Assembly: GCA_958009085.1 (NCBI GenBank) | Contig: OY253677.1 | Coordinates: 248,001 to 312,000 of the forward strand | Direction: 5' to 3' | DNA length: 64,000 bases | Source of the DNA: Protoeuglena noctilucae | Lineage: Eukaryota | In this document: one piece after another, positions 1 to 64,000 of the stretch | How positions within the stretch are numbered: the first letter of the stretch is position 1 | Layout of the letters: each line of letters begins with the position of its first letter | Notes under the pieces: model-generated | What the model was told of the DNA's origin: nothing | Databases searched by the model: none | Seen by the model: the letters and a program-made list of their open reading frames with translations, nothing else | Made by a program: the position numbers and the translations under genes

Positions 1-3000
1 AGACCCACCTGGGCCCCGAGTACTCCGCCACCACGGTGAGGGCAGAGACGCTGGCAAACTTGCCTGCCTACTCTCCTCACGCTTCGTCTCAGGTCTTGGG
101 ACAGCCGCACACAGCTGACTGTCCAACGATTCGCCGCGCGCATCCACTGTCTGTTTGTAGTGCGCTCTCTGCTGGACTCTGCTGGACTCTGCTGCAGCAT
201 CGCGTGGCTTGGCTGGGGTCCTGCGAGTGGCTCTCGCTTGCCGGTCCGCACGTCTCTATGACGCACCCCATGCGGCCCCTGTTCCGTCCGCAGCTGTACA
301 TCAAGGAGATGCCCAAGGGGGCGAGCGATCTGCGGCTGGACTTCTCGTCCCTCCTGGGCCCTCTCTTCTTCCTCTGGGTGCTGGGACTGCCCTTCCCGGG
401 TGAGGCAGCCACTGGGTGTCGGATACCGACACAGGCGCGTGTCCCTATGCTTGTCCCTCTGCTTCCTGTGGGTGCTGGGCTTGCCCTTCGGCGCTTCGCC
501 AAAGCGTGCTTCGCTCCGCCCGCCCCCGCAGTCATGTTGCTGTCGTTGGTGTACGAGAAGGAGAACCGCCTGCGCATCATGATGAAGATGCACGGGTTGT
601 CGGACAACAGCTACTGGATGGTTTCGTACATGTGGTGGATCATGATCACCATCATCTACTCCCTGTTCCTGCTCATCTTCGGCAACATCATCAACCTCAA
701 CTTCTTCCGGGACAACGACTTTGGCATTAAGTTCATCTTCGTCATCGCGGCGCAGCACGCCCAGGTCGCCACCGCCTTCCTCCTGTCCTCCGTGTTCAAG
801 TCCAGCCGCACCGCCACGATCTTCGGGTACATCTGGATCCTCGGGTCGGGCATCTTCGCCGCAAACATCATGAACACGTTCATCGACGAGGGGCGCAAGT
901 GGGTCCCGGCCATCGAGCTCATCCCGACCTTCGGCATCTACCGCGGCCTGTACGAGATGTCCCAGTACGCATTCCGCGGCCAGTACCGCGGCGGGAAGGG
1001 CCTCACCTGGTCCAACCTCAGCGACCCCAACAACGGCATGGGGCGAGTCATGGGGGTCTTTATGCTCGAGTTCTTCGTAGCCATGCCCCTGGCGTGGTAC
1101 CTCGAGCAGGCGAGTGGGGGAGTGAGAGAGTGGAGGGGCAGGAGGGGGCATTGTTGCCTGGGAAGGCACACCAGCGTCCCCACCTTCTCGCCTGGCCCCG
1201 CAGGTGGTCGACGACTCCACGGGCGTGCGCCGCCACTGGCTCTTCTTCCTGCAACGCAAGAGGAAGGACGGGTTCGAGAAGGACACCGCGACCCCCACCG
1301 TTACCGCGAGGGAGCTCCTGGGCGGGGAGGATGTCATGGCGGAGCGTGAGCTTGCCCACAACCTGAGCGAGGTGCGCGGATGCCTGCGTGCCATGCCAGG
1401 CACAACGTGTCGGTGTTAGCGCTCGACTGGTCTTGATGACTGGTGGCATTGCAGGGCCCCTGTGTTAGGTTGCTGTGTCTACCTTGTCTGCAGGAGGACG
1501 CGTCCGAGTACCCCATCATCATCAAGGACCTCCACAAGGTGTTCCCGGGCCAAGACGGCAACCCTCCCAAGATGGCGGTCAAGAGTCTGTCCATGGCTGT
1601 GCGGCGCGGGGAGGTGCTGGGCCTCCTGGGGCCCAACGGGGCGGGTGAGTGGGCGAGGAAAGGGAGTCACGGGTTGCGATGTATGCCAACCACGCATGCC
1701 GGGCCAGCTCACGTGCGAGGTTCAGTCGTTGCAGTGCCTTGCCCGGGCGTCCTCTGTTTGGCAGCCCTGCAGCCGTGCCCCGTCCTCGCCCTCTGGACTC
1801 CCTCTCTCTGCCGCCCTTGTTTGCAGGCAAGACGACGTCCATCCACATGATGGTGGGCTTCCTGGAGCCGTCGGGCGGCACGGCGCTCGTGGACGGCATG
1901 AGCATCCGCGAGGACATGGACGCCGTCTACAGCAGCATGGGGGTATGCCCTCAGCACGATCTCCTCTGGCACAGCCTCACGGGCCGGGAGCACCTGGACT
2001 TCTACGGCCATCTCAAAAACATCCCGCACGAGCGTCTCAAGGACGAGGTGGACGCGGCGTTGAAGGCCGTCAACCTGCTGAATGTCGGGAACAAGCCGTG
2101 CGGGCAGTACAGCAGGGGCATGAAGCGCCGCCTCAGCGTGGCCATCTCCATCATCGGGAGCCCCAGGTGGGAAGTGTTCTTAGTGTAAGGCACATGTCGC
2201 GCTTTGCATGAATGGGCTGGGCTGGCGCTGAGGCCACGCCAGCTGCACATGCGCGCAGGGTGGTGTATATGGACGAGCCTTCAACGGGCTTAGACCCTGC
2301 TTCGCGGCGCAACCTCTGGGACGTGGTCAAGGCCGCCAAGGAGAACAAGGCGAGCGGCAGCAGCTATGGGTCTCACGGAGCACAGGACTGCGAGCGCGGT
2401 TGTGGATTGAGACTGCGGGCACATGGCACCCATCCACCCTCCCCGACCCTGTTTGCAGGCGGTCATCCTGACGACGCACTCGATGCAGGAGGCGGAGGTG
2501 CTCTGCGATCGCTTGGGGATCTTCGTGGACGGCGAGCTCTTTACGATCGGGAACCCGCGCGACATCACGGGTGTGCAAGCATGCCCACCGCAGGCGTCCC
2601 CATCATTGCCTTACCGGCGCCTCCCGTAGGATGGCTCCCTGCCGATTCCTTCATCAATGACTATCGCGTTTGCTCGCAGCCCGCTACGGTTGCTACCTGC
2701 TCTTCTCGATCTCCACGCCCGAGGACCAAGTGGAGCGCGCCGCAGCCCTGGCCAAATCCATCCACGTGTCAGCAGAGCTCAAGTACCACGTCGGGGGCAC
2801 GCAGAAGTTCAAACTGCCCGCCAACGAGGTCATGCTTTCCGCCGTCTTCAAGGCGAGTGTCAGCTTCCAGGCTGGGGAGTGGGCGGCTCAGTCAAAGCCT
2901 GTGCAGTGCGCCTTGTCCAGTATCTGGCAGTACCTGCGAGCACCGGACGCCAACTCCGCCACGTCGTGCAGGCGGTGGAGGACGCGCAGTCGCGGGGTCT

Positions 3001-3100
3001 TCAGGTGGTGGACTGGGCCGTGCAGAATGCGTCGCTGGAAGACGTGTTCATCGACATTGCGCGGTCAGCCAACGCGCAGTTGCAAGACCTCAAGGCATAG
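1..3100 (+). CDS. ABC transporter subfamily A (ABCA), multi-exon, 5' end lies before the window
   Basis: TM domain with [18 protein letters not shown]. Walker A is split by an intron ([12 protein letters not shown]). Also [10 protein letters not shown], a [14 protein letters not shown] signature, Walker [15 protein letters not shown]-loop [11 protein letters not shown], and C-terminal SLEDVFI. Stop TAG at 3098-3100. Introns include GC-AG at 1110-1203, 2350-2458 and 2853-2971. Confidence 0.95.
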
Positions 3101-3685
3101 GGCACCCTAGCTAGCATCAGTCAGATCCTTTTCTAGCTGCAGCGCATGGGCAAGGCTGGCGCGTGACCTGTGATCGATGCGACCTTTTCAAAAGGCACTT
3201 ATCCAAAAGAATCTTGTTAGTGGTGCCGTGGACAGGCGGATGGGCGGTACTGCAGCTATGTCCTGGCTAAGCTCGCAGAGTCGGGGCACGGGCAGTCGCA
3301 GGTTTGGGTCCGACGGCGACTCACTGCGCCGCTGCATGGCCGCTGAGGGACCAACGCCGGCGCAGAGGTGTGTGGCAACAGTGAGGGCGCATGTTGTGCA
3401 CAAGGGAGGTGGTGTGTGGGCGGCATGATGGCACATGAGGACGGGCAGGCTGTGTGGAGCCGCTAGCAAGGAGGGAAGGCGTGGGGGCGGTCGGCGCATA
3501 CCATCGCATGCTGGCGGGCCGGCACAACAACATCGCCGCCTGGGGTCGATCCCTGGCGTCTGCAACTTGTGTTTCCTTGACAGTTTGTGGCACAGGCGCT
3601 GACAATCCATCGCTGCAGAAGATCATTTTGAGCTGGCAGTAACCCTGACCCGCAAACTCCCTTCGCTCAATCGGATCGAATCAAG

Positions 3686-4291
3686 ATGGCGCGGGGACCG
3701 CTCAACATGCTCGTCGCCGCGCTCGTGATCGCCTCGATGGCCGCTGTGGCGTTCGCGGTGCGTCCAGCAATTTTATATGCTCTGAACAGCAGTCAGTAAC
3801 CACGCACCTGCCGTGCGGATCGCTGAGGGTGCCGGGAAATGTCTGTGAATGCAGGGCGTCACAATCGAGACGGTGCAGGCCGGCGACGGCAAGAACTTCC
3901 CCGAGAAGGGCGACTTGGTGAAGGTAAGAGCGAGGGAGGCATGGGATGGGAGCGGGCCAGCGGGTTTGCTTTGCAGCATCGGGCATCGCAGGTCTCCGGT
4001 GCGTATACCCACTGCTAGGGCCCCACGCCGCAGGCCCATTACACGGGGACGCTTGTGGACGGGACCAAGTTCGACTCGTCCCGCGACCGGGGCCAGCCCT
4101 TCTCGTTCCGCATCGGCCTGGGCCAGGTGATCCGGTGCTGGGAGGAAGGGATGGCCCAGATGTCGGTGGGCCAGCGGGCGATCCTCGCCTGCTCCCCCGA
4201 CTACGCCTACGGCAGCCGGGGGGTCCCCGGCGTGATCCCCGCCAACGCCGAGCTCTTCTTCGACGTCGAGCTCCTGGACATTGAATACTGA
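3686..4291 (+). CDS. FKBP-type peptidyl-prolyl isomerase (FKBP12-like) with probable N-terminal signal peptide exon
   Basis: Exons 3686-3757 ([24 protein letters not shown]), 3855-3923 ([23 protein letters not shown]) and 4034-4291 ([39 protein letters not shown]...[25 protein letters not shown]), joined by GT-AG introns in phase. Confidence 0.92.
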
Positions 4292-4308
4292 GCTTTGGCG
4301 TATGGCTC

Positions 4309-5849
4309 CTAGCCCAAGTAGAGCTCCAGGTTTCGGACGCTGATGAGGACGCGGCGCTGCCCCAGCGCGTCCATCCCCAGCAGGCCGTGCGGCTCCTCCG
4401 CGGCGCGCTCCCCGAAGATGCCTGGGAAGACGGCCAGGTCGCTGAGGGCCACCCGGCCCCCGCCCAGTGGGACTTCGCGCTGCCCGCCCCCCTCCTCGGG
4501 CGCCAGGAGGGCCTCGGCAGCGGGCACGAGGGGCAGGGCGATGGAGCGCCCGTCCACGCCCACGCCGACGATCTCCTCGGCGCCCTGGGGCGGGGCCACG
4601 CCGGGCCCCACCAGCCCCGACTGCGGAGGCCATCGCGAGGAGCGATGGGCCGGCATCAACTCACCACGCACAGGCGTCGCTGCCACGTCTGTTCTCGCAC
4701 CTCGCTGGCCGCCTCGATGTTGATCGCCGTAAAAGAGCTCCCCGTGTCGAGGATGGCGCTCGTGACGACCGGGCGCCCCGACTCGCCTGGCGGGCGGAAG
4801 ACCACGGGGGCCCCAAGCAACGCCGAGGGGAGGGGCGCCAGGGGCACGGCGGCCAGGCCCTCCTCCTGGGGATGTGCGGGCCAGGGTGGCATCGCCAAGG
4901 GGCGTGGCGCCAATGCAACGAGGATGTGGTAGCAAGGGCGCTCACCTTCGCGACCCGCCGCGCGTTCCCCGGCTTGTAGAAGCGCACCCTCTTGGCTGCG
5001 GGGTCAAGGTCCACGTCGACTTGCGCCATGAACTCGACGCCGAGCATGCCTGCCACGTCGCGTCCGCCCGGCATGCGGTGCTGGGGGAAATCGCTGACGA
5101 GCGCGTGCAGGGGCCGCAGGCGCTGGCTGGCGATGGACACGTCTGTCAGGGTCACGACGCGACCGGAGGACAGGCCCCCTGCCGTGTAGCCCTCCTGCGC
5201 GACAAGCCCAGCTCCAGGCCTTGGGAGGGTGCCCACTGCCAGTAGGTGCATGCATGCAGCTGTGGGGTCCCAGCGGGCTGGCGCCGCACCGCAGTGAATC
5301 CCTCATCAGCGGAGATGCCGAGCCTGTCTCTCGTCTCTGGCGTAATCAAGTTCGCCGTGAGACCGCTGTCAAGGAGGAACAGCCCCGTGAAGGCACCGAT
5401 GCAGATTGGGAGGAGCACGTACGCGCCGCCAAACCCTCCCCGGGGCAGCTCCAGACGTCTCAATGGGACCTGCGATGCGGCAGGGCTCGGGTGGCTCGCG
5501 ATGAAGCGAAGAGTAGGGGCGGCAGCAGGGGCAGTGGGGCTTGTGCACGCCTCGCCTCGACGAAGGGGACCCCCGACCGCGATGTGGGCGCGGCAACAGC
5601 AGCACGTGCCACTCCACAATGCACCGCGTTGGCACCGAGGAGTGCGAGGGCACCGGCGGCGAAGAGGTCGCGGCGCGAGGGGCTCGTCGAGGGAAATTCG
5701 TTATCGAGCGCGAATACCGATGCATCGCGCTCGATTGGCATCGCGCCGAGCGCTCGATATGGGATGGACGGCGAGAGGCGCTCCCGCTGGCAGGGAGGCC
5801 CCGCGCGGGCGAAGGACGTGGCGCACGATGCCATCGCCGGGTGGCCCAT
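4309..5849 (-). CDS. Two-domain retropepsin-like aspartyl protease, probably plastid/thylakoid targeted
   Basis: Two catalytic-type motifs (FLLDSGLTANLI and AILDTGSSFTAIN), each followed by a G(M/L)LG motif (VAGMLGVEF; HGLLGMDALG). The N-terminus has an S/R/A-rich transit region and SRRDLFAAGALALLG. The start could be 5849 or 5834. Confidence 0.75.
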
Positions 5850-6249
5850 CGTTTTCAGACGCTGCCGGCTGGGGATGCGACAGCCCGGGTATGACGAGAA
5901 TACGGCATTCGGTCTGAGTGGCAGCGGCACTGTTCAATGTACAAAACAATATCTAGCGAGTCCAGCGCGACCGACGCCCTGCACATCCACTTGGCCAGAC
6001 GCCTAGACGCCGAGGAGATACATGTCGTCCGTCAGGCTGACCCCACGCATGCGCTTCTTCTTGTCGCTGCCCTTGTCGCCGTTGCCGGGGCCACGTGGCC
6101 TCATCGACCTGCCAGGTGGTTAGGGTTGGCGCTCCGACGTCCGCGCATGGACAGCCACGCGACCAAGTCACAAGAACCTGTACCGCATATCTGACCTTCG
6201 AGCGGCCAACCTGGCCGCGCCAGCCAGCGCGCCGGTGAGCGTGACAGCC

Positions 6250-8590
6250 ATGGCGCTTTCGACGACCCTCGTGAGGAGCGTGGGCGAGGGAAACATCTTG
6301 GGCGACGTCTCGTGTCTCGTCTCAAGTCCGCAGACGGGCACTCTGCCAGCATCGACCGTGACGGCAAGCGTAAAAAGAGCAGCGCGAGAAAACCGGTTCA
6401 GAAAACTTGAGCGCCTGGCCGGCCCCATGAATTTTCGCGACAATCGGGCACCCGACGTATCTCAATCGGGTGTCATGGAGTCTTTGGAGGACGTCGACGC
6501 TGAGGGCGATGCCCCGCCTGAGGATTTCGACGAGGAGGAGGCGTGGGAGGCCGTGAGACGAAGGTTTGTGCAGCAAAGGGGGGACTTGGACGGATTCGGA
6601 GCCGCAGCGCAGCTGTCTATCCACTACGCAACTCTCCTCCCCTCGCGATCAGGATGCGGGAGGCCATGTCCGCCCACTCGGCAGCGGCGCTCGGCGAAAT
6701 TGGCCGCGCACGGTCGCTCAGGGCCGAGTCCTTGACGCGCATGGCGAGCATCCGCGCCTTGAAAGAGGAGGCAGACGAGGCGCGGGCCCGGCGGGAGCGG
6801 GACCGCGCCGATGCCGCCCACCGCGGCATCGAGCCGGGGTCGCCGGGGGACGATCCCCAAGCGGGTCCACGGCTTCATGACCTCCCCGACGACGTCCTGT
6901 CCGCCATCATGTCCGCCCTACCAGACCCGCGGTCCCTCTGCGCGCTGTCGCTGGCCTTCCGCCGTGCGTGGCACGTCTGCCGCGGCCACACGGCCGCGTG
7001 GGCCGCCCTGTGCAGGGATGACTATGGCATCCCGGTGGACGTGGTGCGGCCGTGGGACGTACCCTGCCGCCACTCGCTGGCTAACCTGGGGGAGGCCTTC
7101 TGCCCCGCGCGTCCCTTTACGCGCCCTGCGGAGACAGCGGCGGCCGCCAGGCGCCGCGAGACGCGTCTGCGCGAGGAGCAGGCGCGGGCCGACGAGGCGG
7201 CTGCGCAGGCGCGGGAGGGCGGGGCACTGGCGTTCCCCGGCTTGGGGGCGATTGCGGAGGGGGAGGAGGAGGAGGGGGAGGGTGGGGAGGGTGGCACGAG
7301 GAGCGCAGGACAGCAGGAGCGGGCGGTGGAGGCGGGTGGGGTGTGCCGGACGTGGCGAGACGTCTATCGCGACCGGCACGAGGGTCTTGGCCTGGCGCTT
7401 CGGGTGCTGGCGTGGCTGCGCCAGTCGCACCACCCCAGTGATGTGTCGGGGCGGCAACACCGCGACCAGCTGCGCCTGGCGCTCGCCTACCTGTGCATGG
7501 CCACGGTGCCCACCCACGGGGGACAACCACGCACCCGGCAGGTGGCACTGCGCCTGCCCATGCCGTGGATGCCGCCCGGCCTTGCATAGCAGCCCAGGTG
7601 ACGCGACCCCATCCCTCCCGCTCCCCGCCTGTGCAGGAAGACGCCCTGCATGCGGTGGACGCGCTCGTGCCCTTGCTCGAGTCCAAGCACGGTTTCGTGC
7701 AGGAACTGGCGGCAGCAGCCCTGGCCAACCTCACGGGGGGTTCCCCAGCCGTTTTGGAAGCGGCGCGGCAGGTCACTGGCCAGGGCAGGGCCCTGGTCCC
7801 CAAGCTCTCAAGTGCCGTGGCGGGCGTCGTGCGGGAGGCGTCTCGCGCGCTGGCAAATCTCTGGGCGCCTAGGGTGCGCGCTGCCACCCTGGCAGGGGTC
7901 GCGCGGGAGGCGGGGCTGGTGAGGGTCGGGGCAGGGGTCGCCGGTGAGGCTGGTGGAGGGACGGCTGCCCGGTCGCTGGCTGCCGATGGCGGGGAGGAGC
8001 GCCCGCTGGACGTGGGGCGGGCGCGGGCCCAGGCGCTGCGGGGCGTGATGGAGGGGATAGGCCCGAGGGGCGGCCTGCCGCACGTGCTGGTTGGCACGCT
8101 GGGGCCGTGGGATCCGCCGGAGGGTCCGCACGTGGTGCAGGAGCTGAGCAGCCGCGGGGAGCCCGCCTGGGGGTGCTTGGTGATGCTGGCTGTCGGCGCG
8201 GATTCCGAGGGGCTGCCACCGGGGTGCGTGGCGCTGAGGGGAGAGGTCCTGGCGACGAGCGACGACGTTGCGAGGGCGGGGAGCAGGGACGAGCCCCCGC
8301 AGGCGCCAGATATGGGGGACGGCGGGGCAGGAGATGGGTGGGGGCGCGGGGGGGCGACGGTACGGTGGCGCGCTGCGGACGACGGGGTGGGCGTCCGGGG
8401 ACACTGCGACCCTGAGACGGGGGACGTGGTGCTGGTTCTGGCGAGACCGGGTGCTGGCGCGGGAAGGGGTCATTTTGGGACGAGGGACGCGGCGGGGGCG
8501 TGGGGGGTCTGCAGCAAGTGCGCCGTGGGGGACACGAGCTCGCCAGCGGGGGTGCCGCGCCACGTGTTCCGCATGTACCGCGTGACTTGA
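6250..8590 (+). CDS. F-box protein with Armadillo-like repeats
   Basis: F-box-like LHDLPDDVLSAIMSALPDPRSLCALSLAFRRAW at about 6873-6970. ARM-like AVDALVPLLESKHGFVQELAAAALANL and VVREASRALANL. Three ORF segments can be joined by GT-AG introns. Confidence 0.7.
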
Positions 8591-8744
8591 TAAGTTGGAA
8601 GTCTACAACGTCGTTCGTTACCGTGCTGCACACTTAGCCCTAACCACTCTGTCTCGTTCAACTGCGCTGCGCGTGGCCTAGTTGGATCAAGTTCCCGTGC
8701 GCTGGCACAGTCGTTCGACCGCAGCGATCCTCCTGGGCTTAGCG

Positions 8745-10583
8745 ATGGACGGGCCAGGGCGCCGGCTCGCCTGCCTCCAGCGCCACGTCGCGGTGTCGAC
8801 GGACGCAGCGGTGCGTGATGCATGCGCGTTGTGGCTCCTGCGCAGCGATGGAGGCCCGTGCCGAGGCTTGGCTTTCCTCGATGGGGCAAGAAAGCAGGCA
8901 CTTCACGGGCGATTTGACTTGACGCTCTCAAAGATGTGTCGCCCACGCCAATGACATGTGCGTATTCTTTGCAGGATCATGGTCTGTCGAGCGTGAGGGC
9001 GCTGGAGACGGGGGCCTCCCACCCCGCCCGGAGGTGCGCACGTGGCCCGTCCGCACGTCGCGCGCGCTGCACCGCTGCGAGCGCCCCGACACCCGCTTTC
9101 TAGCTTGCCAACGTCCACTGTGGTGCTGTCGTTCTGGCGGGGGCAGCGTCGCGCCGAGAAACCCCTGCGCACGGCCGCGGCGACCACCTGACCAGCTCGC
9201 CCTGTGCAGGTTCACCGTTGCGGTGCTGGGGGCCGCGGGGGGCATCGGGCAGCCTTTGTCGCTGCTGCTCATGCAAAACCCCAACGTCGCGGAGCTCAGG
9301 TGCTCGTCGGCAGCGCCGCCGTGCCCCTGCGCGCCGCTGCGTGCCGCGGCCCCCGTGACCCTTTGCCCGCCTGCCCCAGGCTCTACGACGTGGTCAACAC
9401 GCCCGGCGTGGCGGCGGACCTGTCTCACATGGACACGGGCGTGCGGGTGCGGTCCTTCGTCAAGCAGGAGTCGCTCTCAGACGCCCTCCGGGGGTGCCAC
9501 CTGGTGGTCATCCCGGCTGGGGTGCCCCGCAAGCCCGGCATGACCCGGGACGACCTCTTCAACATCAACGCGGGCATCGTGCGGTCCCTCTGCGAGGCCA
9601 TCGCCCACGCCTGCCCCCACGCGTGGGTCAACATCATCTCGGTGCGTGCAGCAAGCACGGGGCGCCTGTACCCGTCCGTGCGCCCTGCGGGGTCCGTGCC
9701 TCAGCCCCTCTGCGCTCCACCTCCCCTGCCCGCAGAACCCCGTCAACTCCACAGTGCCCATCGCCCACGAGGTCTTCCGGTCGCGGGGCGTCGACAACGC
9801 CGCCCGCGTGTTTGGCGTCACCACCCTCGACGTCGTACGCGCCAACACCTTCTTCGCCGAGGCCATTCGGGCGGACCCCAACCAGGTCGCCGTGCCCGTC
9901 ATCGGGGGCCACGCGGGCAAGACCATCCTGCCCCTCTTCTCCCAGGCGAGCGCAGCTGAGCTCACCTATGGGGTGCGCCAGAAGGGCCCTGGACGCCCCG
10001 CAGTCTCCGTGGCTCGACCGCGACAGGCGCCACCTCCGCCGCGGCATCGCAGGCCAGGCCGTCCCCCTGGGGCCTGGCCCCTGCGGACCTGGAGGCGCTG
10101 ACGGTGCGGACGCAGAATGCGGGCACGGAGGTGGTGGAGGCCAAGGCAGGGGCGGGGTCGGCCACGCTCTCGATGGCCTACGCGGCCGCGCGGTTCGCGG
10201 GGTCCTGCCTGCGGGCCATGGCGGGGGAGCCCGGCGTCACCGAGTGCGCCTTCGTCAAGTCCGGGCTGGCACCGCCCCTGCCCTTCTTCGCCAGCCCCCT
10301 GCGGCTGGGGCCCGCGGGGGTGTCCGAGTTCCTCCCACTGGGTGAGCGCATGTGCCCGGTCGCGGCTATGCCTGGCTCTGCACATACATGCGTCCCTTGC
10401 TTGTCGTGTGCCCTCTCGCACTGATCTGGGCACGCCCCCCTGCGCTGCTGTCGCAGGCAAGCTCTCCGACTACGAGCGGAGGTCTCTGGAGGACATGAAG
10501 GAGGAGCTGGCACAGAGCATCCGCAAGGGGGTCGAGTTCGCGGGGGCCCCTCCCCCGGGGCAGGCACAGGCCAGGGCCGCGTA
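8745..10583 (+). CDS. MDH: NAD-dependent malate dehydrogenase, peroxisomal/glyoxysomal type
   Basis: [73 protein letters not shown] and [25 protein letters not shown]. The first exon [15 protein letters not shown] contains a PTS2-like nonapeptide. Confidence 0.95.
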
Positions 10584-10781
10584 GTGAGGACAGCGGGGAG
10601 GCTGTCGTGGTGGCGAGGGGCGGGTACGAAACAAGGCACTTGCATGCGACGTCTGCAATGTCAGGTCGTCTGGCTGAGTGTTCAACAGAGTATTGTCGCT
10701 GTGTCTATTGGTCCGCTGCTCTGCTCCTGCTCCTGCCAGCCAAAGGAAGCGCCAGTGGGTCTGAGCTACCTGCACGGTCCA

Positions 10782-13589
10782 TCACGCCGCTGCGGTCTGC
10801 GCAACGGAGGCGTGGTCGCGCCTGGCCAGGGCCCACCCCCCACAGTAGACGGCGCTGGCGACCACGAACCCGACCATCCACGCGGCGCTGTACAGGTGGT
10901 GGAAGATGGCGGGGACGGACGAGGACGGCACGGCACCCACCACGGCCTGGAGGGGCAGACGGGGAGCGACTCTGTGCATATCACACCGTCGTGTGCCATA
11001 CCATGTCATCATGCCACGCTCCATGACACACTGATGTGTGCTGTGCCCCATCCTCATGGCATATCCACACCAAAAAGCCCGGCAGCGAGGGCAGCACCCC
11101 AATCACGAGGGCCGCCATTGCCAGGAGGTGGAAGCCCCCCGCGTAGTAGTAAGGGCTCCCCAGGCCGCTCGCGTACAGCCCATCCACGTCCAGCTGCCTC
11201 CCCCGCACCCAAAAGTAGTCCGCCACCACTGCGGCATGGGACGGGGCATGAGCTAAGGTCACGCCTTCCACCCCTGCGCGCCTCCTTCACTCTGAGTCGG
11301 GACAATGCTGTGACTTCTTCTCAGGTGTACCTCAGCTCAGGTCTCTTTGATCGTCTCACGCAACCACTTCGCACACTCACCGATGCCACCGACGGGTCCC
11401 AGCAGGGCCGAGTAGCCGACGAGCCACGTGAGGATGAAGCCGGAGGTGGACTGGAGGATCTTCCAGGGCTGCAGGAGGGCGCCAAGGAGGGCGGCACCCA
11501 CCGCGCCCCGGGCAAAGGTCACGGAGCGGGGGAAGAGGCTCATGAGGGCGGTGGCTGCGGAGGCGGAACGGGACGCTCATATGCGGGGCCGGCCAAACTG
11601 CCACCGGTGGGTGCAGCGACAACGCCCGTTCAGCTCACCGGGTGCGACGAGGTTGGCAGCGATGTTGGTGGACAGGGTCGCCACCAGAAGCCCCACTGCG
11701 GAGACGCGGCAGAGGCGGACGTCTCCATGTATAACAGTAGAGGCCATTTAAGACAACGGGCCGCCCTGTCACATCTGCGACGCATACCCCGGTCTCACAC
11801 CTCTCACACCCTTGTCCCATCTACCTCCCAATCTCACCGGAGGCAAGAAGCTTGGGCAGTGGCCCGGGGAGCAGGGCCATCAGGGCGACCGGGTCCGATA
11901 CCGGGCGGCCGTAGAGCACGGCGGTGGCAGAGGTGACGGCGAGGCCGATGAAGGCAAAGGCGGTCATGGTGAGGGGGAGCCCCACTGCCTGGCCCACGGC
12001 TGGGGGCGTTAGAACCAGCGGGGGTGTCAGCATTCAGGCCAGCGCTGCTGTGGCCTGCACTGGCACGCGTCCGCGACTCGCAGTGTCACTCAGCGCGGTG
12101 CCGGTGCGCTTCCAGCAACCCCACCCCCCCCCCCCTGCACCCCCTCACCCTGCTCCCTCTGGCTGCGTGCGTACCGCGAGAAGTCGGAAATGTTGAGGCT
12201 GAGGCTGGCCCAGGCGCCCACGTTGGCAGTGACTGCCGCGAGGAAGGCGGGCCAGAAGGTGCCGTGCAGGGGCATGCCGGGGGCGTACTGGGAGGGGGCC
12301 GAGAGCATGGGGCCAAAGCCACCTAAAGGGAATGGAAGGGCATGGATGGGGCGGATGTGGCGGCAACATGGCAGCCTCTCGCATCGATCGAACCGCAAGG
12401 CGGGTGCTGTGGTGCTACCCCGCCGTCACCTGCCGAGAGGACGGCCCAGGCAAGGAGGGCGAGGCAGAGGGCGATGAGGAGCGGCGAGGCGATGGCCTCC
12501 ATGCGCTTGATGGCGTCCATGCCGCGCACGACGATGAGGGCCTGGAAGCCGAGGAACCCCGCGAAGGCCAGCGCCTGGGCGAACGTGATGCCGAGGGGCG
12601 AGGGGGCCGACAGGGCCTGGCCCAGGGCGGTGGCCGCGGAGGCGGCGGGGCCGGCCACAGACGCGAGGCCGACGGTGCCGAGGGCGTTGGACAGCGCACT
12701 GCCCAGGAGGGCTGCGGTGGACGCGAGCATCTCCACGACACACTCTGCACCCACCCACGTCTGGATGCCGAACCACCCGCAGGCCACCAGTGAGCGGAAC
12801 ACTGGGGCGGGGGAGGGGCAGGGTGTCACTCTGATCTTGGATGATTACAAAAGCACTGCACCCCTCGCCCAGTGACGGCCCACAGGGACGGCCTCACCGG
12901 ATGGGACGTGGGCGCCGTGGACGCCAAAGGCGGCGCGCGCGAGCACCGGGAACGACACACCGTATTTGGTGCCCGGATGCGCATTGAGGATGACTGGCAC
13001 AAGCGTGATGGCGTTCCCCAGCACCACGGCCGCCATGCCCTGCGTCCACGACATGCCCAGCTCCACGAGCCCTCCCGCGAGGTAGTAGTTGGGGATGCAG
13101 ACGACCAGGCCGACCCACAGGTTGATGAAGTCGATAGCCCTGCGGGAAGGCTCTTTCCCAGTGGTTAGCAGGTAGGCACACTGCGCCCAGCCGATTTAGG
13201 CGGCACTTGGCCGGGAACGCACCCAAGCTTCCTCTCGCCAGCCGGGGTCGGCGCGAGGTCCGCGTTGTACAGGGCAGGGGACGGCGCAGATGGCTGCTTG
13301 GAAACCACATCGTCGAGGAAGAACGTCCTGAGGATCGCCACACTTCGTCAGGCAGTGGAACGGCGGCGAGATCGCGCGTGCACCCGAAAGCAGCGAGCGT
13401 ATCCGTTCCTATGATGCACCTGAACACATCGCGGGCACCCTTCACCGTATCCATCGGTCGACGACGCCGCACGGGCAGGGCCACCACCAACGCGGTCGAT
13501 GCACGCCGCCCATCGCTCCCCCGACGTCCGCTGACCCCCCGGAGTTGCTCGCAGGACGGGAGACTCACGGCCCCATTGGTGGCGCGCAT
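10782..13589 (-). CDS. NCS1: Nucleobase:cation symporter-1 (uracil/allantoin permease, PLUTO-like)
   Basis: LYNADLAP, NLWVGLVVCIP, LNAHPGTKYGVSFPVLARAAFG, RSLVACGWFGIQTWVG, WASLSLNISDFSRYARSQ, NIAANLVAP and LLQPWK. The start is either 13589 or 13454. Confidence 0.93.
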
Positions 13590-13888
13590 TTGCGCTGAAG
13601 AATAGACGAGAGTGCAGGACACAGCGCGGCCGATCGCCGGTTGCTGCTCCTCGCTGGTCGATCAGCCGGGCGGCCCGCGGTCGCCACGAGCGAGTCAACT
13701 CTATGCCCATGCACTGGCATGAGGGGTCGATTCCTGATCTCACAACGGCGGCCTGCGATCTCACCCACTCCGACAGTGCAGCACGCGTGACGTGGTGAAA
13801 AAGTGAGGGGTGCGGACGCCCTGTCCGCACTCCTGTCGCTCTTTAGCTTGTATCATCCGCCCTCCCGGATGAGGGCCGCCGATGAGCC

Positions 13889-15890
13889 ATGTGCGGGCTG
13901 CGCTGCGTCCCCATCGCGTTCGTCCGCGCACTGGGTTTCGCCCGCGCACGGGCTCCGCGAGCCCTCTCCGCGTCAGCTGTATCTAAACCAGGGCCCCATG
14001 TTGCATCAGGTTAGCGTCGTCGCACTCCTTGATCCAAATGGCCTTGCCAAAAAGGTTCAACGGCCCACCAAACACTCCAAACGCAACCAAACGCAGACGA
14101 CACAGGCTTTCTCCTCGACCACGTGCCAGCGACAAGCGCATACGTCCATCTCCCCTTCTGCAAGCGCAAGTGCTTGTATTGCGACTTCCCCGTCCAGGCC
14201 GTGGGCGTCCACACCGACAGGGCGTTCGTGCAGGACACGATGGCCGACTACGTCGACGTCTTGTGCCGCGAAATCCGCGCCACGAGCGCCGAGGGCAGTG
14301 CCCCGCTGCGCACCGTCTTCTTCGGGGGTGGCACGCCAAGCCTCGTGCGGCCAGAGCTGATGGGAAGAGTCCTGGCGAGTCGCACCCGGCATCTGCATCA
14401 TGCATTGCCGATGCCTGGCCCATGTTCATGGCATGTCCATGGCGATGGCGCTGGCATACGCAGGAGGAGCTTGATCGTCAGTTCGGCATGGCGGCCGGAT
14501 GCGAGGTGGGGATGGAGGTTGACCCCGGGACCTTTGACGCCCGGCGCCTGTGTGACTTCCTGGCCCTGGGGGTGACCCGCGTCAGTGTGGGGGTGCAGAG
14601 CTTCGATGAGGACCTCCTGCGCGCCTGCGGGAGGTCGCACAGCGCGGCAGACGTGGTCAGGTGAGCAGGTCGACGTAACAAGCCGGGATGCGTCAATCAT
14701 GAAAGCCTTACCCTTAGTAACGGGGTGGGGTGGTGCAGGCGCTCACACGTGTTCCTCCCATGCAGAGCTCTGGAGGATGTGCGCGACTCGGGAGTGCGGT
14801 CGTGGTCGCTGGACCTGATGTCGGCTCTGCCGGGGCTGGGCGAGGCGGCGTGGGCGCGGACCCTGTCGCAGGCCATTGCCTGGGGTCCTGACCACGTCAG
14901 CGTGTACGACCTGCAGGTGGAGGAAGGGACGCCCTTCGCTCGTATGTACCAGGCGCGTGCGGGCGACGGGTGGGGGGCGTCTCGTGGGTGGGTCGATGGG
15001 AGCTGGTGGTCGTCCGTCACACGCCTGTGTTGACCGCTCGCCCCTGGCCCACTCTCCCAGCCAGGCACGCCGCCCCTCCCGACCGAGGAGGCCTCGGCAT
15101 CGATGTTCCGCGAGGCCAGCCGCGCCCTGTGCCGGGCCGGGTACGAGCATTACGAGGTCAGCAACTACGCCAAGCCGGGGCACCGGTGCGCGCACAACCA
15201 GGTCTACTGGCGCGGCATGCCCTTCCTGGCGTTTGGACTCGGAGCTGCGTCCTACCTCCGACGCACGCGGTTCTCCAGGCCCAAGACCATGAGGTGCATG
15301 GCGCAGTCGCCTGCTGCCACGTGTGAGCGGCAGGCAGAGGTGCTCAGGTGCCCCTGTGGTCCCGCGCTCGCAGGGCTTACCGTGCGTGGGTGGATGCATT
15401 GGAGCAGCGCGCACAGGAGCTGGGCCGCCCCACTTTGCCCGGGCCACTGTCGTCGGCCCACCCCAGCCCGGTGCGGGGGCACATGCGCGCGTGTCGGGTG
15501 CCATAAGCGACCCCAGGTCGCCTTGTCATGCGTCAAACTGATGCCATCTGGCCCCGATTTCCCCTACAGGAGCCCGACACGCCCCAGGAGGTGCTGCTGG
15601 ACATGGTGATGCTGCGACTGCGCACTGCCGATGGGCTGTCCCTTGCCCAAGTCCAGGAGAGGTTTGGGGCCCCGGCGCGGTACGCCATAGCGACGGCTGC
15701 CACACCGCTCGCCGCCCGCGGCCTGGCTACCCTCTCCGCCGACGTCTTGCGCCTCACGGACCCCGAGGGCTTCCTCGTCAGCAACGCTGTCATCGCAGAG
15801 CTGTTTGCCGCCCTGGACGCCGCGCCGATCGGCGATGCCTCGTGGCCATCCGCCAGCCGTCGCATGCGTGCACCAACTCCATCGGATTAA
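13889..15890 (+). CDS. hemW: Radical SAM heme chaperone HemW/RSAD1 (HemN-like), organelle-targeted
   Basis: AYVHLPFCKRKCLYCDF (CxxxCxxC), FFGGGTPS, RVSVGVQSF, YEHYEVSNYA, and the HemW-type HNQVYW motif. R/A-rich N-terminal exon at 13889-14009. Confidence 0.9.
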
Positions 15891-16087
15891 ATGTTGAAGC
15901 GTGGCGCGCGATGCCGCGGCTCGCGCATTGTGGGAAGGACGCAGAGAGAGCGCAAAGTGCTCATTCGAGGCACGTAGGAGTCGTCCGTAGACAAGAGTGA
16001 TAGACAAGCTACCTAGGAAGGAAAAGTTCTGCCATAGGGCAGGCGACGTGGGGCATTTCGCCTAGGCTGTCCCCGCCCCCGCGCCCG

Positions 16088-17586
16088 TCACCATCCCGCC
16101 TCGTCCAGCGTCGTCGTCCGCGGCTGCGCCTCCGCGTCCGGATCCGCCTCTTCCTCGGCCTGCAGCTCCAGCTCCAGGGGCTGCCGCCCCGTCTCGTTGC
16201 GGAAGAGCCCCTTGAGGTTGATGAAGGACACGCCCTCCAGCGACGACACCACCAGGTCCGCGGCCGTCAGCTCGTACACGGGGTGCGTGCCCGACACGCA
16301 CAGGCACTGCATGCCCACCTCGTGCGCCGCCTCCACGCTCATGTTGTTGTCCGACACCACCACCGTGCGTAGGGGCGGACGCCCCATCTCCTGCAACCAC
16401 GAGGGGAGGCGCAGTGACGGGCCACGACCCGCATGCCGACCCTACGCGCGTGCAGGTCAGCCCGCGCTTATCCCACCCCCGGAACCCGCGCCCGGCCTCT
16501 CGTCCGCCCACCTGGCACGCGTAGAGGTACATCTCCGGGTCGGGCCGCGCGCGCTGCACGTCCTCGGCGCTGAGGACGGCCGCGAAGGGAGCCTCGTCGC
16601 CCGTCCGCGGGACCCCCAGCGCCGCCAGCGTGGCCCGCACGCGCGCCTCGGGCGCCACCGACACAAGGGCCACGGGCACCCCGTTGGCGCGCAGCGTCTG
16701 GATCAGACGGCGCGCCCCGGGGACCTCGTGCGGCGCGCGGCCCTGCACGGCCTGCTGGTAGATCTGCTCCTTGCGCTGCGCCAGGCGCCTGCGGAAGAGG
16801 CGGCAACGAGTGTGTGGGTCCTGGCCAGAGCGCACTGCTGCCCCCCTAGGCGGTTCATCGCTGCCCGGACCTGAGCTCTTGGGGGTTCCTGGTCCAGCAG
16901 AAGCACTCGGAGATGGCCTGCTCGGCCTTCATCAGCACGGCGCGCTTCAGCTGCCACTGGAAGGGCGGGCGCTGCCCCTCCTCGTGCGCCAGCTTGAGCC
17001 ACGACTGGGCGTGCTCCTCGCTCGCGTCAACCACCAGCGCGCCCTCCATCTCCATAATGACGCCCATCCAGTCGGTCGAGAGCCGCTTGTGACGCTCCAG
17101 AGGGTTGGCCAACATGGGGTCGTCCACCACGCCCTCCAGCACGCGCGGCATCGGCCTCAGCGGCGCGCCCTCCCTGCGGCGACGTGCGGAGAGATCACGA
17201 CGGTGAGGGAGGCGGAAGAGTCGGAGCCGCGGGCGCGTGGGGGAGCGAAGAACGAGGCCCGACGAGCAAAGCCAGGCGCGCGAGATTTTCCCCCAGCCAA
17301 AGCGCCCCGAGGTCCGAGGGCCGCCCACGCAATGCGTCATACACGCCGTAGGTCGAGGCAGCGAGGCGAGATGCGGCGGATGCCGTCGCGGCCCGGACAA
17401 AGCGCAGAGAAGAAAGCAAGTGCATCCTCGAGAAACGGGCGGCCCTCAACGAGCCCGCCCCGCACGTTTGTCAAACGAAACGAGCGGGCGCGCGTCCCCA
17501 GCGGGGCGAATGGGGGGCGGGCACGGGGGGCTCACAATCGCGCCCCCGCGGGCAGTGCGCCTCTGCTCGACGACGCTGAAGCGCAT
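16088..17586 (-). CDS. HAD-superfamily phosphatase, PyrP2/ARPP-phosphatase-like (riboflavin pathway); 5' exons unresolved
   Basis: DDPMLANPLERHKRLSTDWMGVIMEMEG...SWLKLAHEEGQRPP...MKAEQAISECFCWTRNP, AEDVQRARPDPEMYLY, and SVEAAHEVGMQC...HPVYELTAADLVV resemble the plant chloroplast At4g11570-type enzyme (from recall). The 5' coordinate is uncertain. Confidence 0.8.
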
Positions 17587-18575
17587 TGTGAGTGCCCTGG
17601 CGCGCCGGGGAAGCGGCAAGGCCGAAGAGAATCCGAACGCGCCCGCGTGACGCTTCTGCTCGGCCCGCGAACCTCGGAACGCGTCGCGGGCCGGTACAGC
17701 GACCGCAAAGCCACCTCCAAATGCAATTGTTGCAGCCGATCGCCCCGGCGAAGCCCTCACCGTGACTTCGGAGGCGTATGCGGTTCGAAGGTCGCCCCGT
17801 ACCCCGCGCGCGTCCACCGGGAGCCCCGCGGCGCCTCCCGCCGCTCGTAGCGACCCAGTGTGCTCCGTGAGACCGGAGAGCTGCCGTCCGTCGTCCTCGG
17901 GCGCCACTGGGCGCGTCGCAGGTGCACCCATTGCTCCAGCGACCTGCAGCGACAAGCGCGCGGTCGCGCAGTGCTTTCGCTGCCTGTGCCAGCCCATCCA
18001 TCCGGGAGTCGCTCGCGGTCTGGATGGCAAGCGCCGACTCGGCGAGCGCGCTCGTCAGAGGCCGGGGGGGGGCGCAAAGTCCGAACACGCGCTCCCGCGT
18101 GCCTACCTGGCGCTCCTCGAAGACGAGGCCGGGGACGCGCAGGTCCCCGGATAGAAGGAGAGATGTCTCGCCGTCATTCACCGCGAGGCCCCAGCCCCAG
18201 CTTTTAAATGGCTACGGGCACGTGTGCTAATCCGGCAACACAGCTCCTGTTGACTTGCTCTGCTTGCAAGGCAGCTCAAGTGCTGTTATCCGCATCACTC
18301 TTGGGCGCACAGTACGAGAGGGGCTTTTCTCTCGAAAGGAGCTGGGTATGCCCTTACCCGCGGCCCTGTCAGACCAGATTTCCCCGCCCCTCGGCATCCG
18401 CACGACACCAAAAGCTTTCATTTTTCCGCGATCGACGCGCGCAGACAGGTCGGGAGGCCTCTGCGAGGGGAATTTGCCAGCCTGCAGCCCTCTCTGCGGC
18501 CCCGCGCACTGCCTGGAGAGGGAGTCTTGGCCGGCGGCCTCGTTGGTGGGACGCGCCCGCCGAGGCCGTGGGGAG

Positions 18576-21500
18576 ATGGGGCAGGATGTGGCACGGGCGC
18601 TCAAGAGCATGCAGGCCAAGCTGCCCGCGTCTGTGCTTGCGCGTCCGCTCCCGGAGGATGGTCGCTGCGTCACGATCCGCGTCCAGGCAGGGACCGCGCG
18701 CTCTATCCCCGCTGGCACCTGGCCCTGCTGCCCGTTTGACCGGGTCCGCGATGCAAGGGCACGCCCGGCGCCGCAGGAGCTGAGGAATTTGCAGACCAAG
18801 GCGTTTTCGGTGCACTTGAGGTTCATCGATCCTCGGACGGACAAACCTCACCAGATTCAAGCGTACAGAGCGCTCAGCGTCGTGGTGCGTGACACGCCTT
18901 GTCCTCGAGCCGAGTGTGGTTTCGCGATCGCGCGTGTGTCGTCTTTGCATACGCCGATTTCGACAGTCCTCTTCCGATCGCATGCGTTCTTGGCCCTCCC
19001 CGGCGCCTGGCACCGCCGCGCGGGGCGACATGCTGGCGCCTTGCCTGCCTGCAGAGCGGCCGCGCCATCGTGCTTCTGTGGATCCGGATCCCTGGCACCT
19101 CTGACAGCGTAGAGATTCAGCTTTGGCAGAATCGGCGCGGCGGGGCGGCGCCCATCGTGCGGGCCCACCTGGGGACGGCGCACCTGTCGCTCGAGGGCGT
19201 CACGGAGAAGCCCACGCCCGCCATCGTGGCGTTCCTGCCGCCCGGAAGCCAGGCCGCCGCCGAGGCCGCCGAGCCGCAGCGCCAGTCCACCGCGCGGGTC
19301 GCCAAGGAGGTGAGGGAGCTAGGGCCGCAGAGCTTGTCAACGAGTCGGGACCGCGGAGGGTGCATGTCAACTCCTCCTCACCCGCCCCGGCCGCCCCGCT
19401 CCGCCGCAGCGCCTGGCCCTCTTCCGCGACCGCGTGGTGACCGGCGCGGACGTGCCCTCCAACGCGGTGGGCGTGGCTGTGCTCGAGTCCTTCGTGGAGC
19501 ACCTGCCCCCCAACAACAGCAGCTGGGACTTGGACGTGGCGGTGGGGCCCCTCGCGCGGCCCGCGCACCTCTACGGCCACGGGGCCTTCCTCGGCGCCGC
19601 CCCCGTGCTCCTTCGCGACCGCCGGTGGGACGCCATCCTTCTGGCCCTCGAGCCCCGATTGCGCACCCTGTGCCTGCGACTGGCGAGACGGGGGGGGCTG
19701 GCCGGCATCATGACGGCGCTCGAGAACAGCCCCGTCCTCGCCGCATTCGGCGTCGCGGGGGCCGGGTTCGCCCCGCCCAAGCGCAGCGGCTTCCTCGCCG
19801 CCACCTGGCGCCAGGTCACGACGTCCGTGGGCTCCCCCACGGGCGCCTCCGGCAGCCGGGAGGACGGCCTCCCGGGGCCCGTGGCGGAGGCAGTGGAGGG
19901 CGCGTGCCTCACGAGCCACGGCACGCGGCGGGTGGAGCCGGCAGGGTCGGCGGAGGCGCAGGCGCCGGCCGAGGGTGGCGACGGCGACGGCGCGGAGGAG
20001 GAGGGGTGGGCCGAGCGCCGCGTGGTGAAGGGCGACGTGCTGGACGGGCACGTGTCGCTGCGGGAGGAGAGGCCAGGCCCCTGGCCTGGGGGGTCCCAGG
20101 AGGGCGCAGGCGCTCTGCGGGAGATGGGCCTGCGGGACGGGTGGCTGGGTCTGGGGTCGCACGAGGGCCAGGGTTCGTGGTGGGTGGGCGCGGGACCCGT
20201 GGCGGAGGCCCTGGAGGGGCAGGGGTCGCGGGGTTGGTTCGGGTCTGGGCCGGAGGAGAGGGACCGAGAGGGTGACGACGAGTACGCGATTGCCATGGGG
20301 GAGCTGGGGAACGCGATGATGGCGGAGGAGCTGGCGGCGGTAGAGCAGGTGCGGGGGAGGGGTGGAGTCAGTGCAAGATGCGATGAGAGGCCACGGGGGT
20401 TGCCTGTTCGGGTTTCATGTTTCATTGGCTATCACTTCACAGGTCGAAGGCAACCGCGATAAAAGCTTACCTGGTGTCCACCGCGGTCGTTGCAGGGCAG
20501 CACACGTCCGGAGGCGGGCCAGGCGGGCACCGCAGACGAGGGGGGCGCGTCAGACGGGAGGAAGGGCCACGGCAAGGGCAGGGCGCTCAAGGTGTCCCCC
20601 CAGGCGCGCTTCGACCCCGGGTGCTTCTTAAAGACGGTGAACCGGTACGGCTACAGCCCCCTGGCCGTCGAGTGGGACCTGTGGCTGGACCCGGACGCCC
20701 CGGGGGACCTGACCAAGGCGGCCATCGTGCACAGGAGCGCGGCGACGCTGCTGGTGCAGGCCGTCTTCAGCATGGCGTGCCTCAACGCCACGGGCATCGC
20801 CGGCTGGGCCGGGCGCCGCGTCATCATGAAGGAGGGCCTCTCGCCCTTCTCATGGCTGGACAAGTTCGGCCTGGCGCTGCAGAAGGGGTGCGACACGCCC
20901 CCCGTCCTGCGCAACGACGCAGGTGCGCGCCCTGCGACCACGGCCACACGCAGGCGGGCGCCCACACGCGTTCAAGAGTCCCGTCACGCCTGGGCCCTCC
21001 CCTTCCCCGCAGCCATCCCTTCCTACCTGGCCGTCACCGCGCAGCTCTCCTCGTGGGAGTGGGTGAGCCCCGCGCCGCAGGCCTGGGGCGACCGCATGGA
21101 CATCCGCATCCGACTCGTGCACCCGGGTGCGTCACACACGCCTGGTGCCTTCATGGCTTTGCCTTTTACCTCTGCCGCGGGAGGCATCACCACCTTAAGC
21201 TGTTCCCAAAATGACGACTTTACGTCCAAGCGCTGCCCGCAGAGCCCCGCGAGCCGTCCCACTGGTCGCTGACGCCCCCCCGCGCCTCGGCCGCCCGTGC
21301 CCACCGCGCCCGGAAGGACGCCGAGGCCGGGGCCGGCCCCGTGTCGCTGGAACTGTATCCGATCCCGGACGTCAACAAGTGCCAGGGCCTGGGCGTCGTC
21401 GTGGAGATGGTGGCCCCGTCCGGGCACGTCCTGCGGGCGGCCCCGGTGCCCGTGGCGGACGTGGTGGCCGCGGGGGCTGCGGGGATCGACGTGGAGGTTG

Positions 21501-24500
21501 TGACAGAGCCCAGGGTGGTGGCGGACAAGGACCACCCCAAACTGGAGGACTCGGTGCAGGCCAGGGTGTTCCTGCGGCTGGCGTCGCGCAAGGCGAGGCG
21601 GGGCGCGGGGCGGGGGAGTGGGGAGGGTGGCGAGTGACGCACGGCCGGTGCAGAAGGTAGAACAGGGCAAGGTGCGGGTTCGTCACAAACTGCAGCGGCT
21701 GGCTCACTTGCTTGTTGCCCCTCGCCCTGTCGCGCAGTGGACGGTGCTGGAGCGCTTCGTCGCCACGACGGGGCTGAACGAGATGGTCGCGCGGGTGTGC
21801 CTGGCGGCGCTCAGCAACCCCGGGGGCCTCTTCCTGGACATCAAGAGCGCCTACTCGTCGGGCGAGGACATCGAGTGCTTCGTGTCTGCCCTGGAGGGCA
21901 TCGGCGTGGAAGTGCGCGCCGTCATGACATTCCAGTTCCGGCAACGAGTGACCCAGGCGAGCCTTCGGATGGGCTAGGTCCTCTCTTGCCACACTCACGT
22001 ACCCCTCTCTCCCTGACACTTGACACCCTTCCTGGGCCCCTGGCACTGCCCTGAATGTCACCCCCTCGTTAACCCCAGGTCCCCTCCGTGTTCCTGTTCC
22101 ACGGCATCTGGGGCCTGGAGCAGGCGTGCGACGCCGGCCACGTGCTGCCCGGGGACCTGGTCCTTTTCAACGGGGGCAGCCTCTTGAACGACCCACGCAA
22201 GATGGGCGACTGGGCCACGGACGACTACCGCGACCGCATCGAGGGGAAGTTCCAGGGGGACGGCAAGGGGGCGGCGGTGGGGGCTGCCAAGAACAAGGCG
22301 AGAGGGGGGAAGGGTGCAGATCGAGACGTGACACTCACACGCACTGGTTCCCGGGGGCACGACACACTGCGCCCGGCATGGCAGTCACTCACGCGCACCT
22401 CTGCCCGCTCTCCCTCGATGTCCCATGCCTGCCCCGCGCCTCGGCTGCAGGTGACCAAGGTGCGTGGGGAGGGCATGGCCCCCACCTGGGACACGTACGG
22501 CATCGTGGACCCCGTGGCCTTCCTGCGGTTCTCCGGCCTCGTGGAGATCTACCGCTTCCAGGCGGGCATCTACGTCCAGGCAAGGGGACACAGACACGCC
22601 ATGCCGCATGCCAGGCCCAGCGCTGCATGCCTCACCTCGCTCTGTCATGTCGTGTCCCCGTATGCCACCCCTTGCCACGCCCTGTCATGTCGTGTCCTGC
22701 AGGAGACAGACTGCGCCGCGGCCTTCGCTGACGCCGCCATTGCCATGGCCAACAACCGGCCGGACCTGCTGCCCCTGGGGGTGGCATACGGCAACCTGCC
22801 CGCGTCCGGGATCGGGACGGTCCGGTGCGTAGACAATAGGGCGGACTTGCGGCCATTCTGCTGGCTGCCTTGCGTGGTGAGGGCGGGTGCCGTCATGGTG
22901 GGCGCGTGACGGGTGTCCGAGGGTTGCCCCGAGCCCCACCCTGCGCGCAGGGGCCAGGGCCTGGCCGCCCAGTCCATCATCAACGAGCTGGAGGGCCGGC
23001 GGCGGCTGTCGGCTCGGCTCAAGAAAGCCGTCCGCCGCGACGCCTTCGTGCCACCTGGGGCGTCGGGCATCACCGCGGCCGCGGCCGCTGCGATGGTGTA
23101 CAGGTGCATGATTTGGGAGGGGAACAGTGAGCTAGGAAGTGTATGTGGCTCAGCAGAGTGCGGGACGGGGCGAGAGGGTAGAGATTGCGAACCCTGCACG
23201 AGCCTCGTGCCTTTCCCTGCAGGTTCATGTGGGGCCAGCCCTACATGTCCGCGAGTGAGCAGCAGTCGGCGCTGATGGTCATGCGGCGCATCCATCCCCC
23301 CGAGGACGTCATGTCGGCCGTCACCAAGCTGGGTGGGTTCAAGCGAGTCCTCATTCGGTTCTTCGAGCACTACGAGCTCAACTCGCCCTTCATGCTGGTG
23401 AGGGGGCAAGGGGGGCTTGCTCCAGCGCCACGGACGCAAACTCCCCTCACACGCTACGACGAAAAATCGGACCGAGTCATCGGAATCACAATCGCATTAT
23501 GTGTGCGGCTGTCACTGTACCCCTCGGTCCCACGCGCCCCGCCATCCCATCGCAGTTCGAGACGGGATTCCTCATGGACCACACGATGGGATTCGTGCGG
23601 CTGCTGCGCGACTCTCAGGGCCTCGTGGGGCTCCCCGTGGAGAAGAAACTCGAACTGGCGGCCTTCCTTTGCGGGCCGGACCTGCACGGATGGGGCGAGT
23701 GGCGCGCGCGGCATGGCATGCGCCTATGTGGCACATGCGCTGGGCATAGCACGGGTGCCAAAGCGTCACTCTCACCCCTTCCGCCTCCCAGGGCTCAACC
23801 ACTGGATCCAGCAGTGGGGCTGGCGCCGGTCCCTGCACCTGCTGGCACGCGAGGCGCTCCTCTGCCTTTTCGAATCCTGCGACGCGGCCCAGGCGGGGCA
23901 GGTGGTGGAGGCGCTGGGTGGCAAGCGGCGCGTGGATGACCTCGTGGCCATGATCGCACTCTTCGGGTTCATCCGCATCCGGGGGCTCTACTCCCAGAGA
24001 CTCGACGCGTGCCTGGGTGAGCCGGAGGCCGGCACCTGCTCACACGCAGTTGCCGCTCGCAGTCTCCCCGCCCCACGCCGGAGCCTACCCTCCCGCATCT
24101 CCTCTCCTCCCCCGCAGCGCACCTGGCTGCCAAGGACGAGCCCCTGTGCCTGACCCAGCGCATCACCAAGGACCCTGACGACCCCCTGTGGTGCCCCAAG
24201 AGCAGGATCTTCCCCCGATTCCACCGCGCATACCAGTATCCGCGAAGCAACCTACTCCGGTGAGCTCTCTCCCGCGATCAAGGGCCTGCGAGGCACCCAT
24301 GCGCATCCCTCCTCACGCCCAGCCCCCGCTGCCTCCCAGGGCCTGGCTGGTGGTCTACAAGATTTCCTGGGAGGTCGCCACGTGGTTATCCATCGTCCTC
24401 CTCTGCGCCGTCGTCCTCCCCATCCCCGCCCTGGCGGTCAGGCTCCTGGCGCCCCACCTGTCCCGGCGCGTCGGCAACAGCGCGACCATCGTCATCGCCC

Positions 24501-24595
24501 TCATCGGGTTTGTCGTGGGCCTCATTTGGGCCGGCGTTGTCGTGGCGGGCGTGTACGGCTCGGGAAACGGCGCGGGCGCGAAGAGCTCCAGCTGA
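18576..24595 (+). CDS. Large multi-exon uncharacterised protein with two C-terminal TM helices and a possible PLC/GDPD-like barrel
   Basis: Consecutive GC3-rich exons with in-phase splice sites. Motifs include AVEWDLWLDP, GLFLDIKSAYS, FLFHGIWGL and GIYVQE. There are two hydrophobic helices in the last exon. The start is uncertain. Confidence 0.6.
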
Positions 24596-24733
24596 GGCAG
24601 CAGACAAGCACTGAACCAGACAGATGTGCCAGACGCGGCCCGGAATAGTCTTCAACAGTGGACAGCTGAGGTGCCTGCCGTAGAAACCGTCAAGTCCGCA
24701 ATGAATTCTGAAGCAGCCAACCCGCTATAGCCG

Positions 24734-26768
24734 ATGGGATGCTGCGCGAGTAGGCCACCCAGGGCAGGCGCCTCCCCGCCCCGCCCTGTGGCGGAGCCGG
24801 ACGCCCGGCCCAAGGACCGTGACGAGATAGTCACGAATAGCACGTCGGAGGCGCCGGCGGGCTCTGCAAGCCTGTCCCGGAGTCCCTCCGCGGTCATCGA
24901 CCGCCTCGCGCCAAAACAAGCTCGTTTCGAGTTTTTAAGGGACGCCGACTTGCTTGAAGCCAGCTATATGGTGCGCGGTGGTTTTGCCGCAAGCGACCGC
25001 GCTACCACAGCGCGATGCCGCGTGCAAACAATTTTGTGCGTGTATGCCGCAGCCGGGGACGCGCGAGTGGCTGGACGAGGACATCCGCAAGTGGGTGATG
25101 CAAGAAGAGCAGGGTGATGAGGGAGGCGCGCGGGTTCTGCTTTTGCTGGGGCCGGCAGGTGAGGGCACAAATGAGGACAAGGGCGTGACCTTTGCAGGCC
25201 GCACAAGAAATGCCCTCCTTCCCTGCAGGCGTGGGAAAGACGGCGTACGCCGCTCACGCCGCCTCGCTGCTGGAGGAGGAGGGCCGCCTCCTCGGGGGCC
25301 ACTTCTTCCGCGCCCGGGACGCCACCCGCACTGACCCCGCCACCGTGGCACGCGCCCTCGCCTGCCAGGCGGCCGCCGCGGTGCCCGGAGCCGCCGCAGC
25401 GTTCGATCGCGCTCTCTCGGAACTCGAGGCGGGCCCGGATGGGGGACTGAGCCAGCCGGCATCTGCGTGGTTCAGCAGGTGGGGCAGGGTCACGCTCTGC
25501 ACAGCCATGTCGGATGCCTCTGCCTCGTCATCCGCGCCCGCTCGTTCTCGCAGGCTGGTCGCGGACCCGCTGCGGGAGGTCCCTCGCCCCGCCGTGCCCC
25601 GCATGCTGGTGCTGGACGCGCTGGACGAGGCGGCCGAGGCGGCGGTGCTGCAGGCGGTGGCGCTGTGCGTGCGGAGACTGCCCGGCTGGGTGCGGGTGCT
25701 GGCGACCGCTCGCCCGGGCGGCCGCGTGGACCGTGCCCTAGAGCTGCTGCGGGTGCGGGTGGTGGACCTGGGGGGGGAGAGGGCCCACGAGGACGTGCGG
25801 GCGTTTGTGCGGGGGAGCCTGCGCACGCGGGGGCTCTCGGACGAGCAGCGGGAGGCGGCGGTGGAGGCGGTGGCCTCGCAGAGCGGGGGGTCGTTTGCTT
25901 ACGTGGCGGCCATGCTGTCGATGGTCCGCCGGGAGATGCGCGAGGGGGGTGGCCCTGCCTCTGCGCGCGGCCTCGCGGACACGGCCGTCGGGGCACTGCC
26001 GCCGGGGGAGGCGGGGCTGTTCACGGGGTACCTGAACAGGCGAGGGACGCTGGCAGTGCGAGGGAGGGGCAGATGGGAGGTGCGATGCATTGGGACTGCT
26101 GCAATAGCAGAAGTGATGCCATCTGTGCAGAGAGGCGCAGCGTTTGGGGGAGGCGGACCGTGAGGCCATGCTGGAGCGGCTGCTGCCGGCGCTGGCGGTG
26201 GCGGCGGGGCCCCTCCACCGGTGGGAGGCGGAGGCGCTGGCAGGGAGCGCCCGGGCGGTGACGGCAGTCGCGGAGCTCTTCCCCACCGACGCAGAGGGTC
26301 TCGTAAGGCCGTTCCACGAGTGAGTCACGCCAGAAGGTGGCGAGAAGCTAGTTTACGCTCTCTTCACATCATCGATGTCATGCCTGCTCCCGCTGCGCCC
26401 CCAGGTCTGTTGCGGACTGGCTCGTGAACGGGGCGCCGCCTCCGTGGCGTGTGGACCCCGCGCAGGGACACGCGGCGCACGTGCGGGCCTGGGCCCCCTT
26501 TCTGGAGCACATGGATGGTGGGGGTGGCGCCACGCTGGGCCCCTATGCCGCGGCCCACCTGGTTAACCACGCGGTGCGGGGGGGCGCGCTGGACCTGGCG
26601 GCCCGGGCGTGCGCAAGCCGGGGCTTCCTTCGTGTGGCGTTGGCGGTGTGCCCCGCGTCGCACGTGGTCGGGGAGGTGGTGGAGGCGTCGCGTGCCTTGC
26701 ACGAGGCCGGGCATGCGGGGTCCCGGGGCGCCGTGGAGGCGGCGGAGTGGCTCAGGTGGGACGAGTGA
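24734..26768 (+). CDS. NACHT/STAND-class P-loop NTPase with N-terminal MGCC acylation motif
   Basis: MGCCASR start, PGTREWL, Walker A split by an intron (LLGPAG|VGKT), GHFF, Walker B MLVLDALDE, VLATAR, SGGSFAY and PFHE|SVADWL...VDPAQGH. Stop at 26768. Confidence 0.85.
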
Positions 26769-27236
26769 TGCTAGCTGGGGGGTGGTGAGGGCGACCCTTG
26801 TCTGTTCCGCGACGTCGTCTCAGTCAGGACGTCGCGGCTTTCCCTTGCAGGGCGGCGGTGGCAACTCTCGCAAAGGACCCCACGTTGGCGGTGGGCACGG
26901 TCGTCCAGGGCACGGCAGGAGGAGCGAACTGATTGAGAAGAATGCGATGACGTTGCTTTTGCGATTTCGTGACAAGCATTAGTTCAATTGTGCTTTTTTT
27001 TCAGCCAGATGACATGAGATGTCGGCTGCCGGGTTATTCCATGCGAAATGGGCATGAGTTTGCGCGAGGTCAGTCGGCTGTCATTCGCCGAGCGATTTAA
27101 ACTGAGTTACAGGCTTGCAGCATCTGCGGTGTCGGCGCAAACTCGCGAGTTTCCTTCGTGAGCGGTGCATGCATCGCATTTGCCGAAGCTTATCGGTCCC
27201 CGGGCGGACAGCGACTACAGGAGTTGCGTGACATCT

Positions 27237-28991
27237 ATGTCGGAAGCTGGCACAGCTGGAAGGCCAAAGGAGGAGGCAGCGCCCCCGGCGCGACCCCCGT
27301 ACACTCTCCACGGCAGGCGGCTCGGCACCGTCGCGGGAATCGCTGCGGCCGTGATCCTGGGATGCGCCCTGTTTTTAAAGTTGATAGAGGTGAGTGCGGT
27401 GTCCCCTGACAGGGCGTATGCGATGGGGACCAGCAATCCAGGCACGCCTTTGGGACTCCCCGCCGCAGAGCCGCAGTGGGCCGCCCGAGCGCCTCGTCGT
27501 GACGCTGCGATCGAAGGAATGTCCCCGCGGGTCCACACCCGTCTCCTCCCTGCTCGGAGATCCGACGCCGGGGAGGCGATATTCGTACGTGCCCTGGACC
27601 GGGGAGGGGGCGGCAGGAAGGCTGGAGGGCACGGGAACGGCGGGCCCGGCGCTGGCCGACCAGTACCGGGCCTACATGGAGCACCCGCTGGCGGGCCCGG
27701 ATCCCCTGCTGCTGCGGGAATCGGGGGCCTTCTCTGCAGCCGACTTTGTCGCCCTGCGTGCCCGGGCGGACACGGAGGGTCGGCTGAAGACGAGCTACCG
27801 AGCCAAGCTGGACGCGAGCCCTGGCTTGGACGTGATGCCGCAGCTGGCCCTGGGAGGCGTGGACGTGTCTGGCAAGCGGGTGGTGCTTCTCACTGGGACG
27901 GGCGAACTCAAGTTTCTGGAGAACGTGATGCTGTGGCTGGCGCACTCGGGCATGATCACGCGTGCGGTGGTGGTGATGCAGACGGAGGAGGACTGCCGGC
28001 GACTGGAGGGCGTCGTGCCCTGCTGGTGGCATGACACGGCGATGTGGGGTGACACGTTCCGAGGGGGCATCCACAGTGCCAGTGAGTGACGCGGGCAAGC
28101 GGATTAGTCGAGTTTGGCGCTGGAAGCCGGGTGACACCTCGCCTGCCTGTTGCGCGCACAGGTGCCCTGCACTGCCGGGCGGGGGAGCCCGGGTCGTGGA
28201 ATGGCAACATGCCCGTGTGCACGAAGTGGTACTGGGCGTGGCGGCTGGTGCGGGAGGGCGTGGACGTGCTCTTGTCCGACTCGGACCTCGCCTTCTTCCG
28301 CAACCTGGTCGCCGACGACTACCCGGTGTGGCAGGGCTCCTGGGACGTGGCAGCGCTCTCCGACTCCAAGCTCGCGGGGGACCCGCTGGACTACTGCAAG
28401 CAGGGCCCCTGTGTGAGCACGGGGCTGGTGTTCCTGCGCGCCACCCCCGCCACGCTGGCCCTGCTGGAGGACACGGTAAGCACGCTGGAGGCCGAGGAGT
28501 GCGTGGGGTGGGAGCAGCCTCTCTTCAACGGCAAGGTCTTCGCGGACAAGTGAGCGTGGACAGCGAGGCGCGTCGCGGGTGGTGCGCGGTGGCCTTGTCG
28601 ACGGAAGTCGCCCGACGCCGCGTGCAGGCTCCCGATGGACGTGGCGGCCTGGGTGCTGCCGCGCCGTCACATGGTCAACCTGTCCGAGGTCATGCTCCAG
28701 GTGGACCGGTTCAGCTACTACCACGCGCCCGTCGACTACCACGTGCTGCACGCGGGCTACACCTTCGACAAGATGAGGTCCATGTGGTAAGAGTGCATGG
28801 CTGGCAAGAGCGAGGCGCGTGCGGGCGCAGGACTCGGTGGCCATACTGAAGAAAAGGCCCCCGCGCCCTGTTACAGGTGCATGGGCCTTCTCAGGATTGA
28901 CCCCACGAGGGTGGACCCGGCGCTGGACTGGTCCACGTGCCCAGCAGTCAACGCCTTCCCGGGTCTGACACTTACGCGCCTGCTCCCGTGA
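27237..28991 (+). CDS. Nucleotide-diphospho-sugar transferase (GT77/PF03407-like), paralogue 1
   Basis: Type II N-terminal TM segment, KWYWAWRLVREGVDVLLSDSDLAFFRN (DxD), CVSTGLVFLRATP, WEQPLFN and HVLHAGY. Confidence 0.8.
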
Positions 28992-29214
28992 CCCAGCTCT
29001 TCCGAGATCAACATGCTCTTCCTTCTCTGCATCGGCCAGTATTAGCTTTAGTGGCTTTAGTGGCTTTTTGAACGTCTCGAGGCGTTTTCTAGTTGGCTCG
29101 AGAGGGGATTTCTCGTAGGCTGCATTGCGCTGTTCGCGCGCTAGTCCTCTTACTCAAAACTCAAAACATTTGGGACTGCCTCTGTTCGCTTGGGCGGCGC
29201 CTCTTCTGCGAGGG

Positions 29215-31030
29215 ATGGGCGACGCCCATGCGAGCAAGGAAGGGGCTCGCCGCTGGACATGGGCTGTGGCTGGAGCGATCACGACGATCGCGATGTTAGC
29301 CGGAGGCATGGTAGCGATGCTCAGCAAGGCCAGTTGTTGGACCCTCGCGCCGGTGAGAAAGACCTTGCGCACGAACGCTGCCTGGGTGGGTCCCACGAAA
29401 GGTTTTCGAGACGATTCTTTGCATGTTGACGACTTCTTTGTTCCCAGGGTGACATACGGATGATGGCGCCGGGGAACGCGGCCCAGCGAATGTTTGCGGA
29501 TCCCCCAAAGGGGGGACGGTTTGCGCTCGAACCGTGGACCGCGGAGGGGGCGGCGGGGAGGCTGGCGGGCACGGGCGCGGTCGGTGCTACTCTGTCGGGG
29601 CAGTTCGGGGCCTGTTTGGGGGACATCGTGCGGGGCCCAGACCCGGAAACGTTCCGCGCATCAGGCACCTTCACGGCCGCCGATTTCCCGGCGATGCGCG
29701 CGGCCGCCGATTCGCAGGGAAGCCTGCAAGTGTCGCACAGGGCCGTGCTGGACACGGGCGCTCCGGTGGCCGCGCAGCTGGCGCAGGGGGGCCTGGACCT
29801 GTCCGGGCAGCGCGTGGTGCTGCTCACGGGCACCTCCCCGCTCAACTTCCTCGGCAACGCCTTGCTGTGGCTGGCACGCACGGGCATGCTGACGCGAGCT
29901 GTGTTTGTGTTCGAATCGGAGGACGACTGTCGGCGGCTGGAGGGCGTGGCCCCCTGCTGGTGGCACGACCCAGCATCGTGGGGGGACACCTTCGCAGCCG
30001 GAGTGACGGGCGCCGTCGACCGCCACTGCGTCCTGGGCGCCAACCTCAACACGGTGCTCTCCCGCCCCGTCAAGTGGTTCTGGGCCTGGCAGCTGATGCG
30101 GGAGGGCTTTGACGTCGTCCTCATGGACCCAGACGTGGCCCTGTTCCGCAACCTGGTGGCCGACGACTACGGGCTCTGGCAGGCGAGCGATGAGAGGGTG
30201 TCAGGCTGCGGTGCTGGAACGCCGTGCTGGACCAGGCTCGCGCGCACCTCGCAAGCGGCGCCTGCGCTGCCTGGCCTCATTCGCAGGACACGTGGGACGT
30301 GGCTGGGCTGTCCGACGCCCCCATGGACGGCGACAGCCTCGCGTACTGCCGCTTCGGCCCATGCCTCAGCACGGGGCTCGTCTTCCTCAAGGCCAGCCCG
30401 GGGGCGCTGGCCCTGGTCGAGGCGAGTGTCGGTACCATGCACAGCCACGGGGCATGCCCCGTCGCGGCCGTCATGCGGAGTCGCCTTGGGCACCGCTTGG
30501 CGCAGGACGTGGTGGCGAGGCTCGAGATGGGACAGTGCCTGGAGTGGGAGCAAGAGCTCTTGAACGACATCGCCCGCCACGACCGGTGAGGTGGCCGCTT
30601 GCGCGCACCCGCCAGGATCGTGAGAGGGCAGTTGGGCTGCACGAGCAAGCCTACTCACAAAGCAATCCCCGCCCTGCAGTCTCCCCATGCACGTCTCCGT
30701 GCGGGAACTCCCCCGCCGCTTCTTTGCCAACCTTCCGGAAGCGCTGCTGGCTTCCCAGCCTGGCACGAGGGACTTTGCCCCCTTCGACATGCACGTCGTG
30801 CACCTGGGGTACATGGGCAACAAGGAGGCGGTCATGTGGTGCGTCACGGGGTCAGAGCAGGGAACCTGGGGTGGCTTGGGTGTTTGGTCGCACATCTCGG
30901 GTGGCGTTGCGTCCGCAGGTGCGTTGGCCTTTGGAAGTACGACCCTCGTGCCGTGGATCCGTCGCTGGACTGGACGCAGTGCCCGCTGGTGGCCCAGCAC
31001 CCGTCCCTGCTGACCAGCACGCTCCAGTGA
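29215..31030 (+). CDS. Nucleotide-diphospho-sugar transferase (GT77/PF03407-like), paralogue 2
   Basis: N-terminal TM segment, KWFWAWQLMREGFDVVLMDPDVALFRN (DxD), CLSTGLVFLKASP, WEQELLN and HVVHLGY. Collinear with paralogue 1 (for example PWTxEGAAGRLxGTG and EDCRRLEGVxPCWWHD). Confidence 0.8.
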
Positions 31031-31311
31031 CGATGACGCACCTCTCGTTGTTTGGGCAGGAGTAGGACCAGGTGGATAGGACCCTTGTTGAGCTACCCAG
31101 CTTTTCGCACACACCCGGGGACGCCAGTGAGGGTGTGGCAGAGGTATGCATGGAGCCATGGCCTGCGCAGCCCGGTGACTCGGGTCTCGAGGAGGCTCAC
31201 TCTCCTCACAGGAGGCGGCTCACTCGCTTCGCCGTGTGGGACAGGTACTAGCTTCTAATTTAACAGTCGACGTTTCTAGCGCCCTCGGGCTAGGGGAGCC
31301 AAAAGCTAGTC

Positions 31312-34300
31312 TCAGAGGAGGAGGGCGACAGCACCCAGCACCACCAGGCCCGAGCTGACCAGGGTGGCGGCGGCGCCGCTTTTCTTCGTCGGCGCGGGCG
31401 TGGACGAGGGCGTCGAGGAGCCGGGGCCTGAAGTGGGGGCGGGGGTGGGGACCGTCGCGACGGATGCCACCACGGACGGCACCTGGAGATTGTACAGGGC
31501 CGAGGTGGGGTCGGCCGCCGCGGCGATGAGCGCCGACTGGATGGAAGTGGCCAGCGCCGAGCCGTCCCCAACCGCCGTCACGAGCGCCTGGGCCGCCGTG
31601 TTGGTGGCAGCAGCCACAGCCACGTTGAGGTTCACCGCCACCTGCGGGTAAGAACGGGCGAGTGAGATAAATGTACCCAGCTCTGTGAGGCCTTTGACAG
31701 TTAACATGCAGCATGCAAGCGCCCTCAGCAAGCAGCAGCACTCACGTCAAGGAGCGCACGGCGCGACGTGGAAGCCGTGACGACGACTGACGAGGTGGGC
31801 ACGCCGAGCTTGGTGGCAACAGTGCTCTGGATCTGGGCCTCGATGGCGGCAAGCTGGACGCTCGAGGGCTGGGTCTTGAACGAGAGCGTGACCGTGAACT
31901 TGGCCTGGGGCGTGCCCGAGGCGATGGGCGTGGGGGTCGGGAAGAGGTCGTTGATGACGATGTTCATCGAAAACACGTCCGACGTCTGGTAGCCCGAGCC
32001 TGCTGTCTTGGGGCTGCACGACAGCACCAGCGTCGTGGCCGAGCCGGTGACGCTGGGCATGGCCGACAGGTACACTGCCGTGGAGGACGTGCCCACTGCT
32101 ATGTCGGGCGTGGTGGCCGTGGAGGACGCCAGGACCGAGCCGGTGTAGGTGGGGGAGTTCTTGGCGTTGGTCAGCGTGCAGTCGACCGTGACGGCCTGGT
32201 TGAGGGCCTCCAGGTTGATGAGCTCGCCCGCCGCGTACTGCGTCTGCTCAATGGCCTGGATGGACGTGACCTGGGAGCCAGCCGTGAGCGCCTTGCCCTT
32301 GGAGTCGGTGACAATGGCCTTGGTGCCGGTCACAAACACCACCGTCTGGTTCCGCATATATACGTCAAACTTGGCCGCCTCGGTCGTGTAGCCGCCGGCC
32401 GACGACGAAGGCGTGCATGTGTAGGTCACCGTCTTGTCGGCGCTGATGGTCAGCGAGGTCGGGATGGCGACGCTGACGGCGCTGCCGCCCACCAGGTTGC
32501 TAGTCGTGGACATGGAGAGGGTGGACGTGACGTTGGGCAGCGTGGCCGTGTCGCTCGACGTGCACGTCACTGAGACAGCTGCACTCGGGGGGACTGTCGT
32601 GTAGAGCTTGACCAGGGCACCGGACGTGCTGCTCTGGAGCTCGAACACGGCCGGCGTGAGCGAGGCCGAGCCCGAAGTCAGGAGGGTGCCGCTGGCGACA
32701 GACGTGCCACTGGCGGTCGTGGCAGAAGAGCCGGCCACAGCCACCAGGGCGCGGGCGAGGACCACCACGTCGAACTTCACGCTCTCGGTGCCCTTGTAGG
32801 GCGACGAGGCACACACCACCGTGCACGTGTAGGTCACGGTCGTGTTCTTGGTCACAGCTGCAGGGTTGGGCAGCGACAGTGCCGTGCCGGCGTTCAGGAG
32901 GCCCGAGACGGTAACGTCCGTCATCACGGACGTGTTGTTCGAGGCGCAGTAGACGTCCACTGCCACCTCCTTGTTGGACGAGTCCATGGCGGGCGTCTTG
33001 GTCATCAGCTTGACCACGTCGTTCCGGCCAGCGTACATGATGAGCAGCGGCGCCAGGGAGGCGGTCGTCGAGTAGCCGACGTTGGTGTCGGCCGTGATGG
33101 ACAGGAGCGTCGTGTTGTTAATGGCGGACGAGCCTGCCACGGCCATCAGGCCGTAGTAGTACACGTACACGTCAAACTTGACCGAGTCGGTCGTGTCCAG
33201 GCCGCCGGCCGCCGTCGTCGGAGCGCACGTGTAGGTCACGGTCGTGTCGCCGGTCAGGGTGCCCATGGGCGTGGGGATCTGGATGTTGACGGTTGAAGTG
33301 CCCGAGACGGACAGGCCTGTGATGCTGGCCAGCACGGTTGAGGCGCTGCTTGTGCAGCCGAACGTGACCGTGGCCGTGGCGTTCAGGCTGATGGTCGCGA
33401 TTGCGCCCGAGGTCGTCGACTGGCCGTACATGAGGGCCGGCGTGATGGCGAGCGAGCCGCCGCCCGAGATGTCCGTGCCGGACGCGAGCGCCAGGTTGTC
33501 CGCGCGAATGGCGGAAGAACCGGCCTTGATGGCGGGCTTGAGGGCCTTGACCTTGACGTCGAAGAAGACGGTGCCCGTCACGGTCGTCTTGGCCGCGGCC
33601 GGGGTCGTGGGGGCGGGGGTGGCCGTCGACGCGGGCGTAGAGGCCTGAGTGGCAGCGGGGGTGGGCGCCGTGGTGGCGGCCGGCGTGCTAGAGGTAGTCG
33701 CTGCAGGCGTCGGGGCGGGTGTGGGCGCGGCCACGGAGCCGGGGGTGCACGTGTAGGTCACGGTGGTGTCGGCCGAGACGGACGAGGCCACCGGGATCGT
33801 GATGGCCACGGCGGTGGCGGTGGACAGGGACACGTTGATGTCCGCGAGCACGGTCGAGTTGCTAGACTTGCACGAATAGGTCGTGGCCGTTTGGGGGGCC
33901 GCCGTGGCCTGCAGGGCCACGATGGTGCTGGAGGCCGCCGCGCCCTCGTACACGACAGGCGTGCGCGAGGCAATGCCCGACCCGAGGATGGAGCCGCCGG
34001 CAGTGAGGGTCGTGGTCCCATCAGCGGCCGTGCCTGCAGCCGAGCCCGCCACAACCTGGGCGGTGGGGTTGGAGACGAACACGTCAAAGGTGACGCTCAC
34101 GGTGGTCGCGAAGCCGCCAGCCGCGGCACTGGGGGCGCACGTGAAGGTGACGAGCGTGCCCGCCGAGACGACCGCGGGAGTGGGGAGGACAAGGTTGACG
34201 GCGGTGGTCGTAGAGACAGAGGTGGCCGCCACGTCGCCGATGACGGTCTTGTTGCTCGACGTGCACACGTAGCTGACGGCAGCCGTGGGGGCCACGTTGA

Positions 34301-37300
34301 CCTTCAGCGCGACCGTGGAGCCTGCCGCGTAGGTGACGCCCGCGTAGAGCTGCACCGTCTTGGCCAGGGACCCGCCGCCACTGATCTTGGTGGACGTGGA
34401 GAGGGGCGTGTTGCCATCTGCGGCTGTGAGCGCCGCGCTAGGGTAGACGTCGACCATGCGGGGCACGACCGTCACGTCAAACGTGAACGAGTCGGCCGTG
34501 GTGAGGCCGCCCGCGTTGGCCGTAGGGGCGCACGTGAAGGTGACCGTGGTGGCCGTCGAGACGTCGCCAGCAGCGCCGAAGGTGAGGCCCACGGCTGTGG
34601 TGGTAGACACGCTGGCCGTCACGTCCGCGAGGGTCTTGCTGTCCGAGGACGTGCACTTGTAGGTCACGGCGGCCGAGGGAGTGCCGTTGGCCACCAGCTG
34701 GACGAGGGCGCCGGCAGCGGGGGTCACGGTCGTCACGATCGTGGGCGTCTTGGCAGCGTTGCCAGAGGCCAGGGCAGTGCCCTGCGCCAGCGTGGCCCCG
34801 GCTGCCGTGGTCGCAGCCGTGCCGGCCTGGGCAGACACGGCCAGGGGCACGACCGTCACGTCGAAGGTGAACGTGTCGGAGGTCGTCACGCCGCCCGCGG
34901 CGGCCGTGGGGGCGCACGTGTAGGTCACCGTCGTTGCCTTGTCGATCTGGCCGCTCTGGGGCAGGCCCACCGATACGGCCGTGGTGCTGTTGACCTGGAC
35001 CGACGACACGCTGCCGAGCACGGACGTGTTAGAGGACGTGCACGAGTAGGTGATGGTCGCCGTCGGTGTAGAGTTGGCCTGCAGCGCCACCACATTAGAG
35101 ATGCTGCTCGCCGCTGCCAGCTCGATGATCTGCGGGGTGGCTGACGCCTTGCCGGACACCAGCATCGTGCTGGTGGTCATGGCCGTCTTGCCATCCGTGG
35201 CCGTCTGGGCGGTACCGCTGTAGGCCGCGACCACGATCGCCTTGACGTGGACCGTGAAGGCCACGCTCTCGGATGTCGTCAGGCCGCCCGCGCTGGCCTT
35301 GGGGGTGCAGGTGATGATCACGTCCGTGTCGGCGTTGATGGAGCCCGGGGTCGGCAGCGTGATGGCCGCCTTGGTCGACGACAGCGTCACGTCCGAGATG
35401 GTCCCGATCACGCTCGAGTTGTTGCTCGTGCAGGCGTACGTGACCGAGGCGCTCGTTCCGCTGGTGGCGGGCGTCGTGTTGGCCAGCAGCTCGACGGTCG
35501 TGCCAAGGCCCGTCGACTGGCCCTCGTACATCACGAAAGACTTGCCCGAGGGCAGGGCCGTGTCGGCGGCCAGGGTGGTGCCGTCGCCCAGGGTCTGCGA
35601 CGAAGCAGCCGCCGCCTGGACGTTGACTGCCACCACGTTGACCCAGAAAGTCGCAGAGTCGGTCGTGGCCAGGTTGCCGAACGCCGCGGTGGGAGCGCAC
35701 GTGTAGCTGACCTGCACGTTGGTCGAGCCCATGTTGGTCGGGGCGGGGAGCGTGATGGCGTCCGCAGTCGTGTCATTGGTAATGGAAACGGAGACGATGT
35801 CCGGCATGATGTTGGAGTTGCTGGACGAGCATTTGACCGTGCCCGTCGCGCCCGGAGCCGTGTTCTGCTGCAGCAGGACCTTGGAGGTGTCGGAGCCCGC
35901 GCCCTCAAAGACCTGCACCGCCAGCGCGGCGTTGTACGTGCTGCTCGTCAGGTCGGTGGATGTGCTGCCGAAGGCCGTGGCGTTGCCGTTCAGGACGGTG
36001 GTGGCCGCGGGGACGGGCGTCAGCTTGGCGCGCATGACGTACACGTCAAACTTGACCGTGTAGTTGGACGGGGCCGTGCCCGTGAAGACGAACCCGCCGC
36101 CGCTGGTAGGCGAGCACGTGTAGGTGACAGTGGTGTCGGCCGAGATGCCAGTGACCGCCGGGATCGTGAAGGTCACGCTGGTGCTGGAAACGGAGAAGGC
36201 CGCCACGGCGGGGGCGATCGTGTTGCTCGAGCTGCAGGAGAAGGACACGGTGCCCGTGGCGCCCTGCGACCCCGTGGGCGTGTAGTTGAGCTGGAGGCCA
36301 ATTTGGCCGGTCGACGCGGACCCCTCGTACAGCACGGGCGTCATGGATGTCGAGCCAGCCGTCGAGTAGCCGATGGACGTGCCCGAGGCGATCGTGGTGC
36401 CGTCCGACTGGCGCGTCAGGGTGGATGCGCTGACCACTGCCGAGACGGAGCGCGGCATGATCGTGACCTGGAAGCTCACGGCCTGGCCCGCCGTCACGCC
36501 CGTCGGCGCGGGGGAGGACGCAACCGTGCAGGTGACCGTCACAGTCACGGCCGACGTGGTGGCGGTGGGGGCGCCAAAATCGATGGAGGCCGTGGTGGCA
36601 CCGCTGACCGTCACGGCAGAGGGGCTGGCGAGAGCCGCGGTGGTCCCGCTCACGCAGTTGACGGTGGCCGTGGCCGAGTTGCCGAACGAGAGCGTGGCGA
36701 TGGCCCCGGCGGCCGTGTCCTCACCCTCGAAGATGCGGGGCGTGAGGCACGTGGAAGTGCTGAGGACGGTGCCCGCCGTGATCTGGGCCGTCGGCATCGT
36801 GCTGCGGTAGGCTGCAGAGCCTGCGACCGCCTGCATCTGGGGCGTCACGTCGAGGATGAAGGCCGTCTTGATGCTGGACCACCCGTTCGTGGAGTCGTTG
36901 GCGGTGCACTTGACGTAGAACTTGGTCTGCGTCACGTTCTGGATCGTGATGGCCGTCGTGGTGGCAGAAGTGCCCTGCGCGGCGATGTTGTTGGCGGTCG
37001 ACGTGCCCGTGTTGGCGGTCGTGGCGAACGTGAACGTCTCAGAGGTCGTTCCGCCCACCGTGAAGGCGCTCGAGGCCTTGGTGGAGAAGGCCGAGTCGCT
37101 GTACGCCGTGCACGACACGACGCTGCCGCCCGTCAGGGGCGTGTCGGCGGACCCGTTCTGGAACTTCAGCGTCACCGAGTCGCCGCCGACCTGGGACACC
37201 TTGCCAAAGGCCGTGCTCATTGTCGGGTTGTTCATGGCCCAGACTGACGTGGTGTTGCCACTGACCTTCAGGAGGACGATGTCGCCATCCGCCACGGACG

Positions 37301-40300
37301 GGTAGGCGGTGCCCAGGGTCAGGTTTCGTGCAGTCGTGGACCCGGACGTGCCGAACGATTTGGTGTAGTCGGTCGAGGTGGCGGAGTTGGGGAGGTTGAT
37401 TGTGTTGCCGCTCGTGCACGCGACGCTGATGGAAGCCCCCGCGTTTGCGCCGTTGAGCTTGACGGCGAGCAGGTAGCCCGCGGTCGGCGTCATGTACTCC
37501 TTGTCGACGACCTTGACCGTGCTGGGCACGATGGTCCCCGAGCTGAGGGAGCTCCCGCTGGTCAGGGACGTGTTGGAGCCAGCCACAATGAGGATCTGCA
37601 TGGGCTGAATCACGATGCTGACCGAGAAGCCGTCCGAGGTCGTCAGGTGGTTGGCCGCCGTCGTGACCTTGCACGTCAGCGTGATGGTCTTCGAGGTCGT
37701 GATGGAGTTCGGGGTGTTGAGGGTCACGTTGACGGCAGTCGTGTCCGTCACGGCAGCCGCTGTGGGGGTCGCGCTGAAGTCGCTCGTCCCCGACTCGGTG
37801 CAGGTCAGCGCGTTGGCACCGCCAGAACTGCCGTTCAGCGCCACCGTAAGCACCGTGCCGCCTGCATCAGCCTGGCCCTCCACCACGACCACCTGGCCCA
37901 GGGAGCTGCTGCCGATCGTCGACACGATGGCCGTGTTCGCGCCATACGCCGTCAGGTTGCCCGTGCTGTCGACGGACTTGTAAGCAGCCGACTGGGCTGT
38001 CACGATGAAGCCCAGCGGCTGGAGCGTCAGGTTGAGCTGGAAGCCGTCCGATGTTGTCAGGTGGTTCCCCGCGGTGTTGACCTTGCATGTCAGAGTGATG
38101 CTGATGGGGGAGCTCAGGTCCGCCACCGTCATCATGTCCATGGCCACCTGGGTCGTGTCGGTGACGTTCGCAACCGTGGGCACAGTGCTGCTGGCGAAGT
38201 TTGAGGCGGTGGTCGTCGTGCATGTGAGGGCATTGGCGCCCCCCGATGCACCGTTCAGCGAGACCTTGATTGTGTTACCCGCAGTGTCGGCCTGGCCCTC
38301 GAGCAGGTACACGGTCGTGTTGGAAGTCCCGCTGATGGCAGCGGTGATGGCCGTGGCTGTGCCGAACGTGGTCAGCGCGTTGGTGGACGCCACGCTCTTG
38401 ATGGCGCCCGTCTGGGCCGTCACGATGAAGCCCAGCGGCTGCAGGACGATGTTCAGGCTGAAGCCATCGCTGGTCTGCAGGTGGTTGCCCGCCGCAGCCA
38501 CCGTGCACGTCAGCGTGATGGTCTTGGCCGTGGACAGGTCGGCGATTGTGTTCATATTGACAGCCACGTTGGTCGTGGTCGTCACGGGGAGGACGGTGGG
38601 GACGACACTGTTGGAGAAATCAGAGGCGGTCGTCGTCGTGCACGACATCTGGTTGGCGCCGCCCGAGTTGCCGTTCAGCTGCACCTGGAGGACCGTGCCG
38701 CCCACGAGGGCAGCCGTGACCCCGCCGAGCGGGTTCCCGAGCGCCGTCGCGTTGGCCGCGCTGACCGTGAACGTGAGGGCCGTGGACACGTTGGAGCCAG
38801 TGAGAGCGTAGACGACTTTCACCGTAACGTTTGCAGCCCAGGTGCCTCCGAGGTAAACGACGTCCACTGCTTTCACGTTGGTGTTCTTCGCGATGGCATT
38901 GGCCCCGGCGACGGTCCCCGCCGCCGTCGACACCACCGTGGGAGTGGTCGTCTGGGCCGTGTTGGCCGTGCCTGCCGTGATGGTGAAGGCGTTCGTCGTG
39001 CTGAGCGCGGCCGTCCCATTCAACACCTTGGACAGGGCGGCCGCGAGGGCGCTTGCGACAGTGGTGGTCGACGCAACAGAAGTTGAGTCGAGCGTCAGAG
39101 TGACGACGACGTTCCCGATGGTCACCGTAACGGTGTTGCCGGTCGCAGGAGTCCCGCCGATGGTGACCGTGTCGACCTGCTTCGTGCCCGCCGCGTTGGC
39201 CGTCGTCGTGGCCTGGGTAGCCGTCGTCGCAGTCCCCCCCGTGGCGGTGACCGTGTAGGTCGGCAGCGCCGTGCCCGCCGTCGCGGCGGTGATGGTGACC
39301 ACATTTGTGCTGCTGGAGATCGCGGCGCCGCCGAGCTGCGGGCCCAGCGCAGTCTTGAGCCCCGCGATGACCTGCGCCAGGGTCGTCCCATCCGTCGAGT
39401 TGACCGTGTACTTCCACGACACGGCTGCACCGGTGGTCGAGTCGGCGACAGTGATCGTGTCGGTCGCCACAAACGTGCCGCTGAGGGCGATTGCGTCTAC
39501 CTGCTTTACGTTGGTGCTCTTGGCCATAATGGCGGAAGCGAGGCCCCCCACGGCGCTGGAGCCTGTCCCCACCTGGGCAACAGTGACCGTGTACGTGTCA
39601 ATCACCGCATTCACCGCTGTGGCAGTGAGCAAGAGGACGTTGTCCGTGGCGATGGTGGCGCCGCCAAGCGGCGAAGCCACCGCGGCCTTGACCCCCGCGG
39701 CCACGTTGGCAAGCGTCACCCCGTCGGTGCTGTTGGCCGTGTACGTGACCGTCGTCTTCACGTTGGTCGTGTCCACCTCCACGGCCACGGTATCGGTCGC
39801 AACGTAGGTGCCGCTGAGGGCCACCTGGTCCTGCTGGAACGCAGTGGTACTCGCTGCAACAACACTTTGCTTAGTACCTGCGGCACTTGACCCTGTCCCG
39901 ACCCTGCTAACGGTCAGCGTGGTCGTGAACGACGAGTTGACTGCGCCAGCCGTCAGCAGCAGCGCCCCGGCCGTCGAATCCGCGTCAGTCTGCCCTTCCA
40001 GCAAGAAGACCGTGTCATTGCTCGACCCGCCCTTCACGGCCGTCAGCGTCGTGGCAGAGCCGAACGGGGTGAGCACGTTAGTCGACGCCACGCTCTTGGT
40101 GGCGCCCGACTGGGCCGTCACGATGAAGCCCGGCGGCTGGGCGATGACGTTGACAGCGAACCCGTCGCTTACCGTTACGAAGTTATCCGCTCCGCTGCTG
40201 ACGACGCAGGTGACGACTGAGGAAGTCGCCGTAGCTACGTCGCTGAAGGTCTTGAGGTCAACGCCGACCCCGGTGCCAGACAACGAGTTGGCGCTCGCCA

Positions 40301-42140
40301 CGGCGGACGCAAGGGCGGGGGTGGCCGAGTACGTCGCCCCCGTCGTCGAGCAAGTGAGGGTGTAGCTGCCCCCCGAGGGCACGGCGTTCATGTAGACCTT
40401 GAGCGTGTTCCCAGAGCTGTCAGCCTGCCCCTCGAGGCGGTACACTGTGCCGTTGCTTGGACCGTTTACGACGGACACCAGCGCCGTCTCGGCGGTGAAG
40501 TAGGCGAGCTCGTTCGTGGTCTCGATGCTCTGAATGGCCGTGGTCTGGGCTTTGACGATGAAGCGCACGGGATCAGCGATGACCGTGAAGGTCACGCTAT
40601 CGGTGGTGCTGAGCCCGCCAGCGGCCGAGCTGGGGGCGCACGTGACCGTGACGGACTTCTGCGCGCTGATGGCGGCAACCGTGCCGATGGTAACGTTGAC
40701 GGCGGTGGCAGTAGAGATGGTGCTGGCGACCGTCACGCTGGGGATGACCGTCGTGTCGCTGGGGGTGCAGGTGATGGTCACGGCAGCGGTCGGGGCCGAG
40801 TTGGCCTTGATCGTGACCGTGCCGCCCGCAGTGTCCGCCTGCGCCTCGATGCGGACCACCTGATTGTTGCTGGATGTCAGATCCGTGTTGGCTTTGAAGT
40901 TTGTGTACGTGCCATCGGTGTTGATGGACTGGATGGCGCCGTTGGCTGCAGTGATGACCAGCTTGAGCGGGGTGGCGGCCACGTAGGTTGACGCCGTGCT
41001 GTAGACGCGCCCGGCGGCGTTGGTGGCCGTGCAGGTGAGCAGGATGTTGGAGGCGGTGCTGATGGACTGCACTGCCGGCAGCGTGATGCTCGAGGCCGAG
41101 GTGCCCGAACCGCTGGCGATGGAAACCGTGTAGTCGGTGCTGGTCGTGCTGTTGGCGAGGACGGCGCTCATGGTGCTGTCGACCAGGCACGTGACTGTCA
41201 GCCCCTCGGGGGCGTTCTGGTCCAGGACCACCTTGAAGAGGCCTCCGGCCCCGTAAGCGTTGCCCTCGATGGCCTGCACGCTGTCGTTGGTCGTCAGCTT
41301 CTGATTGGTCAGGAAGTTGGCCCCCGTGTCGCCGCGCATGGCGCTCGTGCCGGGGACGATGGAGAGCACCAGCGGAGTCGCCGTGACGGTGGCGGTCGCC
41401 ACGTCGGTGGACGTCGTCTTGGCCAAGGAGAGGTAGGCGCCCGTGACATCCGCCGCGACGGTGCACGTCACGGTAGCATCCACGCCTGCCGGGATGGGGT
41501 CCACGACGTTGACCGTGAAGGCGTACGTGCCAGCCGTCAGGGTGCTCGGGAGGGTGGTGCCCGAGGTCGCGCTGAGGGAACACGTGATGGTGACGGCCGT
41601 CGTCCCCGCCCCGCACACAAGGCCGGAGGCGCAAGCCGAGCCGGCTGTGAGGGAGGGGAAGGAGACGGTGACGGGGGCAGTGGAGCTCGCCGAGGCCAGC
41701 GTGTACTGGTTGCTGGCGGCGACGGGCGAGGTCGTCTTGGAGGTGACGGTGACCTTTGTGGCGCTGCCGATGCTGCCGGTGGTGCCTGACGTGCAGGTCA
41801 GGTCGAACGAGCCGCCGTCCGCGACGGGGGAGATGACCTGGAGGACAATCTGGGCGTTGAAATCCGCCACCTTGGAGCCGCTTGTCACGACGATGGCGGG
41901 GCCACTGACCAGGGCCGTGGTCGCATCCGTCGTCGTGCTGCCCGTGCCCAGGAGCGTCGACTTGGCCGCGTAGAAGGCGAGGTCAGCCGCGTGCGCGAAG
42001 CCCGCGAGACCGAGCGCCAGGGCGCTGGCGAGGAAAAGGGACCTGCGGCGAGGTAGTAGGCGGAGACAAGGGTGACGACAAACGGAAGAAGCGAAGCGCA
42101 TCCACCGGAATGCAACGTGCGCGGAAACTCACTTGAACAT
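31312..42140 (-). CDS. Giant (~3,544 aa) secreted T/S/A/V-rich repeat protein, putative GPI-anchored adhesin or cell-surface protein
   Basis: Exons are 42140-42133 (ATGTTCAA), 42042-31746 (10,297 nt, open throughout) and 31641-31312. The spliced N-terminus MFKSLFLASALALGLAGFAHA is a signal peptide. It has about 20 two-Cys beta-rich repeats, an SRRALL motif, a PT linker, and a hydrophobic C-terminus KKSGAAATLVSSGLVVLGAVALLL. Confidence 0.88.
31950..41400 (-). repeat. Tandem intragenic protein repeats of about 120-130 aa (about 20 copies)
   Basis: Recurring pattern EG...VxLxxN..P...V(T/S)(Y/F)xCTSS...T(L/I)P...TTVTYTCAP..AAGG.TT.D..(F)DVxV. Near-identical DNA (gtcacgatgaagccc) recurs at about 38000, 38420 and 40117. 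Confidence 0.85.
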
Positions 42141-43829
42141 CGCGGGGAACGCTCTAGGTGGTCGCGTAAAGCGCCAGGAGGCCCAGCCGGAAGAGCCGTT
42201 CAAAGCAACGCCCGTGCTGTCGACCCCAGAACTCCCTGCGAAGGTGCGGGAGAGACATAAAATGCCAGCTGCGATCGGGTGCCAGTAATTCGCTGGCCGC
42301 TGCGCCCGGCAGGCCTCCCAGCACGTGAATTCCGCAACGGCCCGCCGGGTCGCGTCCTGCACAGAGCTTGCAGATTAGGAAGGCCTGAGCGGTAGCCGCA
42401 CGCACCTGAGGCGGGCAAACTTGCGAGGCCGAAGAAGGGGCTTTCCCTGCACCGGAGCCCCAGGAAATCCGCAATCGGGATGCCGCGGCGTGCCCCGCGG
42501 TGCGTTGAAAGGTGACTGGAAGAAGGACGACGCGCACGGCCATGAGGGGGGGCTCGCAGCGCCGGACGCTCGCCGTGCAAGCTCTGCTTCGCGCTCGTGG
42601 GTCTGACACTGAGTCAGCACAAATTGGAGTGTCTGACCGGAGCCCCTCATTGTGGGAGGCCCACCAAGGCAACGGAAGAGACATGTAATAGTGCTGTAGT
42701 GTTTTGGGCGATGAAGAAGCCACCCAGATGCAAAGAGAACTTTTTTCGATTCTTCTGCGATTTTGTTGCGAAACGTTTGCGCTAACAAAAGCCTCTTCTA
42801 GGGCCTGAATGGAATATTTCATCAGTGTTTATTATTGATGAGATTTTTGTTTTGATTTTCACACAATGATGGCAAAACCTGTAATTAAGTTTTTCTTCCT
42901 AGGCTTTCATGAGCAACGCGAAAATTTCATCAACGTCTGCTTTTGTCTTCGATGCAGCAGAAAGCGTTTACAAGGCGCCTTATGCTTCTTTGCGCATTTT
43001 TTGTTACAGAAACGCACATTCCCCTTTTTTACGGATTGTTTGGTTTCCGATTGTGGGACTGGAGGCTAAAATTGACGTCGAGAAAAAAATGACGGGTCGG
43101 ATAATCGCGTGGTTTGCAAGTGCCCCACGCAGAAACAGTGCTGAGTGCCTTGAAAATTTCCCACATAGTTTCCGTGTACATATCGAATTATGTTTGCCCC
43201 GTAGGAAGGCGCGGGGCTCCTCTTGAGGCTCGTAGGCGCAGGTGCGCCTTGCCCTCTCGGTGTGTGGCTAGGGCGGGCGTTACCGAGGTCTAGGCTGGCT
43301 CGGGCATGCGTTGTTGCTTAAACGCTTTCAATTGCCCAGCCCCACGCGCAGAGCGTTGCGCGTTCGGGGGTCACCGAGTTTATCCATCTCTCCACGTCCC
43401 CCGTGCCGAAATCTACCCGTAACGGAAGTAACGCTCTCGTTCCATCTTGTAGGTCCGGCGGCGGCCCTCTAGGCTTTCCCCAAACGACGCGGGACCCACC
43501 CAGTCATGCGTTCCATCCTACGAGCGAGCCATGGAGCCATGCCAGGCCCATGAGCAGCCCGACTCATCGCCGGCAGATCCTGAAGCTATCGAAGCAGCTG
43601 CCCTCTTGCACCTTGCGCCTTGCCAGCCGCTACTTCGCGTGCCCGTGGGAATGCCGCGCCCCCATCCCATCCTAACCCGGTTTCCGAGGGCAAACTGCGG
43701 TGCCAAGGGCTGTTCATACGTTTCTCTCACTGTTTCAAAATGCAGCGGTTTTGCACACAGGCCGCACCCTCCACCAGCGCATCCTCTAAAGCAATCGTCG
43801 CCGCTTTCGCCCGCTTCCGCCAGCCTCCG

Positions 43830-46800
43830 TCAGTTCATGGACCCCGAGCAGTTGGGGGCGCCGCAGTCGCACGGGATCTTGCCGTCCTCGTCTTCCTGCG
43901 GAACGAGATTCCCGCGCCGGGGATGAGCGGCCCTCACGATCGGGCACCAGCATAGCACGCGCACCCTCCCTCACGCGCCCCCCTCGCCTGGAAGCGGTAG
44001 TTGAAGGTGAGCTCCTGGCCCATGCGGATGTCCGAGCGGGAGATGAAGACGAGGTGCTCCCTGCCGTCGACCTCGACCGTCTTGGCGTACATGCACGGCG
44101 TGCAGGCGTGGTTGGCGAACCGCGCGATGTGCCCGCGGTCCGTGGCGTCAATTACGGCGTCCCCCAGCGCGAACAGGTAACAGTCCTTGCCGCGCGCGCG
44201 GTACCCCCGCTCCCTCACGTCCGCCACGGGCCGCCGCACCACGTCCCCCCGGTACTCGGTGATGAAGGTGTCCTGGGGAATGGCGCGGCGGGCCATCAGG
44301 CCCCAGCCGTGGATGCCCGACTTGCCGAACACGATCGTGTCGCGCTCGCGCTCCAGCATTTCCTGCGAGCGGGGGCGGCTGCCATGGAGCGGTCCCTCCA
44401 TGCTCCATCGCCATTGCAGGTGCTTCTCCGATGCGGCGCGCCCCCCCTCGCCTTGAGCCTCTGCTTGATGGGCTTGGACGCCCTCGCCGCCCGCTTCCTC
44501 CCCGCCAGCTCCCGCAGCTGCTGCCCCAGCTCCCGCTGCCTCCGCCGCAGCGACTCAAGGCTCTCCTGGCGCGACTGCAGGTCCCGCTGGCACCGCGACA
44601 TGTGCTCGGCCACCAGCTGCGGGGGAGGGGGGAGAAGTTGGCCACACACATGCTGAAACTTGATGACCAAGTCGACCCACCCACCAGCGTCACAAACGCC
44701 AACTCCCGCACCTGCGGCAGCACTTGGATCTTGAGCACCGGCTGCAGGCTCCCCAGCGGGAAGGTCTGCGTGACGTGCCCCGACACGGCCGTGCTCTGCA
44801 TGGGCACAGCCACCTGCGCCTCCGCCTGCGCCTGGCTCATGCCCAGCAGGTGCGCCAGCTGCAGCGTCAGGTTGGTGGCCCACGTCTGGTGGAAGATGGC
44901 CAGGTGCGAGTGGCGGGCCTGGGGCGACAGCCCTGGGTGGCTCATGATCTCCTGCACCGTCGAGTCCTGCAGCGACAGCTGGCGACGCAGGGCCTCCACC
45001 ATGCTGCGGGGGCAGGGAGGGCAGAAAGGGTTGGTGAGAAGGGTGGCAAGGGTTGTACCATTGCCACACGGGTCCAGGGGCAGCCTCGAGCGCTCTGCAA
45101 TGCGCGCACATCTGTCGCATGGCCATCGCCGTGTATAGCAGACCACCGCCGCCCCAACCGCCACATCCCCCTCACCGCAGCCGCCCGATCAACGCGTCCA
45201 CCTCCTTCGCCACCCCTGCCAGCTCCTTCCCCACCCCCTCCAGCTCCTTCCCCACCGCACGGTGCTCCGCCTCCCGCCGCGCCTCCTCCGCCGCCGCCTC
45301 GGCTGCCCCCGCGCCCTCCTCCTCCTCATCCTTCACCCCGTCTCCCGCGCCCTCACCCTCCTTGCCCGCTCCCTCGCTCTCCGACGCGCGGCTTTCGGGG
45401 CGGCCCGCACGCTGCAGCCACGCCTCCCCCTCCACCGCCTGCGACTCGGGGAGCTCGCTCCACCGGCACCGGCGGGGCCCGCCCAGCACCTGTGCTGTCG
45501 CGTGCACGAACGCACGCTTGCCCGCCCGAGTGGGAGGGCCGCGGGACGTCGAGCCGCGAGGCGCCACCGCCGCCGCTGCCGCCGCCGCCCCGGTCGGGCG
45601 GGGACCCACGGGGCCGGCCCCCGCCAGTGCGGACATGGCGACGCCCCCGCCTCCCTCGGCCAGGTCCTGGGCGTCGTCGTCCGTCCGGCGCGCCTGGGGG
45701 AGGGAGACGTTGCAAGTGGGAGCGTGGCATGAGCACGAGAGGCTGGCCGGTGGCAGAGGGGAGGCTGAACATGCACAGCCACTGCCCTGCCCTCGCCTGC
45801 TTGCATATCACGCACAGGCAACCGTCCCTGTGCCTCCCCGGCCCCCCTCCCCTCCCCTTGGGCCTCCCCGGCTTGACTCCCCGCACCCCCGGCGGCCCCT
45901 GCTGCGCCCGGGGCACCTCCAGCCCATGCGCGATGAGCCAGTCCCCCACCGTCTCGCCCTGCCCTGCGAGCCACGAAGCGAAGGCCAGGGATGTCAGAGC
46001 GAGGTGTCAACCGTGTCGCATCCCCCGTTTGCAGAGCCCTTCACCATGCCTCCACCCCCATCCGCTCATGTCACCCGCTCCTGTCCCCCTCGTCGTGCCC
46101 CCAGAGCCCCACCCGCTCACCGGTCTCTCTGAGTATGCGTATGGTGGCCTTCCACTTCTTCGACGACTCCTTCCCCGCCAGTCTCTCGAACTCCGTGGGC
46201 GTCACCTGCCGTCCCGTGTCCTCCAGCACCACCGACATGTGGCGGGGGCGGAAGGTGCCGCGGAGGCTGCGGGGGAAAGAGGGGCGGTGGGTAGGGGGAT
46301 GAGCGCGGAGGTGCGGTGGAGGGGTGCGGTGGTAGAGGCGCAGGGTGCGGTGCGTGAGGGTGGCCCTGTGGCATTGACAGCTGCAATTGTCATTCTCATC
46401 CCAGTTTCCGCATCCGCATCCTCGCCTTCCGCACATGACCTTGACTTCCTGCGGCGCGTTGCCCCCCAGTCCCCCCAGCCACTGCACCACCTCCCGGGAC
46501 AGGTCCAGCTCCTCCATCTCGCGGTCGTCGTAGAGGATCAAGTGGCGGCCCGTCACGGGGTTGAAGCCAGTCACTGCGAGATACGAGACACTCTCGGAGC
46601 GTGGCCGTTGAGCGAAGTTTGCCAAGTAGTACGTTGTGCGCGTGTATCCAGGCCACCTCACGAGCACAGCGCCAAACGGCCGCGTGCACCCCATGCAAAC
46701 ACCCCCACCAGTCGTGCACAACCCTCTCACCCGTGCCGGGGTAGTAGATGTCGTCGTCTGCCCAGTAGACGTTGATGCGGTGGCCGATGCGCTCGGGACC

Positions 46801-49800
46801 CACGCGGGGGCTCACCACGGGGCGACCGTCGTACGAGGGCTGCATGTGCGCGGGGAGCGTGCTGAAGCCGCCCGCCCTGTTCCCCCGCGGCGCCGCAGCG
46901 GCCCTGGGGTCCTCGAACGCAGACCTGGCCCCCGCCCCCGCCCCCGCCCCCGGCAGCCGCGCCCCCCCCCCCCGGCCCCGGCATCATCATGTCCGTCAGG
47001 GGGGGGTCGAACCGCAGCCGCCCGTGCCTCAGCTCCCCCGCCACGTCCTCCTCCCACGCGTCCCCGTCCTCGTAGGCCAGGCGGTGGCGGCCACGCAGCA
47101 AGTCGAAGTCCTCCACCGTCGCCACATACCAGGCGCCGTCGTCCGGCCAGTACACCTGGCACCTGCGGGTGGAGGAGAGGAGAGGGAGAGTGAGCACCGC
47201 ATAGCAGATAGAGAGGGGCTGCCAGGCAGTCCATGCCAGGGGCATGGAACCCCGCTCGGTCGCACCACGCGCCCAGCGATTGAACCCCGATGCTGTGCCC
47301 CTCCCATCCATCGTCACCTGCGCCCCACCACGGCGCGCGGGTGGCTGCGGACGAAGGCCTCCTCGGGGGACAGCCGAGGGCCCTGCGTGGACGACGGAGC
47401 ACCCGCCACCGCGCTTGCCCCGACACCCGCACCGGCGCCCACCCCCACTCCCGCAGCTGCCCCGACGCCCCTGGCAATGCCCGACGCCACGGACGGCGTC
47501 AGCGACCGCAGGGCATCGTGGGCCGCCCCCACCAGCCCTGCCCCCGCCTCCGTGCCCGCCCCCAGCAGCGACAGCCCCAGCCCTATGCCCGAGTCCACGC
47601 GGCTCTCCGGGCGGTGCATGAGGGCATTCAGCAGGTCGTCCGCGCCCGCCTCTCCCCCCGGCGCGGGCGTGCAGCTGAGGAAGAGCTGCGAGGGCGTCAG
47701 TCGCCCTGACAGGTCCCCAAACACGCCCATGCCAGGGGTGCCGGTGCGGAGGAGGTCCCCAAAGAGACCCGGGGTGTCGGCGCGGAGGCCCTCGAGCGCA
47801 GCCAGGGGCGGCAGGAGCAGCGCGGGGGGTGACATGACGCGGGGCACCGGGCGCAGGACCGATGCCGTGGCGTGGGCGGCGCGGGAGGGGGGGCGGAGGA
47901 AGTCGGCGAGCGCAGGGTGCTGGAGCGCCGAGGCGGGGCGGGAGGGGCCGCGGGTGAAGGCGGAGGGGATGCCGGAGGGGTCACCCACAGCGCTGAGGGT
48001 GGGGGGGACGAAGGGTGGCGTGTGGGTGTCGGTGAGGATGTTGTGCCGTGGCAGGGCATGAGCAGGGCGGCAGAAGAGAGCCAGGTGCAGGCGGCATGCG
48101 TTTGCTTAAGGCGCGGCTGCCACGCTGTGCTCGGGTCAAGGCAGCCTGGCCTATGTCACGACAGTGCACCAGTCACACGCACTGTCCCTGCTCGCCCTCA
48201 CCCGTGCTGCTCCTCCAGCGCCCGCAGTGCGCTGCCCACGTCCGTGTCCGCCTCGCCAGCCACGCCACGCGCTCCCGCTGCCTGTGCCTGTGCGGCTGCC
48301 GGCCCCATCACTGCCGCAGCCACGCTGGCTGGGAGCGGCCCCGCCTGCCCCGCTGCATGGGCCAATGCCTGACTTAGCACCTGCCCCACTACATGAGCTG
48401 TCGCCGGCCCCATTGCTGGAGCGGGTGCCTGCGGCCCCGACTGACCCATGGCCGCATCGCCTGTCCCCGCCCCTGCAGCACTCGCCTCCCCCGGCCCCCG
48501 CCCCGCCCCCGCCTCCGCCAGCAGCGCCGTGCTCCCAAACGCCGCCCCCGACGCCCTCCGCAGCTCTGGCCCCTCTCCACGACCTGTCAGCCCCTCCTGC
48601 GCCCCCTCCTCTCTACTCATCTCCACCTCGCGCACCGCATCGCCATTCTCCTCCTTCCCCACGCCCTCGTCCCCCCTCTGCCTCTCTCCCTCCGCCTCAC
48701 CCCCCCTCCGCATGCGCCTATCCACCCTCCGCACCACAGAGTCGATCACGGCCCAGCACTCGCGTCGGCAGTGCTCCGTCCACTCCTCATAAGCGCTGGC
48801 GTTGAGGGCCAGGTCGTTCATCACCTGGCGATCTGAGAAGGGTGAGCGGGGAGCGAGATGGTCAGATGCGTGGTGTTGGGGGCTGCACCGGGGTGCCTGA
48901 CGCATGCATGTCGGCACTGCAAGCGACTCGGTCACACCCATGCCATCCCAGCCCCATCTCTTGCGCCCCACTCACCGATGCCGTGGGTGTCGAACCACTC
49001 CTGCATCGTGACCTGCGGCTCCCCCTCCTCGTCGCACACCCACAGGGACAGCTTCCACTTCTTGGCGTCCGCCCTGCCGCAGATGGCCTCGAACTTCGAC
49101 GCAGACACCTCCGCCCCGTTGTACGACACACGCTGCGACCGCACCTGCATCACGCCCGTGCGGCCGTTGCTGCGGGGGGGGGGAGAAAGGGGGAGAGGGG
49201 TTGAGTGGGGCGCAGATGGCCTGTGCGGCGGTCGCCCACCACTGCACTGTGATGGACTCGGGCACATCAACCATCCCAACGCCACCGTGACCCACCACTG
49301 CACTGTGATGTACTCCGGCACCCCATCCGGCAGGGGCAGCAGGTCCGTGGGCTGAGGATCACTCGCGGGCGCATCCCCCTCCGCATCCGACCCCGCCCCG
49401 CGCCCGCGGCCCCTGCCACGGCCCCTGCCGCGACGACCACGGCCGCGCCCACGCCCGCCACCACCATTGCCGCCCCCGCCTGTCCCCGACGCTGCGAGGG
49501 TCCCGCGGCCTGCAAGCGAGCAGACGCACATTCGAGTTGTATGCTGTGCTGGGATGCAACGCCTGCCTTGTTGGGAGATGCGCAGTCTAACCACAGACGC
49601 TCCAACTCCCTTCCACTCACCTCGCCCCCTCCCTCGTCCCCTCCCCCTCCCCCGCCCTCCTTCCCCGTCCGACTCTGCGGCACAACACAGTGCGGGTAGA
49701 TTGGTACCTCACGCCAACCATCACCTCGCAACCCCGCCCACGTCTACACCCACACATGCCACATCACCCAACCCCCACCCACCCCCTCACCTCCCCCCTC

Positions 49801-52800
49801 CCCCTCGCTCCCGCTCTCCTCCCTGTCCCCCCCCGCCTCCTCCGGCAGCCAGAATCCCCGCACCGTGGTCGTCCCCGCCCCCGTCCCGTGCCGCACCCGC
49901 GCCCACCCCGCCAGCGACCGCGCCCGCCCGCACTCGCCCCCCAGGTCCGGCAGAGTGGCGGCGGGCGGCTGTCGGTACGGCAGCGCCGCGTCGTGGCACG
50001 GGTCCTGCTCCCAGTCCTCCTCGTCCTCATCCGCCGGCCGCACCGACGCCAGCTCCGGGTGCGCACGGCAGTGCCTGCCGCAGTAGGCCACCATCGAGAC
50101 ACTGTCGTTGGTGGCGTGCTCGCGGACCTCCATGCGGAGACCGGCCATGCGGGCGCTGGGGGGGAGGGGGGGTAGGGTGAGTGTGTTGGGGTGGGAGAGC
50201 GGGTGCGGGCGTCGGCGGAGGGGTGCGGGAGGGGTGCGAGGGTGGGACGGCGAGCGAGCGTGGGGTATGCGAGGGATGTGCGAGATCTGGAAGGTCGCTC
50301 TGTGCGGGTGGCCTGGCATGGGGTGCAGCCCAGCCCAGTCGGCATGCAACCGCTGCCGTGTCGTGCCTTGTGCCTCTGCTGCCTCACCACAGGGGGTGGA
50401 ACGCGGTGTAGCACGAGTTGACCTTGCACTGTATTTTGGCCCCCATGGTCTGCTTGCAGCAGCTGCACCTCAGCTCCCACCGGTCGGGGGGCATGGCCGC
50501 GATGCCGTCGATGGGCTCCATGGTGGGGGACTCGCCCTGTGTGTGAGAGAGATGTGGGGAGAGTGGGTGTAGATACGACAGTGGTACAGTGCCGAGAATG
50601 GGGGAGCGAGGGAGAGTGCAGGGGGTGCTGAGCACATTAGGACACAGGGTCGGCGGATGGGATCGATGCATGCCCCACCATGCACCCATCGCACACACTC
50701 TCTCTCACCAGCACAAACACCTCCGGAATCCACTGCATGCACGTCAGGTGCGCCCACAGCCCCGGGATGGTCGTCGGCTTCAGCGCCCCCCCCGTCACGG
50801 GGCACAGGCAGCACTGCAGCGTGCGCTCGTCCGCACCCTTGGCCACCTCCTCACAGGCACTGGGGGAGGGGTGCGGGGGGGTGGATGAGGGTCAAGCTTT
50901 GTGGTAAGTGGAGGATTACAAACCCACTGTTGTCCCAGCCAGTTCAACTGCCACATGCCAGCACCCTCAGCCCCACCACCCCGCCCCGCCCTCACTACCA
51001 CCACCCCACCCCCACTGCCCTCACCGGCAGACCCACGCGTCGCCGACCTCGGGCATCTCCGTGACCCCGTAGCATCCCTGGTGCACCGTGATGGCGCACT
51101 GGGAGCAGCTGATGAACTGGTCGGCCTCGTGGTCCGTGTCGCCATCGCAGACGCAGCAGCGGTCAGGGGCGTAGCGCACGTGCACGGGCATGTACAGGCC
51201 GGCCACCACGGCCATCCACGGGTGGGGGAGCGTCTGCTGGCGGAACTGGAGGGCCAGGGCGGCACTGCGGGGGCGGAGGGGGTGTGGGGTTGGGGTCAGG
51301 TGGGGTGGTGAGGGGGGAAGGGCGAGGGTGATCGAGTGCCGTGTCTGTGTGTCTGCCTGTGCGTGTCTGTGTGCCCATGTGTCTGCCTGGTCTGTGCCTG
51401 CGCCTGTGCCTGCGCGTCCCCTCCGCTCCCCCCTCGCCTAAGTATGGAGGGTCCCTTGGCCACGCCCTTCTTCCTGGCGTACGGCTGCGGCTTCTCCTCC
51501 ACCTCCTCCGCCATCGTCGACGCCAGCATCGCCAGGGGACTCCGGGGGTCGCGGGGGGGGGCGCGGCGGGGGGGGGCGTGGGACGAGGCGCCAATCGTGT
51601 CCAGCCAGCGGCCGATGGGCATGGCGGATGCTGGGGGACAGGAGAGGGTGGTGGGTGTGAGAGTGGGTGTGGGAGAGAGGGAGCGGTGCGGATGAGATGT
51701 GCAGTGAAGCGACCTCGCCCGTCCCTGCTCCCGCCTCCCCGCACCGCTCCCCTCCCCTTCCCCCCCACCCGCTCCCCTCCCCAGCCGCTCACCTCCCCTG
51801 GGCACTTCGGGCACGGACCCCGGCACCACCTTGACCGATGCCTTCCACTTCTTGGCAGCGCTGCACCCCACGTGGGACTCCCACTGCGGGGAGAGACGCG
51901 AGGCGTGAGCACGGCTGGGGTGCCATGGCAGGGGAAGATGCGGGGCAGCGTGGGAGTCGTACGGGGTGAGGCGCACGAGATGACTGGGTTGTGGCTTGCC
52001 TCAGCAAATGGGCAGCAAAGATGGATACGAAGCAACGCTTTAGCTACGTCGCTGTGCTGACCACCACCCGTCCCTATCTCGCCCACATCCCCCTGTCATC
52101 TCCCTCACCCGCGTGGCACTCCACGTGCGCTCCCCCTCGTCCTCTGCCCTCATGCACCGACTGCAGCTGCACACCACCGCCTGCGTCGCCAAGTAGAAGT
52201 CACCGCGGACGCCATTGCACTCCACTGCGAGAGAGGGGAGACAGCGGTGGTGGCGATAGTAGGGTATCGGTGATGAGAGCGGGGGCGAGGCTGCCCGGTG
52301 CACTGCCCATGCCGCGTCCGCATGCGACGTCACGGCAATGTCGCATGGCCACCCCTCGTCCCTCGTCGCATCCCTCACCCAGCACACAAGTCGGCCAGTC
52401 GGTATCCACCGCCACTCCACCATCCATCCCCATCCCCATCTCATGGATCCTCGCCCCGCCGCTCCCCTCCGCCACTCCCGCCTCCGCCTGCCGCATCTGC
52501 GCCTCGTAGCCACGCGTCTCGTGGCGCACGCGCTTGGCAGCCGGCGCCACCAGGACCTCCCCGGACCGCTTCAGAGGGGCGAAGAGGTCATCCAGGGTGC
52601 GGTGCTGCTCGGGGGGCAGGGCGCTCCCTGCGCGCGTCATGGGAAGTCGCACATCAGCAACAACAAATGTGATGCATGCACTGATGAAGTGGGGCATTTG
52701 AAGTCGCGATATGTAACAAAGATGCCATGCTCACCAGTGCGCCTTAGCTGTCGGTGACATCCACCCCCTCTCACACCATCCGCACTCACCCGGCTCGCAC

Positions 52801-55287
52801 CCCATCCACGCCTGCCTGGCCTCCGCGCCCATGCGCCCCCACATCGCCACCGCCCCCCGCACCACCCCGCCCACGTCCCCCCGCACCTCCCCCTCCGCCT
52901 CCTCCCCCGCCCCGCCCCCCGCGCCCTCCCCCGGCCACTCCAGCCGCGCTGCCGCGCACGCCACGAACCGCTCAAACGCAGTACAGGGGCCCAGGGGGGC
53001 GTGGGGCGGCCGGCGGGGGCGGGGCGGCTTGGCGGCCGCTGCCCCGGCACCCGCGCCCCACCCGTCTACGGCCGCAATGTAGGCGCCACGCCCGCGGCCA
53101 CGCCCACGGCCCCTGCCGCGGCCCCTGCGGTGGCGGGATGGAGTGGATGGCAATTGGCGAGTGTGGTGGACGAGCAGCCGTTTTCTCTTACCTAGTCGCA
53201 CCACCATCGCTCTGACCCCTCACACCCCGTCACGCCACCCGCCCTCACCTCCCTCGCCCGCGCCCCCTCCCCGTCATCCACAGCGTCTCTTCGGGGATGT
53301 AGACGTGGAGCTCCTCCTCGTTCCACTCCAACCCCATCTGCAGGCCAGGCAAAGACACGGTGGCAGTATGGGGACGTGCAGTGTCGACACGCGGCAAGGT
53401 CACCACGACTCGCTATGACGCAACCACCTCTCTGCCGCGGCCTCACCTCGACGTGTATCCGCATCATGGCCTCCTTCCTCAGCGCAATCTCCTTCTCCTT
53501 GCGGCACCGGCGGCACACGTACTCTGCAGACGCCAACCACAGCAGCACATCGGTTCGGTCACTCGCACCCACCAGCAACAGAAGCCCCCACGGCCACTAG
53601 CATGCACCGCGCATCCAGCCACCACGCAGCGCCCAGGGTCAATCACACGCACACGCTCCCACCCCAAGCCCACCTTCGTCCGCTGGGTTGGCCATTAACC
53701 GCGCCGCCTCTGGGTCGCACTCGGCATGCACCCACTTGGCACACGAGTCGCAGTGCACCATCTCCTTGTCCGTGACCTGGGGAGACGACCGATGCGGGAG
53801 CATGCATCGACATGAAGCGCGATGGCATCAAGTGGCACAGCAGCACATCATGGCACAACACATGACAGCGCCGCGTTCATCCATCGCCAACCCCCTGACG
53901 CTCACCTGCCACACGCGCTCGCACACGGGGCAGAACTGGTCCTCCTTGTACAGCTGCCGGCACTTGAAGCACCGCCCGTCCGCCTCGGCCGCCCTCTCCC
54001 GGTCCTCACCCGCCAGGGGGGCCAGGCAAGACCGACACAGGCCCTGCTGCTCCGCCGCCTGCGGGGAGGGGTGCCATGGTGACACCGTGTCTTGCGATCG
54101 ATCGTGACGTGCGAGGGGCTCTCTCGCCAGAGACGGCCACACACGCGGCCCCTCCCTGCCACCCTCGCCTGCGTCAGGTCCAGCTCGGGCGGCATGAAGT
54201 TCTCGACGCCGGCGTCGTGGGCCATGGCCTCCGCGACGGCGATCTGAAAGGCCGCGGGATCCCTGCCGAAGGGGGCGACCTGCGGGGGCGCGGGACAAGC
54301 GGGGGACAAGCTGGGCGACCGGCACGGCGTCTGCGCCTCCGGGGACCGGCAAAGGCACGCGCCTGCTGATCGCAGCGGGAGATGAAGTCGCGGAAAGGAA
54401 CGACGGATCCCTCCGTAGCCCAGGCGAAGTCGCGGCCGTGCGCGGAGGGGCCCAGCAGCATGACGCACACGGCGTCCGCCACCGCGTTGCGGCGGATGTC
54501 CAGGGGCGCATGCTGGTTTGGGTCGACGATCAAAGCCTGCGGGAGGAGGCGGATCGCGGTGGGCGGGCGATCGCAGGGGGCGTGGCAGGGGCTGCGTGAC
54601 GCGAAACGTGCGCAAAGCTCAGATACACGGTCAGGCCAAGCTTTGCTGCCGATGCGCAGCGAGCTCTGGTTGCGATCAGACAATAGAAAAGCGTGCCCGC
54701 AGCTCCCCGCGTCCCCCGCCTCGGGGAACGGACGGCGGGGACGGGACCTGCCCCGCCTCCGGGGAGATGCTAATGGCAGGCAGGCGCGCGCAGGTATGGG
54801 GTCGCCTCGGTGCAGTGCCGATCCTAGACATGACAAGGGACCCGGAGCAGCAAATGAAAGCCAGAATGATCCAGGCTCGGGGAAGCACGGGCCGGACTTC
54901 CGGCACTGATCCCGGTTGCACCGCTGCGCAGCCCAATGAGGCAAGTTCGGCCCCACCCGCCGACCAGCATTAGAGAAATGAACGAGACTCGACACGAGAC
55001 GCGCCCCCTCAGCACGCGGGCACCGCGCGGGGAAAAGCTTGGTCACGCCAGCCCGGACGCCCGAAAAACGCCGCCTGAAAATCCGTTTCCAGCTTCATTT
55101 GGTCGATGTGGAAGCCGGTGGACGCGCACGGTCGTGCCCCGCTGCGCCCGCCGCCCAAGAGAAGCCCGGGAACGCGGTTCGGTGCGCTCCGCCCCCTCAC
55201 CGGCCAAAAGACCTGGGTCCGCGCCGTCCCGGTGGTCAGCCACGCTGCATCCCCGACGGTGAAGTCCTCCAAGGCAAACACCGTCAT
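43830..55287 (-). CDS. Trithorax-related histone H3K4 methyltransferase, ATX3/4/5 (SDG14/16/29)-like, many exons
   Basis: PWWP (EDFTVGDAAW...FWP|ALIVDP...CVMLLG...RDFAW), PHD (FCPVCERVW|..MVHCDSCAKWVHAEC), PHD (CCVCDGD..ISCSQCAITVHQGCYG), ePHD (CCLCPVTGGALKPT; CSCCKQTMGAKIQC), SAND-like KKWK motifs, Tudor-like VYWxDD motifs, SET (FGKSGIHGWGL; ARFANHAC; ELTFNYRF) and post-SET CDCGAPNCSGSMN. Stop at 43830-43832. Confidence 0.9.
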
Positions 55288-55664
55288 TTACTCCAGTATC
55301 GGCGGCGGGAAAAGGCCGGCAGAGGGCGGGGTGCCCATCCGTCGCGCCAGCGGGATTCTCCACGACGCTGGCCCCTTCTGCGGCTCTCTCCCGCGTGTGC
55401 CGACCTTGGGAGACTAGCGGGGGTCGGATCGCGGCGAGTGGTCCTGAGAAAGCTGAATTCTGACGGTTTTGATGCCAGATGTTGTCACGCTCTCCAGCCG
55501 CGCCACGCGCTCATTGCTGCAGTTTGCTATTCGTAACGCTCGCTGCCCTGGAGAGCCCCTGCTCTCAGTGCCTCATCGCGACACTCTCTGGAAGCCTCGC
55601 GCGCACCGCGATCCCGGCGACGCTTTGTGCCTTTTCAGGCCCAACATTCTCTCGAAGACATCGC
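55288..55664. promoter_or_regulatory. Short divergent intergenic region, likely a bidirectional promoter (ATX-like gene / DnaJ)
   Basis: 377 bp separate head-to-head ATGs at 55287 (-) and 55665 (+). Inferred from geometry only. Confidence 0.45.
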
Positions 55665-58151
55665 ATGGCATTCGCGACCATGCTCGCATCGACCGGGGGG
55701 GCCGGGGCGTGCCGGTTCAGGTGGGTGCCGGCGCTCAGGTGCCATGGAGGTAGTCCGGGCTTTATAGCAGAATGATGATGCACAGGGGGAGCATGTGAGG
55801 CGCGGGTACCCCTGGACGCGGCTCAGGATCGCTCCGGGCTCCGCGTGGAGGCCGCGCACCACGAACACTCTTTATCCCGGGCGGGCGCGCCAGCTCCGGC
55901 GCCTGCGTGGTCGTTGCGGGCGGCGGGGGTTTGCTTCCCCTAAGCCCGCGTCATGAGCTGGCTTTCAACGGCGGGGAGGCGCGAGAGCAGCGACAGAAGC
56001 CCGCGTTCGTGGCGGCCGTGCTCGCGTCGCGGCCAGGCGACTCCGAAGTCGGCATCGCCCGGCTGACCTGGTCCTCTATGTTTCCTCCGCAGGCCGGCTG
56101 CCGCGGTGGTTAGCAGGTCCAGCGCGTTTGCCGGGTGCGTGGCACCTCGGACGCTCGCGACGCCCCGCGCCGTCCTCCGCGCGCCCCGGGGCTCCCGGCT
56201 GGTCGTGCGTGCAGAAGAGGATTACTACCAGGTGACTTGATGCACACCGTCCGCCGCGGCCGAACGGGTCGTGCGCCCCACCGCCGCTGCGCGACGGGCC
56301 GCCCGCTGCTCTCCGCCGAAGATCCTCGGGGTGGGCCGCAACGCCTCCGTGAAGGAAATCAAGTCGGCGTATCGGGCCAAGGCCCGCAAGCTCCACCCGG
56401 ACGTGAACAAGGAGCCGGGCGCTGAGGAGCAGTTCAAGCGGGTGAGTGCGCTTTGGTTGCTTGCCCCCGCTCCCATATCATGCGCTGCAATGCCGACTGG
56501 TCGCCAGCCGCGAGCTGTGCTCACACTTCGTTTGTGGCCCGTGCGTCTCAGGTGTCCCAAGCCTACGAGGTCCTCAGTGACGATGGCAAGCGTCGCATCT
56601 ACGACCAGTTCGGGGAGGCGGGGCTGAGGGGCAGCTCGGGAGGCGCGCCGGGAGGCTTCGAGTACTCGGATCCCTTTGACATCTTCTCGCAGTTCTTCGG
56701 GGGCATGGGGGGCATGGGAGGCATGGGGGGCATGGGAGGTGAGGAGGGACGGGATAGGGATGAGCAGTGGCACGCAGACCGACACCAGGGGCTCGCTGAG
56801 GGATCTGCAGTGCAAAGTGCGACGGCCGCAGTCCCCGCTCGCCACGTCCCAAGCGCACTGCGCCCTTCGATTCTCCTACAGGCATGGGGGCGCGTGCCCG
56901 CCGGCCGATGAATGGGGAGGACGAGCGTGCGGACCTGCAGCTGGACTTCTTGGAGGCGGTGTTCGGGTGCCAGAAGGAGATCGACGTGTCCCGGCTGACC
57001 GAGTGCGGGACGTGCAACGGGTCGGGGACGGAGCCCAACACCACGCCCTACACGTGCAGCACGTGCGGGGGCACGGGGCAGGTGGTCACGGCCGCACAGG
57101 TGGGTGCTGGGTGCAGTGTTGCCGGGCAGGGCACTTTGCTTGGTGCGGTGACGAGTCTGGCCTGCATCCATTCTTGTAAGCACGGTGCCGGCCCTCGTGC
57201 CGTTCCAGCGAGGGGCGCGTCGTCGGCAGTATCGCTTCCTGTGCCGTGCTGGCTAAGCGTGAGTTCAGCACAATCAATCGCTGCCTGGTCGCTGTGTTCC
57301 GCAGACCCCCCTGGGCGTGCTGCGGCAGGTGACGGCATGCCCCGACTGCCAGGGCACCGGGCAGCGCTTCACGCCCTGCAACAAGTGCGGGGGCGAGGGC
57401 CGCGTGCGGGAGCGCAAGAAGATCATGCTGCGCATCCCAGAGGGGGTCGACTCGGGGTCGAGGCTGCGCGTGCGGGGGGAGGGCAACGCGGGCAGGTGAG
57501 CGAGCGCGGGGCGGGGCGCTGCACCGAGAGCGCGTGGGTGCGGGACCAAGGACGATCGCGGCTTGTATTTGCACGTCAGTCTGAGGCACCGCCGATGCTG
57601 ACACCTGGCCGGGTCCGCTGAGCGGGCCCCCGAGGTCCCCCGCTGCAACGCGCCTTGGCTGCCTGTGCGGGCTCATCTGTTAAGTTATGATTGTGAATGA
57701 CTCCACGAGCAGCTGACCAGCACACGAGTGTTCTGCGATGCGTCCCCGCCCCTGCAGGCGTGGGGGCGAGGCGGGCAACCTGTACGTGTTCATCAACGTG
57801 CGTGAGGACGCGGAGCTGGCGCGGGACGGCTTCAACATCCGCAGCACGGTGGAGATTCCCTTCACGGACGCCATCCTGGGGACGACGGTGCAGGTCCGCA
57901 CGGTGGACGGCCCCGTGGACTTGAAGATCCCCTCGGGTACGCAGCCCAACACCACGCTGCTCATGTCCAAGCGGGGGGTGCCCAAGATGGGGCAGGGCGG
58001 GGCGCGGGGGGACCACCTGGTGCGCGTGAAGGTGACCATCCCGCAGAAGCTGTCCGGGGAGCAGCGGGCGCTGGTGGAGCAGCTGGCGGCGCTGCAGACC
58101 AAGGAGGAGCGGCCCAAGGCGGGGGGGTGGTTTGGGAGGCGCAAGGAGTGA
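55665..58151 (+). CDS. dnaJ: Type I DnaJ/Hsp40 co-chaperone, chloroplast-targeted
   Basis: Transit peptide ending [13 protein letters not shown]-domain with HPD (KLHPDVNK), G/F region, four CxxCxGxG motifs, and C-terminal domain ([29 protein letters not shown]). Confidence 0.96.
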
Positions 58152-58435
58152 GGGGAGCAAAGGGGGGATGTGGTGGAGGTTGTACACGGGTGGGGTGGTG
58201 GTTGTATCTGACGTGTCTGGTTGTCGCGTGCCGCGGCGTCTGCTTGCCCCACGCGGCGAGCGGTGCTCAGTTGAAGCGCTGTGTCAGGACGTCGAAGGGA
58301 AGGAACTTGCGGGGAAGGGGACAAGCGGTCGAACGCGAGTGGCAACACGAGAGTGGCACAGACACACCGCGGGTGTCACCCTCAGTGCAACAACAGACGA
58401 CCCCACAGCACAGAGAGCGATTGGCGGCCCCGTCT

Positions 58436-60833
58436 CTATGCGTCGCTGCACCCCACCACGCATCGACCCCCCGCGTACACCCGCTCCACCCCCGGCCTCT
58501 CCCCACATACCTCATTTAGCCCTCCCCGTGCCGCTCGGCCCATACACGCGAGCCACTCCAGTACATCCGAGTCCCACACCACAAAGTCGGCGTGTGCCCC
58601 TGCCTCGAGCGTCCCTACCTCGCCAGCCATGCCCATCGCCTCTGCCGCCCACGCCGTGTCCATCGCCAGGGCCTCCTCAGCACTCGCGCCTCCCCACGCT
58701 CTGCCCGCGGTGCCTGGCACCCCCGCCACCGCCGCCAGCATGCCGCCGAGAGGGTCCAAGTCGACGATGGGCCAGTCGGACCCGGCAGACACGCGCACGC
58801 CGGCATCCAAAAGGAGGCGGAGGGGGAAGGCGCGAGAGGGAGTGGCACGAGATGGGCCCAGGCGCTGCTCCTGTGAATTGGGGCGAGGACGAGGGCGAGA
58901 CTGAGGGTGAGGGCAAGGGTGGAGGCGTGGGTGAGGGTGAGAGGGGATCAAAGGTGAGGGTGAGGGTGAAAGGCGGGTGAATTAGCATTGGAGCCTATCG
59001 CCGTACGCGCCCAACCAGTTCCTGTCTCAGCCTCCTTACCAGCCCAGGGATGTCGATGGCCATGTGCAGCGGGTTGACCACAGCGCGTATCCACCCCGCC
59101 GCCAGCAGCTCCGCCGTGGCTGGCCCGGAGATGTGCTGCACGTGCTCAATGCGGGGAATGCCTGGGACGCCGCCGCGCAGGGGTCCCCACTCGACCTCTG
59201 CTCGCGCCTGGGCTCGCAGCAGCGCGCCCGCGACCTGCAGATGGCACGAAGGGAGGGCGTGGGTGCGTAATCCACTGCTGCAGGCTCAGCACGACGACAT
59301 AGACCTCCATCAGTCATGGCACCCACGCACCTCGTCCACGGCGCGGTCGCCGATTGCATGAACCGCCACGCCCAGCCCCGCCGCCATCGCTGCAGCCGCC
59401 TCCGCCTCCAGCCACGCGGGATCCACCAGCGCCACGCCCGTGCCATCCCCGTCTGCGTAAGCGTCCCAAAACCACGCCGTCCGCGACCCCAGCGTTCCGT
59501 CTGCGAACTCCTTCACGCCACCCAAGGACAGGCGGCCCCCAGTCCACCCCCGCAGCGCTGCCTCAGTCCCCGCCAACTCTGCCACCCTGGCCCACAGCGT
59601 GATCGGCAGGTACGACTGCGAGAGAGAAGAAAATTTGGCGCTCGTTAGCACCACTGCGCTCCCCGCAGAAAGCGCCAAGGACCAGGGTGAGCTGGCGATT
59701 CCCATGACGTTTCAGGGTGCCGACTGCCGTTACAACCCAAACAAAGCTCACCTCCCACACTCGCAACAGCAGCAGGCTCCCCTCTATTGTGCATCTCACC
59801 CTCACGCGCAGCAGCAGCTCCCCGTCGTGGTCAGCCGCAGCCAATGCGCCCGTCCAGTCCAGCAGTGGCTGCTCTGGCCCCATGCTCCACGCAGGCTCTC
59901 CCATGTCCCCCACCGCCGTCACCCCCCTCGCCAAGGCCACCCCCTGCGCCCGCATCACTGCCTGCCGCCGTGCCTCAGCACCCGGAGCAGGGACGGCCGC
60001 CGTCACGCGGGCCATCGCCCCTTCGCGCAGCAACCCCGTCGCTGTGCCGTCCGCTCCGCACAGCACGAGCCCTTGCGCCTCCCCGCACCCATCCAGCGCC
60101 ACCCCGCCCGCTGCCAGGGCAGCCGTGCTCGCCACGCCCGCATGGGCGCACACCCGCCGCAGCCATACGGGGCGACCCTTGGCGGCCGAGTCCAGGTCCT
60201 GCGAAGGTCAGGGCCACGCAAGCGCTAGCGGTGGAGTTGCCATTGGTTGCAGCCAAGGCCAGCAGCCCCCGACCCAGCCGCGCCTGACGCGTGGGAAACC
60301 ATCCTCCCATGCGGCCCTCGTCCCAGCCATAACCGAGCACCCAGTCTCCCGGGTCGCCCAGCCCCTCCGCCGCGGCCCTGACTGCGCTGAGGAAGGCCTC
60401 AGGCGAGGCCACGGAGCTGAGGTCGAGGGGCGGGAGCATCCCCGCGGGAATGAGGTGGACATGGGCGTCGACCAGGCCAGGGGTCACGAACGAGTCCCCG
60501 AAATCCAGGACGGAAGCGTCACACGCGTCCCTGCAACACGAGGACGCCAAGCGCGCTCGGAATGCGCATCAATGTCGCACTGGTTGTAACCGATATGCAT
60601 CGTCTAATTCCTCACCGATTGTAGCCGCGGCAGTCATCCGCGTCGCTCCCCAGGAACTCCACGTGGCCTTCGCGGATGACGAAGCAAGACGCGCTGCCCG
60701 CAGAGGGCGAGGCCCACACGCGGCCCACGACGACAGTCTTAGCGACGCAGGGAGAGTGTCGCACGAGCACTGAGTGATGGCACGCTGTCGTGGCAAGAAG
60801 CGCTGCCGTCAACAGTGCGCCAAGCATTCGCAT
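58436..60833 (-). CDS. Amidohydrolase family 3 (YtcJ/LAF3-like)
   Basis: VTPGLVDAHVHL, WVLGYGWDE, ATGLLREGAM, GVKEFADGTLGSRTA, AVHAIGDRAV, RIEHVQH, GSDWP and GTLEAGAHADFVV. Hydrophobic N-terminus. Confidence 0.92.
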
Positions 60834-61092
60834 GACCCGTGGGCCTGCGCGCGCCCGCCCTCGCGCCCGCAATGTTCCGCAATGACGAGCGACGCTTCTA
60901 TTTTACACCACTGAACCGCGGGATTCAAAAGAAAGATGGAAATCTACTAGACAGACGAGGGAAGCAGGGCAAACCCCCGCCAGTGAGAGGAGCGCTACGG
61001 GTCAGAGGCTAGAGAGTCGCAAGGCACGCCTTCACATGTCTGGCGCGGGCGCGGGAGGAGATAGCAGCCCCCACCCTGCCCGGCTGGGCCGC

Positions 61093-64000
61093 TTAGCGCC
61101 TGCGGGCTCCCAGCTCGCAGAGGTGGTGGACGCCCGTTGCGAAGCTGGAGGAGAGGGCACTGTAGTCGGCGGCGAGGCTCTGGATGGTGGACTGGCACCC
61201 GGACACGCCCGCCAGCTGCGTGGCGAACCCAGCGTAGGAGCCGAGGGCGGGAGCCAGCGTGGCCGGCTCGGGGCTGGCGGCAACGGCCAGGAGGTTCTGG
61301 GCGCTCTGCCAGGCCCACCCCGTATAGAACGGACTGGCGCTGTTGAGGCTGCCGTACGAGTTGGCGGCGCAGAGGGCCACGGCCTGGTGCTGGGACAGGC
61401 CCATGTCGGAAGCCACCTGAATGGTCTTCTGCGGGGAGAGGGCGGGGAGGCAGACGACTCACAGGTTGCTGAGAGCAAGGTGCAGGCGTAATGGGGCAGG
61501 ATGATGCTGCTGAGCGTGCGCATGCCCCACGCTGCGCACCCCGGCGTCGGCGAAGTAGTTGGCCTCGCTCATGCACGAGGGGAGAGTGTTAGCGGACGTC
61601 GCATCGATGCGCCCCAGCTGCACGTCCACGGCCGGCCCGCCCATCCACTGCGTTGCAAGCACGAGAGGGGCGTCTGCACCGGCCCGCTGCCGGCCATCAC
61701 GCGTTGCCGGAGCATGCCCTCCCCAGCGCGTCCAGGAGTACCAAGCCCTCCACCGCGCAGGCACTCACCCTGACGGCCTCCGTGGCAGCGACGGCGACCA
61801 GGTCGGCCAGGCTGGCCTGCACCGACTGCTGCGTCAGCTGCTTCTGCATGACCTGCAGGGTCTGGACGGCCTGCGTGATCTGGGGCTGGTTGATGGTCGT
61901 CAGCTCATACTGCACCGACCCATCGCAGCCGCCGCCCTGGCCGGCGGCGTGCCCCGAGGCGTCCGCGACCAGCGTCTGCAGGAAGGCCTGGGCCAGCGAG
62001 GGGCACGTGACGAGGGCGTTTTGCACCAGGAGCTTCATCTTGTCCAGCTCCGCTGTCGGGGCAGCAGCCCCGCAGTCCGAGCAGTCGGTGCCCAGGGCGC
62101 ACGCCTTGCCCTCGTCGCACACACCGTCGTGGTTGTGGCCAGGGCAGCTGCGCGACACAGACGCGGGCCGCGCTTGCATCGGCATCGTCGATGTGTGCAA
62201 GCGGGCTCAGAGGGGCCAGTGCGGATGTGATGAGCATGCTGCCAGCCCACCTGTCGGTGCAGAGCGCATCCATGACCAGCGTAGGAAGGGCACACGTCGA
62301 CCCCGAGGGCTTGCTCACGAGCGCCTGCGTGATCTGGCCACGGTAGTCCTGCGGGAGGCCGCTGAGGAGTACCTAGTGACACCAATACAGCTGGGCAGTC
62401 CGAGGCTGTACAGCATTTCATGCGAACCTGGGGCAGCGCACATGCTCTGTGATACCAACGGATGCCAAGCAACGCGCTGGAGCTGATGATAAAGCAACAC
62501 TCGCCTTGAGCTTCCCGTAGACCTGCGCGACCATCGGCGCGGGCACCGGGGTGCTGAGCACGAAGGGGTTGCAGGAAGCGCACACGGTCGTGGGCTCGGG
62601 CTTGGCAACGGCCAGGGGGAGCACAGCCGTCTGCGTCTTGACCTCAAGCGGGAAGGGCACCTCCACCGGCTGCGGGAACAGAGCCGAAAGCTCAGGTATG
62701 CTGCTAAACTGGGGCAGCAAATGGGCGACAGCCGTGGCTCCATCCAATCGCTGGCGCTGCGGCGTCCCCAGCCTGCTTGCCTCCACGGCCTGGACGTTAG
62801 CCTTGCAGACGCCGATGTCCCCCGCGGCGACGTTAAGGGTGGCGGCCTGGGACTTGCCGGCGCAGTTGACGGCCGCCACGGAGAAGGTGATGTCCTTGCA
62901 CTGGGTGACATCCGTGAGGTTGAGGCACTGGGCGCTGAAGTTGGTCGGGGTGATGACGCTCGACTTGCCGTCCATGGTCATTTGCACGACGTACGAGATG
63001 GGGCAGCCGCCGTCGCTGGAGGGCTTGTCCCAGCAGAGCTTGACGGCCCCTTGCGCAGCGTTGACCAGGCCGAGGTACTCAATCGCGCTCGGCGGGACCT
63101 GCTTGGGCGCAGGCGGGCTGGTTGGCGCCGGCGTCGCCGCCGTCGTGGCCGCCGGGGTCTTGGCCGGGATCGGCGCCGGAGCGGCCGCCTGCGTCGCCGC
63201 AGGCGTCTTGGCTGGGGTCGCCGCAGGGGTGGGATCATGCGTCGTGGAGGGGCACGGCGTTGAGCTGAAAGAGGAACCGCAGAAGTACTCGACGCTGGCC
63301 TGCGTGGATAGCATACACATGGCAGTATCAGCATGCAGTCGGTTAACATGGTCCACGGATGCTGCGACGCAGCTTGGTGACGCGCACCGCGGCGGTGGTC
63401 GGGAGGGCAGCAAGAGAGACCGTGACGGACGGCGCGACGCTCATGCGGCAGACGTTGCAGGGCGCCTCGGCCGTCAGGGCGGCCACCACTGGCACCGTGT
63501 GCTGGGCGCTGCAGTTGAACGAGTAGGTGACGGTGCCGGCAACCGCCGCGGACGTCGGGGAGACGACCGTCGTGGTGCAGCCGTCCGCCGAGCACGAGCT
63601 TGACTCGGGGCTGGCAAGCAGCACTGCGGCCGCAGCAACGAGAGGGGCGACGGTCCACATTGGGATGCACGCGGCATGGCAAGCGCGCCATAGACGGTGA
63701 CCTGTCATGCGGCTCACATAAGACCCTATGCCGACCCGCTCACCTCCCTGACTCTTGAGGACGTTGACGAGGCTGGACATGAAGTTGTAGCTGGTCCCAA
63801 GGACGCCTGCGCTGGCGCCCGTGGCCTGCGGATGCGGGCAGCAGGGCTGGTATCCATCCAGACAGAAGCATCTAAGTGAGAGGCTCTGGACGACGGAACG
63901 CAGCAAAAGTCACCGAACCGGCAGCAACCGTCTGGCTCGCAGAGGAGCCAAGCACGCCGCCTGAAAGGGCGGCTGCACCGATGGCGGCTTGGGATGGCGC
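61093..64000 (-). CDS. Modular extracellular-type protein: Cys/Thr-rich region, PA/T linker, fibronectin type III domain, Cys-rich motif and degenerate heme-peroxidase domain; 5' end unresolved or outside window
   Basis: FN3-like LCWDKPSSDGGCPISYVV...FSVAAVNCAGKS, then CDEGKACALGTDCSDCG. Peroxidase-like motifs are GGCDGSVQYE, SLADLVAVAATEAV, GGPAVDVQLGRIDA and MGLSQHQAVAL. Confidence 0.7.

Follow-up and report, generated by a model that had tools for sequence, protein, structure and literature searches.

Frequent GC-AG introns of U2 type, in doubly strong donor contexts, in the GC-rich pedinophyte Protoeuglena noctilucae

The analysis of a 64,000-nucleotide stretch of the Protoeuglena noctilucae genome (the window), together with 73 other 10-kb stretches, suggests that GC-AG introns make up about 13–16% of all introns of this marine pedinophyte alga, a relative of Marsupiomonas, as estimated from predicted introns. 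The elevation is genuine, and large for a relative of green plants; other GC-rich algae are known to show it as well, and no new splicing system is involved. In our judgement these are probably U2-type GC-AG introns of the ordinary kind, whose number GC pressure has raised by acting on a base that is conditionally near-neutral. The genome has a GC content of 68% (67.7% in the window, about 64% in intron interiors) and carries about 20 introns per 10 kb.

Introns were called with a self-trained gene model including decoy GA and GG donors, and the margins given below are those of this model. RNA evidence consisted of contigs from four runs (two studies) compared with positions 1–20000 of the window, and is considered here for the 15 joints listed plus a pair of loose ends. 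The original prediction of at least 16 GC donors, mostly preceded by exonic AG and reading GCGAG or GCGCG, was well founded: at all 16 positions the expected strand reads GC, the coordinate marking the G, AG precedes 15 of them (TG at 14375), and 12 read GCGAG, three GCGCG and one GCAAG (22580). Trained with the window included, the model recovers all 16; with the window held out, it recovers 15. The count itself was too low, the model adding 10 more, to give 26 GC introns among 123 predicted in the window (21%). Five of the seven originally predicted sites within positions 1–20000 are seen in the RNA rows listed, as four joints and one loose-end pair, and at these five, where splicing is directly observed, GC..AG is the sole spliceosomal register that fits. 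No alternative donor occurs among the 15 joints listed. Homologues support six further sites (14375, 30183, 30422, 43987, 54362 and 60283), and five others (5555, 21957, 22580, 26040 and 54168) are gene-model predictions. For three of the 15 joints (1364>1491, 2146>2468 and 3901>4064) no splice register was possible; they were set aside as contigs from paralogues or other organisms, giving a count of 13 RNA junctions. Some contigs of run X2 cross both GC and GT introns unspliced, which may stem from either DNA or retention. A change from coding to non-coding was found at 87 of 247 AG/GCGAG and 92 of 230 AG/GTGAG (the slash marks the exon–intron boundary), compared with 16 of 117 AG/GAGAG and 26 of 149 AG/GGGAG decoys; the association of AG/GCGAG with boundaries thus exceeds chance. 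The weak raw enrichment of the AGGCGAG k-mer, 1.38-fold versus 1.24 for a decoy, was not used as support.

With regard to the individual genes, the ABCA transporter gene (plus strand) harbours three GC-AG introns: 1110..1203 (cag/GCGAGT; RNA joint in X1, X4 and X5), whose GC donor is retained in two ABCA paralogues; 2350..2458 (aag/GCGAGC), where loose ends in X1 and X4 join the exons and the C15 paralogue also has GC; and 2853..2971 (aag/GCGAGT; joint in X1, X2 and X5), for which the C15 copy has GC and the C16 copy GT. Part of the reads at 1110..1203 may derive from a 91% identical ABCA paralogue. An aspartyl-protease-like gene on the minus strand, with an Asp_protease_2 match under the cut-off, contains a predicted intron at 5470..5555 (gag/GCGAGG; model, margin 4.1). 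On the plus strand, the malate dehydrogenase intron 9946..10052 (cag/GCGAGC) has a joint in X1, X4 and X5, and the transcript-derived protein P0003 is continuous across the junction. The HemW-like radical SAM gene carries 14375..14463 (ctg/GCGAGT), over which TIGR00539 positions 74 and 75 meet, in agreement with the model, and 14953..15060 (cag/GCGCGT; joint in X1 and X4). Donors 5555 and 14375 are absent among the 15 RNA joints listed, which speaks neither for nor against them. Further along this strand, two candidates not previously predicted, 18687..18776 in an unknown gene (model, margin 2.9) and 21593..21737 (model, margin 0.6), are weak and doubtful, respectively. Intron 21957..22078 (unknown gene, cag/GCGAGC; model, margin 3.2) has a stop in read-through, with an alternative in-frame GT possible at -9. 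The model also predicts 22298..22450 (aag/GCGAGA; new, margin 6.9), 22580..22702 (cag/GCAAGG; margin 11.8), 23695..23791 (ggg/GCGAGT; new, margin 6.0) and 26040..26130 (cag/GCGAGG; margin 10.2). Introns 30183..30286 and 30422..30505, both predicted by the model, lie in the second of two tandem paralogues and are missing from the first, as seen in a gap-free paralogue alignment.

The remaining sites are on the minus strand, where homologues in the SET/PWWP region were used as support (43987 and 54362). In a trithorax-like gene, intron 43896..43987 follows the SET domain, has a stop in read-through and no in-frame GT within 30 nt, and is spanned by 142 homologue alignments, five of them gap-free; a newly predicted intron of the same gene, 44363..44451 (margin 8.4), is crossed without gaps by 25 of 59 spanning alignments. 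Three other new calls are 45694..45796 (margin 5.7; no spanning homologues), 46267..46425 (margin 4.2; 9 of 10 spanning alignments gap-free) and 51265..51437 (tag/GCGAGG; margin 9.9; 2 of 20 gap-free), the last in a region of weak conservation. Intron 54059..54168 (cag/GCGAGG; margin 3.6; 3 of 16 gap-free) has possible alternative in-frame GTs at +6 and +24, and 54280..54362 (cag/GCGCGT; margin 7.6; 18 of 23 gap-free) has none within 30 nt. The amidohydrolase-3 gene contains 60199..60283 (cag/GCGCGG), again with no in-frame GT within 30 nt: the exon end aligns with 3ICJ to residue 81 of 82 and PF07969 picks up at position 82. This donor is not recovered by the held-out model. Two additional new calls are 62349..62504 (aag/GCGAGT; margin 11.2) and the candidate 62670..62780 (gag/GCAAGC; margin 3.1). 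In the Pfam search, 5 of 11 exons had no match.

Beyond the window, 231 of 1426 predicted introns (16%; bootstrap 14.6–17.7%) are GC in the 73 other stretches, a fraction based on the model rather than on genome-wide RNA-seq; it agrees with the claim that the share far exceeds 1–2% throughout the genome. These stretches were drawn from contigs C1–C23, and the model covered 2.8% of the genome. Strict model variants give 13–18%, a shared-matrix control 209 of 1413 introns, and decoy GA and GG donors about 1–4% of introns each. Frozen models applied to 20 fresh stretches called 60–69 GC introns among 386–390, with some in all 20. In the AG/G-y-RAG context with a GT-only matrix, 112–130 GC donors were found versus 1–3 GA/GG decoys. 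GA-AG and GG-AG were rejected as real classes, the 16–19 calls of each being at decoy level and devoid of the shared strong context, though a few may be real. Of the 13 introns confirmed by RNA, the model missed 2, both of GT type and located outside coding exons. Its margins are modest, with a median of 4.4 for GC introns.

Exonic AG had been proposed as the feature compensating for C at +2. It does matter, but is incomplete, since intronic RAG at +3 to +5 is needed too: the GC share is 49% among donors with both elements and 2–7% with one or neither. A clear dose-response is observed with the number of U1 pairs outside +2, GC accounting for 9/430, 82/642, 136/306 and 28/40 donors with five, six, seven and eight pairs (2% to 70%). 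GC donors have 6.1 such matches versus 5.0 for GT donors, which makes the total Watson–Crick matches nearly equal (6.1 and 6.0, respectively), while computed U1 duplexes are weaker at GC donors (-6.3 vs -8.1 kcal/mol). Among 191 GC donors, 144 read GCGAG, 24 GCAAG and 8 GCGCG, and 160 carry both exonic AG and +4A, two features that trade off in GT donors (P 8e-14). GC and GT introns are alike in length (111 vs 115; P 0.52), GC content, next-exon base and acceptor (CAG in 188/191 and 915/936, respectively). A branch-point search revealed no strong motif, CT[ACG]A[CT] being present in 61/257 GC and 315/1251 GT introns.

Base composition, overlooked in the original prediction, explains where and how often C occurs at +2. 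In doubly strong donors C and T are about 1:1, close to the neutral intron ratio: GC is found in 132/281 AG/GyGAG donors (neutral G_G ratio 0.54) and 22/32 AG/GyAAG donors (neutral G_A ratio 0.81). These shares are slightly under the neutral ratio, indicating that weak selection for T persists. The GC share of strong donors climbs with the intron GC of the locus, by tercile 65/173, 57/128 and 71/117 (rho 0.47 over 70 loci; none of 10,000 permutations as high). Five GT/GC flips were observed at common positions among four ABCA paralogues, whose intron positions are in part copy-specific. In annotations, GC content alone does not predict GC-AG frequency, as Chlorella variabilis (67% GC) is annotated with 0.7%, Gonium with 0.3% and Volvox with 0.2%. 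Annotation tools under-call GC donors, according to the available part of PMC4028052, and in mammals GT-to-GC conversion shows no clear dependence on regional GC (PMC2490688).

Altered pairing of U1 or U6 had been put forward as the cause and is not borne out, the single U1 reading AUACUUACCUG and U6 ACAGAGA. U1, U2, U5 and U6 were found in the genome. The Rfam search and a DNA search with the U1 gene as query each gave one U1, with a canonical 5' end; U6 is present as one canonical copy; loop 1 of U5 and the GUAGUA box of U2 are likewise canonical. The U1 body is diverged, with 65.9 bits (under the 69.5 cut-off) in an Rfam search that scored 41 of 427 U1 candidates. U1C and LUC7, whose inspection had been recommended, are both present, as are SNRNP27 and METTL16. 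The U1C zinc finger has SF instead of human TY at 11–12, and LV at 18–19, unaligned with the human chain. U12-type identity was rejected on the GC donors, which read neither RTATCC nor GCATCC; a genome search for U12 snRNA, run without a positive control, gave no match. GC-AG introns fit the U2 type, with RNA removal of GC..AG, a stronger U1 flank match, a U2-type acceptor and the major snRNAs. Some tolerance of C+2 above the mammalian level may nonetheless exist.

To account for these features, we propose that a donor would need a minimum of pairing, which GT donors may reach via exonic AG (U1/U5 side) or via intronic RAG at +3 to +5 (U1/U6 side). Loss of the U+2 pair with U1 would be tolerated only with both, leaving the +2 base near neutral in doubly strong donors, where a GC-favouring substitution pressure, be it mutation bias or GC-biased gene conversion, could install C about as often as at any intronic pyrimidine. 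Alternatively, one of the spliceosomal proteins (U1C, LUC7, Prp8 or SNRNP27) might have changed in this lineage so as to discriminate less against C+2, GC pressure then merely filling the opening. This reading is compatible with the explanation above, and we regard it as possible rather than probable. C is present in about half of strong-context donors and in 28/40 of the strongest, whereas human GC-AG introns reach just 0.865% overall in the available part of PMC1557818 and annotations of several GC-rich chlorophytes give less than 1%; in the U1C zinc finger, SF differs from human, and LV does not align with the human chain. On the other hand, U1C, LUC7, SNRNP27 and METTL16 were all found, and GC donors keep the compensation rule of the five model species described in the available part of PMC1557818. 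A bolder formulation is tentatively considered: with unchanged snRNAs, proofreading by spliceosomal proteins might be altered, the U1C zinc finger being a candidate, so that +2 U could be dispensed with entirely once pairing exceeds a sharp threshold. The GC-AG share would then be the highest among the green-lineage tables consulted, and a neutral +2 base would report local GC-biased gene conversion.

An introner-like insertion wave at AG/G sites, each element bringing its own GC donor, is very unlikely. Two GC introns occur in one tandem paralogue and not in the other, several ABCA intron positions are copy-specific, and the malate dehydrogenase of the relative L029 lacks four introns of this one. 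Presence/absence between paralogues concerns GC and GT introns alike, with gain and loss not separable. However, at shared positions the donor may be GT in one copy but GC in a second. When 1161 introns, a sample of about 2% of the genome, were compared with each other by BLAST, 22 HSPs resulted, six with a GC intron, and no family, and GC introns match GT introns in length, GC content, acceptor and next-exon base. End-to-exon identity is longer at GC introns only as far as exonic AG predicts. Introners are involved in Aureococcus; no repeat family is seen here. Recent elements are largely refuted as an origin, old decayed introners being possible. In mammals and nematodes, GC donors have been proposed to be selected as weak sites through which alternative splicing or retention is regulated (PMC2490688). 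Such selection would agree with the weaker computed U1 duplexes here, but it is very improbable for donors that occur in 72/73 stretches and in genes of all kinds, follow local GC and switch with GT between paralogues; the 15 joints listed include no alternative donor. The least probable reading is a variant U1 (or U6) that pairs with C+2 and serves the GC class: the U1 body is diverged and 41 of 427 candidates were scored by Rfam, with no direct support, but U1 and U6 are each single and canonical, and a matched U1 would need no tighter flanks, which are nevertheless seen.

In this family of algae, gene finders restricted to GT would mis-annotate about one in six introns and, as a result, the majority of multi-exon genes. 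Genome GC as a driver, suggested in earlier papers, becomes testable here within a single genome, since the share of C increases with U1 complementarity as well as with local GC, and nears the neutral ratio. The system also offers a clean case for weighing the contribution of the +2 base to donor recognition, and for asking if GC-biased gene conversion pushes splice signals.

Our literature search found no report of raised GC-AG in pedinophytes. For Prasinoderma coloniale, a share of about 50% GC donors was set aside, as neither the article text nor the supplements examined contain it. In two sequences of relatives (L029 and L030), the six introns predicted in each are all GT, in a sample of largely the same genes that is too small to be informative. 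In the 121-genome plant survey (PMC6310983), whose table has no pedinophyte row, GC-AG plus AT-AC introns reach 8.5% in Ostreococcus tauri, 7.0% in Micractinium conductrix, 5.7% in Chlorella sorokiniana and 5.6% in Micromonas pusilla; the present genome has about twice the highest green-alga value, such survey figures being annotation-dependent. The following comparisons draw on the available parts of the articles cited. Sheth et al. 2006 (PMC1557818) reported 0.37–0.87% GC-AG in human, mouse, fly, worm and Arabidopsis, which share with P. noctilucae the GC..AG ends, a tighter U1 match around the +2 mismatch, the same acceptor and GT/GC switching, but differ from its share of about 13–16%, its AG/GCGAG consensus (G at +3) and the presence of C in half of strong donors. 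The pelagophytes Aureococcus anophagefferens (14–17%) and Pelagomonas calceolata (14%) have a similar fraction and are also GC-rich and marine, and the authors credit genome GC, the low-GC Aureoumbra having 0.32% (bioRxiv 10.1101/2024.10.30.620910); these are, however, stramenopiles with less than one intron per gene, whereas this pedinophyte is intron-rich. In Emiliania huxleyi, GC-AG accounts for 56% of 241 curated junctions (PMC4028052); this alga is likewise GC-rich and marine, with RNA-verified GC donors and canonical acceptors, and GC content was invoked there too, but GC is the majority, while here GT represents about 80% and GC is limited to doubly strong contexts. Finally, Parker et al. 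2022 (PMC9803359) distinguished two donor classes, AG//GU (U5) and //GURAG (U6), with no mention of GC-AG in the part available; in the GT donors of P. noctilucae, exonic AG and +4A trade off in the same manner, and its GC donors are located at the intersection of both classes.

All 16 GC donors listed for the window in the original prediction are indeed GC on the strand assigned to them, and 15 of the 16 follow an exonic AG. Transcript support was sought in RNA contigs from four runs (of 14 listed, from two studies), aligned to window bases 1-20000. Among 15 listed of 57 RNA joints, eight are GT-AG and four GC-AG (1110-1203, 2853-2971, 9946-10052 and 14953-15060), while three were dropped from the count, as no splice register fits them. 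A fifth GC-AG junction, 2350-2458, comes from a pair of loose RNA contig ends, and sliding each of the five cuts across the permitted registers left GC..AG as the sole possibility. The proportion of GC among these RNA junctions (5/13) is a biased measure of the GC-AG fraction. In the malate dehydrogenase (MDH) gene, the RNA contig shows zero mismatches and the transcript-derived protein P0003 is continuous over the 9946 junction. At the three junctions of the ABCA transporter gene, some of the RNA may come from a paralogue of 91% identity, itself GC at those sites. Homology supports the donor at 14375, where positions of the TIGR00539 profile join exactly, those at 30183 and 30422, over which a tandem paralogue without these introns aligns gap-free, and those at 43987, 54362 and 60283, where an in-frame GT is absent within 30 nt. 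The donors at 5555, 21957, 22580, 26040 and 54168 are predicted by the gene model.

This model is a two-strand, self-trained predictor, seeded with five window genes and permitted to use GA and GG as decoy donors. Trained with the window included, it called 935 GT, 194 GC, 19 GA and 18 GG introns; in the window it called 95 GT, 26 GC, 1 GA and 1 GG, with all 16 sites present, so that the minimum of 16 GC-AG introns first proposed for the 64 kb is an undercount. In three strict runs, for which a single donor matrix was built from GT sites only, GC, GA and GG received equal priors and the window was held out, about 1040 introns in 53 stretches included 133, 146 and 176 GC, 14, 18 and 29 GA, and 11, 17 and 41 GG, and 13, 15 and 15 of the 16 sites were recovered. 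With the window held out, the free model reproduced 11 of the 13 RNA junctions, and frozen models applied to 20 fresh stretches yielded 15.5-17.7% GC. Over 73 stretches (730 kb on contigs C1-C23; two adjoin the window, the others lie at round coordinates, and three ABCA-paralogue and two plastid stretches were omitted), GC introns amounted to 231/1426 with the free model (bootstrap 14.6-17.7%) and 209/1413 with the strict one, at least one GC call being made in 72 of the 73. Corrected for decoy-level noise, the model-based GC-AG share would be about 13-16% across these stretches, in agreement with the proposed figure of over 10%. A parsing-free test, counting how often a donor heptamer sits where coding turns non-coding, agrees with the gene model: AG|GCGAG does so in 87 of 247 cases and AG|GTGAG in 92 of 230, against 16/117 and 26/149 for decoys. 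In the same test, CG|GCGAG is at decoy level (23/252), whereas CG|GTGAG is not (64/185). The abundance of GC-AG introns is real and genome-wide.

With regard to sequence context, GC donors conform to the consensus MAG|GCRAG. GC accounts for 154 of 313 donors combining exonic AG with intronic RAG at +3 to +5, but for 20/304 with AG only, 14/355 with RAG only and 3/155 with neither; exonic AG, initially put forward as the compensating feature, thus matters but is insufficient alone. With the GT-only matrix, 112-130 GC donors were found in the AG|RAG context versus 1-3 per decoy, and beyond this context GC barely exceeds the decoy level. GC donors without exonic AG carry T at +6 in 10 of 14 cases. 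The GC share climbs with the number of U1 pairs outside +2 (2/79, 9/430, 82/642, 136/306 and 28/40 for four to eight pairs), and total U1 matches are therefore equal (6.0 for GT, 6.1 for GC). In GT donors, exonic AG and +4A trade off, resembling the U5 and U6 donor classes described in PMC9803359, whereas GC donors require both sides. The excess of GC introns in phase 0 (126/191 vs 447/936 GT introns) stems from where exonic AG occurs, the strong context giving 1:1 in every phase.

Why C should be so frequent at +2 may be approached through base composition. Inside introns, C/(C+T) is 0.54 for G_G and 0.81 for G_A; the corresponding values at +2, 0.47 for AG|GyGAG and 0.69 for AG|GyAAG, are near neutral and slightly lower. 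Strong-context donors are more often GC at loci with GC-richer introns (38%, 45% and 61% by tercile; rho 0.47, 70 of 73 loci). Four ABCA paralogues display five GT/GC flips at common intron positions, the GC form accompanying exonic AG or a perfect GCGAGT. We propose that +2 would be a conditionally near-neutral base, which GC-favouring substitution would fill with C; this combination of context compensation and GC pressure is the best fit and, in our judgement, a fairly probable one. In mammals, PMC2490688 suggests a neutral route via strong context, but also reports conversion rates without significant difference by regional GC, contrary to the GC-pressure reading.

The alternative, a relaxed spliceosome, was originally framed as altered U1 or U6 pairing, and this form of it fails, since the one U1 gene found carries AUACUUACCUG and the one U6 gene found keeps ACAGAGA, both canonical. 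U5 loop 1 (GCCUUUUAC) and the U2 GUAGUA box are likewise canonical. Relaxation at the protein level seems rather unlikely. U1C, LUC7, SNRNP27 and METTL16-family genes are present; the U1C zinc finger departs from the human one at residues 11-12, and LV occupies 18-19, features that may or may not matter. No repeat families were found among GC introns, which equal GT introns in length, GC content and acceptor. A search without positive control gave no match to U12 snRNA in the genome. The U1 gene (L001:1501-1660, contig C20), the sole one found, has a diverged body scoring just below the Rfam cut-off; U2, U5 and U6 gave one match each. GC-AG introns interrupt both the U1C gene itself (L152:1501-2662, contig C1), at 1872-2029, and the METTL16-family gene, at L157:1906-2066.

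Several loci deserve separate mention. Two metagenome contigs (L029 and L030, 75-78% GC) encode an MDH matching that of the window at 85% over the exon searched; they keep two N-terminal introns and lack four downstream ones, the GC intron among them, reflecting either an intron-poorer relative or recent gains in the window's organism. The trithorax-like gene (43830-55287, minus strand; about 32 exons, with PWWP-like, PHD-type finger and C-terminal SET regions) has GC-AG at 7 of 31 predicted introns. Tandem paralogues (27237-29045 and 29460-31030, plus strand), presumably glycosyltransferase-like by motif and without Pfam match for the one exon searched, do not share all their introns: copy 2 alone has two GC introns, and copy 1 alone a GT intron at 28082. 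The protein encoded at 31312-42140 (minus strand) is very large, repetitive and rich in Thr/Ser/Ala/Val, with nearly all of it in a single exon of about 10 kb; it has signal-like N-terminal and membrane-like C-terminal stretches and resembles a surface or scale/adhesin protein, and its predicted intron 39831-39911 is doubtful. RNA confirms two minus-strand GT-AG introns (17174-17760 and 17944-18106), one of 587 nt, that lie upstream of the coding part modelled for a HAD-like gene. A single 2924-nt RNA contig covers both that gene and the HemW-like one convergent with it, an indication that their 3' ends overlap. The DnaJ intron (56232-56321, plus strand) uses an AAG acceptor, vs CAG in about 98% of predicted introns. 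The gene at 61000-63780 (minus strand), erroneously merged by the model with the adjoining amidohydrolase gene, seems to combine an Fn3-like domain with a C-terminal part resembling peroxidases. A repeat common to L129, L141 and L148 (93-96% identity), predicted as long introns, is probably a mobile element.

The assembly comprises 26.3 Mb in 27 contigs, the window (67.7% GC) lying on C10. Between two genes, window positions 42700-43350 form an AT-rich non-coding stretch, its 2-kb bin having 58% GC vs 62-72% elsewhere in the window. For Rps2 from the plastid contig, the best named match is Marsupiomonas sp. NIES 1824 (77%; next named at most 67%), and both form one clade (support 100/99) in a tree of 24 rows, in which the query is joined by 12 named and 11 environmental matches chosen among 120 listed. 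The host is thus a marine pedinophyte green alga of the Marsupiomonadales (PMC12574857). Our literature search, which covered subscription journals thinly, found no paper on pedinophyte splice sites among the records listed; "splic" is absent from the main text of the pedinophyte genome preprint, and the available part of PMC11347168 and the supplement of PMC10639083 add nothing on them.

GC-AG introns average 1.2% in plants (PMC6310983) and represent 0.865% in human (PMC1557818). Supplementary file 8 of PMC6310983 gives up to 5.6-8.5% in green algae (GC-AG plus AT-AC combined), other GC-rich ones being annotated below 1%, and the share here is apparently about twice this top green-lineage value. 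Genome GC is invoked for Emiliania huxleyi (56% of 241 curated junctions; PMC4028052) and, in 10.1101/2024.10.30.620910, for Aureococcus (14-17%) and Pelagomonas (14%); in plants, the correlation with it is weak (PMC7072748). The phenomenon is therefore of a kind already known from other GC-rich algae, to which the pedinophyte adds a further case.

Follow-up and report, generated by a model that had tools for sequence, protein, structure and literature searches.

Gene structure and transcription

The window analyzed here, a 64,000-nt stretch of a Protoeuglena noctilucae contig, contains a stop-free minus-strand frame of 3,467 codons (31725-42128); its second-longest open frame encodes 702 aa. 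Three minus-strand coding segments, 42140-42133 (8 nt), 42042-31746 (10,297 nt) and 31641-31312 (330 nt), join into a 3,544-aa product with no internal stops. The two coding introns, of 90 nt (42043-42132) and 104 nt (31642-31745), both have GT..AG ends. The spliced gene has a GC3 of 0.90, and the protein consists largely of T (18.6%), A (15.3%), S (12%) and V (10.8%), with 3.9% Pro and 1.3% Cys; it contains 46 Cys and 46 N-x-S/T sequons.

Alignment of RNA contigs indicates that the gene is transcribed and spliced. The 104-nt intron is skipped in all four RNA runs (X1, X2, X5 and X7) and the 90-nt intron in two of the four (X1 and X7); such contigs prove presence rather than absence, and no single contig covers the entire gene. 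RNA depth is found in 30/30 bins of the giant exon (31746-42042) in run X1, with no internal splice joint listed, although contig depth is no gauge of the abundance expected for a coat protein. Upstream, a 170-nt 5′-UTR intron with GT..AG ends (42236-42405), spliced in X2 and X7 out of the four runs, separates a non-coding 5′ exon (42406-42500, known up to 42500) from a 103-nt exon 2 (42133-42235), which comprises 95 nt of UTR and 8 coding nt beginning with the ATG at 42140. The 3′ UTR (31246-31311) extends to a poly(A) end at ∼31246, marked by a loose T-run in X1.

An earlier, sequence-only reading of this DNA had proposed an expressed gene with an uninterrupted 10,297-nt exon and two coding introns, all of which the open frame and the RNA contigs bear out. 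Its 8-nt coding first exon is half right: the 8 coding nt are real, and also retained in paralogs on C3, C18 and C23, but they close the second exon because the 5′-UTR intron lies upstream. Its description of neighboring genes as broken by introns agrees with a spot check of the DnaJ gene only, whose Pfam matches are spread over 5 separate frames (56241-58148). The long exon is the least surprising feature of the locus, since several homologs and paralogs have frames equally long.

Domain organization

The protein, encoded throughout on the minus strand, begins with a signal peptide (aa 1-21; 41988-42140) that spans the first coding intron. By inspection, it has an A-x-A before the likely cleavage site, and its hydropathy is 2.3 over aa 5-16. 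A diverged Cys-containing region follows (aa 24-230; 41361-41981), which some homologs (P0010 and P0013) also have and which has no Pfam match at 0.001. HMMs then place two-Cys repeats 1-3 (aa 231-638; 40137-41360) and 5-7 (aa 1219-1594; 37269-38396). Between them, repeat 4 is split into an N-terminal half (aa 639-694; 39969-40136; profile positions 3-46) and a C-terminal half (aa 1118-1206; 38433-38699; profile positions 41-124) by a Cys-free insert of about 420 aa (aa 695-1117; 38700-39968). A diverged two-Cys module (aa 1595-1738; 36837-37268), detected by the self-trained HMM only, is also present in P0009, P0010, P0013 and P0014. It precedes a conserved 12-repeat stalk (aa 1741-3367; 31950-36830), delineated by the family HMM, which includes a Pro/Thr loop (aa 2772-2825; 33576-33737). 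The C-terminus consists of a juxtamembrane domain of alpha/beta type that carries an RRxLL motif (aa about 3380-3495; 31462-31913) and a GPI-like signal (31312-31386). The RRxLL domain, the Cys-free insert and the paralog family described below are features that the sequence-only reading missed.

The two-Cys Ig-like repeat

The self-trained HMM detects 20 repeats and the family HMM 19, in agreement with the predicted number of about 20. A chain of two-Cys repeats does run through the protein as had been supposed, but residues about 695-1117 belong to a different, Cys-free module. The repeat period is about 125-135 aa, with the Cys pair mostly 40-49 residues apart. The two Cys are invariant in 29/29 aligned repeats, and 215 of 272 family modules contain exactly two. 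An AF2 model covering three repeats (pLDDT 93.9, pTM 0.80) consists mainly of beta-strands, with a single short helix in each repeat, and its best single-domain fold matches are PapD/MSP-like Ig domains (Z 7.7-8.3, rmsd 2.2-2.9 over 89-104 residues), although models of this kind usually reach a Z of about 8 as background. The repeat is modeled with confidence as a PapD/MSP-like Ig beta-sandwich, in line with the Ig-like fold proposed earlier. As to the disulfide-pinned, rod-like chain of that proposal, the pTM suggests that the inter-domain angles in the model are fixed, though not necessarily straight.

The repeat falls outside named families, and the sequence-only reading had recognized none. 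Pfam searches returned nothing at cut-off for the whole protein and its parts, and none for 11 homologs (0/11; P0013 was left out as too long). PHROGs contained nothing for the two-Cys repeat or for the Cys-free module, whose alignment drew only scattered single-member matches, mostly of unknown function. The whole protein has no real match among PDB sequences, FMG1B included, and the top 60 PDB rows for the repeat profile, mostly antibody-domain noise, were discarded. ESM Atlas scores for the two-Cys repeats are under 0.9. Foldseek matches to ciliary central-pair ASH-domain arrays, cadherins and viral Ig arrays were considered generic tandem Ig because of TM-scores under 0.4 and high rmsd. 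The repeats define a new Ig-like family without a Pfam model, comprising 262 modules in 23 proteins.

The repeat recurs in about ten giant proteins on other contigs. The combination of signal peptide, repeats, RRxLL domain and hydrophobic tail is found in P0005, P0010, P0013 and P0047, while in P0018 the repeats are accompanied by the RRxLL domain and the tail. Among homologs, the order of the last 12 repeats is maintained (64/84 best matches); therefore, the stalk is old. The intragenic duplication proposed earlier is thus retained as an old event in the stalk, while recent change has come from duplication of whole genes and from exchange among the paralogs. A search of metagenome loci with P0005 retrieved its own contig alone, and word searches of the open literature found no description of the repeat family, or of the Cys-free module in eukaryotes.

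A Cys-free cassette inside repeat 4

The insert consists of three full modules and probably a fourth that is circularly permuted; the latter is modestly supported, its leading piece scoring 14.6 bits compared to 10.0 for a control repeat. In the model, the module has the outer-domain fold of tail sheaths and flagellins. Its fold matches are a phage tail sheath, a T7-type nozzle, P. aeruginosa FliC, FliD, GbpA and a crAss capsid protein (PDB entries 8kee, 9khy, 8i4m, 4nx9, 8gul and 7qof), with Z values (rmsd, residues) of 11.3 (2.8, 91), 10.4 (2.5, 88), 9.4 (2.6, 93) and 9.2 (2.7, 97). Of 48,161 chains, 9 reach a Z of at least 8, and all of these belong to phage proteins, flagellins or GbpA. 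Foldseek found no match at E 0.001, with the same families heading the list. Such outer domains are also used in phage and flagellar proteins as inserted, outward-facing domains; here, in contrast, the fold occurs in a eukaryotic secreted protein, nested within an Ig-like repeat.

Sequence comparisons suggest, albeit weakly, that the module is homologous to prokaryotic copies. Identity to solved structures is 13-18%, and a weak match (E 4.5e-8) links the module to a bacterial flagellin-family (FlgL-like) protein. A reciprocal profile built from 12 bacterial modules retrieved algal modules in 10 of 11 matches, with 0/102 among controls. The Cys-free profile matched only tail sheath among PDB sequences (E 0.056 and 2.1). 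In ESM Atlas, the insert scores 0.92-0.93 to unnamed clusters, with leads to Flagellin_IN and crAss auxiliary capsid at 0.88. Recent transfer, or an identified donor, is unsupported because the module profile matched 1/201 bacterial genomes (at E 1e-3) and 0/3 in a separate set, and tblastn with the insert found no match in 50,697 phage records; no close prokaryotic donor was thus found in the genomes and phage records searched. The GC3 of the insert (0.87) is similar to that elsewhere in the gene (0.89-0.91).

The cassette bears on the possibility that the protein is a specific adhesin or receptor, in which the stalk would serve as a spacer, while the cassette together with the N-terminal region would bind a defined partner such as a polysaccharide, bacterium, substrate or mate. 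A conserved stalk carrying a variable head is an adhesin architecture, the module matches GbpA (8gul, Z 8.1), and tandem fold matches include FdeC, cadherins and intimin. One report likens GbpA domain 2 to a flagellin domain projecting an alginate-binding domain (PMC3257281). However, Pfam searches revealed no known binding domain, the tandem matches are generic (rmsd 9-17), and most homologs lack the cassette: none of its four modules occurs in P0005, P0006, P0008, P0009, P0014 or P0047, while P0010 and P0013 have single module copies. We regard a dedicated adhesin as unlikely, though worth serious consideration.

Paralogs and signs of sequence exchange

The genome contains a paralog family with signs of gene conversion and with copies broken by mobile DNA. 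The insert is the most divergent part among paralogs. Identity between the gene and the C18 copy is 98-100% over 38400-41200 and mostly 86-91% elsewhere, whereas the other three paralogs are 55-62% identical in the insert and 90-95% in the stalk. RNA variant clusters agree with paralog letters (11/11 for C18, 8/8 for C3). These patterns, together with broken copies that could serve as donors, are compatible with a variable decoy or evasion coat, whose paralogs would be exchanged or expressed in turn, altering the surface met by viruses and grazers. We consider this improbable: close copies number only about five, most of them distant from contig ends, and young duplicates commonly undergo conversion that serves no function. 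Mosaic RNA contigs may have arisen when co-expressed paralogs were assembled into chimeras, and they did not count as proof that recombinant alleles exist.

Juxtamembrane domain and probable membrane anchor

The last exon ends in a Pro/Ser/Thr linker, small residues and a hydrophobic tail that runs to the stop codon. A hydrophobic, uncharged C-terminus is found here and in 5/5 homologs read to a complete C-terminus, and the paralog tails are alike. The signal peptide, small omega residues, hydrophobic tail and lack of a cytosolic end, as judged by inspection and hydropathy, are those of a GPI protein, which upholds the proposed pairing of a signal peptide with a GPI-like tail on the last exon; GPI addition, like RRxLL cleavage, is a judgment by eye.

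The RRxLL domain is cut by the last intron directly after the motif. In SEA-domain tethered mucins, a juxtamembrane alpha/beta domain places a cleavage loop between a glycosylated ectodomain and the anchor, and the autoproteolysis motif is GSVVV. From its sequence, the RRxLL domain would share the position, the alpha/beta character and a likely cleavage loop. However, the dibasic RRxLL replaces GSVVV, and the ectodomain is made of folded repeats rather than PTS tracts. RRxLL is conserved across the homolog alignment and GSVVV is not. Neither Pfam nor PDB sequences yielded a match for this domain to SEA or any other family.

Comparison with known algal surface proteins

The closest analog is FMG1B, a chain of 34 Ig-like repeats that each contain a short helix and a single disulfide (PMC12021028; PDB 9GOS), which is N-glycosylated, membrane-anchored and forms an anti-adhesive coat (PMC12021028). 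FMG1A/FMG1B and the protein described here, itself a predicted surface protein, are giant green-algal proteins built as chains of low-identity Ig-like repeats, in which every repeat has a short helix and a Cys pair; they also share many N-glycan sites and more than one paralog per genome. They differ in repeat length (110 aa in FMG1, about 125-135 aa here) and Cys spacing (about 31 columns compared to mostly 40-49). The C-terminus of FMG1 comprises an IDR and a multi-helix TMD, whereas the present protein ends in the globular RRxLL domain and one terminal hydrophobic stretch; it also lacks a Cys-rich coiled domain and contains prokaryote-type modules. 9GOS is absent among the sequence and fold matches listed, where one fold search skips chains over 3,000 residues.

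Chlamydomonas MST1 is likewise a secreted green-algal protein with tandem Ig-like domains (PMC11015965 and PMC10602792), and 8wa2 matches with a Z of 6.6. The host is a flagellate, so that a flagellar hair or scale subunit was considered. The MST1 mastigoneme protein has a Cys-rich domain and a long polyproline-II helix (PMC11015965), the parts that build its filament. The present protein has neither tract (46 evenly spaced Cys, 3.9% Pro), and its GPI-like membrane-anchor signal points to single anchored chains. The suggested flagellar-hair role is therefore unsupported in the form known from MST1, a mastigoneme subunit is unlikely, and a hair or scale role in general is highly improbable.

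Functional implications

Once spliced, the transcript encodes a single chain of 3,544 aa that begins with a signal peptide and ends in a hydrophobic tail. We favor, with a probability of roughly 0.55, a GPI-anchored glycocalyx protein of the cell or flagellar coat, which is probably sheddable. The best reading is one of functional analogy to Chlamydomonas FMG1; homology is not claimed. The host genome contains IFT46 and green-type LHCII/CP26. Of the roles suggested earlier, coat component is favored over adhesin, the latter being weaker because loss of FMG1, the closest analog, raised adhesion (PMC12021028).

In such a coat, one disulfide would lock each repeat, and the repeats would be glycosylated. 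The 12 order-conserved C-terminal repeats would form a semi-rigid stalk that holds the variable N-terminal half tens of nanometres from the membrane (about 80-90 nm for a straight chain at 4 nm per domain). The insert would form a knob that loops out from repeat 4 and faces outward, and the RRxLL loop could be a processing site for coat shedding. Packed together, many copies may form a layer that is protective and regulates adhesion, like the FMG1 layer of Chlamydomonas cilia, and paralogs may provide variant outer faces.

A broader scenario is quite speculative. Giant GPI-anchored coat proteins may make up a so far undescribed family in marine green flagellates, one that recruited a phage-tail/flagellar surface module more than once, at three positions. 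Here it would form a four-module cassette, nested in an Ig-like domain and swapped among paralogs through gene conversion. A free-living alga would thereby obtain a changeable surface that acts as a mimic or decoy of structures of prokaryotes or viruses.

The surface of a small marine green flagellate is the first contact for viruses, grazers and bacteria, and its protein components are hardly known outside Chlamydomonas. This gene provides a concrete, expressed candidate, in which a phage-tail/bacterial-flagellum fold is found inside a eukaryotic secreted protein. It also supports the idea of the FMG1 authors that folded-repeat analogs of mucins are widespread and overlooked (PMC12021028).

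Gene structure and expression

The host genome assembly (26.3 Mb, 27 contigs) codes for IFT46 and for antenna proteins matching green-type LHCII and CP26; the host is a marine flagellate green alga. The giant gene (31312..42140, minus strand; window at G000:C10:248001-312000) contains a 3,467-codon frame at 31725-42128 (-), while no other frame in the window exceeds 702 codons. Joining 42140-42133, 42042-31746 and 31641-31312 gives a stop-free protein of 3,544 aa and defines two coding introns of 90 and 104 nt, both GT..AG. The stretch is present in 10 of the 14 listed RNA runs (3 studies), six of them marine metatranscriptomes.

Splicing was read from the contigs of four RNA runs (X1 and X2 from the same study; X7 possibly from the source organism), none of whose contigs covers the whole gene. 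The 104-nt intron is absent from RNA contigs in all four runs and the 90-nt intron in two, and an additional 170-nt 5' UTR intron is spliced out in two of the four. No splice joint occurs within the long exon in these contigs, which place the poly(A) end at ~31246. The giant gene is expressed and spliced. Both coding introns and the single long exon of the sequence-only reading are borne out by the RNA contigs, but its 8 coding nucleotides close a 103-nt second exon rather than lying in the first.

An AT-rich tract (42700-43200) lies 5' of the first exon in this window of 68% GC and is likely the promoter region. Beyond the poly(A) site, RNA contigs extend through 30900-31246, and a loose end at 30918 resembles a splice joint. 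This suggests that a neighbouring gene's transcript meets or overlaps the giant gene at its 3' end. Upstream, 43937-52000 (-) has SET and SAND matches, with PHD-like stretches discerned by eye, and probably encodes a trithorax-like histone methyltransferase. The likely secreted product of the multi-exon gene at 60998-63909 (-) matches heme peroxidase. It also contains a beta domain, judged FN3-like on inspection, and a Pro/Thr/Ala linker similar to the giant protein's loop. A fragment of an NPHP3_N/AAA (NACHT-like) ATPase is located at 25189-26160 (+).

The two-Cys repeat

In the giant protein, a self-trained HMM identifies 20 copies of the two-Cys repeat, and an HMM iterated on 23 proteins identifies 19; the latter recovers 262 modules overall and none from 46 control sequences, reversed or shuffled. 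Each of the 29 aligned repeats keeps both cysteines, and the repeat has no match in Pfam or PHROGs. AlphaFold2 modeling of three repeats (14 sequences; pLDDT 93.9, pTM 0.80) predicts mainly beta structure, each repeat including a single short helix. The top single-domain fold matches are PapD/MSP-like Ig sandwiches; the model aligns with the cystinosin N-terminal domain (Z 8.3, rmsd 2.2, 89 residues) and with WxLIP (Z 8.1, rmsd 2.8, 104 residues). Since these scores are close to the search background, we name the fold class and not the family.

A Cys-free insert of prokaryotic type

The sequence-only reading overlooked an insert at aa 695-1117. It has no cysteine, consists of a separate module type of ~100 aa and sits within one two-Cys repeat, whose upstream and downstream pieces cover profile positions 3-46 and 41-124, respectively. 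Three full modules are preceded by an apparent C-terminal third and followed by an apparent N-terminal half (14.6 and 21.2 bits, versus 10.0 for a control repeat); these flanking pieces are likely, with modest support, a permuted fourth module.

The module model (pLDDT 84) resembles a cyanophage nozzle (Z 11.3, rmsd 2.8, 91 residues), the tail sheaths of a cyanophage (Z 10.4) and Mu (Z 9.4), P. aeruginosa flagellin (Z 9.2, rmsd 2.7, 97 residues) and GbpA (Z 8.1), a domain of which is likened to flagellin in PMC3257281. All nine chains with Z of at least 8 are prokaryotic or from phages. Two distinct folds, the two-Cys repeat and the Cys-free module, are shown at the level of predicted models. 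In sequence searches, the Cys-free profile matched an unnamed protein and two members of the flagellin family, at E-values from 4.5e-8 to 3.4e-4. A reciprocal profile, built from 12 modules of those three proteins, gave 11 matches, 10 of them algal modules, and none in 102 controls. The homologs P0010 and P0013 carry single modules at other positions; these were in the first profile, and still outscored their own shuffles in the reciprocal test.

A recent transfer of the insert is countered by the lack of any phage match by tblastn, a single marginal match of the profile in 201 bacterial genomes, and a host-like GC3.

Homologs and paralogs

A query of three repeats against 1.84 billion representatives retrieved only 22 proteins. 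Six of them (P0004, P0007, P0011, P0015, P0017 and P0024), together with P0022 and P0048, correspond to paralogs in the host genome; the remainder includes unnamed giants of 2,984-6,044 aa with ~30-40% identity. P0005, the one homolog whose context was examined, lies on a GC-rich contig beside what is presumably a pseudouridine synthase gene.

In the seven homologs reaching the C-terminus (truncated P0014 excluded), the last 12 repeats find their best match at the same position from the C-terminus in 64 of 84 cases, against ~4 expected by chance. A domain with an RRxLL motif comes next, followed by an uncharged hydrophobic tail in all five homologs read to a complete C-terminus. In P0006, P0009, P0012 and P0023, similarity ends 2-3 residues past RRxLL, the position of the giant gene's last intron, which suggests that these four share the intron and that their carriers are eukaryotic. 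Homolog N-terminal halves vary freely.

The host genome holds four close copies (C18, C23, C3 and C10:413-425 kb), two additional C10 fragments, and distant relatives on C14, C6 and C10:83-96 kb. As assembled, only the C23 and window copies are unbroken: a 50-nt duplication shifts the C18 frame, a ~1.1-kb insertion with a ~16-nt direct repeat at its ends breaks the C10 copy (G000:C10:422100-423300, L012), and an 18-kb element interrupts the C3 copy (G000:C3:1595279-1613690, L014-L016). The broken C10 copy has a different, multi-exon 5' end. The C3 element is Polinton-like, with 43-51% GC and 305-bp terminal inverted repeats; its products include an rve integrase, an ATPase, a helicase/HNH protein of 1,155 aa and probable capsid proteins. 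A 1.6-kb host segment, duplicated at 98.8%, adjoins both ends.

Protein identity among paralogs is 90-95% in the stalk (the last 12 repeats) and 55-62% in the insert, except in C18, whose insert is 98% identical. Over 38400-41200, the DNA of the C18 and window copies agrees at 98-100%, against mostly 86-91% outside, the pattern expected of a conversion tract. Paralog letters are present in RNA variant clusters, whose contigs may be chimeric. Among the distant relatives, G000:C10:83287-95712 (L025-L026) is another giant gene, a single frame of 4,142 codons whose product combines diverged two-Cys repeats with modules of other kinds. G000:C14:6457-17971 and C6:1460628-1468666 (L021-L024) are close to contig ends and interrupted by a few introns.

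Proposed function

We favor a protective coat, at slightly better than even odds (about 0.55). The protein would be secreted and then GPI-anchored, with cleavage at RRxLL; one disulfide would pin each two-Cys repeat, the 12 C-terminal domains would form a fixed stalk, and the variable head may carry an outward knob. It is probably glycosylated (46 sequons, Thr+Ser 30%).

By analogy, the nearest known system is the Chlamydomonas ciliary glycocalyx protein FMG1, whose 34 Ig-like repeats, with one disulfide apiece, make up the outer ciliary coat, and whose loss increases adhesion, according to PMC12021028. The giant protein might instead be a specific adhesin, which we regard as less likely, or a variable decoy coat, which we consider improbable. 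A hair or scale subunit is very unlikely: the giant protein does not have the Cys-rich and polyproline parts that the mastigoneme protein MST1 requires, as described in PMC11015965 and PMC10602792. As a protective coat, the giant protein would work similarly to FMG1, yet we do not class it as FMG1, because it lacks that type of C-terminal anchor and its repeats are only possible homologs of the FMG1 repeats.

A word search of open papers found no published account of the two-Cys repeat family or of the prokaryote-type module in eukaryotes. Giant surface proteins built of folded repeats are already known; what is new here is an unnamed repeat family combined with a module of prokaryotic type.

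Follow-up and report, generated by a model that had tools for sequence, protein, structure and literature searches.

The fourth repeat of a giant protein encoded on the minus strand of the window (the whole 64,000-nucleotide stretch of Protoeuglena noctilucae DNA analysed here) is split by an insert of 424 residues. The reading that we favour, and consider fairly probable, is that this insert is a nested array of FD-like domains, made of a module with kin in phages, that forms a branch on a giant surface fibre. The scaffold of the fibre would be a chain of at least 19 beta-rich repeats with one Cys pair each. The side branch would be nested in the hairpin of the fourth repeat, between its LLEGQ strand and its xVxVxLNG strand, as a Cys-free tandem array of an alpha/beta domain of ~90 aa followed by a linker of ~20 aa. 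A single ancestral module may have been duplicated in tandem to give the array at a time before the divergence of the four known gene copies, and a duplication out of register with the domain boundary would have left a half-unit at each end. The coordinates of all parts are given in Table 1.

Table 1 The giant gene, its split repeat and the units of the insert (positions in the window; aa, residues of the giant protein)
Feature	Position	Strand	Remarks
Giant-protein open frame	31725..42101	-	3458 aa; N-terminus resembling a signal peptide, followed by 19 detected repeats with a Cys pair, ~115-140 aa each
Split host repeat, N-terminal part	39966..40127	-	aa 659-712, FIVTAQ...LLEGQTDADSTAG
Leading C-terminal half-unit and linker	39837..39965	-	aa 713-755, ALLLTAG...TTTLTV, RVGTGSSAAG...; HMM 8.4 bits, profile 66-105
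Unit 1	39507..39836	-	aa 756-865; unit HMM 116.3 bits
Unit 2	39183..39506	-	aa 866-973; unit HMM 125.0 bits; unit chosen for modelling
Unit 3	38874..39182	-	aa 974-1076; unit HMM 83.9 bits
Trailing N-terminal half-unit	38703..38873	-	aa 1077-1133; HMM 17.7 bits, profile 3-54; helix shortened, 24-nt indel polymorphism behind 38747
Split host repeat, C-terminal part	38430..38702	-	aa 1134-1224, GGTVLQVQLNG...MSCTTT...TLTCTV...QPLG; both Cys of the repeat lie here
Putative intron, 104 nt (GTGAGT...CAG)	31642..31745	-	directly after ...RRALLD; predicted from consensus splice sites and frame continuity
Putative last exon, 109 aa	31312..31641	-	hydrophobic tail TLVSSGLVVLGAVALLL at the end, possibly a GPI-anchor signal, which it resembles

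The product of this gene is a giant secreted protein of a GC-rich marine eukaryote, where it is probably anchored on the cell surface. The insert occupies residues 710-1133, inside the fourth of the 19 Cys-pair repeats that a host-repeat HMM finds in the protein. The split repeat reads ...LLEGQTDADSTAG, then 421-424 aa of insert, then GGTVLQVQLNGNSGGANQMSCTTT, and the following repeat is uninterrupted (LLEGQADTAGNTIKVSLNGASGGANALTCTTT); an earlier note on this DNA, which had described one repeat split by about 420 aa beside a contiguous neighbour, was correct on this point. It had also placed the insert at 38704-39975, which is the right place in a frame that is off by one base, the in-frame range being 38703-39974. 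Once the insert is removed, the split copy has the top score among the 19 copies (112.2 bits, profile positions 2-114) and both halves are therefore intact, so that at the sequence level the two parts of the parent make up one full copy, as in a nested (inserted) domain. Structure prediction for the junction was less informative: AlphaFold on the entire split repeat (4 alignment rows) gave a mean pLDDT of 41.5, which is unusable, and a complex prediction of the array flanks (aa 659-755 and 1077-1224, single sequences) gave a partner pLDDT below 50. Pfam returned 0 families at E up to 1 for the insert and for the whole 3458-aa protein, and NCBIfam returned no row for the insert or unit 2 and a single row for the whole protein (E 0.047), on the signal-peptide region. 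The giant protein also occurs in ocean metagenomes and metatranscriptomes.

The insert opens with a C-terminal half-unit, closes with an N-terminal one and has three full units of ~105 aa in between. A unit HMM built from U1-U3 recognises the full units and both half-units, which bears out the earlier description of four copies of a different unit that begin with a C-terminal half and end with an N-terminal half. The same note had assigned a helix to the first three units; the absence that it implied for the fourth does not hold, as the fourth unit keeps its helix, shortened in the window allele by a 24-nt (8-aa) deletion. A relative with 99% identity (P0007) and one environmental RNA-library contig both retain the deleted stretch. 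As had been noticed, the insert is free of Cys, with 0 in 424 residues compared to 1.6% elsewhere in the protein (a chance of ~0.001 by our own arithmetic); it is composed of 22% T, 19% A and 14% V. Across 16 units, the core motifs xVDxxxLGGT and YTVNS, the helix and an xVxTITA strand are conserved. The unit HMM had no match above 5 bits in the rest of the giant protein, and an hhalign comparison of the unit profile with the host-repeat profile gave a probability of 0.17% (E 0.35). Judged from these profiles, the insert units form a family separate from that of the host repeat. The idea that every unit holds a copy of the host hairpin found no support in the profile comparison and was dropped.

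An AlphaFold2 model of unit 2 (5 alignment rows) reached a pLDDT of 70-82 over model residues 46-136 and has strands at 49-53, 63-68 and 75-80, a helix at 89-103 and strands at 108-111, 115-119 and 130-135. Compared to 48,161 chains with VIA-align, it matched 8i4m_A best (Z 9.3, 2.8 A, 85 residues); further matches were 6r21_a, a T7 nozzle (Z 8.8), 7sqx_A (8.3), 8gul_A, GbpA (8.2), 8kee_A, a sheath (8.2), 4nx9_A, FliC (8.0), 7qof_a, a crAss auxiliary capsid protein (7.1) and 6kty_A, FliD (5.4). The top 17 rows were all of the flagellin/sheath/nozzle-insertion class, with Ig domains from rank 18 at Z <=5.3. In a second structural comparison, 7y1c_Y was found at Z 9.5 and 2.2 A over 85 residues, the top 20 rows were of the same class and Ig domains stayed at Z <=5.5. 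The best matches (Z 8.0-9.5) align 85-92 of ~91 residues, and taken alone these Z values are weak, because, according to the tool's own note, a best Z of 7-8 is typical even of models that have no true match. A language-model look-up with one unit, used for leads only, pointed to crAss_AuxCP (0.90), to a cluster with 22% Flagellin_IN (0.88) and to a cluster with 11% Phage_sheath_domII (0.81). With its pLDDT of 70-82, the unit 2 model falls into the flagellin/FliD/sheath-outer/nozzle-insertion ('FD'-like) fold class, and it supports the view that the unit is a three-strand, helix, three-strand domain of the flagellin/FliD/sheath-outer/T7-nozzle-insertion type. The name 'FD' comes from the crAss001 capsid paper, and passages in PMC10172136 and PMC3257281 treat crAss AuxCP, FliD, FliC and GbpA domain 2 as one fold class.

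Family searches by sequence were largely silent: the Pfam family Flagellin_IN (PF07196) did not reach its gathering score and no Pfam row appeared at E up to 1, PHROGs gave rows for the insert only at E 0.064-0.98 and no sheath family, and the PDB sequences gave 0 matches to the insert at E up to 10. By Pfam the protein is not itself a flagellin, with 0 families in 3458 aa and hence no match to D0/D1, the N- and C-terminal helical domains of flagellin (Pfam Flagellin_N and Flagellin_C). Nor do the searches make it a contractile sheath protein, as no conserved sheath core was found (0 Pfam families, no PHROGs sheath family); where sheath proteins match in structure, the match is confined to their added domain (chain ranges 81-200). 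Of the likenesses drawn in the earlier note, those to flagellin and phage sheath modules are upheld by the predicted fold and by the profile kinship with phages described below. The likeness to S-layer proteins has no such backing, with no Pfam or NCBIfam match and no S-layer chain among the structural matches listed, which, S-layer families being diverse, still leaves room for one.

The fold is shared with T7-type nozzles (6r21, 8i4m, 7y1c), sheaths (8kee, 9cba, 8foy), FliC (4nx9) and the crAss001 'FD' domain (7qof) at Z 7.1-9.5 and 2.2-3.7 A over 85-92 residues, and with FliD (6kty) at Z 5.4 and 3.5 A over 83 residues. What sets the algal protein apart from the nozzle, sheath and flagellin proteins is that it lacks a sheath core, the D0/D1 helices of flagellin and a nozzle body (no Pfam match), and that its domain is tandem, eukaryotic and placed within another repeat. 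GbpA domain 2 (2xwx, 8gul) and a CbpD module (7sqx) share the predicted fold at Z 8.2-8.4; the former is the spacer/attachment module of a secreted surface-binding protein and is related to the beta-domain of flagellin p5 according to part of PMC3257281. The algal protein differs from both in having no LPMO or chitin-binding domain, and there is no sequence match. In nozzle, sheath, flagellin and capsid proteins the domain is described, in portions of PMC9230969 and PMC10172136, as a surface-exposed addition on a conserved core. By analogy with flagellin, sheath and nozzle proteins, the algal domain would be an outward-facing decoration and not a backbone-bearing part. The hypervariable central region of bacterial flagellin is an exposed, fast-evolving insertion between conserved filament parts and varies by indels and domain duplication. 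The comparison is an analogy in how the insertion would work; the algal scaffold is a chain of Cys-pair beta-repeats and not a helical polymerising core. In bacterial and phage machines, domains of this kind are known to act as decorations that face outward, and no report of one in a eukaryotic protein was found among titles and the openings of abstracts. The branch, which is the most variable part of the giant protein, would place a four-copy array in one repeat of a eukaryotic surface protein. It would be a clear case in nature of a domain that was first nested and then duplicated in tandem out of register.

Kinship with phages was indicated by a Foldseek search of BFVD, in which M4SMY2 from cyanophage KBS-P-1A matched with E 2.7e-4 and 31% identity, superposing at 2.6 A over 106 columns. 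The corresponding 207-aa gene (HQ634188.1 17132-17755) scored 25.9 bits with the algal unit HMM, compared to a maximum of 10.0 in 1000 whole-protein shuffles, 10.9 in 1000 module shuffles and -1.8 for the reversed sequence, and a six-frame scan of the whole phage genome with the unit profile hit this gene and no other place (E 3.2e-5). When the units were aligned to 21 phage homologues with hhalign, the probability was 93.8% (E 1.8e-7, 76 columns, 33% identity) and the score 47.8, whereas shuffling the columns 100 times gave no score above 15.1; the four units of the window alone gave 77% (E 2e-5), and the phage family compared to the host repeat gave 0.33%. The profile match over the core of three strands, a helix and two strands, lying above the composition controls, assigns the units to the unnamed KBS-P-1A/S-RIP2 module family. 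On the strength of these profiles, the algal unit shares its ancestry with a module that marine T7-like cyanophages carry nested within a small protein, which links an uncharacterised cyanophage protein family to a fold. The phage protein (KBS-P-1A / Synechococcus phage S-RIP2, AGH57707.1, M4SMY2; 22 further relatives in IMG/VR) carries the same module by profile and predicted structure; there too the module is nested, with flanks at its N- and C-terminal sides and an xVxVVTAxxxG strand ahead of it. It differs in that the module is a single copy in a small hypothetical protein, without a Pfam match and with at most a marginal PHROG, that is 33% identical and lacks a giant repeat scaffold.

Beyond these phages, phmmer against 1.84 billion proteins returned 3 matches, 2 of which belong to the same gene family as the window gene. 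The third was a repeat protein of Thiorhodovibrio litoralis (WPL13146.1, P0008; E 6.2e-4), which shares ~105-aa tandem repeats and an xIDTYTLGGT / TYTV / helix pattern, and differs in that the N-terminal half alone aligns, that it is bacterial and that it is not nested. With hhalign the units matched it at 85.5% (score 35.8, 49 columns; 100 shuffles reached at most 16.0), and the unit HMM gave it 7.5 bits, no better than shuffles (up to 6.6-9.7). Kinship with this bacterial protein is therefore suggested with weaker support than that with the phages. Against PDB sequences P0008 itself had only a weak match, to the Ig repeats of MpAFP, and a search of GTDB genomes with it found none. Among 5.8 billion proteins, the unit profile found nothing in the short proteins and only the window gene's own family in the longer ones. 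Searches of IMG/VR with the insert and of the P-SSP7 proteins with the unit HMM gave no match, and 73 pattern matches in JGI metagenome contigs to an alignment of the search yielded 0 confirmed cases. The blank result of tblastn on 50,697 phage records and 72,556 plasmids is probably owing to the low-complexity filter. All relatives found outside the gene family are phage or bacterial, the outcome that the earlier note had proposed to check for, and none is close, the best being 33% identical.

Within the gene family, all three relatives that cover the site (P0002, P0003 and P0005), which may in part be paralogues and not orthologues, have the insert at the same position. Their identity to the window protein is 57, 52 and 59%, respectively, in the insert compared to 87, 88 and 88% downstream; all three retain the four-unit architecture and an open frame, with indels in multiples of three. 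The nearest neighbour of 11 of 12 units is the positional counterpart, and the nearest lineage changes from unit to unit. By these sequence comparisons, the insert is shown to diverge faster than the remainder of the protein and to do so in a mosaic manner. In an unrooted tree, a single branch (support 86/89, 82% of bootstrap trees) separates the algal units from the phage and the bacterium, and U1, U3 and U4 each form a cross-lineage clade. The distant homologue P0006 (31% identical) carries one unit; that it is nested in an equivalent host repeat was not supported, as the window's host-repeat HMM misses the region, where a repeat element is present in the downstream flank alone. Contigs of the RNA-library runs X3 and X10 and the DNA run X1, from three different studies, bridge the insert at either edge, and no joint that removes the insert was found in the RNA-library contigs; such contigs can contain DNA, so the bridging is not proof that the insert is transcribed. 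Joints in contigs that appeared to go back 1698 are an artefact, as the start of the next repeat resembles that of the split repeat.

Could the insert be something other than a folded part of the protein? That it is an assembly chimera or an unspliced intron seems barely credible to us: the gene is repetitive and short-read contigs branch at the edge 38692/38703, but these branches decode to the insert of a sister copy or to an uninterrupted repeat, and against this explanation also stand the contigs bridging both edges and the frame kept open in three diverged relatives. Degenerate host repeats, or low-complexity filler rich in T, A, V and G without a fold of its own, are highly improbable as well. 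The insert's composition is like the host's, and much of the protein aligns to it in BLAST when composition is left uncorrected; this explanation is nevertheless largely refuted by the absence of profile similarity to the host repeat, the defined and moderately confident fold and the phage-family matches far above shuffled controls. The role of the branch is harder to judge. By analogy, it may be the variable surface with which the fibre recognises or adheres to other cells, particles or viruses, which we regard as plausible while stopping short of calling it probable. Most of the confidence that we withhold from this function goes to a passive decoration or spacer under weak constraint, diverging fast since little depends on its sequence, a reading that is possible and that we doubt. 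It would fit the low identity of the insert compared to elsewhere, its indels (including the segregating 24-nt deletion inside a helix) and its lower GC3. In environmental contigs, 8 of 20 distinct variant codons were synonymous and 12 non-synonymous, with no sign of positive selection, and relaxed constraint would also give fast divergence. However, architecture and frame are kept in all three relatives despite ~45% divergence, core motifs are conserved across the 16 units, and no part of the phage protein is better conserved than its counterpart of the module. If the branch is a recognition surface, it would be a testable candidate site for cell-surface recognition in an ecologically common plankton lineage.

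A further question concerns origin and is compatible with the anatomy set out above, namely whether the algal lineage received the module horizontally, from a phage or a bacterium, with multiplication following its grafting into one repeat. We consider this unlikely on present evidence. It would agree with the finding that relatives outside the gene family are only phages and a bacterium, that every VIA-align match at Z >=5.4 is a phage or bacterial protein, that the GC3 of the insert lies below that of any equal window of the gene, and that the habitat is shared with marine cyanophages. On the other side, there is no close donor (33% identity over 76 columns for the best phage match, and nothing from tblastn on phages and plasmids), the insert is older than the split of the four gene copies, with one unit even in the distant P0006, its GC3 is still typical of the host genome, and the tree is unrooted, with phage and bacterium beyond a single branch. 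The horizontal acquisition that the earlier note had thought possible may have taken place but is not demonstrated, given the same site in all three relatives, units that form one group (86/89), a GC3 of 0.84 and no close homologue, and a recent transfer is unlikely. An ancient version, in which a surface-decoration module of a phage or bacterium was captured long ago by a marine picoeukaryote, placed in a loop of the fibre, multiplied there and became its hypervariable, recombining contact site, for example for the alga's viruses or for mating or aggregation partners, we consider improbable; if true, the locus would record an arms race and show a eukaryote that has domesticated a structural domain of phages, which is rare. 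Returning to the nested array, the local excess of A/T-ending codons that had been pointed out in it was confirmed by windowed GC3, which is 0.840 in the insert (356/424) compared to 0.901 elsewhere in the gene (2733/3034; Fisher p = 2.8e-4). Outside the insert, 219 windows of 424 codons all had a higher value (minimum 0.882), and the value expected for the insert after adjustment for amino-acid composition is 0.898, so that the shift is real but small. Over the leading piece (aa 710-755), GC3 is 0.65.

The giant protein is encoded on the minus strand in one open frame of 3458 aa (31725..42101), along which an HMM grown from four adjacent Cys-pair repeats found 19 copies. The fourth of these host repeats is broken after LLEGQTDADSTAG (aa 712) and picks up again at GGTVLQVQLNG (aa 1134); with the insert removed, the rejoined repeat was the top-scoring copy of the 19 (112.2 bits, profile 2-114). 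The insert contains no Cys, compared to 1.6% elsewhere in the protein, confirming the split host repeat and Cys-free insert described in the earlier note. A unit HMM also recovered the four related units proposed there (U1-U4) and their permuted order, with the C-terminal half of a unit first and an N-terminal half last (see table), and the linker of the leading piece (RVGTGSSAAG) is plainly the same as that behind U1 (AQVGTGSSAVG). Only the reading of U4 as lacking a helix was wrong: the helix is present and is eight residues shorter than in P0007, a 99%-identical relative, which carries 24 nt (8 codons, ATNATALA) that are missing in the window at 38747 (aa ~1115, U4 helix). Because an RNA-library contig of the environmental run X11 also has the extra 24 nt behind 38747, this in-frame difference is a segregating indel.

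Positions of features in the window and in the giant protein
Feature	Position	Strand	Description
Leading piece	aa 713-755	minus	C-terminal strands and linker of a unit (profile 66-105)
U1	aa 756-865	minus	unit HMM
U2	aa 866-973	minus	unit HMM
U3	aa 974-1076	minus	unit HMM
U4	aa 1077-1133	minus	N-terminal part of profile only (3-54)
Inferred 104-nt intron, GTGAGT...CAG	window 31745 (donor, right behind ...RRALLD) to 31642 (CAG acceptor end)	minus	read from sequence
Inferred last exon, 109 aa	window 31641-31312	minus	hydrophobic tail TLVSSGLVVLGAVALLL at end
ORFs with partial Pfam domains	window 36-1346, 9204-9956, 16065-16835, 25192-26160		ABC2_membrane_3, Ldh_1_N (positions 30-118 of 141), HAD, NPHP3_N
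X1 (DNA run) contigs	window 38658-39756, 39727-40129		both insert edges crossed, <=1 mismatch each
X3 (RNA library) contigs	window 38663-39526, 39633-40300		edge-crossing
X10 (RNA library) contigs	window 38585-39117, 39785-40174		edge-crossing

Profile comparisons show that the insert units are a family separate from the host repeat, as had been suspected: hhalign gave a probability of just 0.17% between the profiles of the unit and of the host repeat, and the unit HMM (built from U1-U3) found no match above 5 bits in the giant protein outside the insert. BLAST without composition correction aligned the insert across much of the giant protein, which is caused by the T/A/V/G-rich composition common to both. 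The 2-kb windows of this DNA have a GC content of 0.58-0.72, and GC3 of the giant gene is ~0.90. Within the gene, GC3 was 0.840 in the insert vs 0.901 elsewhere, below all 219 equal-sized gene windows and not accounted for by amino-acid content (expected 0.898), so that the excess of A/T-ending codons noticed earlier is real but small.

Modelling the entire split repeat from four alignment rows gave a mean pLDDT of 41.5, too low to be used. A second model covered U2 with the preceding hairpin and linker, using an alignment of five units, the four of the window and the one carried by the distant homologue P0006. In this model, residues 46-136 (three strands, a 15-residue helix, three strands) had a pLDDT of 70-82 and the preceding 45 residues one below 50, so that the structural domain is the unit as originally drawn, followed by a flexible linker. 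Foldseek of the U2 model against the PDB returned nothing at E <=0.001; its weak best rows were flagellins, FliD, sheaths and T7-type tails. With VIA-align against 48,161 representative chains, the best rows were three podovirus nozzle proteins, CbpD, GbpA, a cyanophage sheath and P. aeruginosa FliC (Z 9.3-8.0), followed down to Z 5.4 by further sheaths, the crAss001 auxiliary capsid protein, T4 gp11 and FliD, while Ig domains ranked below all of these (Z <=5.3). Best Z values of 7-8 often arise for models that have no real counterpart, so that such a score would count for little by itself; here it gains weight from the single class shared by all top rows, from an alignment over the full length of the domain and from the agreement of two further lines of evidence. 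Re-examination of the Foldseek top 1000 gave a matching picture. One of the two further lines, a language-model look-up of one unit that we treat as providing leads only, pointed to clusters at 0.81-0.90 annotated as crAss_AuxCP, Flagellin_IN (22% of one cluster), DUF3383 and Phage_sheath_domII (11%). Published work already links members of this class: the crAss001 'FD' domain has been likened to FliD (Z 7.3) and FliC 4NX9 (Z 6.7) (PMC10172136) and GbpA domain 2 to the beta-domain of flagellin p5 (PMC3257281), and sheath proteins bear extra outward domains (PMC9230969). The hunch of flagellin- or sheath-like modules is thus supported by the U2 model, and it extends by sequence to cyanophage proteins.

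A BFVD search with the unit fold matched M4SMY2 of cyanophage KBS-P-1A (E 2.7e-4, 31% identity, 2.6 A, 106 columns), whose gene was traced via the phage portal gene to the sole 207-aa hypothetical gene of the record (HQ634188.1 17132-17755). The algal unit HMM scored 25.9 bits at residues 74-156 of this protein, compared to <=10.0 in 1000 whole-protein shuffles, <=10.9 in 1000 module shuffles and -1.8 for the reversed sequence, and a six-frame scan of the entire phage genome with the window-unit profile found this gene as its sole match (E 3.2e-5). Relatives of the phage protein, 66-94% identical, are encoded at 22 IMG/VR loci. When 12 full algal units were aligned with 21 phage proteins, hhalign gave 93.8% (E 1.8e-7, 76 columns, 33% identity) and a score of 47.8 vs <=15.1 in 100 column shuffles; the four window units alone gave 77% (E 2e-5) and the host repeat 0.33%. 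Together, these comparisons support a sequence-level link between the algal unit and the cyanophage proteins. As in the giant protein, the module is nested in the phage protein (flanks of ~70 and ~45 aa), and across the 21 sequences the module hardly varies, whereas the N- and C-terminal flanks come in two types. The genes around that of the phage protein are small and uncharacterised, with a 1558-aa gene upstream; the protein matched no Pfam family and at most marginally a PHROG. Among 1.84 billion representative proteins, phmmer with the insert found three matches, two from the giant gene's own family and the third a hypothetical Thiorhodovibrio litoralis protein with ~105-aa repeats (E 6.2e-4). 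The latter scored no better than shuffles with the unit HMM alone; profile-profile alignment of its repeats with the algal units gave 85.5% over 49 columns (score 35.8 vs <=16.0 in 100 column shuffles).

The giant protein has four close relatives, 80-91% identical overall. All three that cover the site (P0002, P0003, P0005) carry the array at the identical position. P0004 begins just behind the array and P0011, a 1172-aa model, contains it; both list a contig of 544,778 bases and are probably one gene split by the gene caller at the insert end. P0005 may be a paralogue rather than an orthologue, as P0001 and P0005 both list 330,167 bases for their longest contig. Identity to the window protein was 57, 52 and 59% in the insert and 87, 88 and 88% downstream (P0002, P0003 and P0005, respectively), the variable zone spanning aa ~500-1200. 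In 11 of the 12 comparisons, a unit was orthologous to the one at the corresponding position, and the nearest lineage differed by unit: the window pairs with P0002 in U1 (66%) and with P0005 in U2 (80%), P0002 with P0003 in U2 (72%) and P0003 with P0005 in U4 (70%), a mosaic suggesting recombination or conversion. In an unrooted maximum-likelihood tree of 37 modules, one branch with support 86/89 (recovered in 82% of bootstrap trees) separated the 17 algal units from the phage and bacterial modules, and U1, U3 and U4 each formed a clade spanning lineages. The distant homologue P0006 (6044 aa, Cys-rich, 31% identical) has one unit (aa 1417-1505, 18.3 bits), shortly before a Cys-rich element that is itself repeated; a nested setting like that of the array did not emerge there. 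Together, these data indicate in-place duplication of one ancestral module ahead of the divergence of these genes; the array can be written exactly as a 'C-half, linker, N-half' segment repeated four times, as expected when tandem duplication is out of step with the domain boundary. A horizontal origin of the module is possible, the data giving neither date nor direction.

Near-identical sequence is present in marine metagenome and metatranscriptome runs, which together with the GC-rich DNA, the few and partial Pfam domains of the window and the putative intron points to a marine eukaryote as the source. Both insert edges are crossed by contigs of a DNA run and two RNA-library runs, and no joint excising the insert was seen among the environmental contigs compared. 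This supports transcription of the insert, short of proof, as RNA libraries can contain DNA; two catalogue transcripts match the C-terminal part of the gene only. Contigs of a third RNA-library run, X11, cross the upstream edge and depart from the window at 38692/38703, the downstream edge; when translated, one of the loose ends gives the end of the insert in a sister copy, and another gives a repeat that is not interrupted. Because these contigs follow the host repeat to the insert edge and then diverge, the conserved-to-variable boundary is sharp in nature too.

The branch, a Cys-free tandem of FD-like modules, emerges as a loop from a host repeat that is intact apart from this interruption, and it is the fastest-changing part of the protein. 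The signal-peptide-like N-terminus and a tail (TLVSSGLVVLGAVALLL) that looks like a GPI-anchor signal suggest that the giant protein is secreted and probably surface-tethered; this tail lies in a putative further exon, the stop codon of the open frame probably not being the true end. Some nozzle, sheath, flagellin, FliD, crAss capsid and GbpA domains of this fold mediate surface or glycan contact, and in these proteins the fold is an outward add-on to a conserved core. By this analogy, the branch would face the medium and act as the variable contact surface of the fibre. An alternative explanation, nearly as likely, is that the branch is a weakly constrained decoration; the few scored variant codons comprised 8 synonymous and 12 non-synonymous changes. 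The decoration fold and the nesting principle were already known; the host and the arrangement are unexpected.

Among the other long ORFs of the window, just 4 of 41 contained Pfam domains, all partial, and these are probably exons of genes broken up by introns. Elsewhere in the giant protein, a ~50-aa Pro/Thr/Ala-rich stretch lies between two strands of one repeat (aa ~2795-2870, window ~33490-33720), and ~160 aa (aa 1613-1772, window ~36785-37265) contain only a partial copy by the repeat HMM.
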